Assembly: GCA_963818845.1 (NCBI GenBank)
Contig: CAWFTO010000002.1
Span: 468,016-532,015, forward strand
Reading direction: 5' to 3'
DNA: 64,000 nt
DNA from: Vulcanimicrobiota bacterium
GTDB lineage: Bacteria; Vulcanimicrobiota; Vulcanimicrobiia; Vulcanimicrobiales; Vulcanimicrobiaceae
In this document: positions 1 through 64,000 of the stretch, piece by piece
Position numbering within the stretch: the stretch's first letter is position 1
How the letters are laid out: every line of letters starts with the position of its first letter
Notes under the pieces: generated by a model
What the model saw: the letters and a program-made list of their open reading frames with translations, nothing else
Told to the model about the DNA's origin: nothing
Databases searched by the model: none
Position numbers and translations under genes: made by a program

Positions 1-2
1 CC

Positions 3-1166
3 GGCGTTCACGCGCTGCACCCGCGACCGTCCGATGCGTTCGCGTGGGTTCACGCGGTTGCGCTCGGATGGCTCACCACGATCGCGCTGTCCGTCCTGAT
101 CCGCATCCTGCCGCAGACGACCGACCGTCCGTGGCGCCTCGAAGGGCTCGCGCGCGGCGCGCTGGCCGGCGTCGTCGCCGGAGCGATCGGCATGGTCGCG
201 GGTTTCTTCGCGAGCACGCTGGTTCTCGCAGCAGGCGCGGTTCTCGCCGCGGCGTCGATCGGCGCGTACGTCTTTGCGGCGTTGCTCACGCTCGCGCGTC
301 GTGTGGGCGGAAGGCGCGAAGCGGCGATCGCTCGCGCGCTCGGCGTGACGCTTGCCCTTCTCGGACTCACCGCGATCGCCGGCGTGATCCTCGCGCTGAG
401 CATCGATCGCGAATTCGCGGTGCCGGCGCAACTGCTGCCGGTCCACGCGACGCTCGGCGTGGCCGGCTGGCTCACGATCCTCACGACCGGCGTCGCCGCC
501 CGCACGCTGCGCGTCATTCTGGACACGGACTCCCGCCTGCCTCACGCGCACGTTCTGGTCGGATCGGGGCTCGTCGCCGGGGTGGTCCTCGTCTGCATGC
601 ATGGACCGCTCGGCATCCTCGCGATCGTCGGCTTCACGGTGATCGCGGCAGCCGCAGCATGCTTCGCCCTCGACGCGATAGACCGCGCGGCGCGATCGCG
701 CGTCCCGAATCCGGCGGCGCGCATCGGCGTCGTCGCGTCGAGCGCGTGGATCGTCGTCGCGGCGCTCGCCGCGCTGACCGCGAGCGTTCGCGGCAGCGGC
801 ACGCTCGGTGGCGTCGCGGTCGTCGCCGCGCTGGTGGGCTGGGTCGGCAGCATGATGCTGGCGCATCTGCATCACATCGGCGTGCGGCTCATCGCGACGT
901 CGGTGATCGGCGACGACGACGAGACGCCTCCCTGGGCGCTGATCTCGGCGCCGCTCTCCGTCGCGACGCTCGTCGCCTACGAGGCCGGCGCGCTTCTGCT
1001 GTGCGGCGGCGTCGCCGCAGGCGCAGACGCCGCTGCACCGCCGGCGCGTGCGGCAACGTTCGTGTTGTGCGCGGCGGCGCTGGGCGTTCTGGCGACGTCG
1101 CTGCTCGCCGCGAACCTCGCGACAGCCGTTGCTCGGGCGCGCAGTCTGCGCGCCGCGGCGATCTGA
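3..1166 (+). CDS. Multi-pass membrane protein, 5'-partial (NnrS/heme-copper-oxidase-like His motifs, function unknown)
   Basis: The frame of ORF 192..1166 stays open to the window edge (GVHALHP...VHAVALGWLTT). Many hydrophobic helices, with recurring His motifs VHAVALGWL, VHATLGVAGWL and HLHHIG. Confidence 0.7.
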   Translation, partial: GVHALHPRPSDAFAWVHAVALGWLTTIALSVLIRILPQTTDRPWRLEGLARGALAGVVAGAIGMVAGFFASTLVLAAGAVLAAASIGAYVFAALLTLARRVGGRREAAIARALGVTLALLGLTAIAGVILALSIDREFAVPAQLLPVHATLGVAGWLTILTTGVAARTLRVILDTDSRLPHAHVLVGSGLVAGVVLVCMHGPLGILAIVGFTVIAAAAACFALDAIDRAARSRVPNPAARIGVVASSAWIVVAALAALTASVRGSGTLGGVAVVAALVGWVGSMMLAHLHHIGVRLIATSVIGDDDETPPWALISAPLSVATLVAYEAGALLLCGGVAAGADAAAPPARAATFVLCAAALGVLATSLLAANLATAVARARSLRAAAI

Positions 1167-1175
1167 GGCCGTCGC

Positions 1176-1794
1176 TCAGTCGCCCAGATAGAGTCCGTCG
1201 AACATCGCGTCGATCGGCGAACGCGAATCCCGGCATCGAAGGATGCGTCACGACCTCGCCGGCGCCGAAGCGCGCAACGCCGTCGCGGGCATGCGCGATG
1301 ACCGTTCGATGCGGCGGATCGACGACGAAGACGACGCGCGTCTCGGCGGCGAGGTACGCGCCGACCTTCCACGCGAGCCGTCGCTCCGAGTCGCCCTTCG
1401 AGAGGACCTCCACGACGATCTCCGGCGCGCACGGCGGCATCTCGGATGCCGACTGACCGAGCGCGTCGAGCGCGGCACGCGACATGACGGCGACGTCCGG
1501 AACGAGCGATGCGAAGCGGTGTCCGGGTGCGGTGAATTGATGCCGCCACTCCGGCAGCGCTTCGCCGCGACCGCCCAGCCACGCCGACAACGCCGCCGCC
1601 CAGCGCTGCTCGAGCACCTGGTGGCGGCGCTTGCCGCTCACTTTTTGGACGAGCACGCCTTCGATGAGCTCGAACGCGGGCTTCGCTTCGGGGATCGGGT
1701 ACGGTTCGGTGACTTCGTAGACCATGTCACGCGCGTCCATCACGTGCTGATCTACATTCGGCAAGGGCTCGCGGCCCTGCGACCTTTCGGCCAT
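1176..1794 (-). CDS. Uma2/DUF820 family endonuclease (one frame break near 1215)
   Basis: FELIEG...PDVAV...APEIVVEVLSKGD...KVGAYL...VFVVDP Uma2 motifs. Removing one base near 1215 gives the natural end IDAMFDGLYLGD* at 1176 instead of the read-through to 889. Confidence 0.85.
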
Positions 1795-1798
1795 CTCG

Positions 1799-3961
1799 TC
1801 AGCCGCTGACGCGTGCTTCCCGCTTGGTCACGCGCCACACGTTGCGCACGTCCTTGATCGCCTGGAGCTTGCGCAGCAGCTTGTGCAGGTGATCCAGGTC
1901 GCTGATCTGTGCCGTCAGCGAGATGAGCGCGCTCTTGTCGCGCTTCGCGCGCGCGTTGACCGAGCTGATCTGCGTCTTGAGCTCCGCCGCCACGCCGAGC
2001 ACGTCTTGCAGCAGGCCGTTGCGGTCGTTCGCCTCGATCTCGATGTCGACCGCATGCGTGAGCGCCGACTTGTCGAGCCACTCGGCTTCGAGAATGCGCT
2101 CCGGCGCCTCGTTCATATACGCCGTGTTCGGACAGTCCGCGCGGTGCACCGAGACGCCGCGCCCGATCGTGACGAACCCCATGATCGGATCCCCGGGCAC
2201 GGGGCTGCAGCACTTCGACAGCCGCACGAGCACGTCGTCGACGCCGGCGATCCGGATGCCGCTGGCGTTGCGCGCGACGCGGCGCGTCGCCGCGGGACGT
2301 GTCGGCAGCGGGATCGGCACGACGTTGTCGGTTTTCGACTCTTCGCGCAGCCTCTGCACGACGCTGCCGCCGGTCGCGTCGCCGAAGCCGACCGCGGCGA
2401 AGAGATCGGTCGCGCTGCGGTAGTTGAGCTTCTGCGCGACCTTCTCGATCGCGTCGCCGCGCGCGAGGTCCGGACGCAGCCCGGCGCGCGCGAGCTCCGC
2501 TTCGACGGCCTCCTGGCCGCGCAGCGTGTTCTCTTCCTTCTGTTCCTTGCGGAACCACTGCTTGATCTTGTGCTTCGCGCTGCTCGTCTTGACGATCGAG
2601 AGCCAGTCGAGCGACGGACGCGACGACTTGTTCGTCAGCACCTCGACGATGTCGCCGTTCTTGATGTGCGAGTCCAGCGGCACGATCTTGCCGTTGACCT
2701 TGGCGCCGACGCAGTGGTGGCCGACGTCGGTGTGCACCTGGTACGCGAAGTCGAGCGGCGTCGCGGACGCCGGCATCGAGAAGACGTCGCCTTTGGGCGA
2801 GAAGATGAACACCTGCGTGTCGAACAGGTCGACTTTCAGGTTCTCCATGAACATGCGCGAGTCGCGCATGTCGTTCTGCCACTCCAGCAGCGAGCGCAGC
2901 CACGTGAGCTTCTGCTCGAAGTCGTCCTTCTTGCCGCCCTCTTTGTAGCGCCAGTGCGCCGCGATCCCGTACTCGCTGGTGCGGTGCATCTCCCACGTGC
3001 GAATCTGCACTTCGAGCGGGTCGCCGCCGGGGCCGACGACGGTCGTATGGAGCGACTGGTACATGTTCGGCTTGGGCATCGCGATGTAGTCTTTGAACCG
3101 CCCGGGGAGCGGCTTCCACATCGCGTGCACGAGTCCCAGCGCGCCGTAGCAGTCCTTGACCGAGTCGACGATGATGCGCACGGCCGTGAGATCGTAGATG
3201 GTCGAGAACTCGCGGCCCTTCTGCATCTTCTTGTGGATCGAGTAGAAGTGCTTGGGGCGGCCGGTGATGTCGCCGTTGATGGCGAGCTTGTGGAACTCGG
3301 CCTTCAGCTCGCTGATGACGCGCGAGACGGCCTCTTCGCGCTCGTTCCGCTTCTTGGCGACGCGCTCGGCGATGTCGCGGTACGCGTCCGGGTCGAGGTA
3401 GCGCAGCGAGAGGTCCTCGAGATCCCACTTGACGCGCCAAATGCCCAGACGGTGCGCGATCGGCGCGTAGATCTCGATGGTCTCCCGCGCGATCGACTGC
3501 TGCTTCGCCGGCGGCATGAACGAAAGCGTCCGCATGTTGTGCAGGCGGTCGGCGAGCTTGATGATGATGACGCGGATGTCTTTCGCCATCGCGAGCAGCA
3601 TCTTGCGCAGGTTCTCGACCTGCGCGTCTTCCTTCGACTGGTACGGGATGCGCGTGAGCTTCGTGACGCCGTCGACCAGCGCGGCGATCTCGGCCCCGAA
3701 CTCCTCGGCGACTTGATCGTTGGTGAGGAACGTGTCCTCGACGACGTCGTGCAGCAGGGCCGCGGCGATCGTCGCGCGGTCGAGCTCGAGGTCGGCCAGA
3801 ATGTCGGCGACGGCCAGCGGATGGGCGATGTACGACTCGCCGGAAGCGCGGTGCTGGCCTTCGTGGGCCCGGTCCGCAACCTCGTAGACGCGCTCCAGCC
3901 ACGCACCGTCCAGCGACGGGTCGTACTGCTGAACCTTGGAGACGAGGTCGTGGATGGTCAT
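1799..3961 (-). CDS. relA: Bifunctional (p)ppGpp synthetase/hydrolase (long RSH)
   Basis: HD domain (LLHDVVEDT, IKLADRLHNMRTL), synthetase (GRPKHFYSI, YQSLHT, EVQIRT), TGS (TPLDFAY) and ACT domains; 720 aa. Confidence 0.97.
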   Translation of the reverse strand: MTIHDLVSKVQQYDPSLDGAWLERVYEVADRAHEGQHRASGESYIAHPLAVADILADLELDRATIAAALLHDVVEDTFLTNDQVAEEFGAEIAALVDGVTKLTRIPYQSKEDAQVENLRKMLLAMAKDIRVIIIKLADRLHNMRTLSFMPPAKQQSIARETIEIYAPIAHRLGIWRVKWDLEDLSLRYLDPDAYRDIAERVAKKRNEREEAVSRVISELKAEFHKLAINGDITGRPKHFYSIHKKMQKGREFSTIYDLTAVRIIVDSVKDCYGALGLVHAMWKPLPGRFKDYIAMPKPNMYQSLHTTVVGPGGDPLEVQIRTWEMHRTSEYGIAAHWRYKEGGKKDDFEQKLTWLRSLLEWQNDMRDSRMFMENLKVDLFDTQVFIFSPKGDVFSMPASATPLDFAYQVHTDVGHHCVGAKVNGKIVPLDSHIKNGDIVEVLTNKSSRPSLDWLSIVKTSSAKHKIKQWFRKEQKEENTLRGQEAVEAELARAGLRPDLARGDAIEKVAQKLNYRSATDLFAAVGFGDATGGSVVQRLREESKTDNVVPIPLPTRPAATRRVARNASGIRIAGVDDVLVRLSKCCSPVPGDPIMGFVTIGRGVSVHRADCPNTAYMNEAPERILEAEWLDKSALTHAVDIEIEANDRNGLLQDVLGVAAELKTQISSVNARAKRDKSALISLTAQISDLDHLHKLLRKLQAIKDVRNVWRVTKREARVSG

Positions 3962-3976
3962 CAGAAAGGAAGCCTT

Positions 3977-4006
3977 ATCCTACCTGAGATCGGCGTGGCA
4001 ACGCAA
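3977..4006 (-). promoter_or_regulatory. Putative sigma70 promoter of rel
   Basis: Minus strand TTGCGT-N18-TAGGAT, 15 nt upstream of the ATG. Confidence 0.35.
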
Positions 4007-4151
4007 AGGCTGCAGTTTGAACGGCGCTTCGCCCTAGGCTCCGCGCCCCCCACGCCTTCGGCGCGGGGCCCCCGGTCCGACCTCGCAACGATATCGTGCC
4101 GGCGGCACGATGCTGCTGTGCTCGGTCCATGACCGGTCCCGCGAGTTCGGG

Positions 4152-4670
4152 CTAGTACTTGATGAAGCTCGTCAGTTCGACGCCGTTGAGGGCGGCGCGG
4201 CCGTTCAGGGCTTCGAGCTCGATGAGCACCGCCGTCCCCACGACGTCCGCGCCGAGCTTCTCGAGGAGCCGCAGCGTCGCGGCGATCGTGCCGCCGGTGG
4301 CGAGCAGATCGTCGACGACGAGGACGCGGTGACCGTTGCCGACGGCGTCGGCGTGGATCTCGAGCGTGTTGGTGCCGTACTCGAGCGCGTACTCCTCGCT
4401 GAATTTCTCGCCGGGCAGCTTGCCGGGCTTGCGCACGGGGACGAACCCGGCGCCGAGCGCGTAGGCGACCGGAGCGCCGAGCATGTAGCCGCGCGCCTCG
4501 ATGCCCACGACCGCCTCGACGCGCGCGTCGCGAAACCGCTCCACGAACAGGTCGACGGTTGCCTTGAAGCCCTGGCGATCGGCCAGCAGAGGCGTGATGT
4601 CCCGGAAGAGGATCCCGGGAATCGGAAAGTCGGGGATCGCCCGGATCAGCGATTCGATCGGCTCGGTCAC
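4152..4670 (-). CDS. apt: Adenine phosphoribosyltransferase
   Basis: [48 protein letters not shown]; probable GTG start at 4670. Confidence 0.96.
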
Positions 4671-4795
4671 GGCTCGCCCGCTTCGCTTTCGCCGAAGATG
4701 CGCCTGCGCGCACACATGCGCGGGAACCGGACCGCGCGCCGCGCTCGTTTCTTGCGGTGAGATCATTCCCCGCTCGGGGAACAACGGGAGACGCT

Positions 4796-5095
4796 ATGAA
4801 CCGAACGCTTACCGCGAGTCTGCTCGCCGCGACGATCACCGTCGGGGCCGTGGCGCCGGCGCTCGCCGACGGAGCAGCGAGCACGCGCAACATCCTCGTC
4901 GGCGGCGCCGCTGCCGCCGTGCTGATCACGAACTACAACCACAAGAAGCGCATCAAGGCGAACGAGCAGCGCCAAGACGCGCGGCGCCAAGCATCGTATC
5001 GCTCGTACTTCTATCACCGGTACGGCTACTATCCGAGCGAGACGCAGTACCGCGACTGGTACCACCGCACGTACGGCACGTGGCCGTCGAACTAG
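4796..5095 (+). CDS. Small secreted Tyr-rich hypothetical protein
   Basis: GGGAG RBS before ATG 4796, signal peptide (MNRTLTASLLAATITVGAVAPALA), duplicated Tyr-rich C-terminal motif, followed by a terminator. Confidence 0.75.
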   Translation: MNRTLTASLLAATITVGAVAPALADGAASTRNILVGGAAAAVLITNYNHKKRIKANEQRQDARRQASYRSYFYHRYGYYPSETQYRDWYHRTYGTWPSN

Positions 5096-5118
5096 CCGAC
5101 TCGGGAGCATGACGATCG

Positions 5119-5144
5119 AGCCACCCCGCCCGGGGTGGCTTTTT
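5119..5144 (+). terminator. Intrinsic terminator
   Basis: AGCCACCCC/GGGGTGGCT 9-bp stem followed by TTTT. Confidence 0.8.
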
Positions 5145-5167
5145 CGTCGCGACGAAGGACGCGTGCG

Positions 5168-5998
5168 GTGATCGACTTCCGCTACTTGCGCACTCGCGAA
5201 CGGCTGATCGTCGCGTTTGCGATCGCGATCGCGATCCACGAGATCGCGCTCGGTCTCGTCCACGCGCCCGCACCCGAGTCGGACCGTGAGGATCAAGCCG
5301 TCACCACGCGCATCGCGATCGAGACGCCGCCGCCGCGCCGCACGCCGCGACCGACGCCGACGCCGCGTCCGACGCCGCCGCCCACCCCGCCGCCACGCAT
5401 CACGCCGCCGCCGCATAGCACGCCGGCGCCGGTTCAGCAGGTTGCGGCGCGCGCAAAGGGTCATCCCGCGCACCGCCGCGGCGGCGGCGCGAAGAAAGCC
5501 GTCATCGCGAAAGCCGTCACGGGCGTCGCCGCGAATCCGCGCGCCGCCGGCGTGGGAACCGGAACGTCGACCGGCAGCGGGAGCGGCAATGCGCCGGGGA
5601 CGGGCGGCGGGCAAAACGGCGAAGGCAGCGGCAGCGCGGGCAACGGCAACGGCGCGGTGAACGCCGACACGCCGTGCGGCGTGCCCGAGTTCTTGCCGAC
5701 CGACCCGCCCCGCTACGTCAGCGGCACCGCGTACGAAAAGGTGCGCGCGCGCGTGACGTTCCGCGACGGACATACGGAAAGCGTCGTGTTTCCGTACGCA
5801 TGGGTCTATCCGAACGGCGAGCAGAACGATCCGTGGTCGAACACGAACCTCCAGAAAGGCGACTTCGACGTCACGCTGCAGACGCCGCCGCCGGGCACGG
5901 ATACCTCGTCGTACCCCTTGCTCGTGCGCTACATCTTGAGTCACACCGGACCCGACGGGTTCACGAATCTCGTGGACTGTCCGAAAGGCCACGGTTGA
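5168..5998 (+). CDS. Membrane-anchored TonB-like protein with Pro/Thr-rich and Gly-rich linkers and an unknown C-terminal domain
   Basis: N-terminal TM helix with SxxxH-like His (AIAIAIHEIAL), TPPPRRTPRPTPTP tract, GTGTSTGSGSG tract; probable GTG start at 5168. Confidence 0.7.
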   Translation: MIDFRYLRTRERLIVAFAIAIAIHEIALGLVHAPAPESDREDQAVTTRIAIETPPPRRTPRPTPTPRPTPPPTPPPRITPPPHSTPAPVQQVAARAKGHPAHRRGGGAKKAVIAKAVTGVAANPRAAGVGTGTSTGSGSGNAPGTGGGQNGEGSGSAGNGNGAVNADTPCGVPEFLPTDPPRYVSGTAYEKVRARVTFRDGHTESVVFPYAWVYPNGEQNDPWSNTNLQKGDFDVTLQTPPPGTDTSSYPLLVRYILSHTGPDGFTNLVDCPKGHG

Positions 5999-7017
5999 GC
6001 GCGATCCACGTCGCGGTCGATGCGCACAACCTCGTGCGCGACGACCGCGGGATCGGGCGATACGCGCGCGCCGTGCTGTCGCGCGCGGTGCACGATCCGC
6101 GCTTCCGGTGGACGCTCGTCGTGCGCGACCTCTTTCCGAAGCGCCGCGCGCTCCTGCAGGCGGTCGGCGGTGCGCCGATCGGCATCGCGCGTTCCGTGCC
6201 GCGCGACGCCGACGTCACCTGGTTTCCGTGGAACGGCATCTTCTTGCGCAGCGAGGCACCCGCGGTCGCGACGGTGCACGACGCGGCGCCGTTCGCGTTT
6301 CCCGCCGCTGATGCGCGGCGGCGGGCGACCGAACAGGACCCGTTCCTCGCGACGGCGAGCACGGCGCGCACGATCATCGTGCAATCGCAGTTCACGGCCG
6401 GCGAGGTCGAGCGCCGCCTGGGCGTCCAGCCGGATCGTCTGGTCGTCACCCCGCTCGCTGCGGACGCCGCGTTCGCGCCGGGTCCCGCGACCGGGCTGCC
6501 GGAGGCGCTGCGCGGCCGCCGCTACGTGCTGCATGTCGGCGCGCACGACGAGCGCAAGAACTCCGCGACGCTGATCGACGGCGCGGCGCGCGCGTTTCCC
6601 GGCGACGGCGTGACGCTCGCGTTCACGCGCAAACCGCCGTTGCTTCCGCCCGGCGGCGTCGTCGTCGACGCGCCCGGCGACGCGGAGCTCGCGGCGCTGT
6701 ACCGCGGCGCCGCGCTGGTCGCCGTGCCGTCGACGTACGAGGGCTTCGGGCTGCCGCTGCTCGAGGCGATGGCGTGCGGCGCGCCCGTGCTCGCCGCGCG
6801 CGCCGGAGCGCTGCCCGAGGTTGGCGGCGATGCTGCCGCGTGGGTCGACGACGCGCACGATCCTGCGGCGTGGGCGCGCGCGCTGCGCGATCTGCTTGCG
6901 GACGACGCGGCGCGCGCCGATCTCGCGGCGCGCGGTCCGGCGCGCGCCGCGACGTTCTCGTGGGACCGGTGCGCTTCGCAGACCCTGGACGTGCTCGCGG
7001 ACGCCGCTCGCGCGTGA
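5995..7017 (+). CDS. GT4 (GT-B) glycosyltransferase
   Basis: RGIGRY, TVHDAAP, HVGAHDERKN, PSTYEGFGLPLLEAMACGAPV; TTG start overlaps the upstream stop. Confidence 0.9.
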   Translation: MSAIHVAVDAHNLVRDDRGIGRYARAVLSRAVHDPRFRWTLVVRDLFPKRRALLQAVGGAPIGIARSVPRDADVTWFPWNGIFLRSEAPAVATVHDAAPFAFPAADARRRATEQDPFLATASTARTIIVQSQFTAGEVERRLGVQPDRLVVTPLAADAAFAPGPATGLPEALRGRRYVLHVGAHDERKNSATLIDGAARAFPGDGVTLAFTRKPPLLPPGGVVVDAPGDAELAALYRGAALVAVPSTYEGFGLPLLEAMACGAPVLAARAGALPEVGGDAAAWVDDAHDPAAWARALRDLLADDAARADLAARGPARAATFSWDRCASQTLDVLADAARA

Positions 7018-8099
7018 AGGCGCTGCTCGTCGTTCGATCCGACGCGCGCTCGAAGCACGGCGGCGACGTCGTGCACGCCGAGCGCACCGCCGCGGCGCTG
7101 CGCGCGCTCGGCGCCAGCCCGGACGTCGTCGCCAGCGACGCGCCCGATCCGCGCGGCTACGACGTCGCGCACGTGTTCGGCATCTTCGACCCGCCGCGCG
7201 CTCGCAGCCAGATCGACGCCATCCGCGCGCACGGAACGCCGCTTGCGCTCTCGCCCATCTGGCTCGACTTGCGCGCGCTGTTCGCGACGGCTCCCGTCAT
7301 CGAGCGCGCGCTCGCAGCTCGCAGCCCCTCGGACGTCGAGCGGCGGCTCGCCGCGTTACGTCGCATCCAGACGCATCTGCCGTGGCGCGGGTCCGTCGCG
7401 CGCAACGCGGACCGCCGGCTCGACGAGCAGCGCCGTCTCGTGCACGACGCCGATATCGTGCTTCCGGCCAGCAATGTCGAAGCGTACCTGTACGGCGAGC
7501 GGTTGCGCGCAACATCGATCCCGTTCGTCGTCGCCCCGCTCGGCGTCGACGACGACGCGTTCGCCGTGGACCGGCCGAGCGCGCGCGCCGGCGTGCTGTG
7601 CGCCGGCCGCGTCGAGCCGAAAAAGAATCAGGCCGCGCTGCTGTACGCGCTGCGGGACGTCGACGTCGACGTCACCATCGTCGGCAGCACGTACGACGCG
7701 CGATACCTTGCGCTCTGCCGGCGCTGGGCGACGCCGCGCACGCGGTTCGTCGCTCATGCCGGCCGCGGCGAAATTCTCGCCATGATGGCGCGCGCAGCCG
7801 TGCATGCGCTGCCGTCTTGGCTCGAAAGTCCGGGCCTGGCGTCGCTCGAAGCCGCCGCGACGGGTGCGCGCGTCGTGACCGGCGACCGGGGCTGCGAGCG
7901 CGAGTACTTCGGCCCGGACGTCGACTATGCGAACCCGGCCGATCCGGCGACGATCCGCGACGCCGTGCTGCGCGCGCTGCGGCGCGGCGCCCGCGACCGG
8001 GGAGACGCGCTCGAGCGCCGTCTGGGCGGCTTCACGTGGCAGCGGACGGCGGCTGCGACGCTCGACGCATACGCGCGCGCGACAGCGGCGCGCGGCTGA
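7014..8099 (+). CDS. GT4 (GT-B) glycosyltransferase
   Basis: KHGGD N-terminus, CAGRVEPKKNQ, LPSWLESPGLASLEAAA; GTGA overlap with the previous gene. Confidence 0.88.
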   Translation: MKALLVVRSDARSKHGGDVVHAERTAAALRALGASPDVVASDAPDPRGYDVAHVFGIFDPPRARSQIDAIRAHGTPLALSPIWLDLRALFATAPVIERALAARSPSDVERRLAALRRIQTHLPWRGSVARNADRRLDEQRRLVHDADIVLPASNVEAYLYGERLRATSIPFVVAPLGVDDDAFAVDRPSARAGVLCAGRVEPKKNQAALLYALRDVDVDVTIVGSTYDARYLALCRRWATPRTRFVAHAGRGEILAMMARAAVHALPSWLESPGLASLEAAATGARVVTGDRGCEREYFGPDVDYANPADPATIRDAVLRALRRGARDRGDALERRLGGFTWQRTAAATLDAYARATAARG

Positions 8100-9267
8100 T
8101 GCGGATTCTCGTCGCAGCGGAGCGCCTCGGCCACGCCGGCGGCATGGAGCGTTACCTCGAGATCGTGCTGCCCGCGCTCGCGGCGGCGGGCGCGACGGTG
8201 CACGCGATCGCGCGGGCCGTCGACGCCGTTCCGCACGGCATCACCGCGCAGCAGATCGCGTGGGCCGACGAGCACGATGCCCCGAGCGGGCACGCGCGCC
8301 TCGCCATGCAGCACGCCATTGCCGACTTCGCGCCGGACGTCGCGGTCGCGCACAACGTGATGGACGCGGGAGTCGTCGAAGCGCTACGGGCGGCGCCGCG
8401 GCTGGCGTACCACGCGCACGATCATCGCCCGTTCTGCCCCAACGGCGACCGCATGTTTCCGCGCAGCGCGCGCATCTGCGCGCTGCCGATCGGGCGGGCA
8501 TGCGCGGTTCATTCGCTCACCGACGGCTGCGGATACGGACCTCGGCGCCGCACGTTGACGCTGATCGGGCGGCGAGGGCGCATGCGCGACGCGGTCGCCG
8601 CGGCCGACGCGATCGTGGTCGCATCGTCGTACATGGCGGACATTGCTGCGCGCAACGGCATCGAGCCGGCACGCGTTCACGAGGTGCGCGCCGCCGTTGG
8701 CCGACGACGCGTACGGCGCGGGCGAACGCGCGGGCTCCGCGCGCGTGGTCGTTTTCGCGGGCCGCGTCGTGCCCCAGAAGGGCCTCGACGCGCTCGTGCG
8801 CGCGGTCGCAACGGTATCACCGCGACAACGGCCGGCCGTCATGGTGCGTTGGCGACGGTCCGGCGCTGTCGGACGCGCGCGACGAGGCAACGCGTCTGGG
8901 CGTGACACTGCACGCGCGCGGCAGCGTCGGACCGGACGAGGTGCGCGACGCGATGGACGCATCGTCGCTCGTCGCGCTCCCGTCGGTCTGGGCCGAACCG
9001 TTCGGCTACGTGGGCATCGAAGCGTTCGCGCGCGCACGCCCCGTCGTCGCATACGACGTCGGCGGCGTCGGCGCGTGGCTCGAGCAAAATCGAAACGGCA
9101 TCGTCGTCGGGCGCGGGAACGAAGTCGCCCTGGGCGACGCGATGCAGATGCTGCTCGACGACGACCCGAACCGCGAGCGGCTCGGGCGAAACGCGCGCAG
9201 CGACGCCGAGCGCTTCCGGCTCGCCCCCACGGTCGGCCGCCTGCTCAACGTGTACCGCTCGGCGTGA
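8099..9267 (+). CDS. GT4 glycosyltransferase (two frame breaks near 8687 and 8847)
   Basis: MRILVAAERLGHAGGMERY in one frame, FAGRVVPQKGL in a second, PSVWAEPFGYVGIEAFA in a third; each join is restored by removing one base. Confidence 0.82.
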
Positions 9268-9727
9268 AGCTGCGCGGCGCGAGCGCGTCGATCACCCACT
9301 GCTCGCCGTCCCACACCATCGTGACGTGCTCGACGAGGTGGAGCGCGCGGCGCGGGTCGTCGCGCGCGTTGCCGTCGAGCCATACGTCGAGCGACGTCCC
9401 GCGCGTCGGGCGCACCGTGATCTGCGGCGACGCGAAGAGCTCGTAGCGGTCCATCAGGTCGTTGGTGCTCATCGTCGCGCGCACGCGCGGCGAAAGCATC
9501 GCGTACGCGAAGCTCCAATGCGCGCCTTCGATATCCTGATAGTAACGCTCGAGCACGGCGCCGAGATCCGGATCCGCCGGCGCCGGTCGCGGGCTCGCGG
9601 CGCTGAGCGAGCGCGGCGGCTCGGACGACGCTGCCGCCGCGGCGTCCCGGCGATGCGCCGGCGAGCAGGCACCGCAGGCCAACACGCCCGCGATCGCCAC
9701 GGTCGAAAGCACCCGCAGTCCGCGCAT
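9245..9727 (-). CDS. Hypothetical lipoprotein/exported protein (NTF2-like pattern)
   Basis: Signal peptide with lipobox-like LACGAC, then VLERYY...WSFAYAMLS...W.IDA. Confidence 0.6.
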   Translation of the reverse strand: MRGLRVLSTVAIAGVLACGACSPAHRRDAAAAASSEPPRSLSAASPRPAPADPDLGAVLERYYQDIEGAHWSFAYAMLSPRVRATMSTNDLMDRYELFASPQITVRPTRGTSLDVWLDGNARDDPRRALHLVEHVTMVWDGEQWVIDALAPRSFTPSGTR

Positions 9728-9789
9728 CGCGTGCCTCTTCCGCACGGCGACCGCGTGGGCCCGCGAGCACGCAGGGCGAAAGGCGATGA

Positions 9790-10254
9790 ATGCGTTCAGT
9801 GCTGCTGGTCCTCGCCGCCGTCACGCTGATCGGCTGCGCCCGCGGCCCTTCGGCCGGTCCGCCGAGCACGTGCACGCCGGACGTCAACGCCGGGCTCGCG
9901 GCGCTGATCGCGCAGGACGCGGCGCGCCCTATCGACGGCGTGATGCTGTGCGGAACGACGTTCGGGCCGTCGCGTCCGATCGGCGGCGGACCGCACGGCG
10001 GGCACGCGCTGATCCCCGTGCGCGTCGCGCTTCCCGGGGGTTCGACGGCGCTCGTGGAGGTCGTGACGAACGACGCGCTCGACGGCGTCGTCACCGCTCC
10101 GCGCGGAGCAGCCGTCGCGGCGCTCGGGCAGTACTACCGCACGACGGCGGGGCAGCGTCCGTTCGTCGCAGGAATCCACGAGACGCACTGCGCGACGCAC
10201 CGCGGCGGCGCGGACGGCTGGGTCACGGTCGACGGCAAGCGTTACGGGTGCTGA
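9790..10254 (+). CDS. Lipoprotein, DUF3465-like
   Basis: Lipobox TLIGC; GHA, GQYY, IHETHCATH, GWVTVDGKRY resemble the DUF3465 pattern. Confidence 0.65.
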   Translation: MRSVLLVLAAVTLIGCARGPSAGPPSTCTPDVNAGLAALIAQDAARPIDGVMLCGTTFGPSRPIGGGPHGGHALIPVRVALPGGSTALVEVVTNDALDGVVTAPRGAAVAALGQYYRTTAGQRPFVAGIHETHCATHRGGADGWVTVDGKRYGC

Positions 10255-10257
10255 CCG

Positions 10258-12351
10258 TCAGCGCAGCAACGGCACGCCGCTGGGGTAGATCGGGCGGTCG
10301 ATGAGCGCTTCGAGGACCTCGGCGCGCGCCGTGAGCGCGACGCCGCAGAAGCTCGCGAACGCCTCACGCTCCGCTTCGCCTTCCGCGAAACGCTCGGTCT
10401 GCGTGAGATCGACTTTGCCGGAGACCGGCAGGAAGCGCACGTAGCGGCCGTCGTCGTCGTCGCCGGCGTCGACCAACCCCGCATCGGCGAAGATGCGGAC
10501 GGCGGCGCCGACCGTGGTGCCGTCGACGCGGTCGAAGTCGAGCGTCGCCGCAATGTCCGCATACGGCTGCCGCAGCACGTCGTCCGCCGACATCCGCTTC
10601 ATCGCGGCGTACAGACGGCGCAGCGTCGGCAGCGTCGGCGCGGCGCGCTCGATGATGAAGTCGTTGATGTTGCGGTCTTTCTCCCCGAACAGCAGGTGGA
10701 TCGACGCGTCCTCGCCGTCGCGTCCCGCGCGGCCCGACTGCTGGTTGAACTCCGTGAAGTCGAAGTTGAGGTGATAGAGGAACACGTGGCGCACGTCGGG
10801 CAGGTCGATGCCTTCGCCGAACGCCGACGTCGCGACGACGACGCGAATGAGCCCTTCGCGGAAATAGCGCTCGACCTGCGCGCGCTCGGCGCTGCCCACG
10901 CCCGCGTGGTAGAACGCCACGTCCGCGCCGGTGAGCCCGCGCAGCTTCTGCGCCGTCTTCGTCGCCTCGGAGCGCGAGTTGCAGTACACGATCGCCTTGT
11001 CTCCGGTGCGCACGAAGCGCTCGATGTACGCGAGCTTGTTCGTCGTGCTGCGCGCGTCGACGACGTGCAGGTTGTCGCGCACCGTCGGATCGATGACCCA
11101 CGCGTCGATGCCGAGCACCGCGCGAATCTTCGCGAACGCGTCGTCGCCCGCCGTCGCGGTCAGCGCGAGCACCTGCGGCGCGCCGAGCGCCGCGATCGAC
11201 TCGCCGAGCCGCTGGTACGCGGGCCGGTGCGTCGACTCGAACACGTGGTGCGCCTCGTCGACCACGATGAGCGCCGGGCGCGAAACGGTGGTGCGGAAGC
11301 GGTCGATGTGGTACTGCACGAACTCCGGCGTCGCGCAGATCACATCCCACTCGCCGGTCTCGAGCGCGGTGTTCAGCGCGGCGCGCTCGCCGGCGTCGAT
11401 CGCGCCGTTCGCGCGGTGAATGCGCACGCCGAGCGGCTCGAGCCGCCGCACGAGCGCGTCGTACTGATCGTTCGCGAGCGCGCGCAGCGGATACAGCACG
11501 ACGGTCTTGGCGCCGTCTTCGAGCGCCCGCACCGCGGCCGGATACTGAAAGCACAGCGACTTGCCGCGCCCGGTGCCGAGCACCGCGAGCGTGTTCCGGC
11601 CGGCGTCGACCCGGTCGAGGACGGCGCGCTGCGCGTCGCGCAGCGGCCGGTCGCCGATGAGCGCACGCAGCACGTCGTCGCGCTCGGCCGGCGCACGTTC
11701 CGCCGTCGCCGTACCGAGCGCATCGCGCAAGCGCGTCACGTAGATGTTGATGCCGAAGCTGCGCGTGCCGCCGCCGGTTACGGCGGTCACCTCGGCGGTA
11801 TAGCGATCGCCCGCGTCGATGTTGGGCGCGACGCGCTTCGCGATGCCGCGGTTGAGGAAACCGAGCTGCAAGCTGCCGAACCACACGCCGATCGCGTTGG
11901 GATCGTACCGGTTCGCCGGGTCGCGGCGCAGGTCGAGCGGCGCGCCCGCCTGCACGCCCGCGACGACGTCCTGGCGGCCTTCGAAGCTCACGCCCGCGAC
12001 CTTCGTGTTGAAGCCGCTCGCATCACCGATGGTCGCGTACGGGTCGCGGTCCAGGAACGCCGCGGACTTCGCGTACAGCTCGTCGAGAAACGCCGAAGCC
12101 GGTGTCTCTTGCGCCCCTTCGACAGGCTCAGGGTGACGTGAAGCAACGCCGCCGTCCATAACGAGCTGGGTGCCCCGCCCCCCGCCACCGCGAGCTTGCG
12201 CGTCGTCACCCTGAGCTTGTCGAAGGGCGTCCTGCGGCTCGGCGTAAGACGCGAGAAGCCGCTCGAAGGCGGCTTCCGACGGGGTGGGCGGTGGGAGCTT
12301 GTGGCTCCCACGCGCGGAGCGCGAACGCGACGGCGGCGTCGCCGAATCCAC
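10258..12351 (-). CDS. HIRAN domain plus RecQ-like SF2 (DEAH) helicase with C-terminal winged helix
   Basis: HIRAN (NTKVAGVSFEGRQ...RDPANRYDPNAI), Walker A LGTGRGKS, DEAHH, ALTATA, ATSAFGEGID, QQSGRAGRDG. Start uncertain (GTG 12351 or ATG 12159). Confidence 0.88.
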   Translation of the reverse strand: MDSATPPSRSRSARGSHKLPPPTPSEAAFERLLASYAEPQDALRQAQGDDAQARGGGGRGTQLVMDGGVASRHPEPVEGAQETPASAFLDELYAKSAAFLDRDPYATIGDASGFNTKVAGVSFEGRQDVVAGVQAGAPLDLRRDPANRYDPNAIGVWFGSLQLGFLNRGIAKRVAPNIDAGDRYTAEVTAVTGGGTRSFGINIYVTRLRDALGTATAERAPAERDDVLRALIGDRPLRDAQRAVLDRVDAGRNTLAVLGTGRGKSLCFQYPAAVRALEDGAKTVVLYPLRALANDQYDALVRRLEPLGVRIHRANGAIDAGERAALNTALETGEWDVICATPEFVQYHIDRFRTTVSRPALIVVDEAHHVFESTHRPAYQRLGESIAALGAPQVLALTATAGDDAFAKIRAVLGIDAWVIDPTVRDNLHVVDARSTTNKLAYIERFVRTGDKAIVYCNSRSEATKTAQKLRGLTGADVAFYHAGVGSAERAQVERYFREGLIRVVVATSAFGEGIDLPDVRHVFLYHLNFDFTEFNQQSGRAGRDGEDASIHLLFGEKDRNINDFIIERAAPTLPTLRRLYAAMKRMSADDVLRQPYADIAATLDFDRVDGTTVGAAVRIFADAGLVDAGDDDDGRYVRFLPVSGKVDLTQTERFAEGEAEREAFASFCGVALTARAEVLEALIDRPIYPSGVPLLR
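12115..12227. repeat. Inverted pair of 24-bp REP-like repeats (CGTCACCCTGAGCYTGTCGAAGGG) with a 65-bp spacer
   Basis: 12115-12138 and 12204-12227 are reverse complements with one mismatch; further copies at 37594 and 48566. Confidence 0.9.
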
Positions 12352-13688
12352 TAGACCGGTTTGTGCTCGGGTTCGTGCTCGGGCGCAGGCTCGTCGCCGA
12401 GGTTCAGCCGGATCTCCTCGTGACCGAGTTCCGCGGCTTCGTCGTGCAGGCCGAGCGCCTGCGCGTCGAGCGGATCGATCTCGTGCTCTGCAACCGGTTC
12501 GTGCGGCGCGTCGGCGTGATGCGGCAGCTCGGCGCCGAAGTTGCGGTTCTCGAGCTTCTCGAAATCGATCTCTTTCTGCGAGCGCTTGTAGCGCGGCGGC
12601 GGCGCGGTACGCCGCGACGCGCCCTGGCGCTCGAGGTCGCGTCGCGCGCGCCGTGCTGCGGCGACCGCCTCGCGGTCGCGCTGCACCGCCGCCTGCGATG
12701 CCGCGCCGGAGCGCGCTGCCGCAACGGACCTCGGCTGCGCGGCGAGCGACGAGCGGTGGAAGATTCCGCCGCCGCGCTTGTGCACGCGCTTCTGCAGTAC
12801 GGCGACGAGCGGTGCCGAGTAGAAGATCGAGTGGTAGCCGCCGGAGCAGATGCCGACCAGCAGCGCGAACGCGAAGTTCTGCAGCGAGGCGCCGCCGAAC
12901 GCCAGCAGGGCGACCAGCGTGATGACGACGGTCGCGAGCGTGTTGACCGAGCGCGTCATGGTCTGCAGGATCGACGTGTTGACGATCTCGTCGAACGGCT
13001 TGCCGTCCATCACCTTGACGTTCTCGCGAATCCGGTCCAGGATCACGATCGTGTCCATGACCGAATAGCCGATGACCGTCAGCACGGCGGCCAGGAACGC
13101 GTCGTCGACGCGGCGGCCGGCGATCGCGTAGATGCCGATCATCATCAGTGAGTCGCGCACGAGCGCGACCACGCACACCCAGCCGAAGATCAGATTCCAG
13201 CCGAACCGGAACGCGATGTAGAGGAACTGGATCGCGATCGCGATCACCAGCGCCTTGATCGCGTTGATGAGGTACTCGCGCGAGAGCGACGGCCCGACCG
13301 TCGAGATCGCGGATGCGGACCGGTCGACCGGCGCAACCTTGTTCAGCGCGGCCCAGAACGAGGTCGAGTCGTTGCCGAAGTCGTGCTGCGTCTCGATCGT
13401 CCAGCGCTCGTCCGCCGGCTCATTGGGTTTGGACAGCGTGTTGATGCGCGCGTCGGTGACGCCCACGGGGGCGATCGCGCTCGCGATCGCGTCCTTGCTC
13501 GCGGGCTTGGTGAACTTCACCGTGACGTCGGTGCCGCCGGTGAACGACAGGCCGAGCCGCAGCGGCGACCCGTCCTTCCACCAATGATAGCCCATGAAGA
13601 GCACGCCGGCGAGGATGACGGCGTACGAGATCGCCGAGACGACGCGGAACCAGCCGACGACGTTCCAGTTCAGACGACGGAAGAACAT
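12351..13688 (-). CDS. secF: Protein translocase subunit SecF
   Basis: LRLGLSFTGGT, STVGPSLS, GYSVMDTIVILDRIREN, TMTRSVNT. Confidence 0.95.
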   Translation of the reverse strand: MFFRRLNWNVVGWFRVVSAISYAVILAGVLFMGYHWWKDGSPLRLGLSFTGGTDVTVKFTKPASKDAIASAIAPVGVTDARINTLSKPNEPADERWTIETQHDFGNDSTSFWAALNKVAPVDRSASAISTVGPSLSREYLINAIKALVIAIAIQFLYIAFRFGWNLIFGWVCVVALVRDSLMMIGIYAIAGRRVDDAFLAAVLTVIGYSVMDTIVILDRIRENVKVMDGKPFDEIVNTSILQTMTRSVNTLATVVITLVALLAFGGASLQNFAFALLVGICSGGYHSIFYSAPLVAVLQKRVHKRGGGIFHRSSLAAQPRSVAAARSGAASQAAVQRDREAVAAARRARRDLERQGASRRTAPPPRYKRSQKEIDFEKLENRNFGAELPHHADAPHEPVAEHEIDPLDAQALGLHDEAAELGHEEIRLNLGDEPAPEHEPEHKPV

Positions 13689-15004
13689 TAGCTACGGGCC
13701 TCCGCCCGAACGAGCGCGCCGCCCGTGCTGCCCGCGCCGTACGCGGCCTTCGAAGTCACGAGATTGTTGTCGACCACCAGGTCCATGAAGAACCGCGTCA
13801 CGACGACGGCGGTGAACAGCGAGAACGCGGTGCCCCAGAAGAGCGTGTACGCGAACCCTTTCACCGTGCCGGTGCCCAGCATGTACAGGACGCCCGCGCC
13901 GACGATCGTCGTGAAGTGCGAGTCGAAGACGGAGCTGAACGCGCGCTGGAAGCCGATGCGCACCGCTGCACGCAGCGACTTGCCGGCCCACAGCTCTTCT
14001 TTGATGCGCTCGAAGATCAGGACGTTCGCATCGACCGCCATACCGATGGAGAGCACGAAGCCGGCGATGCCGGGCAGCGTGAGCACGGCGTGCGCGACCG
14101 AAAGCAGCGCGAGCAGCGCGAGCACGTACACGACGAGCGCGAAATCCGCGAGCAGGCCGGGAAGCCGGTACATCACGACCATGAAGATCAAGACGAGCGA
14201 AAGGCCCGCGATCGACGCGGCGAGCGACTTCTGCAGGTCTTCCTGACCCAGCGTCGCGCCGACGTCGTCCTTCTCGATGATGCTGACGGGCACAGGGAGC
14301 GCGCCGGCGTTCAGCTCGTTGGCGAGCGTGGAGACCTGCTCTTCCGTGAACGATCCGTGGATCATCCCGTTGTCGGCGATGACGCCTTCGATGGTCGCGT
14401 CGCTGACCCACTTCTTGTCCAGGAAGATGCCCATGATCTCGTTCATGTGCGTGCGCGTCATGTCGGCGAACTTGCGCGGGTTCTTCGTGACGAAGTCGAC
14501 CTGCGGCTCGTTGCCCTGCCCGAATCCGGGCGCAGCGCTCTTGAGCTCCGAGCCGCTGTAGACGACGGCGCCGGAGTCCTTGTACGCGCCGTTCGGATCG
14601 TTCGCGTACTTCGGGTCGGAGCGCGCGCGCTGCGAAACCTTCGGCGGCTCGATCTTGAACTCGAGCACCGCGACCTGCTTGAGCAGCGTCTCGAGCTGGT
14701 CCGCGTTCTTGACGGCGGGCACCTCGACGAGAAGCCTGTCGGTGCCCTGCTTCGTGATCACCGGCTCGGAAACGCCGAGGCTGTTGACGCGCTTGTCGAC
14801 GACCAGCTCGACTTGGTTCTGCACCTCGGGCGTGATCTTCGGCACGTCTTTCGTCGGCTGAAGTTGCAGCAGCACGCGTGCGCCGCCCTGAAGGTCGAGA
14901 CCGAGGTGGATCTTCTTCTGGATGGGCACGATCGCCCACACGCAGAGGCCGACCAAGGCCAACAGGAGGACCGACTGAACCGGCCTCTTGAGCTTATTCC
15001 ACAT
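13688..15004 (-). CDS. secD: Protein translocase subunit SecD
   Basis: LGLDLQGG, RVNSLGVSEP, TLPGIAGFVLSIGMAVDANVLIFERIKEE. Confidence 0.96.
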   Translation of the reverse strand: MWNKLKRPVQSVLLLALVGLCVWAIVPIQKKIHLGLDLQGGARVLLQLQPTKDVPKITPEVQNQVELVVDKRVNSLGVSEPVITKQGTDRLLVEVPAVKNADQLETLLKQVAVLEFKIEPPKVSQRARSDPKYANDPNGAYKDSGAVVYSGSELKSAAPGFGQGNEPQVDFVTKNPRKFADMTRTHMNEIMGIFLDKKWVSDATIEGVIADNGMIHGSFTEEQVSTLANELNAGALPVPVSIIEKDDVGATLGQEDLQKSLAASIAGLSLVLIFMVVMYRLPGLLADFALVVYVLALLALLSVAHAVLTLPGIAGFVLSIGMAVDANVLIFERIKEELWAGKSLRAAVRIGFQRAFSSVFDSHFTTIVGAGVLYMLGTGTVKGFAYTLFWGTAFSLFTAVVVTRFFMDLVVDNNLVTSKAAYGAGSTGGALVRAEARS

Positions 15005-15170
15005 GTACCGTACTAGCCGCGAGTAGGCCCGTTCGTGTCATTGCTGAGCCTACCGAAGGGCGGGAAGGGGAGAACCCTCGGATCGTAGCATGGGGGCCGG
15101 ACAGCGTCAAACGACGTTGGAGACGTCCGGCCGGCAAGGGGGACCAGCGACCGGGCGCACGGAGGGCAAC

Positions 15171-15605
15171 GTGACCGACGGCCGAGGCGTCGATGCAGGA
15201 CTCCTGCAAACCCGTTACCGCCTCACGAAACAGCGGGCCGCGATTCTGCGCGCGCTCGACGACGGCGCGCACCTCACCGCGGAAGCGATTCACGAGCGCG
15301 TGCGCGCCGAGCTTCCCGCCGTGAGCCTTGGCACGATCTATCGCACGCTGGACATCTTGCGCGGGATCGGGCTCGTGCAAGTCTTCGCACACGGCGGCGC
15401 GGCGCGCTACGAGGCGGCGCTCGACAAGCATCACCACCTCGTGTGCGTCGCGTGCGGCGAGATCGTCAACGTCCCGGCGCCGCAAGTGCTCTCGCTCGCG
15501 CTCGCCGCCGCGCAGGACAACCGCTACAGCGGCGTCGACGCGACGCTCGTGATCACCGGCCGCTGCGCGCGCTGCGCAGGGCTCGCACGCAACGGCCTGA
15601 CGTAG
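15171..15605 (+). CDS. fur: Fur/PerR family transcriptional repressor
   Basis: RLTKQRAAIL, SLGTIYRTL, HHHLVCVACG and CARC zinc motifs; GGAGG RBS before GTG 15171. Confidence 0.9.
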   Translation: MTDGRGVDAGLLQTRYRLTKQRAAILRALDDGAHLTAEAIHERVRAELPAVSLGTIYRTLDILRGIGLVQVFAHGGAARYEAALDKHHHLVCVACGEIVNVPAPQVLSLALAAAQDNRYSGVDATLVITGRCARCAGLARNGLT

Positions 15606-15629
15606 CACCGTCCCGCGACGCGGGCGCGC

Positions 15630-16790
15630 TCAGCCCGGAAGGCTGAGGTCGCGGCGCGTCTCGAGGTACTCCTTCGCCTTGCCGACTTCCGTGCCGAGCG
15701 CGTCGACCGTGCGCTCCATCGACGAGAGCGCCTTGATGCGGTAGTCGGCCATGCCGTCGATCGTCGCGCGCACGTTCGCGAACGCTTCCTTGAGCTTGTC
15801 GACGTCGATCGTCGCGCTCGACGCGCCTTCCTGGATGCGGGTCGCATTCGAGCGCAGGATCGCCGACGTCGACGCGATCAGGTTGGACGTGGTCGACTGC
15901 AGCGCGGTGATCTGATCGAGCACGAGCTTTTGGTTCGCGACCGCCTGCGCGGTGACGACCGCGGTACGCAGCGCGGCGACGGTCGTCGTCGTGGCGCGGT
16001 CGACGCCCTTGGCGAGCTCGGCGTTGTTGCGCTTGATGAGGTCGAGCGCCATGTAGCCCTGCACGTTGACGGCGAGCTGCGTCGCGATGTCCTGCTGCTT
16101 CTGCCGCGCGGCGAACAGCACGTCTTCCTGCAGCGCGCGCGCCCGCTCGGGCTCGGTCGCCTGCAGCTTTTCGACCTCGCGCGCGACCGCGTCGCCGAGC
16201 GCCCGCGCAAGGTAGCCGTGCTTCTCGAGCTCGCCCATCAGCGACCACATCGTCGCCTTCTCCTGCTCGATGGCCGCGTTGTCGCGCAGCAGTTCGTCCT
16301 TGCCGCGGCGCAGGCTCTCGATGATCGCGTTCAGGTGCGACTGCGACGACTCATAGCCGCGGAAATAGTCGCGCAGCTTGTTGCCGAACGGAATCACGCC
16401 GAGCAGCTTCTTGGGCGAGAAGAGGTCGCCCTGACGCGACGGGTCCAGCTTGTCGATCGTGCCGCGCAGGTCGATGAGCGACTTCGCGACCGGCGAGCCT
16501 TCGTCGAGCGCGGCCATCGCGCGGGTCGGCCGGTCGAGCATGCGGTTCGACACGCTGGACGAGCGCCCGATCTCCGTCGTCGCGAGCGCTTCGAGCGCGC
16601 GCACGCGTTCTTTGTATGCCTCGCCGTCGCGCGGCAGCGTGACGAGCTCGCTCGCGAGGTGCGCCGCCTGGGCGTCCAGCTTCGCGCGCTCGTCGCCGGG
16701 CACCGGTACCTTACCGATCGCATCGGCCGCGGCGACGGCCGTCACCGGCTCGGGCGGCGTGAGCATCGGCGGCTGCAGCTCCTCAGACAC
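15630..16790 (-). CDS. telA: Toxic anion resistance protein (TelA family)
   Basis: Coiled-coil; LLGVIPFGNKLRDYFRGYES, LLRDNAAIE, LIKRNNAELAKGVDRATTTT are TelA patterns. Confidence 0.88.
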   Translation of the reverse strand: MSEELQPPMLTPPEPVTAVAAADAIGKVPVPGDERAKLDAQAAHLASELVTLPRDGEAYKERVRALEALATTEIGRSSSVSNRMLDRPTRAMAALDEGSPVAKSLIDLRGTIDKLDPSRQGDLFSPKKLLGVIPFGNKLRDYFRGYESSQSHLNAIIESLRRGKDELLRDNAAIEQEKATMWSLMGELEKHGYLARALGDAVAREVEKLQATEPERARALQEDVLFAARQKQQDIATQLAVNVQGYMALDLIKRNNAELAKGVDRATTTTVAALRTAVVTAQAVANQKLVLDQITALQSTTSNLIASTSAILRSNATRIQEGASSATIDVDKLKEAFANVRATIDGMADYRIKALSSMERTVDALGTEVGKAKEYLETRRDLSLPG

Positions 16791-16856
16791 AGATTCCCTC
16801 TCGCATGGCGGATCGGCTGAAGGCCGAACGCGACGGATTCGCCGGACGCGAATCCA

Positions 16857-17714
16857 CTAGTCGTTGAGCCCGACTTGGAACGTGAGCGGGACCGTCTTCG
16901 GCTCGCCGCGCTTCTCGACCGACGTGCCGATCGCCATGAACTCGATCACGTGCGGATTCCAGATGTGCGTCTTTTCGACGATCTGCATGCCGACGATGCC
17001 GTCCGAGCCGTGCCCTTCGGCTTCCGACTGCATGCGCGCCATCGCGAGCTCGCGCGCGTCGTAGATCGCCTCGGTGTAGTTCTGCAGCTCGACGTTCGTG
17101 CCGATCGTGCGCATCATCTGGGAGAAGCCCTGATGCGCGATATGGTAGACGCAGTTGCCGAGCACGAGCTCGCGCGGCACGTAGCCCGTCGACGTGACGA
17201 GCTTGTAGAAATCCTGAACGCTGAAGTCGGATGTGAACGGCTTGTTGTCGCGCGTGCGCCACGTTCCGGAACCGTCCGGCGCCTTCACCGCGGTGCCGAT
17301 CGCCGTGAACTCGAGCGCGTTCTCCGCCCACGCATAGCCGCCCACCTCGAGGCGCACGCCGACGATGCCGTCGGCGCCGAGCACGTCCGCCTCTTCTTCC
17401 ATGCGCGTCATCGCGAGCTCGCGCGCCTCGTACATCGCCGCGGTGAGGTACTGCAGCTCCTGGTTCTGATAGAAGTTGCCGTACTGGATGCCGACGTGGT
17501 AGATCGAGCTGCCGAGCACAAGCCCGAGCGGACGCCATCCCATCTGCTCGAGCAGCACGAACTCGGACACGGACAGATCGCTGGTGAACAGCGGCGCGCC
17601 GCCCTCGCCGCGCATGCGCCGCAGACGCGATACGGCGTCGAGCGGGACGCCGCCCTCCGTGGTGCGGACCTCGGACTGCTGCTGCTGGTTCTTGTTGATG
17701 CCGAAGAAGCTCAT
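16857..17714 (-). CDS. Tandem YbjQ/UPF0145 heavy-metal-binding domain protein
   Basis: Two repeats of FTSD(L/F)SV...YEARELAM.RM..EA...GADGIVG...EF.AIGT; ATG at 17714. Confidence 0.85.
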   Translation of the reverse strand: MSFFGINKNQQQQSEVRTTEGGVPLDAVSRLRRMRGEGGAPLFTSDLSVSEFVLLEQMGWRPLGLVLGSSIYHVGIQYGNFYQNQELQYLTAAMYEARELAMTRMEEEADVLGADGIVGVRLEVGGYAWAENALEFTAIGTAVKAPDGSGTWRTRDNKPFTSDFSVQDFYKLVTSTGYVPRELVLGNCVYHIAHQGFSQMMRTIGTNVELQNYTEAIYDARELAMARMQSEAEGHGSDGIVGMQIVEKTHIWNPHVIEFMAIGTSVEKRGEPKTVPLTFQVGLND

Positions 17715-18526
17715 CGTGCCTCCCTGAAGAGCCGGGTGAGTGTTTCGCGAGCGCTGCGCTCGCGCTCGGCGTACGCGCCGAGATCCGCGATGAGCCCTTG
17801 CGTCCACTCGCCGATGTCCACGGCGAGCGTCTTGTTCTTGATGCCGCGCAGGTAGCGCGTCACGGTCGCTTCGACGTGCCCGATGCGCGAGCGCACGAGC
17901 GCGTAGCGCAGCAGGTCATCGCGCCGCGGGACGTCCAGTGCGACCTCCTCGATCGGGCCGCGGCCGAGGAAGCCGGCGCGGCGAACCGTGACGACCGCGG
18001 GGAACGCGCGCGCGAGCCGGTCCGCCGCAACCTCGAGGATCGCCGCCGGGTCCGAACTGCTCTCGGATTCGAGCCGCTCCAGCAGGCGGCGCACGAGCGT
18101 CGCCGGCGGCGCCGTCGACGGGTCGAGCGGCTCGAGAGCGGCGGGCGGGTCAGGCAGCGACTCGAGCGGTCCGAACCGCTCGGTGAGAAACGCGCCGTTC
18201 GTCGCGAGCGCCGCCTCGGCGGTTTCGCTGAGCACCGCGAGGCGTTGCGCCGTCGCGCGCTCGAGCAGCCGCAACTGATCGACGAGCATTTCGGCGGCGG
18301 TCGCGTCCCGCCGCGCGGGCGGGATGTCCTCGAACGCCTTGAGCGTGTCGGGCAGATAGCGGCGCTCCGTCTCACGCAGCGCATACGCCGCCTCGTCGCT
18401 CCCGCCGGACGCGACGAGCCGCTCCGCCTGTGCGAGCATCGCCTCGATTCGCGAAACGATCGTCTCGGCTTCGGCCGGCAACCCGTCCACGCTGCGTCGT
18501 ACCGGAGGACCGCCTTGATGTTGCAC
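17711..18526 (-). CDS. Hypothetical protein, XpaC-like partner of TelA
   Basis: RYLPDTLKAF...LVDQLRLL resembles proteins encoded upstream of telA; stop overlaps the next start. Start may be GTG 18490. Confidence 0.65.
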   Translation of the reverse strand: MQHQGGPPVRRSVDGLPAEAETIVSRIEAMLAQAERLVASGGSDEAAYALRETERRYLPDTLKAFEDIPPARRDATAAEMLVDQLRLLERATAQRLAVLSETAEAALATNGAFLTERFGPLESLPDPPAALEPLDPSTAPPATLVRRLLERLESESSSDPAAILEVAADRLARAFPAVVTVRRAGFLGRGPIEEVALDVPRRDDLLRYALVRSRIGHVEATVTRYLRGIKNKTLAVDIGEWTQGLIADLGAYAERERSARETLTRLFREAR

Positions 18527-18573
18527 GGCGATGTGGACTACGGCGAGGGCGGTCGAAAAGGCTCTTTGGGTGC

Positions 18574-18602
18574 TTGCTCTGCCGCGCTCGTCTTGCTACC
18601 AT
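18574..18602 (+). promoter_or_regulatory. Putative sigma70 promoter
   Basis: TTGCTC-N17-TACCAT with extended TG, upstream of ATG 18665. Confidence 0.5.
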
Positions 18603-18664
18603 GGCGCAACGCACCGGCGCCTCTCCGAGGCGCCTCATCGCACGAGCGGGGGAGTTCGTCACCG

Positions 18665-18976
18665 ATGGCCGAGCATGCCAAGATCACGCCGCAGTCCGTC
18701 GCCGAGGCGGCCAAGGGCAACGACCTGGACACGTTGGAGACCGTTGCCGACGACGCGCGCGTCGCCATCGCGCGCTCCGCGCGCCACGCCGACGTAACCT
18801 TCGAAGGAGCCGCCGCGCACGCGCACGGCATCGCCGAGCACGAGATCATCCAAGTTCGCGAGGCGCTCACGCAGCTGGAAGGCCGGATCGCGCAGTTGCG
18901 CGCGGCGAACGCGCCGCCCAAAGCGGCGCCGCAACAGGACGCACCGGCCGCAGAAACCGGCACCTCGCCCGCATAG
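18665..18976 (+). CDS. Small helical hypothetical protein
   Basis: GGGGAG RBS and promoter upstream; 103 aa with amphipathic/coiled-coil character. Confidence 0.65.
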   Translation: MAEHAKITPQSVAEAAKGNDLDTLETVADDARVAIARSARHADVTFEGAAAHAHGIAEHEIIQVREALTQLEGRIAQLRAANAPPKAAPQQDAPAAETGTSPA

Positions 18977-19013
18977 CACGCCCAGCTGCGCCGGTCGAGA
19001 GACGATCGCCGAG

Positions 19014-20066
19014 ATGGTCCAGCGAACCGCCTACCGCCGCAAATTCGAGATCCCACCGGCCGGTCCGGCGTCGTTCCCTTCGTCGCAGCACGGCGCCGCT
19101 GCCGGACATGCCGCGCCGCCCGCGCTCCAGCGAGCGCACAAGCTCGCGAACTTTGCCGTGCTGCGCAGCGCGCCCACATCCCCACCCGGCGCCCAAGGCA
19201 TCATCCAGCGGACGCGATGGACGTACGACGCGATCAACTCCACGTGGGTCCAGGGAAGTAGCAGCAGCACCGACACCGACCCTCACCCCGATCCGAACTC
19301 CGGCACCGCGAACCTCAAGAAGAACCCGTCGCATGGCGATGTGTACGACCAGAACACCGGTCAGCACAAAAGCCCAATCCGACGCGCGCTCGCCATTGCC
19401 GGACGCTCGTCGGGCGCGCTGAGCTTCTACGACCGCCGGGCACGCACGGGATACGCCTACGCGTCCGGCAAGAACCGGCAGGGCCCGCACACGGTCGCGC
19501 ACATCGCGAAGCGCGTGGCGCTGTATGCGGCCGTCCGCGCCGGCAGAAGGATCAGCAACCTCATCGATTCCCCCGCATTGCCGCGCCCACGCCGGATGAA
19601 CCGGATGCTGCGCGCCCGATTGGAAACGCGCGGGCCGAACTGGAAGACCAAAACGAGGAAGCTGCGCACAAAGTACATCCGAGCGTACCGGCGATTGTAC
19701 TTCACGGCGAAGAATCACCCCAGCAAAGCGAAGCGGTTGGACGCCATGCGCCGTGCGATGGAGCTCAATCCGGCGACGGTCTACAACATCGGCTCGGGAA
19801 AGACGAGCGCCTCGCAGATCGCCGGCAAGGGCGAGAACCGGCGTGCCGCCGCCCGAGACTGGCGGAAGGTCATGAAGCACCTCAACACGCCGGCCAGCTC
19901 TCTGGGGCTCGCGACGATGGATACATCCGGAGCGACGTCTCGCGAGCGCAGGGAAGCGAACCGCAGCGCACGCTCCTTGGGTCAGCTGCTCCATCGCAAC
20001 GAGGTCTCGGAAGACTCCGGCAGCAGCGAAAGCGACTCGGAGATCGACGACTTGGACGAAGAGTAG
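19014..20066 (+). CDS. Orphan basic hypothetical protein with acidic tail (possible toxin/effector)
   Basis: 350-aa ORF, visibly more A-rich than its neighbours; Lys/Arg-rich core; C-terminus SEDSGSSESDSEIDDLDEE. Confidence 0.75.
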   Translation: MVQRTAYRRKFEIPPAGPASFPSSQHGAAAGHAAPPALQRAHKLANFAVLRSAPTSPPGAQGIIQRTRWTYDAINSTWVQGSSSSTDTDPHPDPNSGTANLKKNPSHGDVYDQNTGQHKSPIRRALAIAGRSSGALSFYDRRARTGYAYASGKNRQGPHTVAHIAKRVALYAAVRAGRRISNLIDSPALPRPRRMNRMLRARLETRGPNWKTKTRKLRTKYIRAYRRLYFTAKNHPSKAKRLDAMRRAMELNPATVYNIGSGKTSASQIAGKGENRRAAARDWRKVMKHLNTPASSLGLATMDTSGATSRERREANRSARSLGQLLHRNEVSEDSGSSESDSEIDDLDEE

Positions 20067-20071
20067 GCGCG

Positions 20072-22123
20072 TCAACGCGGCGCGCAGTCGCCGCTCACGG
20101 CGTCGATCACGCCGGCCGGCGCGAGCGCAAGCTCGTGCGGCAGCTCGCCGTACGCGTACACCGCGAGCGGCCCGAGCGTGCGGGTGATGAACTCCGCCAG
20201 CAGCGCGCGCAGCGGCGCGGTGACGACCAGCGCATGCGGCGCGCACGCCGGATCGCTCGCGTAGCGCGCGATTGCATCGCGAACGTGCGACGCGGTCCGG
20301 GGATCCGGCGCAAGACCGCCGTCCGGCGTCCACATGCGCACGAGCTCGGCCTCGAACGCGGGCGCGACGATCAGCGGGCGCAGCGTTCGAACGCCGTCGC
20401 GCCGCAGCTGCTGCGGTACGAGCGCCAGACGCAGAGCTTCGGCCAGCTCGCGCGCGTCGCGCGACGCGCCCGCGGCGTCGATCAGCGCTTCGAACGCCGC
20501 GACGACGTCGCGCGGCCAGACGCGCTCGCGCAGCAGGTGCACGAAGGCGCGATGCGCGGTCGCGACCGGAAGCGCGTCCGTGCCGACGTCTTTGACGAGC
20601 GTCGGCACCGTCGCGCGCAGGTGCTCCACCAGCGTCTGGAACTCTTGCCGCCCGAACAGCTCGGCCGCATGCGTCCGTGCGATTTCCGCGAGGTGCGAGC
20701 CGACGATGGAAATCGCGTCGAACGTCAGCGTCCCCGCCTGCTGCGCGGCGGCCTGCGCTTCGACGGGGATGCTGCGCGCCGGTAGACCGTAGACGGGCTC
20801 GACGGCCGGATCCCCGGCGAGTCGGGCGAGCGCCGCAGGCTCGCCGACCGCAAGAAGGCGGTCGAGCGCGACGCTTCCGTGCGCCACCGCGCGGTCGCGC
20901 ACCCGGATCGCGTACGTGCGCGGGTCGCGCAACGGATCGTCGCGCAGGCGAACGCCGGGGATCACGATGCCGATCTCGGCGGCGAGCGCGCGCCGCACGT
21001 CGGCGATGCGATCGAGAAGTGCTTCACCGTTCGGCGGCACGAGGAGCCCGTACAGATCGGCGCCGACGTCGATCGCGAGCCCGTCGACGCCCACGAGCGC
21101 GAACGCCGTCTCCGGGCGCCGCACCGCTTCCCTGCGCCGCGTCTCGGCTCGCGCGCGTGCCTGTCCGTCGAGCGCGCGCTTGTGGCGCTCCGCGAGCAGC
21201 GCGCCGCCGAACGCGGTGATGCCGAGCGCGCCGAAGAGCGGCCCGGGGAACGCGGGAACGAACGCCAGCGCGAACACGAGCGCGGCTGCCACGCGCAGCA
21301 CGTCGGGGCGCGCGAGCAGCTGCGCGGCGAGGTCGACGCCGAGCGCGCCGTCGCCGGCGACGCGCGTGACCATGAGCCCCATCGCCGTCGAGATCAGGAA
21401 TGCCGGGAGCGTCGTCAGCAGCGCGTTGCCGATGGAAAGGATCGCGAACGTCTCGATCGCTTCCACCGGCGCCATGCCGTGGTAGACCGTGCCGGTGACG
21501 ACACCGCCGATCAAGTTCAGCACGACGATGACGAGCGCGGCGACGGCATCACCCTTGACGAACTTGCCCGCACCGTCCATCGCGGCGTAGAAGTCCGCTT
21601 CGCGCTGCACGCGCACCCGCTTGCGGCGCGCCGCACCGGCGTCGAGCATCCCGGCGTGCAGATCGGCGTCGATCGCCATCTGCTTGCCCGGCATCGCGTC
21701 GAGCGTGAAGCGCGCGCACACTTCGGCGACGCGCTGTGCGCCGCTCGCGATGACGACGAACTGGATCGTGATGAGGATCGCGAACACGATCAGGCCGACC
21801 ACGACGTTCCCGCGCACCACGAAGGCGCCGAAGGCGGGGATCAGCGCGCCGACCGCGCCCGGCTCGTGCCCTTGCGTGAGGATCAGCCGCGTGGCGCTCA
21901 CGTCCAGCGCGAGCCGGAACAGCGTGGAAAGCAGCAGGCACGGCGCGAACGCGGAGAACTCGAGCGGTTCCTCGACGCGCAGGCTGATCAGCAGCACCAG
22001 CGCGGAGCCGAACATGTTGAGCGCGAGCAGCGCGTCGAGCAGCGGCGGCGGCAGCGGCACGACGAGGATCGCGACGACCGACAGCACGGCCACGGCGAAC
22101 GCGGTCGTGAGCCGGGACGTCAC
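20072..22123 (-). CDS. flhA: FlhA/SctV (FHIPEP) export gate protein
   Basis: FRLALDVSATRLIL, RVAEVCARFTLDAMPGKQMAIDADL, DFYAAMDGAGKFVKGDA; GTG start at 22123. Confidence 0.93.
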   Translation of the reverse strand: MTSRLTTAFAVAVLSVVAILVVPLPPPLLDALLALNMFGSALVLLISLRVEEPLEFSAFAPCLLLSTLFRLALDVSATRLILTQGHEPGAVGALIPAFGAFVVRGNVVVGLIVFAILITIQFVVIASGAQRVAEVCARFTLDAMPGKQMAIDADLHAGMLDAGAARRKRVRVQREADFYAAMDGAGKFVKGDAVAALVIVVLNLIGGVVTGTVYHGMAPVEAIETFAILSIGNALLTTLPAFLISTAMGLMVTRVAGDGALGVDLAAQLLARPDVLRVAAALVFALAFVPAFPGPLFGALGITAFGGALLAERHKRALDGQARARAETRRREAVRRPETAFALVGVDGLAIDVGADLYGLLVPPNGEALLDRIADVRRALAAEIGIVIPGVRLRDDPLRDPRTYAIRVRDRAVAHGSVALDRLLAVGEPAALARLAGDPAVEPVYGLPARSIPVEAQAAAQQAGTLTFDAISIVGSHLAEIARTHAAELFGRQEFQTLVEHLRATVPTLVKDVGTDALPVATAHRAFVHLLRERVWPRDVVAAFEALIDAAGASRDARELAEALRLALVPQQLRRDGVRTLRPLIVAPAFEAELVRMWTPDGGLAPDPRTASHVRDAIARYASDPACAPHALVVTAPLRALLAEFITRTLGPLAVYAYGELPHELALAPAGVIDAVSGDCAPR

Positions 22124-23115
22124 GCGAGCAGCCCTTCGTGCGCGAGATCGGCGATGATCTGGGCGACCGCGACGTACGCATCGAGCGGAATCGCCCGGCC
22201 GCTCTCGCCCTGCGCGTAGAGCAGCCGCGCGAGCGCGACGTCCTCGATCAGCGGAATTCCCCGATCGCGTGCGATGGCACGCACGCGCAGCGCGGCGTCG
22301 TCGACCGCGCGCACGAGAATCTCCGGAACCGGAACCGCCGGCGGTGCATAGCGCAAGGCCACCGCGACGTGCGTCGGGTTCACCACGACGAACGACGCTT
22401 CGCGCGTCCGCGCGACACCGTCTCGCGCGACGGCGCGGTGCGCGCTCTTGCGCCGCGCGCGCGCGTGCGGATCGCCGTCGTTCTCCTTCGCGTCGCGCCG
22501 GAGCTCGTCGAACGACATGCGCAGTCCGTGCAGCCAGCGCCGCCGGACGAGCACGAGGTCGACGACGGCGAACGCCGACCCGACCGCAATCGTCGCGACG
22601 CATGCGCGCAGCGCAGCGGAGCCGGCGAGCCATGCCGCCGCGCCGCCGCTGCCCGCGACGCGCGCCGCGACCATCGCGTCGTACGCGACGGGAGCGACCG
22701 CGAGCAGTGCGGCCGCGAGGGCGCAGCTCGCGCGCGCGAGCCCGACCAGCGCGTGTCCGCCCGCCATGCGCTTGACGCCGGCGACCACGTCGAGCCGCTT
22801 CACATCAAGACGAACCGGCGCGAACGACAGCCCTCCCGACTGCGCGAGCGCCACCGCGACCGCGGTGGCCGCCGCCGCTGCGGCGGGCGCGAGCGCGGCG
22901 GCGGCGAGCTCGACGATCGGCAGCGCCGCACCGGACGGACCGCGCCGCAGCGCGCTCGCGGCGGCCGCCGCCGCAACCGGCACGGCGATCGTGGCGGTGC
23001 ACGTCGCCCCCGCGAACGCGGCGACGCTCGACAGCTCGGCGGAGCGCGCGACGTTCCCTTCGCGCTTTGCGCGGCGCCGGCGCGACGGTGTCGGCTCGAA
23101 GCGCTTGTCGCTCAT
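22120..23115 (-). CDS. flhB: FlhB/SctU export switch protein
   Basis: EPTPSRRRRAKREGNVARS, KENDGDP, autocleavage motif NPTH. Confidence 0.92.
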   Translation of the reverse strand: MSDKRFEPTPSRRRRAKREGNVARSAELSSVAAFAGATCTATIAVPVAAAAAASALRRGPSGAALPIVELAAAALAPAAAAAATAVAVALAQSGGLSFAPVRLDVKRLDVVAGVKRMAGGHALVGLARASCALAAALLAVAPVAYDAMVAARVAGSGGAAAWLAGSAALRACVATIAVGSAFAVVDLVLVRRRWLHGLRMSFDELRRDAKENDGDPHARARRKSAHRAVARDGVARTREASFVVVNPTHVAVALRYAPPAVPVPEILVRAVDDAALRVRAIARDRGIPLIEDVALARLLYAQGESGRAIPLDAYVAVAQIIADLAHEGLLA

Positions 23116-23840
23116 CGAACCGCGCTCCAGGGAAGCACGAGCCACGGGCGCGCGCCCGCCGGCGCCAGTGCGGGTACCGTGACCACGGTGACGAGCAGCG
23201 CCGCCGCGAACACGACGGGGAAGGTGATGCTCATGCTGGACAGTCGCGGCACGACGCGCATGACCGCCGCAAACGCGAGGTGCACGGACGCCGCCACGGC
23301 GATCGCCGGCATCGCGAGGAGCAGCGCCGCCCGTACCAGCGTCTGCGGGAGCGCGAGCGCGTACCGCAGCCAGTCGTCGGGCAGAGCGGCCGCGCCGGCG
23401 GGCACGTGCGCGAACGACGACGCGAACGCCTCGACGACCGGCACCCAGCCGTCGAGCAGCAGAAAGGCGACCAGGAACACCGAGGACCAGAGCCGCCCGA
23501 ACGCTTGCGCGTTCGTGACGTTCGCACCCGGAACGCTGCCGCGCACGCCGAGGTAGTCATCGATGGTGCGACCGGCGAAGAAGGCGCCGTCGTAGAGCAG
23601 CGCGGCGCCGAAGCCGATCGCCGCGCCGAGTACGAAGTCTGCGGCCAGCGCGAACGCCAGCGCGGCGAAGCCGAGCTGCGGCGCCCGCGCGACCGACGGC
23701 GCGACGGCAAACGCGAGCGCTGCTGCGATACCCGCGCGCACGGTGTGCGGCACCGATGGGTGCGAGAAGCACGGAGCGCGCGCCGCGAGTCCCGCCGCGC
23801 GCGCGAACACGAGCCACGTCGTCGCGTCGAAGCCGGCCAC
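23112..23840 (-). CDS. fliR: FliR/SctT export protein (diverged)
   Basis: FARAAG...PCFS...R N-terminus, P...FP C-terminal pattern, position between fliQ and flhB. Confidence 0.85.
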   Translation of the reverse strand: MAGFDATTWLVFARAAGLAARAPCFSHPSVPHTVRAGIAAALAFAVAPSVARAPQLGFAALAFALAADFVLGAAIGFGAALLYDGAFFAGRTIDDYLGVRGSVPGANVTNAQAFGRLWSSVFLVAFLLLDGWVPVVEAFASSFAHVPAGAAALPDDWLRYALALPQTLVRAALLLAMPAIAVAASVHLAFAAVMRVVPRLSSMSITFPVVFAAALLVTVVTVPALAPAGARPWLVLPWSAVR

Positions 23841-23841
23841 G

Positions 23842-24108
23842 TCAGCCGCGCGCCAGCGCGACGATGTGCGCCATCACGTCGCGCAGCAGCTGCGCGCAGA
23901 GCGCCATGCCGAATCGGCCGCCCAGCGCGACGACGGCGCCGACGGCGAGCAGCTTCGGCAGCATCGTGAGCGTCTGTTCCTGAACCTGCGTCGCCGCTTG
24001 CAGGATCGCCACGGCAGCGCCGACGGCCGCGCCCGCAACGAGCACGGGAAGCGCGAGCACTGCCGTGACGACGAGCGCCTCGCGCACGAGTCCGTCGAAA
24101 GCGTCCAC
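23842..24108 (-). CDS. fliQ: FliQ/SctS export protein
   Basis: ILQAATQVQEQTLTMLPKL. Confidence 0.92.
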   Translation of the reverse strand: MDAFDGLVREALVVTAVLALPVLVAGAAVGAAVAILQAATQVQEQTLTMLPKLLAVGAVVALGGRFGMALCAQLLRDVMAHIVALARG

Positions 24109-24156
24109 GCCGCCACCGTAGCGGCGGCGCATTGCCGCCGCGTTACGGCGGCGTGT

Positions 24157-25035
24157 TCACCAGGCTCGTCGAGCCGCCATCAGCGCGGAGAGGACCGCGC
24201 GCGTTGCCGGTGAGCGGTTCAGCGTGTAGAAGTGCACGCCGGGCGCGCCGCGCGCGAGCAGGTCGGCGACCTGCAGCGTCATGTACGCCACGCCGAGGTC
24301 GACGATCGCTTTCGGATCGTCGCGGCGCGCTTCGAGCTCGGCGCGCAGGCTCGGCGGGATCGTCGCGCCGCACATGCGCGTGAAGCGGTCGATCTGCTCG
24401 TAGTTCGTGATCGGCATGATGCCCGGCAGGATCGGCACGGTGATGCCCCAGCGACGCGCCTGCTCGACGAACTCGACGTAGCGCGCGTTGTCGAAGAACA
24501 GCTGCGTCACGAGGAACTCGGCGCCCGCGCGAACTTTCGCACAGAGGCTCTGCAGGTCGGCTTCGAGGCTGGCCGCCTCGGGGTGCTTTTCCGGGTAGCA
24601 CGCGCCGCCGACGCAGAACGGAAACTCGCGTTTGACGAGCGCGATCAGATCGCTCGCGTGCTGCAGTCCGTTGTCGACCGGCACGAACGTGTCGCTTCCG
24701 CGCGGGGGATCGCCGCGAAGCGCCATGACGTTCTCGATGCCGCCGGCGCGCAGGTCCCGCAGCAGCGAGCGCAGGTCGTCGGTCGTCGCGCCGACGCACG
24801 TCACGTGCGCCATCACGTCGAAGCCGGCGTCGGTGCGCAGGCGCTTGGCCACATCGACGGTGCGCGCGCGCGTCGAACCGCCCGCGCCGTACGTGATCGA
24901 GACGAAACCGGGGTCGAGCGGCTTGAGCGTCTCGACGGTCCGGAACAGATTCGCCTCCGCCTCGTCGGTTTGCGGCGGAAAGAACTCGAACGAGAAGAAC
25001 GGCCGGCGCGTCCGCAGCTTTTCCGCGATCCTCAC
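24157..25035 (-). CDS. metF: 5,10-methylenetetrahydrofolate reductase
   Basis: FSFEFFPP, SITYGAGG, AHVTC, ALRGDPP, GACYPEKHPEA, TQLFFD, HFYTLN. Confidence 0.96.
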   Translation of the reverse strand: MRIAEKLRTRRPFFSFEFFPPQTDEAEANLFRTVETLKPLDPGFVSITYGAGGSTRARTVDVAKRLRTDAGFDVMAHVTCVGATTDDLRSLLRDLRAGGIENVMALRGDPPRGSDTFVPVDNGLQHASDLIALVKREFPFCVGGACYPEKHPEAASLEADLQSLCAKVRAGAEFLVTQLFFDNARYVEFVEQARRWGITVPILPGIMPITNYEQIDRFTRMCGATIPPSLRAELEARRDDPKAIVDLGVAYMTLQVADLLARGAPGVHFYTLNRSPATRAVLSALMAARRAW

Positions 25036-25149
25036 GCGGTCCCGTTCTCTCGAGCGGCCAGCCCGCACCCCGGCAACGCGTCCACGAGCCCCGTTATCGG
25101 CGCCATTGGACAGGAGACGCTCAGCAGTGGCGGCCGGCGCTCGTCGCGG

Positions 25150-25726
25150 TCAACCGGCGACGGCGGCCGCCGCGCCCGCCGTGAGCCGCTCGAGCGCGCT
25201 TGCCACGGCATCGGCGCTCGGAGGGCGCTCCTCGGCGATCCACGCCGCGAGCACCGCGATCTGCGCGGCCGCCAGCGCAGCGGCGACCATCGCAGGCGGT
25301 ACGTGCGCGGTGTAGCGCCGCGCCGCAAGCCGCTCCTCGATCAGCCGCGCCAGCAGCCGTGTGACGTGCGGCCGCGCCGCGCCGAGCACGATCGGCGCGG
25401 TCACCTTCCGGTTGGCCCACACGTGCTCCAGCGTCGCGCGCAATCGCACGTCGCGCGAGTCCATGAACGGCGTCGGCCAGCGGCACCACGATCGGCGTCA
25501 TGCTTTGCTCGAGCACGTCGAGCTTGTTCTCGAAGTGCTCGTAGAACGTCGAGCGGCCGACGTTCGCGCGCTCGATCACGTCGCGGACGCTCACGCGCGC
25601 GTAGCCGCGCTCGAACAGAAGCGCGTTGAACGCATGGATCACGGTCGCACGCGTTCGGTCGACGCGCCGGTTCCGGACACCGGCACCCGGCTGTCCGGAA
25701 CCGGACACCACGCGGCCATGCTCCAT
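25150..25726 (-). CDS. TetR/AcrR family regulator (frame break near 25468)
   Basis: RRVDRTR...FERGYARVSVRDVIERANVGRSTFYEHF HTH; the C-terminal ligand domain continues in ORF 25150..25464. Confidence 0.82.
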
Positions 25727-25785
25727 GCGACTTCACGCGAACGTCTGCTACGGTCGAGACCCTTTCACCCGTGAGGTCGCTTCGC

Positions 25786-26471
25786 ATGTCCCAGTCCGAG
25801 CCGGCTGTCGCCGGCGCGAGCCGTCCCGCCCGGGACCGTCGCCGGCGCAACGATCGTCCTGTGCAGCCTGCGTCTCGATCGCGACCGTCGCGCACCATCC
25901 CGTGCTGCACCACGCGCACGGCAACGCCGACGTGCTCGCGCAGCTCCTGGCGCTCCGAACAGCGGACCAGACGGTGCACGGAATCCTCATCGCCGCCGTG
26001 ATCGGCTTGGTGTTCGGATTCACGGTCTTCGCGCTGCGCCGGGGCCTCGGCTCGACGGCCGCGCTGGCGGGCTTGGTGGCCTACGCGCTCGGATCGGTCC
26101 CGGTGATCGGCGCCGCGATGATCGACGGCTTCGTCGTTCCGGCGCTCGCCGCGCGCTATGCGAACGGTTCGGAAAGTGCCGTCACCGGCGCGATGCAGCT
26201 CATCACGCTATGCGCGATCGCCATCCAAGTCTGCACGAAGGTGTGGCTGGTCGCGACATCGGCCGCGGTCGTCATTTGGTCGATGGATCTCGTCCGCGCA
26301 GCGGGCGTCAAGCGCGCGATCGGCATCCTCGGCTTCGTCGCCGGCGTACTCGTCGTCGTCGTCACGGCAATCACCGGGAACGTCAGCGCGCACACGCTCG
26401 GCATCGTCGTGCTGCTGCAGACGCTCTGGAACGTTGCCATCGGCGTCCTCATGATGCGCGGCGACGTATGA
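25786..26471 (+). CDS. Integral membrane hypothetical protein (frame breaks near 25830 and 25870)
   Basis: About 6 hydrophobic helices in ORF 25626..26471; N-terminus MSQSEP...GTVAGATIVLCSL-VSIATVAHHP is split across frames; divergent from the TetR gene. Confidence 0.65.
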
Positions 26472-26510
26472 GCCCTCGTGACGGAGGTTGCACGACTCGC
26501 AACCCGATCA

Positions 26511-27170
26511 TCATCGGAAGCTCTGCACGACGCCGTTGCATACGAGCGCCCAGCCGTCGACGCTGACGAACAGCAGCAGCTTGCACGGCAGCGAGATCAC
26601 CGGCGGCGAGAGCATCACCATGCCCAGGCCCATCAGGATCGCGGAAACGGCGAGGTCGATCGCGACGAACGGCAGATAGAGCGCGACACCGATCGCGAAG
26701 GCCGACCGCAGCTCGCCGACGACGAACGCCGGAATGAGGACCGTGAGCGGCGCGTCGTTCGGCGCCTCATCGGGTGCGCGGTGCGCGACGCGCGCGAAGA
26801 CCGCCAGATCGCGGGCTTTCGTCTGGCGCAGCATGAACGCGCGCAGCGGCCGGCTCGCGCGGTCGACGAAGGCTGACTGTGTCAGCCTCCCCGCCGCGTA
26901 GGGTTTGACGGCGTCGCGCTGCATCGCTTCGAACGACGGCGTCATCACGACGAACGTGAGGATCAAGGCGAGGCCGGTCAGCACGGCGTTCGGCGGTAGC
27001 ATCGTGCTGCCGATCGCCGAGCGGACCAGCGACAGCACGACGACGATCCGCACGAACGACGTCGAGAGCACGAGCACGAACGGCGCGATCGACAACAGCG
27101 TCAGGCCGGCGAGGATGTCGAGCGGCAGCGCCGCGTGGCCGGGGTGCGCGATCCGCAGCAGGTCGTCCAT
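26511..27170 (-). CDS. fliP: FliP/SctR export pore protein
   Basis: TSFVRIVVVLSLVRSAIG, PPNAVLTGLALILT, LIPAFVVGELRSAF, GMVMLSPPVISLPCKLLLFV.VDGW. Confidence 0.93.
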   Translation of the reverse strand: MDDLLRIAHPGHAALPLDILAGLTLLSIAPFVLVLSTSFVRIVVVLSLVRSAIGSTMLPPNAVLTGLALILTFVVMTPSFEAMQRDAVKPYAAGRLTQSAFVDRASRPLRAFMLRQTKARDLAVFARVAHRAPDEAPNDAPLTVLIPAFVVGELRSAFAIGVALYLPFVAIDLAVSAILMGLGMVMLSPPVISLPCKLLLFVSVDGWALVCNGVVQSFR

Positions 27171-27215
27171 GCCCCAATGGTGCGGGGCACGGCGGACCGC
27201 CGTGCGTCCGGGACG

Positions 27216-27473
27216 TTACGGCTTCTCGATCAGCTCCGTGATGCGCACGCCGAAGTTCTCGTCGATCGCGACGACCTCGCCGCGCGCGACGAGCCGGTCG
27301 TTCACGAGCAGGTCCACGGGGCCGCCAGCCAAGCGGTCGAGCTCGACGATCGAGCCGGTTCCCAGCTTGAGGATGTCGCGAACGAGCATCTTGCACGTGC
27401 CGAGTTCCGCCGTCACCTTGAGCGGCACGTTCATCAAGAGGTCGAGGTTCTTGCCTTGCTCGGTCATCGTCAT
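27216..27473 (-). CDS. fliN: FliN (SpoA domain) C-ring protein
   Basis: [16 protein letters not shown]...[41 protein letters not shown]. Confidence 0.93.
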
Positions 27474-28264
27474 CCGTGGGCTCCCGTTGCGACGTCGTGA
27501 ACCAAAAAGGCCGCTCGTGATGCGACGACGCCGGCGAGGCCGCCGGCAAGACGGGTTCCTCCGACGTTCAAGGATGCCGGGCCGCCGACCTTGGTATCAA
27601 GCCTCACGACGTGACCGGGACGCATGCGCACGAATTCAGACGCTTCTACCGTACCTTCGGCGAAAACCGCGCGCGCTTCAAGCGTTACGTCGTCCAGCAG
27701 GCAGGCGCCGAGGGTGGCGCGAGGCTCGGCCTCCGGGAGCTCGCGCGTCAGGCCGATCCCGACCGTGAGCGGCAGCGGCGAGCGAACGCGCAGGTCGACG
27801 TAGGAGCAGCACGCCGGCACGTCGCGGTGCGCGACGGCACGGCCGGCGGACGGCGCGCCGTCGCACACCGCGCCGAACGCCTCGGCGCACCGGGCCGCGA
27901 TCCGTTCCAGCGCGGCTCGCTCGAGCGCGGAACACGCGGGCGGGTCGGCGTGCGGAACGCCGGCCTCGCCGAACGCGCGCAGGACGAGCCGGCGCGCGTC
28001 GGCGGCCGGCAGCACGAGGACCGCATCGGCCGGCCGCCCGCGCCGGACGAAGAGCAGCGCATCGCGCGTGAGCGCGTCCCACGCGCTCGGCGTGAGGGCG
28101 ACCGGCTCCCCGACCGTGAGCTCGCAGTCGCCGAGCAGCTCGCGCAGCGTCGCCTCGACGTCCCGCGCGACGGCGCACGCCGCCGCGACCGGCAGCGCAG
28201 GGCGCTGCACGAATCGCATGCGACGCACGCCCTGCGCCGCGGTGAACCGCGCCGACGCGATCAC
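27470..28264 (-). CDS. Diverged FliM/SctQ-like protein with C-terminal SpoA domain
   Basis: C-terminal [15 protein letters not shown]...[10 protein letters not shown] SpoA pattern; immediately upstream of fliN with overlapping start/stop. Confidence 0.65.
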
Positions 28265-28986
28265 TTGACGAGGTCCACGGCGGTCTTTTGCACGCGCGCG
28301 CCTGCCGAAACCGCGGCGCCCAGCGCCTCGAACGCGCGGTACGCCTCGTCGAGGCGAGCGACGCCCGCCGCAACATCGATCGCGCCCGCATCGCGGCTCG
28401 CAACCGCGAGCGGCGCGAACGTTCCGTCCCCCGGCGTGCCGAGATGCGGCACGACGTTCTTGGGCGCAGCGACGCGCGTGCCGTCGAGCCGCGCGGGCTG
28501 CGTTCCGGCCGGGAAGCGCGCGAGCGCCACGCGACCGAGCACGACGCGCTCGGTGCTGCGCGCACCGGTATGCGGGTCGAACGCGTCGCGCGCGTACGCG
28601 ACGGTCCCATCGGGTTCGACGCGCGCGCCGGCAGCGCGTCCCAGCGCGCGGTCGACGTCCGGCACGCGCAACGGAACCGCCACCGCGCCGCGCGCATCGG
28701 CCCCGGGATACCCCAGCACCTCCGCGCCCGACGCCGTCCGCAGCACGCCGTCCGCGAGCGTGAACGATCCGTCGCGCTCGTACGCACGCGTTCCGTCCCC
28801 GCCGCGCGTGACGAACCACGCGTTCGCGGGCGGCACCGCGCTGAGCGGATCCGCCGACGGCACGACGTGCGGCTCCGCCCGCACGTCGTCATTGAGCGGC
28901 ACGGCGCCGGGCCGGAACGCATCCCGCAGATCGTGCGCGCGCGAGAGCATGCGTTCGTACGCCTCCACCGGCGAAGCGCCGATCAC
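28261..28986 (-). CDS. Diverged FlgG/FlgF/FlgE-family rod or hook protein
   Basis: AYERDGSFTLADGVLRTASGAEVLGY matches the YTRDGSF motif; C-terminal helix LDEAYRAFEA matches the rod D0 helix; N-terminal ANNLAN motif not recognisable. Confidence 0.72.
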   Translation of the reverse strand: MIGASPVEAYERMLSRAHDLRDAFRPGAVPLNDDVRAEPHVVPSADPLSAVPPANAWFVTRGGDGTRAYERDGSFTLADGVLRTASGAEVLGYPGADARGAVAVPLRVPDVDRALGRAAGARVEPDGTVAYARDAFDPHTGARSTERVVLGRVALARFPAGTQPARLDGTRVAAPKNVVPHLGTPGDGTFAPLAVASRDAGAIDVAAGVARLDEAYRAFEALGAAVSAGARVQKTAVDLVK

Positions 28987-29555
28987 GACGCCACCCGCGC
29001 AGGCACGCCGTGCGCCGCCAACACGAACCGCGCATGCGCGAGCGCGCGCTCCACGCGCTCCCGCAAACGCGGCGAGCACACCGCCACAACACGCGTAGAC
29101 TCGCCATCGGACCGCACCAAAACCTGCACGCGCCCACCCCCATCCCGCACCACAAACGACATGACCGCACTCCGCCGCGCGCCGTCGCGCAGCGCCGCGC
29201 GCGCCCCAATCTCACGCGCCACGCCGCGCGCGAGCGGCGAAGCCGCAATGCGCCGTCCCCCCAACTCCGTCACCTCGCTCGCGCCCGCCCGGCCGTGCGC
29301 ACGCGCGGTATCCCCGCGGGGCCTCGCGGAGCCCGATCCGCCAGGACTGGCGGATCGCGCGGAGCGCGGAGCCTGACGTTCGCCCACGACGGGCGAACGT
29401 GAGGCGTCCCCGGCGGGGATACCGCGCGTGCGCACGGCCGGGCCGCCACCACCCTCGGCGATGTGCAGAGCACTGTACCAAGCCTGCGAGAGCGCCCTAC
29501 GATCCGTCCGCGCCAAATCGGTCGCGACCACCGCGACATCCAACGTCTGCTGCAT
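28983..29555 (-). CDS. Short FliK/SctP-like protein
   Basis: 190 aa; low-complexity middle, then a T3S4-like C-terminus (VQVLVRSDGESTRVVAVCSPRLRERVERAL); fliK position in the operon. Confidence 0.5.
   Translation of the reverse strand: MQQTLDVAVVATDLARTDRRALSQAWYSALHIAEGGGGPAVRTRGIPAGDASRSPVVGERQAPRSARSASPGGSGSARPRGDTARAHGRAGASEVTELGGRRIAASPLARGVAREIGARAALRDGARRSAVMSFVVRDGGGRVQVLVRSDGESTRVVAVCSPRLRERVERALAHARFVLAAHGVPARVAS
29287..29443. repeat. Palindromic element with 31-bp terminal inverted repeats and two inner hairpins, inside a CDS
   Basis: 29287-29317 and 29413-29443 are perfect reverse complements; inner GATCCGCCA-GGAC-TGGCGGATC and ACGTTCGCCC-ACGAC-GGGCGAACGT. Confidence 0.88.
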
Positions 29556-29637
29556 CGATCGTCCTCCGCAGCCGACGATACCGCGCCGAGCACGCCGAGA
29601 CGGTTACGCGCATGTTGCCGCGTTGCGCGGCGGCAGT

Positions 29638-31245
29638 CTACCTGCGCGCCGTGCGCTTGCGGCCGTCGTCGAAGCTCGCGCCGGGCGCGAGGTACATGCC
29701 GGCATTGCCGATGTCGAAGGTCGCGACGAAGTTGCGGAGGACGCCGAGGCCGACGTTGCCGGCGTCGACGCGGTCGGCGAACGCACCCTGCTTCGCGAGA
29801 ACGACGTCGACGCTGCGATGGAAGAGGTCGAAGCCGCCGAGCTCGACGGCGTCGAGCGACGTGCGGTACGTCGCGTTCGCGCCGCCGATGCCGTAGCTCC
29901 AGGACGGCAGCGCCGAGAACGGCACGATGCCGGGGTGCGCGTCGAGGAACGGGCGGTAGAGCAGCATCTCGCCGCTGTTGCCGGTGTCGACGATGAACGG
30001 CGCGTCGAGGCGTCCGTTGACGCGCACTTTCGCTTCGGCGAGCTCGCGGTCCACGTCGAGGTCGATGTGCGTTCCGCGCGGCGTGAACGAGCCCGGCGGT
30101 CCGAACCGCAGCACGCCGGCGGCGAAGTCCATCTCGACGACGGCCGAAGCGAAGAACGGATAGCCCAGGATGCCGTCGATCTTCGCGCCGCCGAACAGGC
30201 TGCGGCCGATGTCGAGCGACGAGACGACGACCTCGTTCATCGGCACACCATCGATCTCGAGCTTCGGCAGCACGGCGGTCACGAGTCCGCCGCTGCGCCC
30301 GGCGCCGCGCACTTCCATCGCGCCCTCGCCGGCGACGCCGGCAGCCTTGAGCACGGCGGTGTCGACGAGGATGGACTGCGCGCCGGTGTCGAGCAGAAAG
30401 AACCAGTCGCGGTTCGCGATGCGCACCTGGATGCCGACGTGACCGTCGCGCTCGATCAGCGGCACGGTGTGCACGCCCGACGTGAGCGCGCGCGCTTCGA
30501 GCAGCGTGAACGCGCTCGGATCGACGGGTACGCCGACGCGCACCGACGTCGTCTGCTGCACGGTGTCGAACCGGTGGTCGCCGTCGGTGAGCACGTTGCG
30601 GAAGGCGATCTTGCGCCCGTCGACGTCGCGCCAGTCCGAGTAGTCGACGTACGACGGTCCGTCGCCGTCGAGGTATTCGAGGCGCAGCGGCAAGCCCGTC
30701 GACGGGTCGATCCACAGCGTCTCGGGCTCGCCGCCGTCGGCGTTGACTTCCAGGCGCCACGCCTTGACGTCGCCGTCGTCGCCCCAGCCTGCGAACCGCG
30801 CGCGCTCGGGATGACGCACGAAGTCGCCGGAGCCGATCAGCTCGTCGGTCAGCGCGCGGCGGCGCAGATATCCGCGCAGCTCGCGCACGTTGCCGTTCGC
30901 GTTGCGGACGTAGATGCGGTCGCCTAGACGCAGCGTCGTCTCGCGACGCGGTCCCATCACGTCGTCCTCGCGTTCGCGCTCGCCGTCGCGCACGGTGCGG
31001 AACGTGCCGCTGAGACCTTCGCCTTCGAGCGTCCCTTCGGCGACGTACGACGTGATGTCGTCGGAATGCGTCGCACGGTCGTACGCGGCGAGAATCGTCG
31101 CGACGGGGACGTCGAGCGACGTCGCGGGCCTGTTCGCCGCGCGCGCGGGAAGCGCGCAGAGCGTCAGCGCGACCGCGCTAACGGCCGCTGCTGTACGAGT
31201 CGAACGAAGCCAAGACGTTTTGGACGTAGTTGCGGGTCTCCGCAT
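29638..31245 (-). CDS. Secreted aspartyl protease with two retropepsin-like domains
   Basis: Signal peptide (AVALTLCALPARA), FLLDTGAQ and FIVDTGNS catalytic motifs, IDGILGYPFF and GNVGLGVLRNF flaps. Start uncertain. Confidence 0.82.
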   Translation of the reverse strand: MRRPATTSKTSWLRSTRTAAAVSAVALTLCALPARAANRPATSLDVPVATILAAYDRATHSDDITSYVAEGTLEGEGLSGTFRTVRDGEREREDDVMGPRRETTLRLGDRIYVRNANGNVRELRGYLRRRALTDELIGSGDFVRHPERARFAGWGDDGDVKAWRLEVNADGGEPETLWIDPSTGLPLRLEYLDGDGPSYVDYSDWRDVDGRKIAFRNVLTDGDHRFDTVQQTTSVRVGVPVDPSAFTLLEARALTSGVHTVPLIERDGHVGIQVRIANRDWFFLLDTGAQSILVDTAVLKAAGVAGEGAMEVRGAGRSGGLVTAVLPKLEIDGVPMNEVVVSSLDIGRSLFGGAKIDGILGYPFFASAVVEMDFAAGVLRFGPPGSFTPRGTHIDLDVDRELAEAKVRVNGRLDAPFIVDTGNSGEMLLYRPFLDAHPGIVPFSALPSWSYGIGGANATYRTSLDAVELGGFDLFHRSVDVVLAKQGAFADRVDAGNVGLGVLRNFVATFDIGNAGMYLAPGASFDDGRKRTARR

Positions 31246-31798
31246 ACGGTGGTACCCCACCATACTTCTCCACCGCACCCGGGCCCGCATTGTAGGCGGC
31301 GACGGCGAGCCGCGTATCGCCGCCGAAGCGGTCGAGCAAGCCGCGCAGATACCGCGTGCCGCCTGCGACGTTCTGTACGGGATCGTACGCGTCGCGAACG
31401 CCGAGCGACGCCGCCGTGTCCGGCATGAGCTGCATGAGGCCTTGCGCGCCCGTCTTCGACGTCGCGTTCGCGTTGAAGCCGGACTCGTTCGCAATGACGG
31501 CCTTGACGAGCGCGGGATCGACCTGCCACGCCGAGGCGTTCTGCTGCACGAGCGCGTCGACGTCGGCCGGCGCGACGGGAGCCGCCGCACGCGCAGGCAT
31601 GCCGCTGCCGGGCGCATCCGTGCCGCCCGCGTCCAGACCGTAGCCGCGGAGTCCCGGATGCAGCGCGCTCGCCAGGGCGGTCGCGAACCGCGGCGCGCCG
31701 ACGGATGCATCGGGCTGCGCGACGGCCGCAGGCGGCTGCACCCCGGTGATCTGCGCGATGCGGCTTTGCACCGCCGCCATCTCGGCGAAGACGTCCAT
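31178..31798 (-). CDS. Lytic transglycosylase (SLT domain)
   Basis: AVIANESGFN, GAQGLMQLMPDTA, NVAGGTRYL, AAYNAGPG, ETRNYV. Confidence 0.93.
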   Translation of the reverse strand: MDVFAEMAAVQSRIAQITGVQPPAAVAQPDASVGAPRFATALASALHPGLRGYGLDAGGTDAPGSGMPARAAAPVAPADVDALVQQNASAWQVDPALVKAVIANESGFNANATSKTGAQGLMQLMPDTAASLGVRDAYDPVQNVAGGTRYLRGLLDRFGGDTRLAVAAYNAGPGAVEKYGGVPPYAETRNYVQNVLASFDSYSSGR

Positions 31799-33039
31799 CA
31801 CGTCAAGATATCGGCCAGGCGGCACAGGAGCGTGAGGGTTTCGGCCGGCTCGGACGGCTCGTCGCCCTGGACGAGGAAGCGGTCGAGGTCGGATTCGTAC
31901 GCCGCGCAGCGTGCGAGGAACGGCTCCGCGCCCGCGATACCGAGGCTGCGGGCGTCCCGCGACGCGTCCAGCGCCGCCACGGCCGCCCGCACCACCCGCG
32001 CGGCGGCGACGTGCGCGGGAGATCCGGCGGCCGCGAGCGTGCGGCTGGCGCTGCGCGGCACGTCGATCGCGGGGAACCGTCCCGCGTGCGCGAGGCGCTC
32101 GGCCAGGACGAGGTGTCCGTCGAGGGCGGCGCGCGCCGCGGTCACGACGGGATCGTGCTCGTCGATGCCGTCGGCGAGCACCGAGGCGACCAGGGTCACG
32201 GAGGCGTCGCGCGTGCGTCCGGCACGCTCGAGCAGGCGCGCGAGCAGCGCGAACACGCTGGCCGGGTATCCGCCGCGGCCGGCCGGCTCGCCCGCCGCGA
32301 TGGCGACGTCGCGGGCTGCCGCGCAGACGCGCGCGAGGGAGTCCACCACCAGCAGCACGTCGAGCCCGCGCGCGCGCAGTGCGGCCGCCTGCGCGAACGC
32401 GACCTCGGCGGCGCGAACGCGTTCGGCGGCGGACCGATCCGCCGTCGCGCAGACGACCGTGGTGCGCGCGTCGATGTGCGCGATGCGGCGTTCCGCTTCC
32501 CGGCCGCGCTCGCCGATCAGCGCGACGACGACGGCATCGCAGCGCGCGCCGCGCGCGATCGCGTCGAGCAGCGATGATTTTCCCGTGCCCGCCCCGCCGA
32601 TGACGCCGACCCGCGCGCCGCGCGCGATCGCGAGGGGGCCGTCGACGGCGCGGACGCCGGTCCAGAGCACGTCGTCGCAGGGAAGGCGTTCGGCCGGCGC
32701 CGGCGCGAGGGCATCGCACGCGTGCAGCCGCCCGCGCGGCGTCGCACGGCCGTCGAGCGGATGCGCGGCGCCGTCGATCGCGCGCCCGAGCAGCGGCGTG
32801 CCGAGCGGGACGCGCAACGCCGTCGCGACCGCCTCGACGCGGTCGCCCGCGGCGACGCCGTCGAGAGCGCCGAACGGCGCGGCGACGGCGCGCTCGCCGT
32901 CGAGCGCGACGATGCGCGCGTGCACGGCGCGGTCGCGCGCGCAGATCCGCACGCCGTCACCGACGCGCGCGAACGGCAGGCGCACGTGCGCGAGGCCGCC
33001 GCGCGCGGCATCGACGCGACCCACGGGGCGCCCCGTCAT
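31798..33039 (-). CDS. fliI: FliI/SctN export ATPase
   Basis: Walker A GGAGTGKS, LIGERGRE, Walker B LLVVDSLAR, GEPAGRGGYPASVF, LDGHLVL, FPAIDV. Confidence 0.92.
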   Translation of the reverse strand: MTGRPVGRVDAARGGLAHVRLPFARVGDGVRICARDRAVHARIVALDGERAVAAPFGALDGVAAGDRVEAVATALRVPLGTPLLGRAIDGAAHPLDGRATPRGRLHACDALAPAPAERLPCDDVLWTGVRAVDGPLAIARGARVGVIGGAGTGKSSLLDAIARGARCDAVVVALIGERGREAERRIAHIDARTTVVCATADRSAAERVRAAEVAFAQAAALRARGLDVLLVVDSLARVCAAARDVAIAAGEPAGRGGYPASVFALLARLLERAGRTRDASVTLVASVLADGIDEHDPVVTAARAALDGHLVLAERLAHAGRFPAIDVPRSASRTLAAAGSPAHVAAARVVRAAVAALDASRDARSLGIAGAEPFLARCAAYESDLDRFLVQGDEPSEPAETLTLLCRLADILT

Positions 33040-33545
33040 GCGAGCTCCTCGAGGACGACCGCGATCCGCGCGCCGAGCCGCGCGTCGACCGCGCCGCCGT
33101 GCAGCTCGACGATCGCGTCGCCGGCGTCGAGCGCGTCGTCCGGCACGACGGCGACCTCGCGCACGCACGCGCTCTCACCGGGCGCGACGCGGATGCAGAC
33201 GGCCGGTGCACGCCGCACGACGTCGCGTACGATCGCTTCGATGTCGCACGGCGCAAGGCGCAGCTCGCGCGCGACGACGCGCACGGCGAGCTCGCGCAAC
33301 AAGCGCGGCACCGCTTCGTCGAGCGCGTCGGCGAGCCGCGCGCGGAACAGGCGCGCGTCGCGCAGCGCGTTCCGGAACGCCTCGTCGTCCGCCGGTCTGG
33401 ATGCGAGCGAGGCATCCACCGTCGCGCCGGCTTCGGCGTCCGGCGCACTCGGCGGCGGAGCGCCGTCGCCTGCCGGCTCGCCGGCGTCGACCGCCGGAGC
33501 GCGCGGGCGCAGCAGCTCCGCAAGCGTGACGAACTCAGCGCCCAC
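33036..33545 (-). CDS. fliH: FliH/SctL-like ATPase regulator (short)
   Basis: C-terminal VVPDDALDAGDAIVELHGGAVDARL FliH pattern; directly upstream of fliI. Confidence 0.75.
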   Translation of the reverse strand: MGAEFVTLAELLRPRAPAVDAGEPAGDGAPPPSAPDAEAGATVDASLASRPADDEAFRNALRDARLFRARLADALDEAVPRLLRELAVRVVARELRLAPCDIEAIVRDVVRRAPAVCIRVAPGESACVREVAVVPDDALDAGDAIVELHGGAVDARLGARIAVVLEELA

Positions 33546-34996
33546 GCAACAGCTCCTCGACGGACGGGAGCAGCGCGCGATTCGCGTTCGGCAGCCGCCG
33601 CACGATCGCCGCGCGCTCGGCGCCGGCGTACAGTTCGAGCACGGCGGCCGCGCTGGCCGCGGGCAGCGACGCGATCACCGCGGCGGCGACGTGCGCCGGC
33701 TCGTCACGCAGCGCGTCGCGCACGCGATCGGGCGGAATCGCCGCCGCGTCGCGAACCGCGCCGCGCGCCGCGGCCGACTCGGCCGCGCGCGCCGCGACCA
33801 GCGCCAGCGGGCGCGCCGCCAGCGCGACGGCGACGACCACGGCGACGGCGGTCAGCGCCTGCGGCACCAGCCCGGCCGCGGTCGCGAGCCACGGCGAGGC
33901 CGTGCGCGCCGGTCCGTCGCCGCGCACGGTACCGGTGAACGCGACGGCTTCCACCGTCAGGACGTCGCCGCGGTCCGATCGCACGCCGGCCGCGGCAGCG
34001 GCGAGCGCGCGGATCTTCGTGAGGTCGAGCGCGCGCGCCGCGTCGACGAACACCGCCACCGTCAGCCGCGCCGTCGCACCGGGCCCCGCGACGCGATGTT
34101 CCTCGCGCGTCGCGCTGCCGCGGTCTTCGGTCGCGCTCGTCTTCGAGTACCGCTTCGCGCCGGATGCGTACCGCTCGTCGCTCGTCGTGCGCGCGAGGCT
34201 GCCGTCGAGCGCGGCGCGCCGGACGTCGTGCACGTCGCGCCGTTCGCCCAGCGGCTCGCGCCGCACGCGCACGATCGTCGCGCCGGCGCCGAATGCTGCG
34301 TCGAGCGCGCTCTGCAGCGCACCCTGCACGTCCTCGTCGTCCGCGTCGCCCGCAGCGAGCGCGCCGCGGTCGTCGATGACGGTAACGCGCTCGGGGTCGA
34401 GCCCCGGGACGCCGCCCGCGACGAACGACTTGATCGCCGCGACCGTCTGCGCGCTGGGATGCGCACCGGCCGCGAGCGTCAGACGCACGCCGGCCGTCGC
34501 ATCGCGATGCGGTTCGTCGGCGTAGACTCCGGCGGCCGACGGCGCGATCACGACGCGCGCGTCGACGATGCCGTCCACGCCGCGCAGCGCGAGCGCGAGG
34601 TCCGCGGCGAGCGCGTCGCGCGTCTGCGCTTCGAGCACGGTCTGCGGCGTGAGCGCGCCCGTGTGCGCGAGCGCCTCGCCGCTGCCCGCCAAGTGCGGCC
34701 GCGGGATGCCCGCGAGCGCGAGCCGCAGCAGCAGCTCGGGACGCTTCGGGCGCGCGACGCGCACGTTGTCCGCCTCCGGCGCATACGGCACGCCCCACGC
34801 CGCCAGGCGGGTTTCGACGTCGGCGAGCTGATCGGGTCGCAGCGCGCTCGAGAACAGCGCGACCCGCGTGTCGCGGGATGCGACGAACCCGGCGACGCCG
34901 AGCGCGAGCAGCAGCGCGACGGCTCCCGCGGCGCCGAGCCGGGCGCGCGCGCGGCCACGCGCGCACGCGCGCGAGCAGCGGGGCGTGCGGCACCAT
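33535..34996 (-). CDS. fliF: FliF/SctJ-like ring protein with FliG-middle-domain-like C-terminal extension (frame break near 34945)
   Basis: TM helix, LAAWGVPY, LRGVDGIVDARVVI, ATAGVRL, VAGGVPGL.PERVTVIDDRG, RLTVAVFVD, second TM, then LRDEPAHVAAAVIASL. ATG 34996 is one base out of frame. Confidence 0.8.
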
Positions 34997-35271
34997 CACA
35001 GCTGCATGCCGAGCAGCGTCGTCAGCGACTGCGCGGTGCGCTGCGCCGCGGTTGCGGCGATCTGCAGCGCGATGTCGGCGCGCGCGCGTTCGACCACCAT
35101 TTCCTGCAGGCCGCCGCGGTGCGCGGTGAACGCCGCCTCGGCACGGTCCGCTCCGTCGAGGATGGCACTCGCGGCGTCGACGAGACGCGCGAAGGCGTCC
35201 GTCGCCGGCGCGCCCGCGCGCGGGGTGCTCGGCGCAGCGGGACCGTCGGGCACGAGCACGTCGACGCGCAT
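34996..35271 (-). CDS. fliE: FliE basal-body protein
   Basis: LQEMVVERARADIALQIAATAAQRTAQSLTTLLGMQL matches the FliE C-terminus; correct operon position. Confidence 0.8.
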   Translation of the reverse strand: MRVDVLVPDGPAAPSTPRAGAPATDAFARLVDAASAILDGADRAEAAFTAHRGGLQEMVVERARADIALQIAATAAQRTAQSLTTLLGMQL

Positions 35272-35627
35272 CAGAGCCGTCCCACGTCCAGCGTGCGTTC
35301 GGCGAGCCGTTTGCCGACGTCGAAGACGCTGGCGTCCGCCTCGTACGCGCGCTGCGCATCGAGCACGGCGACCATCTCGGTGAGCGGGTCGGCGGTTTCG
35401 CCCGACGGCGCGACGCCGGCGATGCGCGTCCACGGCGTCTCGTCGTCGTCGAAGACCGGTTCGCCGTCGTCCGGCCGCCGCGACTCAACCTGCGCCACGA
35501 GCCGCGCGTACGGATGCTGCGGCGACGAGGCTTGCGCCGCCGCGACGTTGCGCGCGGCGACGTCGAGCATCGCCCGCTCGACGCCCATGCCGTCCGCGGC
35601 GATCGAAAGCACGTCGAACTCGCTCAT
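35271..35627 (-). CDS. flgC: FlgC-like rod protein (short)
   Basis: LSIAADGMGVERAMLDVAARNVA and DPLTEMVAVLDAQRAYEADASVF. Confidence 0.85.
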   Translation of the reverse strand: MSEFDVLSIAADGMGVERAMLDVAARNVAAAQASSPQHPYARLVAQVESRRPDDGEPVFDDDETPWTRIAGVAPSGETADPLTEMVAVLDAQRAYEADASVFDVGKRLAERTLDVGRL

Positions 35628-35815
35628 CGCGCGACGGTCCGCAACTCGGCAACGTGCGCGCGGATCGCGCCGAGCAGCGCCTCCTGGAACAGCGCCGCGC
35701 GCGCGATCCGCGCGGTCGCGCGCTCGTCCCGCGCGGCGTCCGGCGCGAGCCGCGCCACGTCGTCGCGCGCGGCGCGGGCCGCGTCGGCGGGCGGAAAGAT
35801 CGGGTCGTTCGTCAT
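35624..35815 (-). CDS. 63-aa FlgB-like remnant
   Basis: First gene of the operon, stop overlaps the flgC start; C-terminal helix ALFQEALLGAIRAHVAELRTVAR weakly FlgB-like. Confidence 0.45.
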   Translation of the reverse strand: MTNDPIFPPADAARAARDDVARLAPDAARDERATARIARAALFQEALLGAIRAHVAELRTVAR

Positions 35816-35859
35816 GGCCCGATGATCCGCCGTCGACATGAGCGGAAGGTTGCCGAAAC

Positions 35860-37593
35860 GTGAGGAAGCCCCGACCGGTGCCCGATGCGGTGAACGTTCC
35901 CGGCGAAGGCGGCGCGCTCGCGGCGCTGCGCAAGCGCGCCGGCGGCGACGCTTCCCTGCTCGCGGCCGTGACGGAAGCCGAGCGGGCATACGAGACGCTC
36001 GCCCTCGAACGGGCCGCGCTCCAGAGCCGTCTGGCCGCTTCGTCGACGAACGCCGACCGCGAGCTCGCGAAGCTCCGCACGCTCGGCCGCGTCGCGGAAA
36101 CGGTCAACTCCTCGCTCGAGCTCGACGTCGTGCTGCGCAGCGTCCTCGACACCGCCGTTGAGGTCATGAAGGCCGAGCGCGGCTTTCTGATGATCGCGAA
36201 CGCCGAGGGCGCCCTCGAGCTGACGACGACGTACGGCATCGACCGCGCGACGGTCGAAGGCGACGACATGCGCCCGTCGCAGACGACCGTGCGTCGCGTC
36301 TTCGAGACCGGCGAACCGGTCGTCACGACCGACGCGCAGCAGGACCCGCGGTTCAACGTCAACCTCTCCGTGCGCGCGCTGCGGCTGCGGTCGATCATCT
36401 GCGTGCCGCTGGCGATCAAGGCGCGCACGATCGGCGTCGTCTACCTCGACTCGCGCGTCGCCCCCGGACTGTTCTCGCCGCACGACCCCGACTTGCTGAC
36501 GGCCTTCGCAAACCAGGCCGCGCTCGCGATCGAGAACGCCCGGCTCTTCGACGCCGAGCGCGCGCGCGTTCGCGAGATCACGCGGCTCGAGCAGCTCCAG
36601 GCGCGCGTGCTGGGCTCGATCACGAGCGGCGTGATCACGCTCGACGGCAACGACGCGATCTCGACGTTCAACGACGCCGCCGCGCAAACGTTCGGCGTCG
36701 ACCGCGGAACGATGATCGGCAAGCCCGCGCGCGCGCTCGAAGCGCTCATACCCGGCATCACCACGCTGCTGCGCGACAACCTGCTGCCGACAAAGCCGGC
36801 CGAGATCGACGCGAGCCACCCGACGCGCGGTGCCCTGCATCTCGAGGTGCGCACGGCGCCGATCGAGCTGCCCGAAGGCACGGGAACGCACGGCTGGGCG
36901 ATCGCCGTCACCGACTTGACGGAACGCCGCAAGCTCGAACGCCTGCACGCGGCCGACGTCGAGCAGCGCCGCGCGATTCGCGACGCGTTCGCGCGCTATC
37001 TGGCGCCGCACGTCGTCGAGCAGTTGATGCACACGCCCGCCGGGGTCGCACTCGGCGGCGAGCGCGCGACCGCGACGGTGCTCTTCGCCGACATCGTCGG
37101 GTTCACGGAGCTCGCCGAGCGGCTCGAAGCCGAAGCGGTCGTCGACATCTTGAACGCGTTCTTCAGCGCCGCCGTGCAGATCGTGTTCGACCACGACGGG
37201 CTGCTCGACAAGTTCTACGGCGACGGGCTCATGGTCGTGTTCGGGCCGCCGCGCGTGCGCGAAGACGACGCGGAACGTGCGATTGCGGTCGCGCACGGTC
37301 TCCACCGCGCCGCACAGACGATTCAAGGCAACGGCGCACCGCTGCAGCTCGCGATCGGCATCGCGACGGGCGAAGTCGTCGCGGGCCACATCGGCAGCCC
37401 CAAGCGCATGGACTACACCGTCATCGGCGACGCCGCGAACCTCGCGAGCCGCCTCCAAGGCGCCTGCCCGCCGAAGAAGACGTACGCCGACGAAGCAACG
37501 TACATCCGGCTCTCGACGCGACCCGCCGCCGAAAAGCTGATCGCGAAAATCCGAGGCAAAGCCGACCCCGTCACGATCTACGCCGTCACGTAA
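35860..37593 (+). CDS. Class III adenylate cyclase with GAF and PAS domains
   Basis: GAF (SIICVPL...IGVVYLDS...FANQAALAIENARL), PAS, cyclase VLFADIVGFT, DKFYGDGLM, MDYTVIGDAANLASRL; Lys/Asp pattern of ATP-specific enzymes. Confidence 0.92.
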   Translation: MRKPRPVPDAVNVPGEGGALAALRKRAGGDASLLAAVTEAERAYETLALERAALQSRLAASSTNADRELAKLRTLGRVAETVNSSLELDVVLRSVLDTAVEVMKAERGFLMIANAEGALELTTTYGIDRATVEGDDMRPSQTTVRRVFETGEPVVTTDAQQDPRFNVNLSVRALRLRSIICVPLAIKARTIGVVYLDSRVAPGLFSPHDPDLLTAFANQAALAIENARLFDAERARVREITRLEQLQARVLGSITSGVITLDGNDAISTFNDAAAQTFGVDRGTMIGKPARALEALIPGITTLLRDNLLPTKPAEIDASHPTRGALHLEVRTAPIELPEGTGTHGWAIAVTDLTERRKLERLHAADVEQRRAIRDAFARYLAPHVVEQLMHTPAGVALGGERATATVLFADIVGFTELAERLEAEAVVDILNAFFSAAVQIVFDHDGLLDKFYGDGLMVVFGPPRVREDDAERAIAVAHGLHRAAQTIQGNGAPLQLAIGIATGEVVAGHIGSPKRMDYTVIGDAANLASRLQGACPPKKTYADEATYIRLSTRPAAEKLIAKIRGKADPVTIYAVT

Positions 37594-37617
37594 CCCTTCG
37601 ACAAGCTCAGGGTGACA
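37594..37617. repeat. Solo 24-bp REP-like repeat
   Basis: CCCTTCGACAAGCTCAGGGTGACA starts on the base after the cyclase TAA. Confidence 0.85.
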
Positions 37618-37677
37618 CGGTGTGACACCGGAAACACGCCGATCGAGCCGGCCCGCAGGGCCCGCGACGATCCCGCC

Positions 37678-37827
37678 GTGTCGCGGGTGCGGCACACTGT
37701 CTCGTCGGACCGTGTGAGCCTCGCGGGCGCAGGATGCGCACGAGCGAGGCGAAGACAGAGCGAGGGCCCGGACTGGATGTCCGGGCCCTCGCGTGTCCGA
37801 CGAGACAGTGTGCCGCACCCGCGACAC
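37678..37827. repeat. Palindromic element with perfect 33-bp terminal inverted repeats and inner hairpins
   Basis: 37678-37710 is the reverse complement of 37795-37827; inner 14-bp stem 37760-37792 (may also terminate rpsI) and GCGCA-GGA-TGCGC. Confidence 0.88.
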
Positions 37828-37838
37828 CGCCCCAATCT

Positions 37839-38240
37839 TTAGCGCTTAGAGAACTGGAACCGCTTGCGCGCCTTCTTGCGCCCGTACTTCTTCGACTCTT
37901 TCTCACGCGGGTCGCGCGTCAGAAGGCCGTTGCGGCGGAGCGGCTCGCGGAGGGACTCGTCCATCTCGAGGAGCGCGCGGGCGATGCCGTGACGGACGGC
38001 GCCGGCCTGGCCGGAGACGCCGCCGCCTTCGCATTTGACGTCGACGTTGAAGCGCGAGAGCGACTGGGTCACGTCCAGCGGCTGGCGGACGATCATCTGC
38101 AGCGACGGGCGCGGGAAGTACTCGTCGACCGGCTTTTTGTTCACGGTGATCACGCCCTGACCGAGGGTCAGGCGGACGCGCGCGATGCCGCGCTTGCGGC
38201 GGCCGGTTCCGTTGAAGTAGTCGCTGGGGGTCTGCTGCAT
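37839..38240 (-). CDS. rpsI: 30S ribosomal protein S9
   Basis: [52 protein letters not shown]. Confidence 0.97.
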
Positions 38241-38665
38241 CAGGTGAGGGGCTCCGGCTTCTGGGCCGTGTGCGGGTGATCGGGACCGGCGTAGACGTTC
38301 AGGCGGCCGAGCTGGACGTCGCGCATGCGGTTGGTCGCCAGCATGCCGCGCACGGCGCGTTCGATGAGGCGCTCGGGATACTTCTCGCGAACCTGCGCGG
38401 CCGTCTCCGTGCGAAGACCGCCCGGGAAGCCGGAGTGCCGGTGGTACACCTTCTGCGTCCACTTGCGCGGAGCGAGCTCGACCTTGTCGGCGTTCACGAC
38501 GATGACGTGGTCGCCGTCGTCGATGTGCGGGGTCCAGGTCGGCTTCGTGCGGCCCGACAGGGCGCGAGCGATCCGCACCGCGAGCGTGCCGAGCCGTTGC
38601 CCGGCGGCGTCGACGATGAACCAGTCGTGCTGGGTCTCGGCCGTCTTCTGCTGGTATGTGCGCAT
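38240..38665 (-). CDS. rplM: 50S ribosomal protein L13
   Basis: [51 protein letters not shown]. Confidence 0.97.
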
Positions 38666-38728
38666 GGGGTCCGTCTTGTGAAGGAGCACGCCGGGGCGGG
38701 GCATCCCAGAGCCCACGGCAACCTACGC

Positions 38729-38757
38729 AGTATACGGGCCCGGGACGCGGGAGTCAA
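38729..38757 (-). promoter_or_regulatory. sigma70 promoter of rplM-rpsI
   Basis: TTGACT-N17-TATACT on the minus strand. Confidence 0.8.
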
Positions 38758-38810
38758 CCGCGTCAACTCGGGCCGCGCCTCGACCGATAGGAGCAGAGGA
38801 GGCGCATTTC

Positions 38811-40203
38811 ATGAGTACGCTCGACATCGTCCTGTTGGCCGTCGCGGCCGCCTGCGGAGCAGCCGCTTTCTTGGTCTTCCTTCGCTACCGCAGCCTCGCC
38901 GCCGCGGTCAGCACGAAGGAAGCGATGTGGCGAGCCGCGCTCGACGTCGCGGGCGCGTCCGCGGTTGAAGATGTCGCCGCCGCCCTCGTCGAGGCGCGCC
39001 GGCAATCCGAAGCGGCTGCAGCCCTCATGCCGGCCGTCGACGAGCTGACCGAGCGCCACGAGCGCATCGTTGCCGCCGTCAACGCCCGGGACGCCGTCGG
39101 AACGACCGCGCAGACCGCGCTGCAAAACGCGATGGACGAACAGACCGCCGCAAGCGCCGCGGTCGGCGACCTTACCGCCGGCATCGTCCAGGCTGGCGCC
39201 GCCGTCGAGGAGACCGTGCGCTCGATCAGCACCGTGTCGGGCAACATGTCCGGGCTGGCCGACAACGTGTCAAACGTGAGCTCGGCGATCGGCGAGCTCG
39301 CAGTGTCCGTCAACCAGGTTGCGGGCAGCGCGCGCGAAGCGTCGACGCTCTCGCTCGAAGCCGACAAGAAGGCGAAGGACGGCGGCGTGGCCGTCGAGCG
39401 CCTGGTCCGCTCCACCCGCGAGGTCGCGGACGGCATCACGGCCGTCGTCGCGAAAATGCAAGAGCTCGGCTCGGCGTCCGAGCGGATCGGCGCGATCGTC
39501 GAGGTGATCGACGCGATCGCCGACCAGACGAACCTGCTCGCACTCAATGCGGCGATTGAAGCCGCGCGCGCCGGCGAGCACGGCCGCGGCTTCGCCGTCG
39601 TCGCCGACGAGGTCCGCAAGCTTGCGGAGAGCTCGGCGCAGTCCACGCGCGAGATCGGCAAACTCGTCAAAGACATTCAAGCGAAGACGGCCGAGGTGGT
39701 CACCTCGACGAGCAGCTCCGGCGCGAAAGCCGAGAGCGGTCTGGAGATGGCAGACGTTGCCGGCCGCGCGATCGGCGACATCTCGTCGGCGGTCGGCGAG
39801 GCGAACCGCCTGATCGATCAGATCCTCCATGGCGGCGCGCGAGCAAGCCACGGGCGCGTCGGCGATCGTGAACTCCGTCGAGTCGATGAACAACCTCATG
39901 CGCGAGGCGGCGCGGTCGCTGGAAGAGCAGAACATCTCCAACCAGCAGATCGTCGACATCATCGCGACGATTCAGCGCGGCGCCGGCGGCGTGGAAAGCG
40001 CGATCGCGCGCCAGCGGTCCGCGTGCGACAACCTCGTGCAAGCTTCGAAGTCGCTCGCGGGCGCGAGCAAGACGACGCGCGACGCGAGCGCGAGCCTCGA
40101 CGGCATCGCGGAGACCGTGCGCGATCGCGTGCACGCCATGGCCGGACGGCACGGCGCTCAGGGCGCGACGGACGCCGGCCGGTACGTGTCGAGCGCGGCG
40201 TAG
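38811..40203 (+). CDS. Methyl-accepting chemotaxis-like protein (frame break near 39825)
   Basis: [38 protein letters not shown]; single N-terminal TM; the C-terminus continues in ORF 39829..40203. Confidence 0.88.
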
Positions 40204-40932
40204 CGCACGCCCGACAGATACAGCCCGTGCGCGGGCGCCGTCGGACCGGCGCCGCCGCGTTCCCGCGCCGCTAGCGCTCGCCCGGCGAAGTCGACGTCGC
40301 GATAGCCCGTCGCGCAGCGCGACGAGCGTGCCCACCATGACGCGCACCATGCGATGCAAGAACGCGTTGCCGCGCACGGTCACGCGCAGCAGGTTCTCGT
40401 CCCGCGCGAGCACGATCGACGACACCTCGCGCACGGTTCCGCCGCGCTCGGGCAGTTCGCCGCAGAACGTCAGGAAGTCGTGCTCGCCGATCAGCGGCGC
40501 CGCCGCCGCACGGAACCGCTCGTCGTCGATCGGCCGCGCGACGTGCCACGCGCGCGTTCGCCACAGCGCCGATCCGAAGCGCCGGTTGAGGATCAGGTAG
40601 TCGTACGCGCGCTCGAGCGCGTCGAACCGCGCGGAGAACGTGTCGTCCGCCACGGCCGCATCGCGCACCACGAGATCGGGCGGCGTGTTGGCGTTCGCGG
40701 CGAGTGCCAGGCGTTCGGCCGGGAACGCGCGTGACGACGAGAACGAGACGACTTGTCCGGTGGCGTGGACGCCCGCATCAGTGCGGCCCGCCGCCGTGAT
40801 CTTGACCGGTTCGTGGAACAGACGCGACAGCGCCGCTTCCAAAGAACCGGCGACGGTGCGTAGCGCGGGCTGATACTGCAGCCCATGGAACGCGGTTCCG
40901 TCGTATTCGACGACGAGCCGGTACGTCGGCAC
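40158..40932 (-). CDS. truA: tRNA pseudouridine(38-40) synthase TruA (frame break near 40311)
   Basis: [46 protein letters not shown]; the shifted frame supplies [11 protein letters not shown] and a stop at 40158. Confidence 0.92.
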
Positions 40933-40944
40933 GCCGTCGAACGT

Positions 40945-41598
40945 TCACGAAACCGGGACGAGCGCCTCTCGCAGCGTCCCGGGCGCGCCGAGCGTCTGCG
41001 CGAGCGCCGCGACCGCATCGGGATCGAAGAGATGGTCCGCTTCGATCAAGCGCGACAGCGCTTCGTCGTGAGCGATCGCGACGGCGTACGGACGGCCCGA
41101 GCGCATCGCGTCGTAGGCGTCGACGACGGACAGCAGCCGCGTCTCCCACGGGATTGCGAGCCCGTACAGACCGTCGGGGTAGCCGGAGCCGTCGAGCCGC
41201 TCGTGGTGGCCGCGCACGATCGTTGCGAGCTTCGGCGCGTCGTGCGCGCGGAGCATCTGCTCGCCGCGCGCCGCATGCGCTTTGAGGATTCGCCACTCCG
41301 ACTCGCTCAGGTCGTACCGCGCGTTGAGCAGCGAGCGGCGGATGTGAACTTTGCCGATGTCGTGGAAGAGGCCGGCTTGACCGAGCGTAACCGCGTCGTC
41401 GCGCGACAAGCCTCCCGTCCGTCCGACGCGCGCGGACAGCATGCCCACGTTGACCATGTGCCGATGGGTTTCGTAATCGTGCGCGAGGATCGCGCCGAGG
41501 AACGCCGAGGTAAAGGGCTGTGCGAACAAGTCGCCGAGCACGGCCCCGTCAGTGTCGAGCATCTGCTGCTCTCCGCTTTCAAGATTGTCGACCGCCAT
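40945..41598 (-). CDS. Stand-alone HD-GYP domain phosphodiesterase
   Basis: FHDIGK, HHERLDGSGYPDGL, VVDAYDAM. Confidence 0.9.
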   Translation of the reverse strand: MAVDNLESGEQQMLDTDGAVLGDLFAQPFTSAFLGAILAHDYETHRHMVNVGMLSARVGRTGGLSRDDAVTLGQAGLFHDIGKVHIRRSLLNARYDLSESEWRILKAHAARGEQMLRAHDAPKLATIVRGHHERLDGSGYPDGLYGLAIPWETRLLSVVDAYDAMRSGRPYAVAIAHDEALSRLIEADHLFDPDAVAALAQTLGAPGTLREALVPVS

Positions 41599-41696
41599 CG
41601 GACGCGCTCGTAGTCGGTCGCATTGTGGACAACGCCGCGTCCCGGGAGCGCGTCTCGTTCCAGCCGCTCGGTCGTTCTCAGCCCGCCCCGAGAAAG

Positions 41697-41726
41697 AACG
41701 AGGCCGCCTCGTGGCGGCCTCGTTTT
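41697..41726. terminator. Probable bidirectional intrinsic terminator
   Basis: AACGAGGCCGCC/GGCGGCCTCGTT stem with T-rich runs on both strands. Confidence 0.65.
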
Positions 41727-41760
41727 CCCAACGTCTCCTCAGCGTGTCCTTAGCGAATCT

Positions 41761-42216
41761 TCATGCAGAGACGGGAACGCGGCGCGGGACATCGCGCTTT
41801 TCGTCGAGATCCAGGAGGTCCGCCCACACCGTCACGTCGGTGCGATCGGGCGCGACCTGGTTCCGCAGCTCGTTGAAGTAGTCGGCACCGGGCGATCCCG
41901 CGTCGGGCGCGTGGCGCAGGAAGCCGGCGTTGAACTGCTCGAGCTCCTGCGCGCTCTTGCGGTCGACGATCGGCTTGAGGTAGGCCTCGATCTCCGACTC
42001 CGACTGGGCCTTCTTGATCACGTCGAGCAGCGCGTTGCCGTCGACGCCGAGGAAGTCGAAGACCGCCTTGTCCATCGGGCAGTCGAAGTTGTACTCGCCG
42101 TTGAGGCCGTTCGCCAGGGCGATGCCCTTGTCGATGGCGCGTCCGAGTTGGACGACGCCGAGCGTCTTCTCGCGCACGGAGCGCGGATACGAAGTGGTGA
42201 GGTCGCGTTTCAGCAT
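41761..42216 (-). CDS. DUF5069-like protein
   Basis: YPRS...GRAIDKG...GEY...CPMD..FDFLG, W.DLLDLDE pattern. Confidence 0.75.
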   Translation of the reverse strand: MLKRDLTTSYPRSVREKTLGVVQLGRAIDKGIALANGLNGEYNFDCPMDKAVFDFLGVDGNALLDVIKKAQSESEIEAYLKPIVDRKSAQELEQFNAGFLRHAPDAGSPGADYFNELRNQVAPDRTDVTVWADLLDLDEKRDVPRRVPVSA

Positions 42217-42229
42217 TACCTCCGTTCGA

Positions 42230-42796
42230 CTACGGCGCGACCGGCGCAGTTGCAGACGGGCGCACGACGTATCTAGTCACCACATACCGCGTCACGCTGC
42301 GCCCGCGGTACACCGCCGTTCCGGCGAGCTCCCCGCCGATGCGGCGGGCAACCGCGACCGAGCGCTCGTTCTGCGCGTGCAGCACGACGCTGATTCGTTC
42401 GAGCCGCAGGTCCCGGAACGCGAAGTCGCGCAGCGCGGTCGCCGCTTCCGTGGCGTACCCACGACCCCACGCGAACGGCGCGAGCCACCAGCCGATCTCG
42501 ACGTCCGGCGCGCCGTCGATCTCGCACCGCAAGAGACCCACCTGACCGAGCGCGGCCCCGTCGTCGCGCCGCTTGAGCACTTTGAACGCATCCCACCGCT
42601 CCCGTCCGGACGTCGCGGCGTCCGCATCGATCCGCGCGTACCGCGCCTCGATCTCACCGTAGCCGTACGTCGCGCCGTCGCCGATCCAGCGCATCACGCG
42701 CGGGTCGGCGTACAGCGACGCGAGGAAGTCCAGGTCCTCGGGCCGCCGGTCGCACAGCGCCAGCCGCGCCGTCGTCAGGAACGCGCCGTCAGGCAT
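42230..42796 (-). CDS. GNAT family N-acetyltransferase (RimJ/RimL-like)
   Basis: TARLAL, EIGWWLAPFAWGRGYATEAA, NERSVAVARRIG. Confidence 0.9.
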   Translation of the reverse strand: MPDGAFLTTARLALCDRRPEDLDFLASLYADPRVMRWIGDGATYGYGEIEARYARIDADAATSGRERWDAFKVLKRRDDGAALGQVGLLRCEIDGAPDVEIGWWLAPFAWGRGYATEAATALRDFAFRDLRLERISVVLHAQNERSVAVARRIGGELAGTAVYRGRSVTRYVVTRYVVRPSATAPVAP

Positions 42797-44294
42797 CGTC
42801 CTCGGCGGCGTCGTCGGGCGCGTCCGTCGGCAACGGGCGCTGCAGCGGAAACAGCAGCACGTCGCGGATCGACGCGTTGTTCGTGAGCATCATGACGAGC
42901 CGGTCCACGCCGATGCCGATGCCCGCCGTGGGCGGCATCCCGTACTCGAGCGCCGTGACGAAGTCCCAGTCCGGCGGCGGCACCTCGTCGTCCCCCGCGG
43001 CCTTTTCGGCGACCTGGAGCTCGAAGCGGCGCCGCTGGTCGTCCGGGTCGTTGAGCTCCGTGAACGCGTTCGCCAATTCCATGTGGTCGGCGAAGAGCTC
43101 GTAACGCTGCGTGAGCTCGGGATCATCCGGCATGCGCTTGGCCAGCGGCGAGAGCACGACCGGGTATCCGTACACGAACGTCGGCTGCAGCAGATGCGGT
43201 TCGACGATGCGCTCGAACAGCTTGTCGAGCGCGTGCGCGTGCGTCGGCGAGTCGGGGATACCGAACTGCCGCAGCAGCGCGAACGCCCCGGCGGGGTCGA
43301 GCAGCTGGTCGCGCGTGACGCCGCCGAACTCCTCGAACGCTTCCAGGTAGCCGATGCGGCGGAACGGCGTCGCGAACGCGATCGCGTTCTCGCCGTGCAT
43401 GACCGTCTCCGAACCGTGCACGGTGCGAGCGAGATGGGCCATGAGCTCTTCGTTGAAGCGCATCATGTCCGTGACGTCCCAGTACGCCGCGTAGAGCTCG
43501 AGCATCGTGAACTCGGGGTTGTGCGTGCTGTCGATGCCTTCGTTGCGGAAGATCCGTCCGATCTCGTAGACGCGTTCCATGCCGCCGACGATCAGCCGCT
43601 TGAGGTTCAGCTCCGTGGCGATGCGCAGGCTCAGGCCGATGTCGAGCGCGTTCGAGTGCGTGAGGAACGGCCGCGCGGTCGCTCCGCCCGCGATCGTGAG
43701 CAGCGTCGGCGTCTCGACCTCGAAGAAGCCCTGCGCGTCAATGAACCGGCGCATCTCGGCGACGATGCGCGAGCGCGTCAGCATCACGTCGCGCACGTGC
43801 GGGTTGACGATCAGATCGACGTACCGGCGCCGATACCGCTTCTCGACGTCCTGCAAGCCGTGCCACTTGTCCGGCAGCGGCTGCAGCGACTTGCCGAGCA
43901 CCTCGAGCGAGGACACGTAGAGTGAGAGATCGCCCGCCTTCGTGCGGAACACGAAACCGGTCGCGCCTGCGATGTCGCCGCGCTCGAGCTCCTTCGCCAC
44001 CCCGAACGCCTCGTCGCCGACGTCGTTCTGCCGCACGAAGAGCTGGAAGCGTCCCGTGCGGTCGTGCAGGTCGAAGAAGATGACCTTGCCTTGACCGCGC
44101 GCGGCCATGATGCGGCCGGCCAGCGACCAGGTCTCGCCTTCGGCACGGCCCTGCTCCGGCAGCGCGGCATACTTCGCGGCCAGGTCCGCCGCGTGCGCGG
44201 TGACGTCGTAGCGGGTGGCGGCGAACGGCTCGACGCCGCGCTCGCGCAGCGCGGCCAGCCGGGCGCGGCGCGCGGCGAGCAAATCAGCCCGCAT
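42789..44294 (-). CDS. lysS: Lysine-tRNA ligase (class II)
   Basis: RYRRRYVDL, EVETP, GGATARPF, LRIATELNLKRLIVGG, FRNEGID, YGMPPTAGIGIGVDRL. Confidence 0.97.
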   Translation of the reverse strand: MRADLLAARRARLAALRERGVEPFAATRYDVTAHAADLAAKYAALPEQGRAEGETWSLAGRIMAARGQGKVIFFDLHDRTGRFQLFVRQNDVGDEAFGVAKELERGDIAGATGFVFRTKAGDLSLYVSSLEVLGKSLQPLPDKWHGLQDVEKRYRRRYVDLIVNPHVRDVMLTRSRIVAEMRRFIDAQGFFEVETPTLLTIAGGATARPFLTHSNALDIGLSLRIATELNLKRLIVGGMERVYEIGRIFRNEGIDSTHNPEFTMLELYAAYWDVTDMMRFNEELMAHLARTVHGSETVMHGENAIAFATPFRRIGYLEAFEEFGGVTRDQLLDPAGAFALLRQFGIPDSPTHAHALDKLFERIVEPHLLQPTFVYGYPVVLSPLAKRMPDDPELTQRYELFADHMELANAFTELNDPDDQRRRFELQVAEKAAGDDEVPPPDWDFVTALEYGMPPTAGIGIGVDRLVMMLTNNASIRDVLLFPLQRPLPTDAPDDAAEDDA

Positions 44295-44301
44295 CGCGCT
44301 G

Positions 44302-44805
44302 CTAAGAGGCTTTCTTCGTTTTCTTGGGGTCCTTGTTGATCGCCTCGATCTTGTACTTCATCTGCCCGCGCGGCGTGGTGACGTCGACGGTCTCGCCCTT
44401 CTTGCGGCCCATCACGGCGCGGCCGAGCGGCGACTCGTTCGAGAGCCGTGCGTTCTTCGGGTCGGCCTCCGCGGAGCCGACGATCGTGAACTCGTGCGCG
44501 GTGCCGGAGGTGACCTCTTTGACCTTGATCGTCGCGCCGAGGTGGACTTCGTCGGCGACGTAGTCCGACGCGTCGATGACGCGCGCGTTGCGAATCATGG
44601 TCTCGAGCTTGAGGATGCGGCCCTCGACGAACGCCTGCTCTTGCTTCGCGTCCTCGTACTCGGCGTTTTCCGAGATGTCGCCGAACTCTTTGGCCTGACG
44701 GATCCGTTCGTTGACCTCGCGGCGGTGGACGCTCTTGAGCTCGTCGAGCTCGTCCTCGAGCTTCTTGAGCCCGTCGCGGGTCAAAACGATTTCTTTGTCG
44801 TTCAA
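44302..44805 (-). CDS. greA: Transcription elongation factor GreA
   Basis: GDISENAEYEDAK, SNESPLGRA; TTG start. Confidence 0.96.
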   Translation of the reverse strand: MNDKEIVLTRDGLKKLEDELDELKSVHRREVNERIRQAKEFGDISENAEYEDAKQEQAFVEGRILKLETMIRNARVIDASDYVADEVHLGATIKVKEVTSGTAHEFTIVGSAEADPKNARLSNESPLGRAVMGRKKGETVDVTTPRGQMKYKIEAINKDPKKTKKAS

Positions 44806-46190
44806 AAGCGACTCCCGGTACTTCGATCGGCCCCTGCCGTACCGTGCGCCCGAACAACGCGTCCGCGCCACAGCGCCAGGGGAAGCCCGATGATTGCGGA
44901 GGCGGCGATGAAACCCCTGGTGTTGGCATCGTCCGTTTGGAGCGACGAAATCAGGATCACCGTCAGGACGACGGCCGCAAGGCCGGGCAGCGCGACCGCC
45001 GACCAGACGGCGGCACGCTCGGCGATGAAGACGCGCACTGCCGCGGCGGCCGTCAGCACGAAGAGCGCACCCAGAAACCATGCCGTGCCGCGCAGCGCGA
45101 AGTCGAATGCCGACTTGGCCGACGGCCACAGGCCCGCGGCCAGGCAGCAGGCGACCGAGAAGCCGCCGACGAGCAGGATCGAGGCGGCCGGTTCGGCGCG
45201 ATGGTCCAGCGTGCCGAGCCGGCCGGGCACCAGGCGGTCGCGCCCCATCGCGTAGACGCTGCGGGTCAGGTACACGAGAGTGGTCTGGAGCGACGCCGCG
45301 AGCGACACGAGGACGGTCACGGCGAGGGCGGGACGCCACGCGCCGCCAAGCAGGCTGCCGACGTACGCCAGCGCGTCGTCCTCGTGCGCGTCGAACCCCG
45401 CGGCGCTGCCGAGGCGCGCGAACGCGACGATCGCGGCGAGCAGCACGGCGCTCGTCAGGACGAGCCCGGCGATGCCGCCGGTGCCGGGCGCCGTCGCGAC
45501 GCCCTGCGCCTCCTCGGCGGTCGACGCCGAGACTTCCCAGCCGTCGAGCATCCAGATGCCGATCACGATCGCGCTCGCGATCCCGCCCCACGCGACCGGC
45601 CCGCCCGCGAACGCGACGGCATCGGCGTGCGGCTGCAGCGCCGCGAGGCCGGCCGCGCCGGCGAGGACGACGAGCTCCGCGACCAGCAGCGCGAGCGCGA
45701 GCAGAGCCGTGGGCCGCAGGCCGTACCACAGCAGCACCGAGGTCGCGGCGATCCACGCGCACGCGACGAGCGCGACGGCGACCGGGCTGTGCGCGAGCGC
45801 CGGTGCGACGAGGTCGAGCGTGTACGTGCCCGCGGGCAGCGCGGTCGCCAGCACGGCGAAGACGTTCGCGACGAGCAGCACCCACGCGGCGTACGCGCCG
45901 GCGGCCGGACCGAACGCGACGCGAATCCACGCGTACGACGATCCCGCGTCGCGCATGCGCTCGCCCAGGCGGCGGTATCCGGCCGCAATCATCGCCATCA
46001 GCACCGCGACGATCGAAAGCGCCAGCCACGTCCAGCGCCCGGCCGCGGCGATCATCGCGGCCATCGTGGTCGCAAGCGAGAACGCCGGCCCCATCGACGC
46101 CGCTGCGACCACGATGAGGTCGCGCAGCGCGAGGACGCGGCGCAGGTGCGGCGCCGAGCCGGAGGGGCTCGCCGGCAGGGTGTCGTTCAC
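44802..46190 (-). CDS. APC family amino acid/polyamine permease
   Basis: About 12 TM helices; MGPAFS, GSSYAW, DGWEVSASTAEE, RSVYAMGRD. Confidence 0.88.
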   Translation of the reverse strand: MNDTLPASPSGSAPHLRRVLALRDLIVVAAASMGPAFSLATTMAAMIAAAGRWTWLALSIVAVLMAMIAAGYRRLGERMRDAGSSYAWIRVAFGPAAGAYAAWVLLVANVFAVLATALPAGTYTLDLVAPALAHSPVAVALVACAWIAATSVLLWYGLRPTALLALALLVAELVVLAGAAGLAALQPHADAVAFAGGPVAWGGIASAIVIGIWMLDGWEVSASTAEEAQGVATAPGTGGIAGLVLTSAVLLAAIVAFARLGSAAGFDAHEDDALAYVGSLLGGAWRPALAVTVLVSLAASLQTTLVYLTRSVYAMGRDRLVPGRLGTLDHRAEPAASILLVGGFSVACCLAAGLWPSAKSAFDFALRGTAWFLGALFVLTAAAAVRVFIAERAAVWSAVALPGLAAVVLTVILISSLQTDDANTRGFIAASAIIGLPLALWRGRVVRAHGTAGADRSTGSRF

Positions 46191-47611
46191 GGCCGCCGGC
46201 GCAGCAGCGAGTTGCGGTACCCGTACGCGGCGTACGCGACGAGACCGATCGCGAACCAGACCAGAAAGCGCAGCCACGTCGCCGGCTTGAGCCCCTCGAC
46301 CGTCAGCCACGTGCACAGCACGATCCCGGTCGCCGGCACCGCGACCGGGCCGAACGGCACGCGGAACGGCCGCGGCGCGTCGGGCTGCGTGAAGCGCAGC
46401 ACCAGCACGCCGGCGCACACGATCACGAACGCCGAGAGGGTGCCGATGTTGACGAACTCGAGCAGCACCGTGAGCGGCAGCCCGGCCGCGAACAGCGCGA
46501 TGACGCCGCCGGTCACCAGGGTGATGACGATCGGCGTGCGCGTGCGCGCGTTGACGCGCCCGAACACCGGCGGAATCATGCGGTCGCGCGCCATCACGTA
46601 CAGGATGCGAATCTGCCCGAGCAGCGAGGTGAGCATCGACGCCGCCGCACCCGTCACCGTGCCGACGAGCACGAGCCCGAAGAGCAGGTTCGATCCGTGG
46701 TTCTTCACGACCGCGTCGACCATGCCGGACGAAGCGGAGACCGTGTCCCACGGCACCACGCCCACCGTCACCGCGGCGGCCGCCATGAACAGCACCGCTC
46801 CGATGACGAGCGAGAGGATGACGGCGCGCGGCACGTCCCGCACGGGATCGCGCGCCTCTTCGCTCGCGACCGTCACCGTGTCGAACCCGATGTACGCGAA
46901 GAACACGAGCGCCGCGCCGATCACGACCCCGTGACCGCCGAGCGGCGCGAACGGCCGAAACGCGCCCGGGCGCACCGCGCCGCCGAGCGCGAGCGCGAAG
47001 GCGACGATCGCGACGATCTGCACGACGACCAGCACGACGTTGGTCGCGGCCGACTCGCGGATGCCGACGGCGAGCACGACCGAGAGCAGGACCACCGACG
47101 CCGCCGCGATGACGTCGACCTGCGAGTGCGCCGCGTCGATCCCGTGCGCGCTGATGATCACGTTGCCTTGCTGCGCCCACGCGGGCAGCGTCGCGCCGGC
47201 TTTCGCGAGCAGCTGCTGCAGCGCGCCCGACAGCGTCGCGGAGAGCGGCGCAACGCTGATGCCGTACTCGAGGATGAGGTCCCAGCCGATGATCCACGCG
47301 ACGATCTCGCCGAGCGCGGCGTAGCCGTACGTGTACGCGCTGCCGGCAATCGGCACCATCGACGCGAGCTCGGCGTAGCAGAGCGCGACGAACAGACACG
47401 TGACGCCGGCGAGTGCGAACGACGCGACGACCGCCGGTCCGGCGGCGTTCGCTCCGCTGCCGACCGTCGTGAAGATGCCGCCGAGCATCGTGCCGAGGCC
47501 GATCGCGACGAGGCCGCCGACGCCGAGCACGCGGCGCAGCGGAACGCCGTCATGCGGCACGCGTTCGCGGTCGTACGCCTGCCGCCGGAAGAGCTCGCGG
47601 ACGAGGTTCAA
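46187..47611 (-). CDS. APC family (cationic amino acid) permease
   Basis: GLGTMLGGIF, CYAELASMVPIAGSAYTY, GWDLILEY, FFAYIGFD, EEARDP, RILYVMARD; TTG start. Confidence 0.92.
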   Translation of the reverse strand: MNLVRELFRRQAYDRERVPHDGVPLRRVLGVGGLVAIGLGTMLGGIFTTVGSGANAAGPAVVASFALAGVTCLFVALCYAELASMVPIAGSAYTYGYAALGEIVAWIIGWDLILEYGISVAPLSATLSGALQQLLAKAGATLPAWAQQGNVIISAHGIDAAHSQVDVIAAASVVLLSVVLAVGIRESAATNVVLVVVQIVAIVAFALALGGAVRPGAFRPFAPLGGHGVVIGAALVFFAYIGFDTVTVASEEARDPVRDVPRAVILSLVIGAVLFMAAAAVTVGVVPWDTVSASSGMVDAVVKNHGSNLLFGLVLVGTVTGAAASMLTSLLGQIRILYVMARDRMIPPVFGRVNARTRTPIVITLVTGGVIALFAAGLPLTVLLEFVNIGTLSAFVIVCAGVLVLRFTQPDAPRPFRVPFGPVAVPATGIVLCTWLTVEGLKPATWLRFLVWFAIGLVAYAAYGYRNSLLRRRP

Positions 47612-48534
47612 CGCAAGGGCGGGACGGAGTCCGCGAACGCGATGACGCGAGGGCGAAGATCGAGTCGCGCGAGCAGGTCGCGGTAGTCGTCGTCGGTCAC
47701 GTCGGCCCATTTCTTGCCGAGCAGCGCGATCATCGCGGCCTCGACGACGTTCGTGCCGAACGAGCGTCCGCCGAAGTCCGGCGTCGTCGTGACGAGCCGC
47801 GCGATGCCGTGCTCGCGCAGGAAGTCGACGTCGCGCGCCGTGACGGTGTTCGTCAGGATCGTCTTGCCGTCGAGCCGCTCGGGCATGAACTGCCGCATGA
47901 AGTGGTAGTCGCCGGCGATGATGTCGGCGTCTTCGTAGTATTCGGGATACTTGGGCTGCGGCGCGCGGTCTTGCTTCTTTCCCGTCGGGTAGAAGAACTG
48001 GAACGGCAGCTTGCACGCATCGGGCAGATACTTGCGCGCCATCTCCTCGAACTCGTCGAGCCCGCGCACCGGCCGGTCGAGGTCGAGCGCGAAGATGAAG
48101 TCGCCGAACACGACGTCGGCGCCGGCCTGCACGAGCGCCTGCGCCATGCCGAAGCGGTCGAGCGCGCTGACCATCAGCACGCGCGTGCCGCGCAGCTCGA
48201 TGCCGAGCGCGCTCTGCATGAACGCGACGGCGCTGCGCTCGAGCGTGTTCTTCAAGCCGCTGCCGTCGACGACGGGCGTCGTCTTCACCGCGTCGAGCAG
48301 CCGCAGCCCGTCGCGCAGCGCGTAGCGGTCGCTGCCCGCGTACAGGTACACGTCGATCCCGCCCAGCCCGATCGCGTCGACCGTGCCGTCGAGCTCGTGC
48401 AGCTTCGCGATCGCCTTGTCGATCGAGCCGTCCGTCCCTACGCGCGAGATGTCGAACCGCTCCCCGAGCAGCTCGACCTCGGCGCGATGATCGCGCGACG
48501 ACGACCCGAGCGAAACCGAGACGACGGTCTTCAC
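47608..48534 (-). CDS. Conserved uncharacterised protein (family often auto-annotated as quinate 5-dehydrogenase)
   Basis: VSVSLGSSSRDH, RVGTDG, VDAIGLGG, TPVVDGSGLKNTLER, SFGTNVVEA. Confidence 0.8.
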   Translation of the reverse strand: MKTVVSVSLGSSSRDHRAEVELLGERFDISRVGTDGSIDKAIAKLHELDGTVDAIGLGGIDVYLYAGSDRYALRDGLRLLDAVKTTPVVDGSGLKNTLERSAVAFMQSALGIELRGTRVLMVSALDRFGMAQALVQAGADVVFGDFIFALDLDRPVRGLDEFEEMARKYLPDACKLPFQFFYPTGKKQDRAPQPKYPEYYEDADIIAGDYHFMRQFMPERLDGKTILTNTVTARDVDFLREHGIARLVTTTPDFGGRSFGTNVVEAAMIALLGKKWADVTDDDYRDLLARLDLRPRVIAFADSVPPLR

Positions 48535-48565
48535 GCCGCGGTCCCCATGGCACGCCGAGCTTGTT

Positions 48566-48589
48566 TGTCACCCTGAGCTTGTCGAAGGG
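48566..48589. repeat. Solo 24-bp REP-like repeat
   Basis: Identical to the 37594 copy; on the minus strand it starts on the base after the OsmC gene TGA. Confidence 0.85.
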
Positions 48590-49069
48590 TCATGCTGGCT
48601 GCACGGCCGTGACGCTCGCCTCGTGGCGGACCGGAAAGTTCACGCTGTTGGCGATGAAGCACAGCGCGTGCGCCTTCTCGTGCAGCGCCTGCGCGTCCGC
48701 GACGCGCGACGCGTCGGCGACGGCGACGCGCGGCCGCAGCACGACCTCCCGGAAGCGGATCGCGCCGTCGATCAGCGTCATCTCGCCGCGCGCGTCGTCC
48801 TCGTACGCGACGACGGCGATGCCGGCGCGCGCGCACTCCGCGAGGTAGGACAGCAAGTGGCATGCCGAGAGCGACGCGACGAGCAGGTCCTCGGGGTTGT
48901 ACGCCGAGCCGTCGCCCAGAAAGTGCGGGTCGGCCGATCCGCGCAGCGCGGGCTTGCCGTCCGACTCGATCGTGTACGCGCGCGAGTACGTCTTGTACGA
49001 CGTCGTCGCGCCGTGCGCCGCGCCGTCCCACGTCACGCGCGCCGCGAAGACGTGCGGGCGGACGTTCAC
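48590..49069 (-). CDS. OsmC/Ohr family protein
   Basis: NPEDLLVASLSACHLLSYL and AHALCFIANSV two-Cys motifs. Confidence 0.92.
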   Translation of the reverse strand: MNVRPHVFAARVTWDGAAHGATTSYKTYSRAYTIESDGKPALRGSADPHFLGDGSAYNPEDLLVASLSACHLLSYLAECARAGIAVVAYEDDARGEMTLIDGAIRFREVVLRPRVAVADASRVADAQALHEKAHALCFIANSVNFPVRHEASVTAVQPA

Positions 49070-50175
49070 GCCGAGGCCGCCTTGCGCTCGTGCGCCGCGG
49101 CGCGCGTGCGCGCGATCGCCTCGCGCGAGATCGGCAGGTCGAACGCGCGCATGTCGGCGAGCTCGAAGCCGGCGCGCGACGCGAGCTCGTCGATCTCGCG
49201 GACCTTCGCCACGTCGATGCCGCGCCCGAGCGTGAACGGCTCGCAGCGGTCCTCGAGCGCGAGCACCATCGTCTCGGACATGCACGCGAGCGCGGTGCCC
49301 TGCGGCAGCCCCATGTCGAACGGCTCGCCCGCTTCGCGTACGCGCGTCCACCGCATCGCGCCGGGGACGCGCATGTTGCCGCCTTCGAGCACGAGCACGT
49401 CGGGCCGCTCGACGGCCACCCGGCGGCTGACGTCGTGCGGGAGCGACAGCTCGCACACGACGGCGCCCGGCCGCAGGTCTTCCGGCTCGATCACGTCCTG
49501 CGTCGACGACGTCGCCGTGAGCACGAGGTCCGCGCGCCGCACCGCGGCGGAGATGTCGGTGGTGTACGACGAGCCGCACGGCAGCCGCTCGCGCATCGAC
49601 TCGTGAAACCGTCGCAGGCGCGTCTCGTTGCGCGCGACGAGCACGACGTGCTCGACGTGCGGCGCGATCAGCTCCACGCACGCACCGCCGATCGAGCCGG
49701 TCGCACCGATCACGGCCGCGGTCGCGCCGCGCGCGTCGACGCCCATCTCCGCTGCACCGCGGAAGAGGCTGCGCACGCCGGCCGCGATGGTGAGCGAGTT
49801 GCCGGTCGTCACCGGGATCGGCGAACGTTCGTTGAGCGTGATGCCGCCGTCGCCGACGACTCCGGTGAACGCACCCAAGCCGGCGACCTGCGCGCCGCGC
49901 TCGACGCCGAGGTCGATCGCCTTGAGGATCCGCTCGTACACCTGCTCGCGCGGAAACTCGAGCATCTGCTGCGGCAGCAGCGGTGCGGCGACGAACCAGC
50001 CCTCGGTCTCGCGCCCGTCCGGCGTACGAACGCCCGTGACGTGCGCGGCGGGCCACGCGGGCATCCATTCGAGGATCTTCGCGATGATCGGCTTGCCCTT
50101 GCCCTTGGCGCCGGGCTCGTAGCGCACGACGTCTTCGAACGAAAGGGGGTGGATCACAAAGCAGAACTTGGCCAT
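49066..50175 (-). CDS. Acyl-ACP/acyl-thioester reductase-like oxidoreductase (AAR / PigE N-terminal-like; shikimate-DH fold)
   Basis: KFCFVIHP, GLGAFT, TTGNSLT, VIGATGSIG Rossmann motif and LACMSE align with the AAR motifs LGGFT, TTGNTHT, VGATGDIG and FACFAE. Confidence 0.8.
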   Translation of the reverse strand: MAKFCFVIHPLSFEDVVRYEPGAKGKGKPIIAKILEWMPAWPAAHVTGVRTPDGRETEGWFVAAPLLPQQMLEFPREQVYERILKAIDLGVERGAQVAGLGAFTGVVGDGGITLNERSPIPVTTGNSLTIAAGVRSLFRGAAEMGVDARGATAAVIGATGSIGGACVELIAPHVEHVVLVARNETRLRRFHESMRERLPCGSSYTTDISAAVRRADLVLTATSSTQDVIEPEDLRPGAVVCELSLPHDVSRRVAVERPDVLVLEGGNMRVPGAMRWTRVREAGEPFDMGLPQGTALACMSETMVLALEDRCEPFTLGRGIDVAKVREIDELASRAGFELADMRAFDLPISREAIARTRAAAHERKAASA

Positions 50176-50242
50176 CCCGAGCCGCCGTTTCGCCCCTCCG
50201 CCGCCGGGAGCCCGCGTGCCGCCCGGGGAACGGTATGGGGGC

Positions 50243-50914
50243 ATGAATCAGACCCTCTCGACCATCGAGGAGCTCCTCCGCATCCCGGCGCCGTGCCCCA
50301 GCCCGATGGGGCTCGCGTGTGACGGACCGGACCTGTGGATCGGCTCCTACGAGACGTGCCGCATCTACGGCATGGTGGCCCAGCAAGGGCGCGTGTTCGA
50401 AGAGGCGGTCGCGCCGGGCAGGCCCTACGGCATGACGGTCACCGGCGACGCGCTTCGCGTCGTCGTCGGCGACGCGGACGACGGCGGAGCCGACGATCGC
50501 TACATCCGCCGGTACGTGATGGGCAAGGACTTCAAGAAGTCCGACGTCGTGGGCTGTCCCGGGGGAACCGGCTCCTTCCTGGCGTACGACGGCGATCGCC
50601 TGTACCTGAGCCAGCGCGACAACAAGGTCATCCTCGAGCTGGACGAAGCCGGGGACGTGCTGCGGACGATTCCCGTGCCGCGTCAGATCACGGGGATGGT
50701 GGTCGTCGCGGGCCGCTTCTACCTCGCCACCACCGAGAGCCGGGAAGTCGACGACTACCGGCTCTTGTGTTTGGACGCGCGGAAAGAGCAGCCCGAGGTC
50801 CACGAGCTCGCCTCGATCGGCTTCGCGGCGCGCAGTCTCGGCTTCGACGGCACGAAGTTCTGGACGAACTGCCGCGCGGAGAACACGATCGTGGCGTTCG
50901 CCAAACCCGATTGA
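50243..50914 (+). CDS. Hypothetical beta-propeller protein
   Basis: Five spaced repeats (GLACDGPDLW, GMTVTGDAL, FLAYDGDRLY, GMVVVAGRFY, SLGFDGTKFW). Confidence 0.7.
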   Translation: MNQTLSTIEELLRIPAPCPSPMGLACDGPDLWIGSYETCRIYGMVAQQGRVFEEAVAPGRPYGMTVTGDALRVVVGDADDGGADDRYIRRYVMGKDFKKSDVVGCPGGTGSFLAYDGDRLYLSQRDNKVILELDEAGDVLRTIPVPRQITGMVVVAGRFYLATTESREVDDYRLLCLDARKEQPEVHELASIGFAARSLGFDGTKFWTNCRAENTIVAFAKPD

Positions 50915-50973
50915 ACGCCGGAAACAACCCACCTCGATCCCGCCGCTCGAGCGTTCGCGCGGTCATCGAATCG

Positions 50974-51990
50974 ATGCTCGAGGACCAGACGGTCGTCGCG
51001 GAGATTCACGACGCGCTGTGGGCGGTGCTCTGGAACCGCCGGTACGACGACGTCGACATCCCGCTGTGGATGCCGGAGTCGTCGTACGGAGGCATCCTCG
51101 CGTACGCACGCCCGGTCGATGCGGAGACGGCGCTCTGCGCGGTCGACACGGGTGAGGCGCTGGTCGTGTTCCGCTGCAGCGGCGACGTTCCGCCGGCCGG
51201 CAGCCGCGTGCGGCTGCTGCCCGCCGCCCGGGACCAGTGGCGCATCGTGGAGCCGGTCATCCTCGGACTCGGCGTCACCCTTCGATTCGACGACCAGAGC
51301 CCGGTCGACGACACGACGTGGATCGCGACGTTGCGTGCCGCCGTGCAGCGGCTGCGCGAAGCGCTCGACGTGCGGCGCGAGCGCGTCGCCGCCCGCCGCG
51401 CGCAGCTCGGCGCGCTGAACGAACCGCCGCCGCTCGAAGAGATCTGGCGGGAGCAGATGTCGGCGATCAACGACCGCGCAATGCTCGCCACCGAGTACAC
51501 GGCGCAGGAACACGCCGCGCTCGCGCGCGCACGCGCCAAAGGCGCGCGCAGCGCCGACGAAGAGGAGCGCAAGATCACGGCCGCGCGCAAGCGCCGCTTC
51601 TCCGAGCGCGGCAACGAAGAGATCGCGCGGTTCCGCGAAGAGGAATGGCCCGCCATCCGCGACCGCGCCGCGGCGGAAATCAAGAAGTACGCCGACTACC
51701 GCACCGAGGTGGTGCGCCTCGAGGATGCGCTGCAGCGGCTGCGCAGCGTCTCGGCCCGCGCGAACAACGTGACGACCGCGCTGGACCGCATCGAGCGCGC
51801 CGGCTTCCACGTCCGCGGTTTCCAGCTCGATCTCGCGCGCCTCGAGGAACCCGAGTATGCCGAGGAGCTGCTGCGCACGGTCGAGCTCCTGCACGCCGCG
51901 ATCCCGCAGCGCGCGCAGAACACCGCGACCAGCTTCAGCGCGTACCGTGCGCCGACTGCGGGGCCGTCCGTGACTCCGCCTCGGCTTTGA
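50974..51990 (+). CDS. Hypothetical protein, beta-rich N-terminus plus long coiled coil
   Basis: Protein-like part of ORF 50335..51990 begins near ATG 50974; heptad-rich C-terminal half. Confidence 0.65.
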   Translation: MLEDQTVVAEIHDALWAVLWNRRYDDVDIPLWMPESSYGGILAYARPVDAETALCAVDTGEALVVFRCSGDVPPAGSRVRLLPAARDQWRIVEPVILGLGVTLRFDDQSPVDDTTWIATLRAAVQRLREALDVRRERVAARRAQLGALNEPPPLEEIWREQMSAINDRAMLATEYTAQEHAALARARAKGARSADEEERKITAARKRRFSERGNEEIARFREEEWPAIRDRAAAEIKKYADYRTEVVRLEDALQRLRSVSARANNVTTALDRIERAGFHVRGFQLDLARLEEPEYAEELLRTVELLHAAIPQRAQNTATSFSAYRAPTAGPSVTPPRL

Positions 51991-52402
51991 GCGCAGCGAG
52001 CATCATCTCGGAGTTCTCGCGCACCTTCTTCTCCAGCGTCGGCCCGATCAGTTCCGCCAGCGTCGGCACGCCGAAGTCGTACTCGACGCCGAGCACGACG
52101 CGCGTGACGCCGCCGGCTTCTTCGAAGGTCCAGGCGCCTTGGAACGTGTCGAGGTCGCCCTCGATCAGCGCGTAGTCGATGCGCAGGCGCTCGTCGTCGA
52201 AGCGGTCTTCCTCGGTCCACTCGATCGGAGCGTCCTCGACCAGCGTCTTCCAGCGCGTAATGACGCGGTCGGCGTGGCGCTCGAGCACGACGACGGTCTC
52301 GACGTCCGGCATGAACTCCGGAAACCGCTCCTGCTCCTTCGCGAGCTCGTACACCAGCGACGGCGGCGCCGCGACGTCGACCGCGCACTGAACGAACGGC
52401 AC
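51935..52402 (-). CDS. SRPBCC/START (polyketide cyclase/dehydrase-like) lipid-binding protein
   Basis: VDVAAPPSLVY...FPEFMPDV...W.E.D...IEGD...FQGAW...YDFG; start overlaps the aminotransferase stop. Confidence 0.88.
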   Translation of the reverse strand: MPFVQCAVDVAAPPSLVYELAKEQERFPEFMPDVETVVVLERHADRVITRWKTLVEDAPIEWTEEDRFDDERLRIDYALIEGDLDTFQGAWTFEEAGGVTRVVLGVEYDFGVPTLAELIGPTLEKKVRENSEMMLAALKAEAESRTAPQSAHGTR

Positions 52403-53682
52403 TACACGAGCTCGCCGAGCTGCTCGAGCGTCGCCGCGACGGACGCGTCGAAGGCGCGCAACGCCGCGTCGATCTCGTCTTCCCTTACGATGAGCGGCGG
52501 CTCCAGGCGGATGACGCGCTGGGCATTGAGCGTCCACGCGGCGGTGACGCCGCGCTTGAGCAGTTCCGGGATGATCGTTCCTCCGTAGCCTTCGCTGCGC
52601 AGCTCGACGCCGACGAGCAGGCCGGCGCCGCGGACCTGTGCGATCACCGCCGGGTAACGCCGCATCACCTCGCGCGCGCCCGCGAGCAGCTGCTCGCCGC
52701 GCACGCGCGCGTTCGTGACGAGATCGTCGTCGACGAGCACGTCGAGCGCCGCGAGGGCGGCCGCGCACGCGAGCTCGTTGCCGCCGAACGTCGAGGTGTG
52801 CAGCAGCGGCTGCTTGCCGTACGCCGCGTTCCAGACCGGCTTGCGCGCAATGTACGCGCCGATCGGCACGACGCCGCCCGACAGGCCTTTGGCGAGCGTC
52901 ATCACGTCGGGCACGACGCCTTCGCGGTCGCACGCGAACGGCGCGCCGCAGCGGCCGAGGCCGGTCTGCACCTCGTCGGCGATCATCAGCGCGCCCATGT
53001 CGTGGCAGATCGCGCGCACCGCGCGCAGGTAGCCGTCGGGCGGCACGTTGACGCCGCCTTCGCCCTGGATCGGCTCAACGATCACCGCCGCGACCTCGCG
53101 GTCGACGGTGCCGCGGAGCGCATCCGCATCGCCGAACGGCACGCGGCGCACACCGTCGAGCAGCGGCAGGAACGGATCGCGGAACGCGTCGCGCCCGCTC
53201 GCCGAGAGCGCGCCCAGCGTCTTGCCGTGAAACGCCGCGTCCGTTGCGACGATCGCCGGCCGCTTCGTCGCGGCGCGCGCGAGCTTGAGCGCGCCTTCGA
53301 CCGCTTCGGTGCCGCTGTTGGCGAAGAAGGAGATCGCGAGGTCGCCCGGCGTCAGCTCCGCAAGCCGCTTGGCGAGCCGCCCCATCAGCGGGTTGAACAT
53401 CGTGCGGCCCGACAGCGCCATGCGGTCGAGCTGGTCCTTGACCGCGGCGACGACCCGCGGATGCCGGTGCCCGAGCGTGAACACGCCGTAGCCGCCGGCA
53501 AAGTCGAGATACGTCTTGCCGGTGTGATCGGTGATCGTGCATCCCGACGCGGACACTTCGACCGGTGAGCCGGACAGCTTCATGACGCGCGCGAGCGGCG
53601 GGTTGACGTAGTCGCGGTAGTTCTCGAAGGCCTCGCGCGCCAGATCGGCCGCTTGTGCGCTCGTCGGGGAGCCGGCGGTCAC
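52402..53682 (-). CDS. Class III PLP-dependent aminotransferase
   Basis: FFANSGTEAVE, FHGKT, EPIQGEGG, IADEVQTGLGR, TLAKGLSGG, STFGGN; GTG overlaps the dusB stop. Confidence 0.93.
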   Translation of the reverse strand: MTAGSPTSAQAADLAREAFENYRDYVNPPLARVMKLSGSPVEVSASGCTITDHTGKTYLDFAGGYGVFTLGHRHPRVVAAVKDQLDRMALSGRTMFNPLMGRLAKRLAELTPGDLAISFFANSGTEAVEGALKLARAATKRPAIVATDAAFHGKTLGALSASGRDAFRDPFLPLLDGVRRVPFGDADALRGTVDREVAAVIVEPIQGEGGVNVPPDGYLRAVRAICHDMGALMIADEVQTGLGRCGAPFACDREGVVPDVMTLAKGLSGGVVPIGAYIARKPVWNAAYGKQPLLHTSTFGGNELACAAALAALDVLVDDDLVTNARVRGEQLLAGAREVMRRYPAVIAQVRGAGLLVGVELRSEGYGGTIIPELLKRGVTAAWTLNAQRVIRLEPPLIVREDEIDAALRAFDASVAATLEQLGELV

Positions 53683-54704
53683 GCGACGGCCAGCTCGCGC
53701 GCGTCCGACTCGAGGTGCGCGATCGTGTCGTGCAGGACGGCGAGCGTCGCCGCAGCCGTCTCCGTCCGCATCAGCCGCTCGCGCAGCGCGCTCGCGCCCG
53801 GGAACCCTTTGAGATAATAGCCCAGATGCTTGCGCATCTGCGGCACCGCGCGCGACTCGCCCCATTCCTCGACCATCGTGCAATAGTGGTGCACGGCGAA
53901 TCGCAGCCGGTCGGGCGCGGCGGGCGTCGCGTCGGGCTCGCGTCCTTCCATGAGCGCGCGCAGACGCGAGACGAGCCACGGATTGCCCAGCGTCGCGCGC
54001 CCGAGCATCACGCCGTCGACACCGGTGTCGCGCATGCGGCGCATCGCCTCGTGCGGATCGCCAAGGTCCCCGTTGCCGATCACCGGGACGTCGACGGCGC
54101 GCTTGAGCTCGGCGATCTTCGTCCAGTCGGCGCTGCCTTTGTAGAATTGCTTCGCGGTGCGCGCGTGCAGCGTGATCGCCTGCACGCCCACCGCTTGCGC
54201 GCGCTTGGCGACGTCGACGAAGACCAGCGCGTTCTCCGTCCACCCGAGGCGCATCTTCATCGTGACGGGACAGTCGACGGCGTCGACGACGGCCTTCATG
54301 ATCGCCTCGCAGCGGTCGACGTCGCGCAGGCACGCGCTGCCGCCCTCCGTCTTGGTCACCTTCGGGGCCGGGCAGCCGAAGTTGATGTCGACGATGTCGG
54401 CTCCGCACTCGCGCACGACCTTGGCGGCGAGTGCCATGATGGCGGGATCGTTCCCCCACAGCTGGGTGGAGACCGGGTTCTCGACGCCGTGCTGATCGAT
54501 CATCTCCATCGTCCGCGCGTTGCCGTACTGCAGCGCATTCGACGAGACGAACTCCGTGACGGTCAGGCCGAAGCCGAACGGCTTGTAGAGCGCGCGCAGC
54601 GTGCGGTTCGTGACGCCCGACATCGGCGCGAGGACGATCGGCGGCCACACCGCGATGGGGCCGATCTGGAGCGCAGGCACGGCACGGGCCGGGGGACTGG
54701 TCAC
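53679..54704 (-). CDS. dusB: tRNA-dihydrouridine synthase DusB
   Basis: LAPMSGVTN, DINFGCPAPKV, GGSACL, KMRLGW, LHART, IGNGD, MLGRA.GNPW; GTG 54704 lies 8 nt after an extended -10 (TGGTACACT). Confidence 0.95.
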   Translation of the reverse strand: MTSPPARAVPALQIGPIAVWPPIVLAPMSGVTNRTLRALYKPFGFGLTVTEFVSSNALQYGNARTMEMIDQHGVENPVSTQLWGNDPAIMALAAKVVRECGADIVDINFGCPAPKVTKTEGGSACLRDVDRCEAIMKAVVDAVDCPVTMKMRLGWTENALVFVDVAKRAQAVGVQAITLHARTAKQFYKGSADWTKIAELKRAVDVPVIGNGDLGDPHEAMRRMRDTGVDGVMLGRATLGNPWLVSRLRALMEGREPDATPAAPDRLRFAVHHYCTMVEEWGESRAVPQMRKHLGYYLKGFPGASALRERLMRTETAAATLAVLHDTIAHLESDARELAVA

Positions 54705-54815
54705 GATCAAGGAGTGTACCACGTCTCCGCGCGCGCCGCCCGCGGGCGGCCGCGCGACGTGCACGCCGTTCGCTCGCCGGCACGCCCGGCGAGCCGGGCA
54801 CCGGCCGAAACGTGA

Positions 54816-54912
54816 GTTTGTGGATGTGCGGGGTACCGACGTGCCACCGGCGTGCGTGCGCCGGTCGCACACCAAAACCAGGAGAGCCCCGAGCCGTCGA
54901 GCCGGGGCTCTC
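54816..54912. ncRNA. Candidate structured RNA (three-way junction plus terminator-like hairpin)
   Basis: TGTGCG/CGCACA closing stem with inner GGTAC/GTGCC and ACCGGCG/CGCCGGT hairpins, then GAGAGCCCC/GGGGCTCTC. Pairing judged by eye; no family recognised. Confidence 0.3.
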
Positions 54913-55017
54913 GGCTTGCCCGGCCAGCGGACCGGTCGCGGCCGGCCGCGAACGCGCTTCGCAGCCCGCTCGGCCCTTCGGTCCGAGCGAGGCGAACGCT
55001 TCTCCCGGAGGCTCGGC

Positions 55018-55116
55018 ATGGCGACGCAAAAGAAGCAGAAGATCAGCAAGACCAACAAGGGCGGCAAGAAGGGCAAAAAACGCTTCCGCCTGCGGACGCG
55101 TCCCGCGAACGCCTGA
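55018..55116 (+). CDS. 32-aa highly basic small protein
   Basis: GGAGG RBS 6 nt before the ATG; MATQKKQKISKTNKGGKKGKKRFRLRTRPANA; A-rich codons. Confidence 0.65.
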   Translation: MATQKKQKISKTNKGGKKGKKRFRLRTRPANA

Positions 55117-55131
55117 CGCGCAAGCGCGCCG

Positions 55132-55896
55132 CTACGCGCGCAGGTGGTCGACGCGCAGGCCCTGCAGCACGAGGTGCGGCTCGACGCGCTCGATCACCGT
55201 CGTCTCCGCGGCGACGACGAGCGCCATCCCGCCCGACGCGATGACGCGCGCTTCGTCGCCCAGGACGCCGCGGAAGCGGCGCACGAGCTCCTCGGTCTGG
55301 CCGACGGCGCCGTAGACGAGCCCGGCTTGAATCGCGCTCACCGTGTCGCGCCCGATCGGCGCGCCCGGTGCGACGAGCGCGACCTGCGGCAGCTTCGCGG
55401 TGCGGCCGACGAGTGCGTCGAGCGAGACCTGCAGTCCGGTCGCGATCGCGACGCCCAAGTACGCGCCGTCGGACCCGATCGCGCCGAACGTCGTCGCCGT
55501 GCCGTAGTTGATGACGATCGCCGGCGCGCCGACGAACGCGACCGCGCCGATCGCGCCCGCGACGAGATCGCTGCCGACCTCGGTCGGGCGGTCCGTCTTG
55601 ACCACGATCGACCGCTGCGTCGCCGCGGTGAAGAACGACGGCTTCACGCCGAAGTACTTCTCGCAGCCTTCGCGCAGCGGGCGGTCGACGACCGGCACGA
55701 CCGACGACACGACGATCGCGCTCACGTTCGCGATCGGAAACTGCGCCGCGGAGAAGAATGCCGCGAACAGCACGCCGTACTCGTCCGCGGTGCGCCGGCG
55801 CGCCGTGGTCACGCGCCACGTGCCGACGATCGTGCCGGCGTGGTCGAACGCGCCGAGCTTGGTCTCGGTGTTGCCGACGTCGATGCAGAGCAGCAC
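55132..55896 (-). CDS. coaX: Type III pantothenate kinase
   Basis: IDVGNTETKLG, SSVVP, VGSDL, INYGTATT, SGG. Confidence 0.94.
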   Translation of the reverse strand: MLLCIDVGNTETKLGAFDHAGTIVGTWRVTTARRRTADEYGVLFAAFFSAAQFPIANVSAIVVSSVVPVVDRPLREGCEKYFGVKPSFFTAATQRSIVVKTDRPTEVGSDLVAGAIGAVAFVGAPAIVINYGTATTFGAIGSDGAYLGVAIATGLQVSLDALVGRTAKLPQVALVAPGAPIGRDTVSAIQAGLVYGAVGQTEELVRRFRGVLGDEARVIASGGMALVVAAETTVIERVEPHLVLQGLRVDHLRA

Positions 55897-55900
55897 GGGC

Positions 55901-57100
55901 TCAGCCGCGCTGTTTCTTGAGATCGACGATCGCGTCGAGCAGGCGCGCGGCGAGCTCGCGCTTCGAACCCGTGCCGAGATCGGCGCGTCCGCCGTCGCCC
56001 CAGAGCAGCACGAGCCGGTTGTCGACGGGACCGAAGCCGCGCTCGTCGCCGACGTCGTTCACCGCGATCGCGTCGAGGTTCTTGCGCGCGAGCTTCTCGC
56101 GCGCGTTGGCTTCGAAATCGCGCGTCTCGGCCGCAAATCCCACCAAGAAGACGCCGTTCTTGCGCGCACCGAGCCCGGCGAGAATGTCGGGGTTGCGCGC
56201 GAGCGCGAGCGCTTGCGGGTCGTCGGTCTTCTTCACCTTGTGCTCGTGCGCGGTCGCGGGGCGCCAGTCGGCGACGGCGGCGGTCGCGATCGCGATCGTC
56301 GCGTGCGGCGCGCTTTCGCGCACGGCCGCGTCCATCTCCCGCGCCGTCGTCACGCGCGCGGTGCGTGCGCCCGCCGGCGGCTCGAGGTGCGTCGGGCCGA
56401 GCACGAGGTCGACGCCCGCGCCGCGCGCGAGCGCTTCCCGCGCGAGCTCGATTCCGGTCGTCCCGGTCGACGCGTTCGAGATGAAACGCACCGGGTCGAT
56501 CGCTTCGCGCGTCGGGCCGGCGGTGATCAGCACGCGTTCGCCGTCGAGATCATTGCGCCGCGCCAGCGCGCGGTCGATCGCCGCAATCAGCAGCTCTTCC
56601 GGCGCCAGCCGGCCGGCACCGTGTTCGCGCTCGGCGAGGAAGCCGACGTCCGGCTCGACGATCGTGACGCCGCGTGCGCGCAGCGTCGCGAGGTGGCTGC
56701 GCGTGGCTTCGTGCTCGAGCATCGCGGTGTTCATCGCCGGAGCGATCACGATCGGAGCGCGCGTCGCCAGCGCGACGTTCGTGAGCAAGTCGTCGGCGAG
56801 CCCGAGGGCGAGCTTGGCGATCGTGTTCGCCGTCGCCGGGATGATGGCAAGGACGTCGGCGTCGCGCGCGAGCGCGATGTGCGGGATCTGTTCGGCGCGC
56901 TCCCACAGCGACGTGTGCACGGGCCGGCGTGCCAACGCGGCGAACGTCGCCGCGCCGACGAAGCGCTCGGCGTCGGCCGTCATCACCACGTCCAGCACGG
57001 CGCCCGCTTGCACGAGGCGGCTTGCGAGCGCGGCCGCCTTGTACGCCGCGATCCCGCCGGTGACGCCCAGCAGGACGCGCGCGCCGTCAAGCCGCGACAC
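55901..57100 (-). CDS. coaBC: Bifunctional phosphopantothenoylcysteine decarboxylase/ligase
   Basis: GVTGGIAAYKA, PATANTIAK, APAMNTAM, TAGPTREAIDPVRFISN.STG, VGFAAET. Confidence 0.96.
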   Translation of the reverse strand: MSRLDGARVLLGVTGGIAAYKAAALASRLVQAGAVLDVVMTADAERFVGAATFAALARRPVHTSLWERAEQIPHIALARDADVLAIIPATANTIAKLALGLADDLLTNVALATRAPIVIAPAMNTAMLEHEATRSHLATLRARGVTIVEPDVGFLAEREHGAGRLAPEELLIAAIDRALARRNDLDGERVLITAGPTREAIDPVRFISNASTGTTGIELAREALARGAGVDLVLGPTHLEPPAGARTARVTTAREMDAAVRESAPHATIAIATAAVADWRPATAHEHKVKKTDDPQALALARNPDILAGLGARKNGVFLVGFAAETRDFEANAREKLARKNLDAIAVNDVGDERGFGPVDNRLVLLWGDGGRADLGTGSKRELAARLLDAIVDLKKQRG

Positions 57101-57112
57101 GTGATGCTCCCA

Positions 57113-57409
57113 TCACGAATTCCGGATGACGCGAAGGGTCGTGCGCCCGATGACGAAGGGTTCGCCGAAGCCGATCGCCTCGGGATCGCCAAGGGGACGC
57201 CCGCCGACGCGGGTTCCGTTGCGGCTCGCGAGATCGGCCAAGCGAAGCCGCCCGTCCTCCTCGTACAGCCGCGCATGTTTTCGGGAAATAAAACGATCGA
57301 TCGTGATACAGGCGGTAGCCACCGCGTCGTCGCGACCAATGGTGATCTCCCGCTCGAATGGCCAGGTCTTTCCGTCGAGCGGGCCGCTCATCACCTCGAG
57401 AACGTACAT
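57113..57409 (-). CDS. Stand-alone FHA domain protein
   Basis: ITIGR, ISRKHA, DLASRNGT. Confidence 0.9.
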   Translation of the reverse strand: MYVLEVMSGPLDGKTWPFEREITIGRDDAVATACITIDRFISRKHARLYEEDGRLRLADLASRNGTRVGGRPLGDPEAIGFGEPFVIGRTTLRVIRNS

Positions 57410-57468
57410 CTCGCAACCGCCTTCGCGCGGGCCGGACGGCCGGTCCTCTCCACAGGAAGCACGCACTG

Positions 57469-57690
57469 GTGAAAGACGACCAATCCCTCCTCGATATCGA
57501 GCCGGAAGCGCTGCGAGCGGCCGAGTTCATGCAGGCGCAGGAGCTCCTGACCGGGATGGTGGGCCGGCGCATCGTCAGCGCGCAGCTCGAGGAGACGCGC
57601 ATCGCCATCGAGACCGACGACGGCTCGATCTACTACTTCTACGGCTTCATGGGCGAGGACCAGGCCGGCGGCGGCGACGAGGAAAGCTAA
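57469..57690 (+). CDS. Small acidic hypothetical protein
   Basis: AGGA before GTG 57469; 73 aa; fills the gap between genes. Confidence 0.55.
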   Translation: MKDDQSLLDIEPEALRAAEFMQAQELLTGMVGRRIVSAQLEETRIAIETDDGSIYYFYGFMGEDQAGGGDEES

Positions 57691-58943
57691 GCCGCCTCTC
57701 CGCGCATGACCGCGTCCGCCGCGAGGACCGCGCCGAGCGCCGCGTGCTCGGCGGTGACGCCGCCCTGCACGTAGACCTCGTACGGCTCCCGCAGCGGCGC
57801 GTCGCAGGACAGCTCGATCGTCGCGCCCGCGACGAACGAGCCGCTCGACATGACGACCGGGTCGACGTATCCCGGCACGGGCCCCGGCTCGGGCGCGAAG
57901 CGGGCGTTGACGGGCATCGCGCGCTGGAGTCCCCGCGCGAAGGCCAGCAGCCGCGCCGGTGAGCCCAGGCGGATCGCCTGCACGATGTCGGTTCGGAACC
58001 CGCCGGGAGCCGGATCGACCGCGAAGCCGAGCTCGGCGAAGAGCGCGGCGGTGAAGTCGAGGCCGCGCAGCGCCTCGCCGACGACGAGCGGCGCGTAGAA
58101 CAGCCCTTGCACGAGCGCGCGCCCGAACCCGAGCGTCGGCCCGAGCGCGGCGCCGAGGCCGGGCGCAAAGACGCGCGCCGCGATGCGCTCGATCGCGGCG
58201 GCGCTGCCGGCAACGTATCCGCCCGCCGGCGCGAGGCCGCCGCCGACGTTCTTGATGAGCGAGCCCGCGATGACGTCGGCGCCCGCTTCGAGCGGCTCGC
58301 GCTCCTCGACCAGCTCGCCGTAGCAGTTGTCGACGAGCACGACGGCGTCGGGGTACCCTGCGCGGACCGCCGCGACGGCATCGGCGATCGCGTCGATCGA
58401 CAGCGAGCGGCGCACCGCATAGCCGCGCGACCGCTGCACGAACACGACGGCCGGGCGATGCTCGCGCGCCGCCGCACGCAGCGCGTCGAGGTCCGTGTCG
58501 CCGGCCGCGGTGCGCGCGACCTCGGCGTACCGCACGCCGCGCGACGTCAACGCGAACGGTGCGGTCGCGATCGCGTGGCGCAGCGTATCGTACGGCGCGC
58601 CGTTGGCGGCGAGCAGCGTCGAGCCGGGCGGCGCGAGCGCGTCGAGCGACGCGACGATCGCGTGCGTGCCGCTGACGATCGACAGCCGCGCGAGCACGCG
58701 CTCCGCGCGGAACACGCGCGCGAGCAGCGACTCGTAGCGCTCGCGCGCCGTGTCGTCGTAGCCGTAGCCGCTCGTCCCCGCAAGGTCGCTCTCCGCGATC
58801 CCTTCGTCGGCGAACGCGCGGAGCACGCGCGCGCGCACGGCGAAGGAGCGCGGGTCGCGCACATCCAGCCGCGCGGACGCGCGCTCCGCCGCTTCACGCA
58901 CGCGCGGTGTGACGTCGAATCCCTCGAGCAGCGCGCCGATCAT
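57687..58943 (-). CDS. Methionine gamma-lyase family / aluminium-resistance (YnbB-like) PLP enzyme
   Basis: GTSGYGYDD, SGTHAI, PYDTL, QRSRGY, VDNCYGELVE, GSLIKNVGGGLAP.GGY, YVQGG. Confidence 0.92.
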   Translation of the reverse strand: MIGALLEGFDVTPRVREAAERASARLDVRDPRSFAVRARVLRAFADEGIAESDLAGTSGYGYDDTARERYESLLARVFRAERVLARLSIVSGTHAIVASLDALAPPGSTLLAANGAPYDTLRHAIATAPFALTSRGVRYAEVARTAAGDTDLDALRAAAREHRPAVVFVQRSRGYAVRRSLSIDAIADAVAAVRAGYPDAVVLVDNCYGELVEEREPLEAGADVIAGSLIKNVGGGLAPAGGYVAGSAAAIERIAARVFAPGLGAALGPTLGFGRALVQGLFYAPLVVGEALRGLDFTAALFAELGFAVDPAPGGFRTDIVQAIRLGSPARLLAFARGLQRAMPVNARFAPEPGPVPGYVDPVVMSSGSFVAGATIELSCDAPLREPYEVYVQGGVTAEHAALGAVLAADAVMRGEAA

Positions 58944-60202
58944 GCCGCCGCCGCGCCGCGGGCTTCGCGCGCAGCTTCCGTGCGTTCGTACACGCGCACG
59001 AACGGCAGCCAGATTGCGGCCGCGAGCGCGAGGTTGACGAGCATCAGCACGCACGCGCGCCAGTCCAGCGTCGTGAGAAACGCGTTCACCAGCGACGGCA
59101 GCGTCGACGGCGAGTAGAACAGCGGGCGCGCGACGAGGCCGGTCGCCATCGCGGCGTAGGTCGTGCACGCGAGCACGAACGGCGCGAGCACGAACGGAAC
59201 GGCCAAGACCGGATTGTACGCGACGGGAAGACCGAAGATGACCGGCTCGTTGAGGTTGAAGAGCGACGGCACCAGCGCGGCGTAGGCCGTCGTGCGCAAG
59301 CGCCGCACGCGGCTGCGCAGCAGCAGCACGACGAGCGGCAGCGTCGCGCCGGCGCCGCCCGGAAAGACGAAGAGGAACGTCGACACCACGACGACGTGCG
59401 GAATCGTCTCGTGCCGTCCGAAGGCGGCACTGTTCTGCATCTGCAGCGCCAGGTACACCGGGAAGACGATCGCCGCGAGCAGCGCGGGGCCATGGATGCC
59501 GACCAGCCAGAGCATCGCCTCGATCACCGTGATCACCGCGAGCGCCGCGAAGCTGTCGCCAAGGGTGGACAGCGGCGCGAGCGCGGCTGCGAGGGCGCTC
59601 GCGGGCGAAAGCTGCAACGCGAACAGCGCGGCGCTCAGCGCGACGATCGCTGCGGCGCCGGCGGCCGTGCCGGCGCGCGCGCCGAGCCGGCGGCGACCGA
59701 CGGCCGTCGCGCCCGCCACCGCGAGCGCCACGATGATCGCCGTGAAGACACCGCTCACGCCGAGCGTGCGCGCGAATCCATCGAACGACGCGAAGGCAGC
59801 GCGCGGCAGCGCGAGCAGGAACGCGACGCACGACGCGGCGACGACCGGGACGGCGGGAAATCGCAGCTCACGTGCGAGGCGGATCGACAGGACGACCACC
59901 ATCGCCAGCGACGCGAGCGCGAACGCCGCGGGCAGGAACGCGACGAGCGCTTTGAACGCGGGCCCCCACCCGGCGAACGGCCGTGACGCGAGCGCTACGC
60001 CGAGCCGGACCGCCAGCGCGAGCAGTGCGACGCCGAACGCGACGGGCAGCGATGCCTGCAGCGCGCGCACCGCCGGGGAGCCGGAGATCCGGTGGGCCAG
60101 CGGAGCCGCCGCGCGCTCGAAGCGCGCGACGAGCCCGTCGCCGGCGGGTCCGTCCTCAGAGCCTTCTGATGACGGCCTCGACTCGGCCCACGATGGTGAC
60201 AT
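58940..60202 (-). CDS. PTS EIIC component (lactose/cellobiose family)
   Basis: LWLVGIHG, GGAGATL, PSLFNLNEPVIFGLPVAYNP, WLPFVRVYER. Start uncertain. Confidence 0.85.
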   Translation of the reverse strand: MSPSWAESRPSSEGSEDGPAGDGLVARFERAAAPLAHRISGSPAVRALQASLPVAFGVALLALAVRLGVALASRPFAGWGPAFKALVAFLPAAFALASLAMVVVLSIRLARELRFPAVPVVAASCVAFLLALPRAAFASFDGFARTLGVSGVFTAIIVALAVAGATAVGRRRLGARAGTAAGAAAIVALSAALFALQLSPASALAAALAPLSTLGDSFAALAVITVIEAMLWLVGIHGPALLAAIVFPVYLALQMQNSAAFGRHETIPHVVVVSTFLFVFPGGAGATLPLVVLLLRSRVRRLRTTAYAALVPSLFNLNEPVIFGLPVAYNPVLAVPFVLAPFVLACTTYAAMATGLVARPLFYSPSTLPSLVNAFLTTLDWRACVLMLVNLALAAAIWLPFVRVYERTEAAREARGAAAA

Positions 60203-60773
60203 CGTCGGCGTAGATTGGCGCCATCGCCGCGTTCTCCGGCTGCAGCCGCACGCGGCCCGACTCGCGGTAGAACCGCTTGACGGTCGCCTCTCCGTCGATC
60301 ATCGCGACGACGATCTCGCCGTTCGTCGCGGTCGGCCGCGGTTCCACGACGATCAGGTCGCCGTCCAGGATCGCCGCGTCGATCATCGAGTCGCCCTTGA
60401 CGCGCAGCATGAAGCCACCGGAGCGAGGCACCCACGAGGCGGGGAGCACGAACTGCTCCTCGAGGTTCTCCGTCGCCGTGATCGGCACGCCGGCCGCGAC
60501 GCGGCCGAGCAGCGGCAACGTCGCCGATTCGACCCGCTCCGGCTCGTCGTCCGACCTCGAAGCGACGAGCGCGCGCGGCTTCGTCGGGTCGCGCCGCAGC
60601 AGGCCGCGGCGCTCGAGCGTCTTGAGGTGCGACTGCACCGTCGACGAGGACGACAGACCCACGCGCTCGCCGATCTCCCGGACCGACGGCGGGTAGCCGT
60701 GCTCGCTGGAAAAGGCGCGGATCACATCCAGGATCCGCTGCTGCTTCTCGGTCGTGGCCCGTTCGGCCATCAT
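60156..60773 (-). CDS. lexA: SOS repressor LexA
   Basis: HGYPPSVREIG, cleavage site VAAGVP, GDSM, DGEATVKRF. Confidence 0.96.
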   Translation of the reverse strand: MMAERATTEKQQRILDVIRAFSSEHGYPPSVREIGERVGLSSSSTVQSHLKTLERRGLLRRDPTKPRALVASRSDDEPERVESATLPLLGRVAAGVPITATENLEEQFVLPASWVPRSGGFMLRVKGDSMIDAAILDGDLIVVEPRPTATNGEIVVAMIDGEATVKRFYRESGRVRLQPENAAMAPIYADDVTIVGRVEAVIRRL

Positions 60774-60880
60774 CCCTCCTAGAATGCCACCCAGTAGGCA
60801 CAGCGCCTTGCGACGCTCTGCACGACGGCCAAAGCCGCCGCATCGATTGGGGCCATCCTAGCACAGATGCTTGCACGAGG

Positions 60881-60894
60881 CAAACATACGTTCG
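60881..60894. promoter_or_regulatory. Near-consensus SOS box
   Basis: CAAAC-ATAC-GTTCG, one mismatch to CGAAC-N4-GTTCG, between the divergent lexA and LysM promoters. Confidence 0.6.
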
Positions 60895-60900
60895 AACCCA

Positions 60901-60929
60901 TTGACCGGAACGCCCGGCCTTGGTACCAT
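60901..60929 (+). promoter_or_regulatory. sigma70 promoter of the LysM gene
   Basis: TTGACC-N17-TACCAT with extended TG. Confidence 0.7.
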
Positions 60930-60937
60930 ATGGTGGA

Positions 60938-60951
60938 CGAACGAGCGTTCG
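60938..60951. promoter_or_regulatory. SOS box (Gram-positive type)
   Basis: Perfect CGAAC-GAGC-GTTCG at the predicted transcription start of the LysM gene. Confidence 0.85.
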
Positions 60952-60980
60952 GCCCAATATCTAGGGGAGATCGCACAGCA

Positions 60981-61262
60981 ATGTACCGCACGAAGCGCAA
61001 ACCGACCCTGATGCCGCTGGTGGCGCTCGGCGCCCTCAGCCTGGCGGTCACCCTGCCCGCGCTCTCGAGCACCGTCCACGCGGCGCCGCCGGTATCGTAC
61101 GGCACCGTCACGGTGCACCGCGGCGACACGCTCTGGTCGCTGGCCGAGCGCAGGACGCCGGCGTCCGGCGACGTCCAGGCGACGGTCGACCAGATCATCG
61201 CGACGAACCACCTCGCCGGCGCGAACCTTACCGCGGGCCAGAAGCTCCGCGTGCCGCGATGA
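60981..61262 (+). CDS. LysM-domain protein, YneA-like SOS cell-division inhibitor
   Basis: N-terminal TM, VTVHRGDTLWSLA...NLTAGQKLRVP LysM; divergent from lexA behind SOS boxes. Confidence 0.85.
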   Translation: MYRTKRKPTLMPLVALGALSLAVTLPALSSTVHAAPPVSYGTVTVHRGDTLWSLAERRTPASGDVQATVDQIIATNHLAGANLTAGQKLRVPR

Positions 61263-61438
61263 AAGCGCTCTAACCCCGCGCGCCAAGCGCGCCACCCACC
61301 GTGCCTCCGACGCCGACGCCCGCCTAACCGCGGGCGTCGTCGTCTTCCCCCTCGCCGCATCGTCGTCTGCCCTCATGCCAGGCGCGAGCGCAGCGACGCG
61401 CCCGCGGCACGATGCCGCGCGTCCTGGTGCTGCCCGGA

Positions 61439-61583
61439 GGGGCGGGGGTGGGGCATGGGCCTCCGGCGGTACTCGCGGAGTCGCGGAGGCCCGGAGGGCC
61501 GAGAGCGACGGAGAGGTAGCGACCGGAGCGCAGGATGCGCGCAGGGAGCGTGCCGCCGGAGGCCCATGCCCCGCCCCCGCCCC
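61439..61583. repeat. Palindromic element with 31-bp terminal inverted repeats (1 mismatch) and GGA-loop inner hairpins
   Basis: 61439-61469 versus 61553-61583; inner GCCC-GGA-GGGC and GCGCA-GGA-TGCGC. Confidence 0.82.
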
Positions 61584-61620
61584 GAGCCACGGCGCGCGCC
61601 CGGCCCGGCCCGACCGCCCC

Positions 61621-61657
61621 AAAACGAAGAGCGCCCCGGCCGAAGCCGAGGCGCTCT
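61621..61657 (-). terminator. Intrinsic terminator of the TonB-dependent receptor gene
   Basis: AGAGCGCC...GGCGCTCT stem followed by TCGTTTT on the minus strand. Confidence 0.75.
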
Positions 61658-61680
61658 GTCTGTTCAGAACGTACGGAGGT

Positions 61681-64000
61681 CTAGATCTTGATCCGCGCCT
61701 CGAAGTACATGTTGAACGGGAATCCGGGGAAGGTCGGATCGTACGGCGACCGCAGGAACGGCTGGACGTTGTCGCCGGGGTTGTACACGTTGCCGACAGG
61801 GCTTGGGCCTGCGCCCGCACCCGGCGTGAGCGCGTAGCCGCACGCGTTGTTGACGGCCCACGGAACCTTCGTACCGCCGAAGCAGTGGTTGATGAGGTTC
61901 GCGAAGTTGCCGACGAGCGTGACGCGCTTGTTGAGGTCGTACGTCACCTGCGTGTGCAGCGCGATGTTGTTCGGCGCCGTGAAGGCACCGATGCTATCGA
62001 ACCGGTTCGTGTAGATGTTCGGGATAGCGATCGCGGCCCCGCAGCCGATCGCGTCGTACGGCGATCTGCCGGCGCTGCCGTAGCGGATAGCGCGGATCAC
62101 GCCGTCGTAGAGCCCGGCAGAATCGGCGACACGGCAACGCCACCGCCGCGTCCAAGAACGTGTTGCACCCGGACGGATCGATGCCCGGGTTCGACAAGCG
62201 GCACGCCGTACTTCACGCCGCCGGAGAACTGGAGCGCCGGCGTGACCGCGAGCGGACCATGCTTGTACTGCACGATTGCGGTCGCAACGTGCGGAGCGCC
62301 GTACGCCGTCACCCCAGCAGATTCGATGCCGCCCGGGAACGTGTCGTACGTCGCGTACTTGCCGTTCGGGTCCAGCAGGGGCTGGATCGGCGCGTTGTAG
62401 TACGGGTTTGCGACGAACCGCCGGGCAGCCGCGGCGGCGCAGCGCCGCCGGGTCGTGCCCGTGGTTCCCGTTCGTAGTCGACGACGCCGGCCGTGTAGCA
62501 CGGCGAACCGCCGCCCGCCTTCGTGAAGGCGTTGTACTGCGCTGATTCCCTGGTTGATGCCCGACACGACCGAGATGCCGTTGAAGGGCTTGTACTGGAT
62601 GTAGCTGTTCGTGTAGGTGTACGTCAGCCGCCCGGCCCAGCCGTTGCGCGAGAAGTCACCCTTGTCGAGTTCGAACTCGAGGCCTTGCGACGTCTGCGAA
62701 CCGACGTTGACGCCGGACACGAAGTTCGTCTTCTGGTCGAGGTAGAACTGCTGAATCTGATCCTGCGTCTTGCGCAGGAACGGCGTCAGCTTGATCGAGG
62801 TGTCGCGGTTGAACTGGTGCTCCAGCGAGAAGTCGTAGTTGTTCGCGACCGACGGCCGAATCGCGTGAGCGGGCGTGTTGAAGCCCGTGATCTTCACGAA
62901 GTTGACCAAGCCTGACGGCGCTTCTTGCTGCAGGAAGTTGTACTGCTCGAAAGCGCTGTTCGGAGCCTGGGCGTAGCGGCCGTAGCTCGCACGCACGACG
63001 GTCGTCGGATTGACCGTGTACGTGAGCCCCAGACGCGGCTCGAGTTCGCTGTACGACTCGACCTGCCCGGAGGAGTTGATCTGCTGCAGCGTCGGGAACT
63101 GCGTGTTCCAGGCGTTGTAGAGGAACGTGCGAGCCGCCGACCCGAGCGTGCTCGATCCGTCGAACGTGAAGCTGTCCTCGCGCAGGCCGAGATCGATGCT
63201 CAGCTTGTCGGTCGGCTTCCACTGGTCGCTGATCGACCACGAGCTGAATTTCGGCACGACGGTGTTGTACGTCGCGTACTGGCCGTTGCCGACGACGAGG
63301 TATTGGCACGGTCCGCCGCCGCAGGTCGTGCCTGCGGCCGGATATATGCACGCCGCGCCCAGGCCCGCGGCCTGTTGTAGCGTGAAGGATCCGCCGGTCG
63401 GCGTGGCCGCGTTTAGGCGTTAAAGCTCGAACCGCTGCCGTTGTAGCACGGGCACGGTTGCACCGGCGAAGCTATAGCAGACGCCGTTGTACGGATTGCT
63501 GCCGTTGACGAGAAGACCGACCGTCGTGCGGAAGTTCCCGCTGTTCGGTCCGTACGCGCCGTTGACGTACTGCGTGTTATTGTCGCGCAGCGTCGTCGCG
63601 GTCGTGTACGAGCCCTGGATCGTCAGCAGGTGCTGTGACGTGATCTGGTCGGTGAACTGCGCGCTCACGCCACGCGTGTGGCTCTCGAGCTCGTAGTCAC
63701 CGGGCACGTATCCGAGGTAGTTGAAATCGTTGGACTGCGGCCCCGTCTGCAGCCAGTCCGAGTAGTACGTGTAGCCGTACACGCGCAGGAACGCGTTCGT
63801 TCCGAAGTTGCGCTGGTACTGGAGCTTGAGGATCGACTGGTCGTTCGTGAATGCATCGCGGCGATCGGGATCGATCGCCGAGTACATCGGACGGCCGTTG
63901 GGCGATTGCGGAAAGAGGTACGTCGAAGTACCGCCGCCCGTAAACGTCGCCGGCAGGACCGTACCGGGCGTCAGGCTCGACTGGTATCCGTCGAGATACG
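61681..64000 (-). CDS. TonB-dependent outer-membrane receptor, 5'-partial, several frame breaks
   Basis: Beta-barrel strands (SISDQWKPTDKLSIDLGLRED, EPRLGLTY, VRASYGRY, NYDFSLEHQF, GLEFEL, LTYTYTNS) and terminal FNMYFEARIKI, spread over ORFs 63420..63887, 62097..63257 and 61681..62100. Confidence 0.85.

Follow-up and report, generated by a model that had tools for sequence, protein, structure and literature searches.

What purpose is served by a set of flagellar export genes from which motor and filament are missing? An operon that raises this question, here called system 2, lies at positions 20072-35815, on the minus strand, of a stretch of 64,000 nucleotides (the window) from a soil bacterium of the Vulcanimicrobiaceae (Eremiobacterota). 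The gene set of the window is most likely that of a non-rotating export device derived from the flagellum. From the sequence comparisons described below, we consider it probable that system 2 is a flagellum-derived type III export machine, without rotation or filament and independent of the canonical flagellum, of which there is no earlier account in the searchable literature.

Organization of the locus

GC3 frame analysis together with Pfam searches gives the gene order FlgB-like, FlgC, FliE-like, FliF, FliH, FliI, SLT, aspartyl protease, FliK-like, FlgE-like, FliM, FliN, FliP, metF insert, FliQ, FliR, FlhB and FlhA. Most junctions are ATGA or GTGA start-stop overlaps, which points to a translationally coupled operon. 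Both the order and the overlaps had been read from the letters in a preliminary description of this DNA, and both are supported here. This order recurs in the genus, in three or more further genera, in family f2 and in another class, and is split over three loci in f3.

The preliminary description had counted a single rod or hook gene beyond flgB and flgC. This holds within the window; however, FlgF-like and FlgG-like rod genes of system 2 are located about 160 kb from the operon, outside the window, so that the locus is partly dispersed. An MCP gene adjoins this pair. FliJ, FliO and FlgD were not recognised for system 2, and comparison of the conserved flanks revealed no conserved cargo or chaperone gene beside it. 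At the head of the operon, a divergent gene for a GAF-PAS-nucleotide cyclase (35860..37593, plus strand; Pfam) adjoins the cluster in the genus, f2, g17 and f3, and not in g12; it is a possible regulator of the operon.

Export apparatus and accessory genes

The export gate comprises FliP (26511..27170; Pfam FliP, 239 bits), FliQ (23842..24132; Bac_export_3, 71 bits), FliR (23112..23840; Bac_export_1, 111 bits), the switch protein FlhB (22120..23115; Bac_export_2, 227 bits) and FlhA, or FlhA2 (20072..22123; FHIPEP, 627 bits), all of them, like the other operon genes described below, on the minus strand. The autocleavage site of FlhB reads N-P-T-H, and among 28 orthologues the N, P and H are invariant, with variation only at the third residue. 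The export ATPase FliI (413 aa; 31798..33039; ATP-synt_ab, 200 bits) has the Walker A sequence GGAGTGKSS and scores 238 bits against FliI and 223 bits against EscN in the PDB; these two motifs, which are among those previously described as intact, are present. A FliH-like ATPase regulator (169 aa; 33036..33545) gives a weak Pfam FliH match (19 bits, E 0.0012), with conserved position and orthologues.

Directly after fliI lies the gene for an SLT lytic transglycosylase without signal peptide (31178..31798; Pfam SLT, 110 bits), in which the catalytic glutamate of the ANESGF motif is invariant across 16 orthologues. The gene is placed after FliI in the host family (f1), f2, f3 and another class, and is a signature gene of system 2. 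The neighbouring gene (29638..31245) encodes a secreted LolA-like and double retropepsin-like aspartyl protease (two Asp_protease_2 matches, 66 bits; weak LolA_like; Sec-type signal peptide). It occurs in the genus and f2, is absent from the g12, g15, g17, f3 and G042 clusters and has five or six paralogues in the genome; it is an accessory, lineage-specific insertion.

The insert between fliP and fliQ (24157..26471), already noted in the preliminary description, is real but not arbitrary. It consists of metF (24157-25068, minus strand; MTHFR, 308 bits), a TetR_C-like fragment (25150-25464, minus strand) and a membrane ORF (25626-26471, plus strand). Co-directional metF occupies this place in all f1 genera examined, and not in f2, f3 or G042, while the TetR_C-like fragment and the plus-strand ORF are shared with the nearest relative only.

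Axial proteins

Profile searches identify FlgC, FlgF, FlgG and the FlgE-like protein as flagellar axial proteins but detect neither the FlgB-like nor the FliE-like ORF. FlgB, FlgC and FliE are flagellum-specific markers in TXSScan. The FlgC-like proximal rod protein (118 aa; 35271..35627) matches Pfam Flg_bbr_C with 23 bits (E 5.7e-5) and has orthologues in f1, f2 and f3, the f2 copies adding a weak Flg_bb_rod match at the N-terminus. The conserved 63-aa ORF at 35624..35815 is putatively called FlgB-like for its flgB position alone: no match was found in Pfam, in the PDB or to the FlgB of system 1, the canonical flagellar set of this genome. Alignment shows it to be kept in the genus and f2, with a dN/dS of 0.07-0.09 in close pairs. 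The FliE-like protein (91 aa; 34996..35271), without family or PDB match, owes its name to its position and to the LLGMQL at its C-terminus, an ending of the form MQL or MQV; it is kept in f1 and f3 by alignment, with a dN/dS of 0.14-0.15. Among the names flgB-like, flgC and fliE given earlier, that of FlgC therefore carries a family signal, the other two being positional, with the added C-terminal ending in the case of FliE.

Where the fla/che order has flgE, the operon encodes a minimal hook-family axial protein of about 242 aa, with D0-D1 only (28261..28989; Pfam FlgE/F/G D1, 27 bits). Its profile scores 100.6 bits against FlgE and 71 bits against FlgG in the PDB, so that the earlier label flgG-like gives way to FlgE-like. 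The FliK-like ruler/switch protein (190 aa; 28983..29555) is identified by ortholog alignment, with conserved N-terminus, variable P/A/R linker and conserved C-terminal domain; Pfam Flg_hook matches two of ten orthologues (E 5e-5), and no PDB match was obtained.

MS ring and putative C-ring-like platform

The MS-ring protein FliF (33535..34996; YscJ_FliF, 82 bits; YscJ_FliF_C, 46 bits) ends in a FliG-middle-domain (ARM/EHPQR-like) motif that scores 23 bits with Pfam FliG_M. In the PDB, the profile of this C-terminus retrieves FliG only (3HJL, E 7.8e-6); in hhalign, its EHPQ segment aligns with FliG1 of the same genome; and superposition of its AF2 model on FliG_M gives an rmsd of 0.9 A (Foldseek E 0.03). 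These signals, individually weak, are concordant and suggest a FliG_M assignment. In this regard, the previous statement that fliG is missing applies to the torque domain, FliG_C, which is gone, and not to the middle-domain motif, which is fused to FliF.

Compared with relatives, fliF has one additional base in a (GC)n tract near codon 18, which shifts the frame of its start in the assembly. If real, this frameshift could render the copy in this strain inactive. It may be an assembly indel, however, because the same assembly also splits the canonical flgI, which suggests that it contains indel errors.

FliM (249 aa; 27470..28219) consists of a middle domain and a SpoA domain, the FliMN_C match (44 bits) covering the SpoA part only. 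Its N-terminal domain was modelled by AF2 with a pLDDT of 80-89, and Foldseek matched it best to Salmonella FliM as seen in the C ring (E 4e-8) and to the FliM_M of FliG-FliM complexes. FliM has no CheY-binding N-terminal segment and no room for one. FliN (85 aa; 27216..27473; FliMN_C, 91 bits) is 94-100% identical within the genus. Since FliF carries the FliG-middle-domain motif and FliM the matching middle domain, direct docking of the switch complex on the MS ring is predicted.

Distribution and relation to the canonical flagellum

System 1 is encoded on other contigs of the same genome and includes FlhA1, FliF1, FliG1, MotB, FlgH and FlgI together with six further rod/hook genes and four genes of the flagellin family; its proteins are 26-50% identical to those of system 2. 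A second, canonical set, whose existence the preliminary description had raised as a question, is therefore present. In 28 of 47 contiguous genomes of the family, FlhA2 is found alone and flagellin is missing; 15 carry both systems, three carry neither and one has only a weak FlhA match. System 2 is thus the only T3SS in 28 of the 47, as it is in the cultured, aflagellate Vulcanimicrobium alpinum WC8-2 (G019; 3,508,363 bp). System-2-only genomes keep every system-2 gene, and stop codons interrupt the FlgF/G pair in genomes that have lost FlhA2, consistent with co-elimination. That system 2 stands alone in aflagellate relatives, one of them cultured, counters its reading as part of a flagellum.

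These genomes also bear on whether system 2 could be a rotating, motile flagellum with filament, stator and torque parts too diverged to recognise. The retention of rod, hook-family protein, FliK, FliM and FliN would agree with this, as would the chemotaxis genes that exist in V. alpinum and the MCP gene beside the FlgF/G pair. Nevertheless, we regard it as very improbable, given that V. alpinum, a diderm, shows no flagella by negative-stain electron microscopy, its motility being attributed to type IV pili, and given that FliM has no CheY-binding segment. A profile scan found no flagellin gene in V. alpinum WC8-2, and six-frame HMM scans gave no Flagellin_N match above cut-off in this genome, the f3 genomes or the 28 FlhA2-only family genomes, the sub-threshold 'flagellin' matches being HlyD-type proteins. 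FliG_C has one match in the genome of the window, in system 1, and none in V. alpinum or the f3 genomes. Stators were searched as MotB_plug, which is found in none of 12 system-2-only genomes and only alongside system 1; FlgH and FlgI are absent from the system-2-only genomes tested.

Selection and phylogeny

The dN/dS values are 0.025-0.31 in flagellum-less pairs (dS 0.14-0.63) and 0.05-0.24 in f2, all approximate, as they were computed by NG86 on GC-rich genes. All system 2 genes are under purifying selection, and the values, at about 0.03-0.31, do not approach the figure near 1 that the preliminary description had associated with decay. If system 2 were what is left of a lost flagellum in decay, or belonged to the resident flagellum as a dispersed part, this would account for the short, diverged structural proteins, the missing motor and filament genes, the frameshifted fliF and the unrelated insert that splits fliP from fliQ. 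This explanation is extremely improbable, since it is already contradicted by synteny, with intact clusters in dozens of genomes that represent three or more families as well as another class, and by the low dN/dS of every gene, also where any flagellum is absent. Moreover, a complete set of paralogues serves the resident flagellum, and real decay is seen as broken FlgG genes where FlhA2 has been lost.

In a tree of 92 FlhA sequences, with four SctV as outgroup and no Myxo sequence, FlhA2 forms the clade (f3,(f2,f1)) with an SH-aLRT of 100, nested in flagellar FlhA, and SctV splits off with a support of 100. In keeping with the preliminary description, FlhA2 is separate from both the canonical FlhA of its genome and SctV. 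The clade is deep, follows the species tree and falls near the FlhA of Armatimonadota, Bacillota, Actinomycetota and Chloroflexota. About three full-length clusters at 50% identity lie near FlhA2 among 1.84 billion representatives. System 2 is thus an ancient, vertically inherited paralogue set across the phylum rather than a recent duplicate.

The phylogeny also bears on injectisome-like, contact-dependent effector delivery by a system that belongs to the NF-T3SS or is sister to them. Such a reading would fit a non-motile T3SS whose platform is SctQ-like, and secretin-less Myxococcales systems have been described as early NF-T3SS (Abby & Rocha). We find this highly unlikely, however, as FlhA2 lies inside flagellar FlhA, away from the four SctV, PDB bit scores place FlhA and FliI above SctV and SctN, and flagellar rod and hook proteins and FliK are kept. 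In addition, neither the cluster ORFs nor the conserved flanks contain secretin SctC, needle SctF or translocon genes, and the hosts are free-living soil and peat bacteria. Together, the second flagellar set, the FlhA clade, the dN/dS values and the aflagellate relatives back the initial proposal of a machine that is not a rotary flagellum, is distinct from injectisomes and is not decaying.

Proposed mechanism and function

We propose that FliF would form an MS ring around a FliPQR-FlhB-FlhA gate, and that the FliG-middle-domain motif on its C-terminus would recruit FliM, through its middle domain, and FliN. The three proteins could then constitute a static C-ring-like sorting platform, with no torque domain, that holds FliH-FliI. 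Predicted substrates of the gate are the FliE-like protein, FlgC, FlgF, FlgG and the minimal FlgE-like subunit; the signal-less SLT would also be exported and would open the peptidoglycan. The product would be a rod bearing a short stub that resembles a hook, its length presumably set by the short FliK-type ruler acting on the N-P-x-H switch of FlhB.

After switching, non-flagellar cargo might be exported into the periplasm or beyond, which would make system 2 a secretion system; we give this somewhat less than even chances. Otherwise, the stub itself would be the functional product. For a diderm cell, no outer-membrane pore is known that would account for export past the periplasm.

In its specific form, the latter reading supposes a real, functional periplasmic rod-and-stub organelle that exports only its own parts and SLT and that might, for example, brace the envelope, tether or push the outer membrane, or serve as a site where peptidoglycan is remodelled. 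All recognisable substrates are indeed axial proteins, FliK or SLT; the cluster is not accompanied by any conserved gene for an effector, a chaperone or an outer-membrane pore; and the L and P rings, with which the outer membrane could be crossed, are absent. On the other hand, retention of a FliK-like protein and invariance of the cleavage site in FlhB suggest a switch to later substrates, although hook-length control alone needs both too, and flagellin-less FT3SSs elsewhere export cargo (PMC7688988). We therefore hold a purely structural product to be rather unlikely.

A more far-reaching interpretation, which we put forward tentatively, is that in system 2 the flagellum was exapted a second time as a dedicated machine for protein secretion, independently of the origin of injectisomes and with its own platform docking by the FliF-FliG_M fusion. 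If true, system 2 would offer an extant example of a hypothetical first step, in which motility parts are lost, export and axial conduit are kept and no secretin is present, and the secretion exaptation would span a whole phylum and be available in a cultured strain.

Comparison with known systems

System 2 resembles the fla/che flagellum of Bacillus and other Terrabacteria in its order (flgB-flgC-fliE-fliF-...-fliH-fliI-...-fliK-...-flgE-...-fliM-fliN-fliP-fliQ-fliR-flhB-flhA), in its rod and hook-family proteins, FliK and FlhB cleavage site and, as rotary flagella do, in having the FlhA/FlhB/FliPQR gate and the FliI ATPase. In contrast, it is without flagellin, hook-associated proteins, the N- and C-domains of FliG, MotAB (MotB_plug scan), FlgD, FliJ, FliL, FliO and FlhF/G, and without L or P rings even though the cell is diderm; it further differs in the FliG_M motif on FliF, the FliM without CheY-binding end and the SLT after fliI. 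Engineered FliF-FliG fusions exist in Salmonella, and these likewise have FliG sequence covalently on the FliF C-terminus, whereas system 2 keeps one middle-domain ARM motif only, the torque-generating C-domain being gone.

Flagellar export and basal-body genes are also kept in other filament-less bacteria. [quoted passage not shown] However, those systems are recent leftovers of a resident flagellum, whereas system 2 belongs to an ancient, remodelled, phylum-wide lineage that has lost rings, stator and torque domain and that, in many genomes, occurs beside a full flagellum encoded separately. A reading as a recent relic of their type is contradicted by this coexistence, by the 26-50% identity between the two systems and by the separate, deep FlhA clade.

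Finally, the Myxococcales 'Myxo' NF-T3SS is, like system 2, a non-motile T3SS without secretin; it was argued to be functional because its sequence and order have long been conserved, and it was proposed to translocate proteins without host contact (Abby & Rocha, 2012, PMC3459982). 'Myxo' belongs to the monophyletic NF-T3SS, whereas system 2 keeps flagellar axial proteins and is flagellar by FlhA phylogeny, in a tree without Myxo sequence, and would be an independent exaptation.

Gene content and order of the cluster

The window occupies positions 468016-532015 of contig C2 in a genome of 3.92 Mb (4 contigs), and its G+C content of 70% makes raw ORF lists noisy. By position-specific GC3, one long run of minus-strand genes extends from 35815 down to 20072, with most gene junctions being ATGA or GTGA overlaps; the GC3 frames together with Pfam bear out the gene order of the preliminary description. 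In this cluster, hereafter system 2, Pfam matches were obtained, all on the minus strand, for FlhA (FHIPEP, 627 bits), FlhB (227 bits), FliR (111 bits), FliQ (71 bits), FliP (239 bits), FliN (91 bits), a FliM-like protein (44 bits, through its C-terminal SpoA domain only), an axial protein with a FlgE/F/G D1 domain (27 bits), a secreted LolA-like double aspartyl protease (29638-31245), an SLT lytic transglycosylase (110 bits), FliI (200 bits), a weak FliH (19 bits), FliF (82 and 46 bits) and FlgC (23 bits). Three small conserved ORFs are without a Pfam match: a 190-aa "FliK-like" one, a 91-aa one at the fliE position and a 63-aa one at the flgB position. Profiles of the latter two gave no PDB match, with the genome's own system-1 (canonical flagellar) proteins undetected as well, and the names FliE-like and FlgB-like are positional.

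The fliP and fliQ genes are separated by metF, a TetR_C-like fragment and a membrane ORF on the plus strand. Co-directional metF (window 24157-25068; 10271-11182, 5107-6015 and 13434-14411 in loci L128, L130 and L137) holds this place in every Vulcanimicrobiaceae genus examined, and not in the second (f2) or third (f3) family or in the other class. Given this family-wide position, we reject the reading that the insert marks a disrupted operon and regard it as an old, tolerated arrangement; a T3SS operon here appears to harbour a housekeeping gene, which is presumably co-transcribed with it. In the window's genus the same junction also gathers variable extra genes (1-9 kb). In two genomes of this genus (loci L012 and L013), fliP and all upstream genes are not found within 20 kb of fliQ-fliR-flhB-flhA, and a FliF2-type gene lies about 15-30 kb away, so that the operon is split at the fliP/fliQ junction.

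The aspartyl protease was rejected as a core part, since it is missing from the clusters of three further genera of the family (g12, g15 and g17), of f3 and of G042, a genome of another class; it is therefore an accessory insertion. Its family, combining LolA-like and double retropepsin-like domains, has 5-6 paralogues in the genome, and the copy inserted in the operon (in the genus and f2) is under purifying selection (dN/dS about 0.19-0.25).

A GAF-PAS-adenylate/guanylate cyclase (35860-37593, plus strand) diverges from the operon head, with about 44 bp between the start codons. Its position is kept in the genus, f2, g17 and f3 (42-88% identity) and not in g12, and a role as a cyclic-nucleotide regulator of system 2 is possible. 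A search beside the cluster for conserved cargo or chaperone genes was negative, the conserved features there being limited to the divergent cyclase and the synteny with rplM.

A flagellar-type lineage distinct from the resident flagellum

The genome has two FHIPEP genes. Searches by tblastn with the cluster proteins placed a second set at C3:700-725 kb, just 26-50% identical to them, and six-frame HMM scans recovered FliG_C (C3:702934), MotB_plug (C3:712174), FlgH and FlgI (C1:444 kb), four flagellin-family genes and six further rod/hook genes. The second, canonical set proposed as a check in the preliminary description is thus present: the genome has a canonical flagellum (system 1), and the window holds a distinct system 2.

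The closest named homologue of FlhA2, the FlhA of system 2, is from a Vulcanimicrobiaceae MAG (79%), all other matches being ordinary flagellar FlhA (34-46%). In an FlhA/SctV tree of 92 sequences (LG+G4), for which four SctV encoded on plasmids of non-pathogens served as root, FlhA2 of Vulcanimicrobiaceae (f1) and f2 groups with the only FlhA of f3 in a clade (SH-aLRT 100) whose branching, (f3,(f2,f1)), follows taxonomy. Its sister is P0004, a representative sequence 41% identical to FlhA2 and encoded on a 5-kb contig with FliR-FlhB-FlhA; the FlhA of other classes, which is absent from the tree, is comparable to P0004 in its identity to FlhA2 (40-44%) and in bit score. The clade is surrounded by flagellar FlhA sequences from Armatimonadota, Bacillota, Actinomycetota and Chloroflexota, and the genus's FlhA1 branches elsewhere, so that the tree sets FlhA2 apart from FlhA1 inside flagellar FlhA. 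PDB scores agree with the tree in pointing to a flagellar-type FlhA2 (387, 362 and 333 bits against FlhA, 333 and 271 against SctV; for FliI2, 238 against FliI and 223 against EscN). Only about 3 full-length clusters among 1.84 billion representatives score above the generic FlhA level. Taken together, the tree, the PDB scores and these few near clusters indicate that system 2 is an old, narrow, vertically inherited flagellar-type lineage; as judged from these sequences, it did not arise as a duplicate of system 1 and does not belong to the injectisomes. The FlhA of a MAG labelled "uncultured proteobacterium MFD00731.bin.2.48" (L033, CAWADW010000005.1) also falls inside the f3 clade of Eremiobacterota, and the label is therefore probably wrong.

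Distribution across the phylum

The cluster order is kept in the genus at 60-100% amino-acid identity, in f2 at 33-75%, in three further genera of the family and in G042, where FlhA is 40% identical; in f3 the system is split into three loci with unchanged internal order. An FlhA2 relative is found in 191 of 201 phylum genomes. When FlhA and flagellin were cross-tabulated over 47 contiguous Vulcanimicrobiaceae genomes, 28 had FlhA2 only and no flagellin above the cut-off, 15 had two or more FlhA together with flagellins, three had neither, and one had only a weak FlhA match. FliG_C, FlgI, FlgH and MotB_plug were not found by HMM in the system-2-only genomes scanned. A diverged flagellin in such genomes was considered and rejected, as the five sub-threshold Flagellin_N matches (20-23 bits) are HlyD/EmrA-type membrane-fusion proteins with Q/A-rich coiled coils.

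Among the system-2-only genomes is that of Vulcanimicrobium alpinum WC8-2, described as a diderm with type IV pili motility, no flagella by EM and no flagellin gene; its paper lists only fliN, and the locus tag given there (WPS_28550, among 3,577 genes) agrees with where FliN2 lies. Large genomes (5-9 Mb) of other Eremiobacterota classes, G084, G071 and G041 among them, give 4-7 FlhA-like matches each, several of these genomes being without flagellin, and may hold multiple T3SS-type systems or the motor-less system in more than one copy.

Maintenance of system 2

A decaying flagellar locus had been put forward as the alternative to a repurposed machine. Pairwise dN/dS (NG86, close pairs with unsaturated dS) was 0.05-0.24 over all genes in an f2 pair with both systems (L021/L024; dS 0.28-0.67), and in system-2-only pairs 0.025-0.31 (G161/G187, 13 genes; dS 0.14-0.32) and 0.085-0.28 (G081/G167, 13 genes; dS 0.42-0.63). 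The small unannotated ORFs are similar to the other genes (FlgB-like 0.07-0.09, FliE-like about 0.14). Values of at most 0.31, including those from genomes with system 2 only, lead us to reject decay.

Real decay in this lineage can be seen elsewhere. A two-gene operon of FlgF-like and FlgG-like genes occurs in every genome with system 2, including V. alpinum, f3 and other classes, and in the window's genome maps to C2:664001-665310, at a distance of about 160 kb from the main cluster. In the three family genomes that have lost FlhA2 the pair is decaying: internal stop codons interrupt the FlgG orthologue in G194 and G202, and in G077 no more than a weak remnant survives. Their joint loss links the pair to system 2. 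Divergent from the FlgF/FlgG operon is a gene for a methyl-accepting chemotaxis protein (C2:665471-667570), although FliM2 is without the CheY-binding segment.

Compared with three relatives in which the gene starts normally, fliF2 of this assembly is longer by one base within a (GC)n tract near codon 18. The canonical flgI of system 1 (C1:443593-444631) is also split over two frames and is intact in relatives, which makes assembly indels plausible; the flgI split reflects either such an indel or an impaired system 1 in this strain.

Remodelled components and a proposed model

The preliminary description listed fliG as missing. This holds for FliG_C, without a match in the system-2-only genomes scanned, but a FliG_M-like motif is present on FliF. 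The last ~60 residues of FliF are conserved in all three families (alignment A1 of FliF C-termini) and match Pfam FliG_M (23 bits); against PDB, their profile finds FliG only (best 3HJL, E 7.8e-6, over the EHPQR-bearing ARM motif), and hhalign places them on the corresponding segment of FliG1 from this genome. In line with this, the ten best Foldseek matches of the AF2 model of this C-terminus (pLDDT 83-95) are FliG, and the model superposes at 0.9 Å on FliG_M from FliG-FliM complexes.

The N-terminal domain of FliM is confidently predicted to fold as the FliM middle domain, with top matches to FliM of the Salmonella C ring (E 4e-8) and to crystal structures of FliM_M; just ~10 residues precede it, and the CheY-binding segment is therefore missing. 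The axial protein, previously called flgG-like, does belong to the rod/hook family but is nearer FlgE (100.6 bits) than FlgG (71 bits), occupies the flgE slot and consists of D0-D1 only. The 190-aa protein has a ruler-like architecture, and two orthologues match Flg_hook/FliK. In the FlhB N-P-x-H motif, N, P and H are invariant in 28 orthologues. The SLT gene immediately follows fliI in every lineage; the catalytic glutamate of its product is invariant and a signal peptide is lacking, so that the protein is plausibly a T3SS substrate like FlgJ.

We propose a model in which an MS ring would surround the export gate, with a FliG_M motif on each FliF that would bind FliM/FliN directly and provide a static platform for FliH/FliI. 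Having no FliG_C, MotAB or CheY site, the machine would be capable of neither torque nor switching. The gate would send out rod subunits, the SLT and the mini-hook protein, export being ended or switched by FliK and FlhB; without an L or P ring, the axial structure would either stop below the outer membrane or cross it. The end function may be either the structure itself or cargo secretion, for which flagellin-less Lysobacter offers an experimental precedent (PMC7688988).

Comparison with known systems

In the literature searched, system 2 was not found described, and Eremiobacterota, WPS-2, Baltobacterales and Vulcanimicrobium were not linked to a T3SS or flagellar system, save for a remark on absent flagellin. 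For annotation, our findings mean that flagellar genes in Eremiobacterota genomes should not be taken to indicate swimming motility. System 2 would also provide structural studies with a naturally minimal basal body and, as V. alpinum WC8-2 is a cultured, genome-complete, aflagellate carrier, its structure, expression and cargo are directly testable.

Usually, the rise of the injectisome is the one event from which the passage from motility organelle to secretion machine is reconstructed. Abby & Rocha (PMC3459982) infer a single such origin through a motility-less, secretin-less stage, an intermediate deduced from Myxococcales systems, and mention that about a dozen species without flagella have flagella-like loci. 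System 2 still has the flagellar rod and a mini-hook; stator, bushings, filament and rotor torque are gone, and its MS ring would be linked to the C ring in a new way. On sequence grounds, it would be an independent example of that stage, both stable and widespread. The systems known from Buchnera (PMC8109811) and from Lysobacter (PMC7688988) derive from a resident flagellum and are recent relics of it. System 2, in contrast, is ancient and phylum-wide, coexists with a separate flagellum, has no rings and carries a FliF-FliG_M fusion.

Follow-up and report, generated by a model that had tools for sequence, protein, structure and literature searches.

Does a stand-alone acyl-thioester reductase, encoded near a class III aminotransferase among housekeeping genes, form with it a pathway that makes a primary amine from an activated hydrophobic acid? 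The question is raised by a stretch of 64,000 nucleotides from a Vulcanimicrobiota bacterium (hereafter, the window), in which an earlier note had proposed a split PigE/TamH-like module for alkylamine lipids within a housekeeping operon. Four genes are concerned: the aminotransferase (AT), a small SRPBCC/START-fold protein (SRPBCC), the reductase (RED) and a 308-residue protein that we call the partner. That these constitute one conserved pathway of primary metabolism, from an activated hydrophobic acid to a primary amine most likely destined for a membrane lipid, is a proposal to which we give an even chance.

Gene order at the locus

The features of the locus are collected in Table 1. As the earlier note had described, dusB overlaps AT and AT overlaps SRPBCC: the GTG start of AT (53682-53680) and the TGA stop of dusB (53681-53679) form a GTGA overlap, and the TAG stop of AT (52404-52402) has one base in common with the likely GTG start of SRPBCC (52402-52400). 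RED and the partner lie 1.7 kb downstream of dusB-AT-SRPBCC, on the minus strand as stated, but not in direct succession, since two plus-strand genes and an OsmC-like gene intervene. AT and RED are separate genes with a gap of ∼2.2 kb that holds the opposite-strand genes, and the start of RED is 68 bp from a divergent gene. Because of this divergent gene and the plus-strand inserts, AT and RED belong to separate transcription units in the window.

Table 1. Positions of the cassette genes and their neighbours in the window
Feature	Position	Strand	Basis or remark
dusB (tRNA dihydrouridine synthase B)	53679..~54740	-	TIGR00737, E 3e-104; context, not a pathway member
AT, class III (omega-type) PLP aminotransferase, PatA/PigE-TA-like, 426 aa	52402..53682	-	Aminotran_3
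SRPBCC/START-fold small-molecule (lipid) binding protein, ~155 aa	51935..52402	-	Pfam Polyketide_cyc
Two inserted genes between SRPBCC and RED	50244-50914, 50965-51990	+	Outside the conserved set
RED, stand-alone acyl-thioester reductase, AAR/PigE-N-terminal superfamily, 369 aa	49066..50175	-	NCBIfam, PDB
OsmC-like protein, 159 aa	48590..49069	-	Pfam OsmC, E 4e-16
Partner, undescribed family, 308 aa	47608..48534	-	Fusions to RED, co-occurrence
APC permease, amino-acid/polyamine-type	46187-47560		After the partner in this genus

The two plus-strand genes, an insertion of this genus, gave no match in Pfam or NCBIfam; they have paralogues elsewhere in the same genome, and most Eremiobacterota loci, in which AT-SRPBCC-RED-partner runs without interruption, are without them. 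The OsmC-like gene, whose start overlaps the RED stop (GTGA), is found between RED and the partner only in the genus of the window and a few relatives, and is probably a lineage-specific insertion, accessory or unrelated.

The cassette sits between coaX-dusB and greA-lysS, which form an ancient housekeeping synteny block, as in Firmicutes genomes. The neighbours in the window (coaBC, coaX, dusB, greA, lysS, the permease and OsmC) are not those of a gene cluster for pigment or alkaloid biosynthesis, and genes for a PKS, an NRPS, a dedicated carrier protein or tailoring enzymes are all lacking near the cassette. The absence of an aldehyde-deformylating oxygenase, noted earlier for the window, extends to the entire genome (TIGR04059 search).

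The encoded proteins and their relatives

RED carries its catalytic Cys298 in the motif ALACMSETM and an NAD(P)H motif, GATGSIG. The Cys, whose retention had already been remarked on, is near-invariant across 43 homologues, and GATGSIG is also conserved. The protein aligns to residues 45-361 of PigE (E 2e-57, N-terminal half of the NCBIfam model), and its top match in the PDB is PigE itself (4ppm, E 2e-37; 6jzq, E 1e-19). Its match to the acyl-ACP reductase (AAR) model TIGR04058 (E 2e-26, 92.9 bits) falls below the cut-off of 449.7, and in the tree RED branches outside the AAR clade (97/87 support). The nucleotide-binding domain also gives weak matches to HemA (E 7e-10).

AT, a clear member of Pfam Aminotran_3 (E 1e-103), aligns to residues 369-733 of PigE (E 1e-130; 437 bits for the C-terminal half in NCBIfam). 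Its best-scoring match in both NCBIfam and the PDB is the putrescine aminotransferase PatA/YgjG (4uox, E 6e-115, versus E 3e-95 for PigE 4ppm), although it remains under the curated PatA cut-offs (472 versus 612 bits and 417 versus 658.65 bits; NF008570 and TIGR03372). PatA-like aminotransferases are also found in E. coli and Methanosarcina, both of which are without RED. Both RED and AT score far under the whole-protein PigE cut-off of 850 bits (NF053554). SRPBCC matches Pfam Polyketide_cyc (PF03364) over positions 1-123 of 126 (E 3e-19, 70.1 bits versus a cut-off of 23.4 bits), and its closest solved relative, over the full length, is TTHA0849 from Thermus (PDB 2d4r, E 6e-24).

The partner gave no match in sequence searches of Pfam, NCBIfam or the PDB; members of its family are often mis-named ‘quinate 5-dehydrogenase'. 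Its motifs AIGLGG and PVVDGSGLK had been read as weakly similar to those of RED, a likeness that does not withstand comparison of the two sequences (BLASTP E 0.17; hhalign probability 0.4%), and it has neither the Cys nor the glycine-rich nucleotide motif of RED. What points in that direction is the predicted structure (AF2 pLDDT 90), whose best fold match is AAR at a borderline TM-score of 0.49, so that the model suggests an AAR-like two-domain fold of borderline resemblance. The partner nevertheless keeps its place in the gene set, not for its motifs but because of gene fusions and strict co-occurrence with RED: it is homologous to the N-terminal half of partner-RED fusions of ∼700-830 residues (E 6e-30 to 6e-53).

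Among characterized systems, PigE of Serratia (prodigiosin MAP branch; 4ppm, NF053554) combines the same two modules, an AAR-like reductase that bears a catalytic Cys and a class III transaminase of the PatA type, and its thioester-to-aldehyde-to-amine chemistry has been experimentally shown (PMC8341465). PigE is, however, a single polypeptide of a pigment cluster acting on a 3-acetyloctanoyl thioester and not on a plain fatty acyl group, whereas in the window each module has a gene of its own, alongside those for SRPBCC and the partner, at a housekeeping locus kept across phyla. TamH (tambjamine YP1, Pseudoalteromonas tunicata) has the same two domain families as RED and AT and has been experimentally shown to convert fatty acyl-ACP to fatty amine (PMC9594044); linear aliphatic aldehydes are substrates, and L-Glu the amino donor, for the transaminase domains of TamH and of natural TA-AAR fusions (PP_2782, Thermaerobacter, Thermincola; PMC9594044, PMC10829540). 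These proteins differ from the genes of the window in their fused TA-TR order, adenylation-ACP partner (TamA), secondary-metabolite role and lack of SRPBCC and partner. Cyanobacterial AAR (TIGR04058; 6jzq/6jzu) shares with RED the fold, the Cys-acyl-enzyme mechanism and the GxxGxxG motif, but RED differs in its sub-threshold score, its position in the tree and the lack of a deformylating oxygenase in its genome. A precedent for the split arrangement is offered by TabE/TabA (Streptomyces tambjamine BE-18591), a stand-alone acyl-ACP reductase and a stand-alone omega-transaminase that yield a fatty amine (bioRxiv 10.1101/2025.08.11.669332), although TabE is of the ALDH/LuxC type, unrelated to AAR, and the pair serves secondary metabolism with its own ACP and editing thioesterase.

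Conservation, fusions and co-occurrence

dusB-AT-SRPBCC-RED-partner is contiguous in most Eremiobacterota, the group to which the genome of the window belongs, with AT-SRPBCC-RED-partner in ∼30 loci, AT and RED being separate genes in all Eremiobacterota loci too. Both genes are present in 24/24 high-quality relatives, which, together with the coaX-dusB/greA-lysS site and the lack of PKS or NRPS genes nearby, bears out the suggestion of a core rather than a secondary metabolic role. Eremiobacterota, Negativicutes and Clostridia have coaX-dusB upstream of the cassette or of a partner-RED pair. In Tumebacillus AT-SRPBCC-RED is contiguous, as in Eremiobacterota, and the AT-SRPBCC pair is seen in Negativicutes and Sulfobacillus; outside Eremiobacterota, the AT-SRPBCC and RED-partner pairs are mostly unlinked.

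Natural fusions comprise AT-RED, AT-RED-AMP-ligase, GNAT-AT-RED, SRPBCC-RED (at least six) and partner-RED, and the AT-RED, SRPBCC-RED and partner-RED forms tie all three families to RED. PilZ or GAF-GGDEF signalling domains are attached to some members of the family. The split PigE/TamH-like module of the earlier note is well supported, given the matches of RED and AT to the halves of PigE, with 4ppm at the top for RED, the contiguity in Eremiobacterota and these fusions. By the note's own terms, a failure of the genes to co-occur across genomes would have refuted its proposal; that refutation does not come about, for in RED-bearing genomes of other phyla the partner was found in 20/20 and an AT orthologue in 17/20. 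Within one Bacillota class, RED is present in 29/30 genomes, the partner in ∼27/30 and AT in ∼25/30. RED and the partner are a strictly co-occurring core, the partner being an obligate genomic companion of RED; AT and SRPBCC are absent or only distant in Deinococcus-type and some Tepidanaerobacter and Armatimonadota genomes.

A new finding concerns Deinococcota: in all of those sampled (61/61), RED and a divergent PlsY-like membrane acyltransferase domain form one in-frame fusion. The RED domain of the fusion is 36-40% identical to RED of the window, with the Cys motif ACLAETMI; its N-terminal PlsY-like membrane domain is absent from RED of the window, and the fusion gene is unlinked to AT, SRPBCC or the partner. 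The canonical GSGNxGATN motif is missing from the PlsY-like domain, which may therefore be a mere membrane anchor. The partner is present in 41/41 tested Deinococcota, at 48-52% identity. When 14 control genomes were searched with the AAR model, matches came only from Synechococcus, T. thermophilus and D. radiodurans. Within Deinococcota, a close AT orthologue is confined to Thermus/Meiothermus-type genomes, those of the Deinococcus type having only class III aminotransferases of ∼40% identity.

A candidate amine pathway and its alternatives

The presence of the genes, their motifs, their synteny and fusions and the way they co-occur are matters of observation; for the chemistry, we lean slightly towards a thioester-to-aldehyde-to-amine conversion of a hydrophobic substrate, by analogy with PigE, TamH and AAR. 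Cys298 of RED would accept the acyl group of a carrier substrate (acyl-ACP, acyl-CoA or, conceivably, acyl-phosphate), and RED would reduce the Cys-bound thioester with NAD(P)H to the aldehyde, which AT, as a PatA/PigE-type omega-transaminase, would convert to a primary amine in a PLP-dependent reaction with an amino acid as donor. SRPBCC might hold the water-insoluble aldehyde or amine between enzymes or on its way to the membrane, and the partner could have a substrate-presenting or catalytic role alongside RED. The likeliest fate of the amine would be a membrane lipid of the N-glyceroyl-alkylamine type, as in Deinococcus-Thermus and some Bacillota. An alkylamine membrane lipid as the product is a tentative suggestion, for which we infer both chain length and lipid destination.

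N-glyceroyl-alkylamine phosphoglycolipids are made by Deinococcota. Negativicutes and Armatimonadota have RED and the partner, and no alkylamine lipid is known to have been reported there; this speaks against the proposal, as do the top PatA scores of AT, the PigE substrate and the separate transcription units of AT and RED in the window. The genes of the alkylamine pathway were still unknown in 2022 (PMC9636437). For Bacillota, N-glyceroyl alkylamine lipids are reported, according to the title of Bale et al. (2025) and an entry on M. thermoacetica, both as given in PMC13274423. In the cultured relative Vulcanimicrobium alpinum the polar lipids were all given as ‘unidentified', thin-layer chromatography naming no phospho- or aminolipid (PMC9758169). 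The proposed link to the lipids of Deinococcus and Thermus gains from the universal RED fusion and partner, and loses from the missing close AT in Deinococcus-type genomes; as these make alkylamine lipids, AT is not universally needed for them. The Thermus and Deinococcus relatives are good candidates for the genes behind alkylamine membrane lipids in these organisms. It is possible, though we hold it doubtful, that RED and the partner (with the PlsY-like fusion in Deinococcota), AT and SRPBCC are the missing enzymes for the alkylamine moiety of N-glyceroyl-alkylamine phosphoglycolipids. If so, such lipids would be ancient in the membranes of many Terrabacteria (Deinococcota, Bacillota, Armatimonadota and Eremiobacterota), passed down vertically, and no Deinococcus-Thermus curiosity.

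RED and the partner might instead generate an aldehyde or alcohol for another lipid (fatty alcohols, long-chain 1,2-diols or ether-lipid precursors), with AT-SRPBCC added independently and without bearing on what the main product is. The strict RED-partner core, the genomes in which AT and SRPBCC are missing or distant and the usual lack of linkage beyond Eremiobacterota fit this idea, which we consider unlikely in view of the frequent AT-RED fusions, amine-forming by experiment in PigE and TamH (PMC9594044), the adjacency of AT-SRPBCC-RED in Eremiobacterota and Tumebacillus, and the lack of an associated aldehyde reductase or deformylase. It is quite unlikely that the cassette makes a non-lipid specialized or signalling amine (such as a cyclic imine or alkaloid, as with PigE and KecF) from a beta-keto or otherwise modified thioester: the nearest characterized relatives, PigE, KecF and TamH, all serve secondary metabolites (PMC8341465, PMC10829540) and signalling-domain fusions exist, but biosynthetic cluster genes are lacking nearby, vertical descent has kept the cassette at a single housekeeping site from phylum to phylum, it is universal in whole phyla, and a PlsY-like membrane domain is joined to RED.

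Given its PatA/YgjG top matches and the amino-acid/polyamine-type permease that follows the partner in this genus, AT could be an ordinary putrescine/cadaverine aminotransferase of polyamine catabolism, served by that permease and close to RED by coincidence. This is very improbable, as AT scores below the PatA cut-offs, its adjacency to SRPBCC (and RED) is kept across phyla and echoed by fusions, no aminobutyraldehyde dehydrogenase accompanies it, and the permease is missing from most Eremiobacterota cassettes. We would be most surprised if RED, working with AT, acted on an activated carboxylate that is not a fatty one (such as an aminoacyl thioester or aminoacyl-tRNA), in the manner of glutamyl-tRNA reductase and GSA aminomutase. 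HemA and HemL do offer a parallel, in the Cys-thioester mechanism and in the class III fold of the companion enzyme, RED has its weak HemA matches, and dusB and lysS, which with greA surround the cassette, are tRNA-related; yet that block is old housekeeping synteny, the SRPBCC and PlsY-like fusions suggest hydrophobic, membrane-associated chemistry, and the similarity of RED over its full length is to AAR and PigE, not to HemA.

Gene layout and protein families

The window (∼70% G+C) originates from the Eremiobacterota; its closest named proteins belong to Ca. Eremiobacteraeota, Elarobacter and Baltobacteraceae, and the reductase of Vulcanimicrobium alpinum WC8-2 is 80% identical to that of the window. 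Four genes are at issue: AT, a class III aminotransferase; SRPBCC, a START-fold protein; RED, a stand-alone thioester reductase resembling AAR and the N-terminal half of PigE; and the partner, a 308-aa companion of RED.

Genes of the cassette and its surroundings in the window
Feature	Position	Strand
coaBC	55901-57100	-
coaX	55132-55896	-
dusB	53679-∼54740	-
AT, class III aminotransferase	52402-53682	-
SRPBCC protein	51935-52402	-
Second plus-strand gene, no family match	50965-51990	+
First plus-strand gene, no family match	50244-50914	+
RED, reductase	49066-50175	-
OsmC-like (OsmC-family, peroxiredoxin-like) gene	48590-49069	-
Partner, 308 aa	47608-48534	-
APC permease, greA, lysS (beyond the partner, in this order)		

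The overlaps of AT with dusB and with SRPBCC claimed in the earlier note were borne out, the former as a GTGA stop-start overlap and the latter as a single common base; a further GTGA overlap links RED to the OsmC-like gene. The start of RED lies 68 bp from a divergently transcribed plus-strand gene. Given these junctions and the divergent gene, AT-SRPBCC and RED-OsmC-partner form separate transcription units in the window genome; scans for sigma-70 promoters and terminators were uninformative at 70% G+C. The two plus-strand genes, which have no match in Pfam or NCBIfam, interrupt an otherwise contiguous AT-SRPBCC-RED-partner cassette. Paralogues of the first are found in the window genome on contigs C3 (45%) and C4 (36%), and of the second on C1 (34%). 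At its position between RED and the partner, the OsmC-family gene is confined to the window's genus and a small number of relatives; like the plus-strand genes, it is an insertion of that group. The whole cassette is framed by an old housekeeping block, coaBC-coaX-dusB on one side and greA-lysS on the other (window 42789-57100).

Profile searches agreed with the split PigE-like module that had been proposed: in the PigE profile NF053554, positions 45-361 (the N-terminal half) align with RED (E 2e-57) and positions 369-733 (the C-terminal half) with AT (E 1e-130). The match of RED to cyanobacterial AAR (TIGR04058) is weaker than that to PigE, scoring 93 bits where the cut-off is 450, and its best PDB match is the PigE structure 4ppm (E 2e-37; AAR 6jzq, E 1e-19). 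AT scores 472 bits against PatA, under the cut-off of 612. In a maximum-likelihood tree the cyanobacterial AAR clade stands apart (97/87 support), and the RED of the window groups with PigE, fusion proteins and Deinococcota sequences in a broad, unresolved assemblage. The catalytic-Cys motif noticed earlier was confirmed, and the acyl-accepting Cys (ALACMSETM) and the nucleotide motif GATGSIG are kept in 43 diverse homologues. The reported absence of an aldehyde-deformylating oxygenase from the window extends to the entire genome, where none was found. SRPBCC is a clear PF03364 member, and its best solved relative is 2d4r, ‘hypothetical protein TTHA0849’; TTHA is the locus-tag prefix of T. thermophilus HB8.

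The partner has no match in Pfam, NCBIfam or the PDB sequences, and source annotations call it ‘hypothetical’ or ‘quinate 5-dehydrogenase’. About 38 of its residues are invariant and many of these are charged, the polar ones including R14, R31, D35, D90, K95, E99, D126, R127 and D145; it is better conserved as far as the Deinococcota (48-52% identity) than RED itself (36-40%). Its AlphaFold model is confident (pLDDT 90), and Foldseek detected only weak two-domain Rossmann-like resemblances, with top TM-scores of 0.46-0.49, to AAR. The motif similarity to RED suggested in the earlier note found no sequence support: the partner has neither the Cys nor the glycine-rich motif, and paralogy with RED was rejected at the level of sequence (BLASTP E 0.17; hhalign probability 0.4%), leaving only a borderline fold resemblance (TM 0.49). 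In our reading the partner obligately accompanies RED and has a putative ligand site of its own.

Conservation and co-occurrence across phyla

The gene set is conserved throughout the Eremiobacterota. RED is present in 39 and AT in 40 of 41 relatives, and both are found in all 24 high-quality genomes, representing ten genera of the class. Gene order was read by tblastn on 80 fetched loci, the search for related loci having been seeded with 13 sequences. The common order is coaX-dusB-AT-SRPBCC-RED-partner, contiguous and on one strand, and it extends to deep lineages whose RED shares as little as 42-44% identity; a gap of 450-660 bp, the length of SRPBCC, separates AT from RED in the other families of the class.

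Outside the phylum, the partner directly precedes RED in Armatimonadota, Abditibacteriota, Negativicutes and several Clostridia, often immediately behind coaX-dusB. The Eremiobacterota genes occupy this site too, which argues for old vertical inheritance, and its use in Negativicutes and Clostridia implies a very old insertion site. By raw genome counts that ignore phylogeny, and with pragmatic E-value thresholds for orthologues, the partner is present in 20/20 RED-bearing genomes tested, an AT orthologue (46-55% identity) is encoded elsewhere in the genome in 17/20, and a SRPBCC homologue is present in 13/19 genomes from outside the phylum. AT and SRPBCC are themselves frequently adjacent, the SRPBCC gene following the AT orthologue in Negativicutes and Sulfobacillus, and in Tumebacillus AT-SRPBCC-RED is contiguous with the partner elsewhere. 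No pathway clue came from the neighbours of the unlinked Firmicutes AT-SRPBCC pair (xerC, an M48 peptidase, ndk) or of the Tumebacillus genes (gerA, uvrC). Of 30 genomes from the GTDB class that includes Syntrophaceticus, 29 encode RED, about 27 the partner and about 25 the AT orthologue. Two genomes of this class carry the AT orthologue in a 676-aa open frame, which may include an additional fused domain (G133:C87:171841-173175 and G134:C90:3755-5086). PatA-like aminotransferases also occur without RED (of 14 control genomes, those of E. coli and Methanosarcina, both lacking RED, and of T. thermophilus encode one), so AT is enriched with RED, not exclusive to it.

Fusions of RED and the Deinococcota

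An exhaustive HMMER search recovered 3054 RED relatives, many longer than RED. Their architectures include SRPBCC-RED (library proteins P0146, P0160, P0144, P0177 and P0216), PilZ-SRPBCC-RED (P0138), AT-RED (P0242), AT-RED-AMP-ligase (P0256), GNAT/FemAB-AT-RED (P0268) and RED-GAF-GGDEF (P0230), and the partner is homologous to the N-terminal ∼300 residues of numerous ∼700-830-aa proteins (E 6e-30 to 6e-53). Thus AT, SRPBCC and the partner are each fused to RED somewhere in nature. The c-di-GMP-related domains of P0138 and P0230 hint at second-messenger control in some lineages. A plasmid collection yielded no Deinococcus or Thermus copies; its only matches were AT-RED fusions, on Ralstonia megaplasmids and a few others. 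This AT-RED gene, annotated merely as an aminotransferase, is conserved on 128 Ralstonia records of the collection (∼2 Mb, mostly R. solanacearum).

The AAR model matched 3 of 14 control genomes, those of Synechococcus, T. thermophilus and D. radiodurans. In a Thermus aquaticus genome, found through Taq polymerase I, a single open reading frame encodes a PlsY domain (PF02660, E 4e-26) in its N-terminal part and RED (36-40% identity, with the motif ACLAETMI) in its C-terminal part. This plsY-like::RED fusion is full-length and free of stops in 61/61 sampled Deinococcota, alongside a normal stand-alone PlsY. Motifs FLKG and GHxxP are retained in the fused domain, but it lacks GSGNIGATN, which the stand-alone PlsY of T. 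aquaticus has; the fused domain may therefore use a different donor or acceptor, or be mainly a membrane anchor. The partner is single-copy and unlinked in 41/41 Deinococcota. A close AT orthologue (48-54% identity) is present in the 29 small-genome (Thermus/Meiothermus-type) members; Deinococcus-type genomes yielded none, their top match being ∼40% identical.

The fusion gene of T. aquaticus is flanked by rplT and by a gene of the PNP_UDP_1 phosphorylase family (locus L094, 10003-10668, +), whose start overlaps the fusion's stop codon by one base. Deinococcus-type genomes carry a PLD-like (PLDc_2) gene of ∼480-530 aa directly 3′ of plsY-like::RED (L113, 8900-10510, +; equivalents in L114, L115, L116, L121 and L122). 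It was considered as a possible phosphatidyltransferase and dropped, having a signal-peptide-like N-terminus and no homologue in the window genome or the Thermus loci.

A possible route to alkylamine lipids

The combination of a thioester reductase with an omega-transaminase is already known. PigE turns a thioester into an aldehyde, which it then aminates (PMC8341465), TamH makes dodecylamine from C12-ACP (PMC9594044), and natural TA-AAR fusions aminate linear aldehydes (PMC10829540). In Streptomyces a fatty amine is likewise made by a separate reductase and transaminase, the reductase being of an unrelated kind (bioRxiv 10.1101/2025.08.11.669332). By analogy with characterised homologues, RED would form an acyl-Cys intermediate and release an aldehyde with NAD(P)H, AT would aminate this aldehyde and SRPBCC would handle a hydrophobic intermediate. 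More speculatively, the substrate of RED would be a fatty acyl chain from FAS and the amine would end in a lipid of the N-glyceroyl-alkylamine type; a role for the PlsY-like domain or the partner in transferring acyl or glyceroyl groups, or in presenting the substrate, is likewise speculative.

Among four alternatives, most weight falls on one in which a different lipid is made by way of an aldehyde or alcohol and AT is an add-on, a reading that the missing AT orthologue in Deinococcus keeps alive. Next comes a signal that is not a lipid, a cyclic imine or alkaloid like those of the PigE and KecF pathways, ahead of a plain diamine aminotransferase adjacent by chance; a route resembling HemA/HemL, with an activated carboxylate other than a fatty one as substrate, carries the least weight. 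Against each of these last three stand the fusions, SRPBCC, the PlsY-like domain and the vertically conserved housekeeping context.

The alkylamine reading concerns lipids whose structures have long been characterised: N-glyceroyl alkylamine occurs in Thermus and Deinococcus phosphoglycolipids (PMC3398001, PMC9636437). In the 2022 Thermus paper ‘a pathway to attach a branched chain fatty amine’ is only supposed, with no biosynthetic gene assigned to it (PMC9636437); our literature searches found no paper assigning genes to this pathway. By its title, Bale et al. 2025 (Syst Appl Microbiol 48:126609; cited in PMC13274423) has the same lipid class dominating several Bacillota, and Moorella thermoacetica is listed with N-glyceroyl alkylamines (PMC13274423). 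Eremiobacterota are widespread in soil, and the polar lipids of their one cultured member were all recorded as ‘unidentified’ (PMC9758169); unusual membrane lipids are predicted in this phylum. Three elements are new: a split form with four components that belongs to primary metabolism, the partner as a family not described before, and plsY-like::RED, universal in Deinococcota, as a candidate gene of the unsolved lipid pathway. The candidate set (plsY-like::RED, the partner, the AT orthologue and a TTHA0849-type SRPBCC) is genetically testable in the tractable models T. thermophilus and D. radiodurans. Quite apart from lipids, the partner is a very conserved enzyme-like family without a Pfam model that always accompanies an AAR-type reductase.
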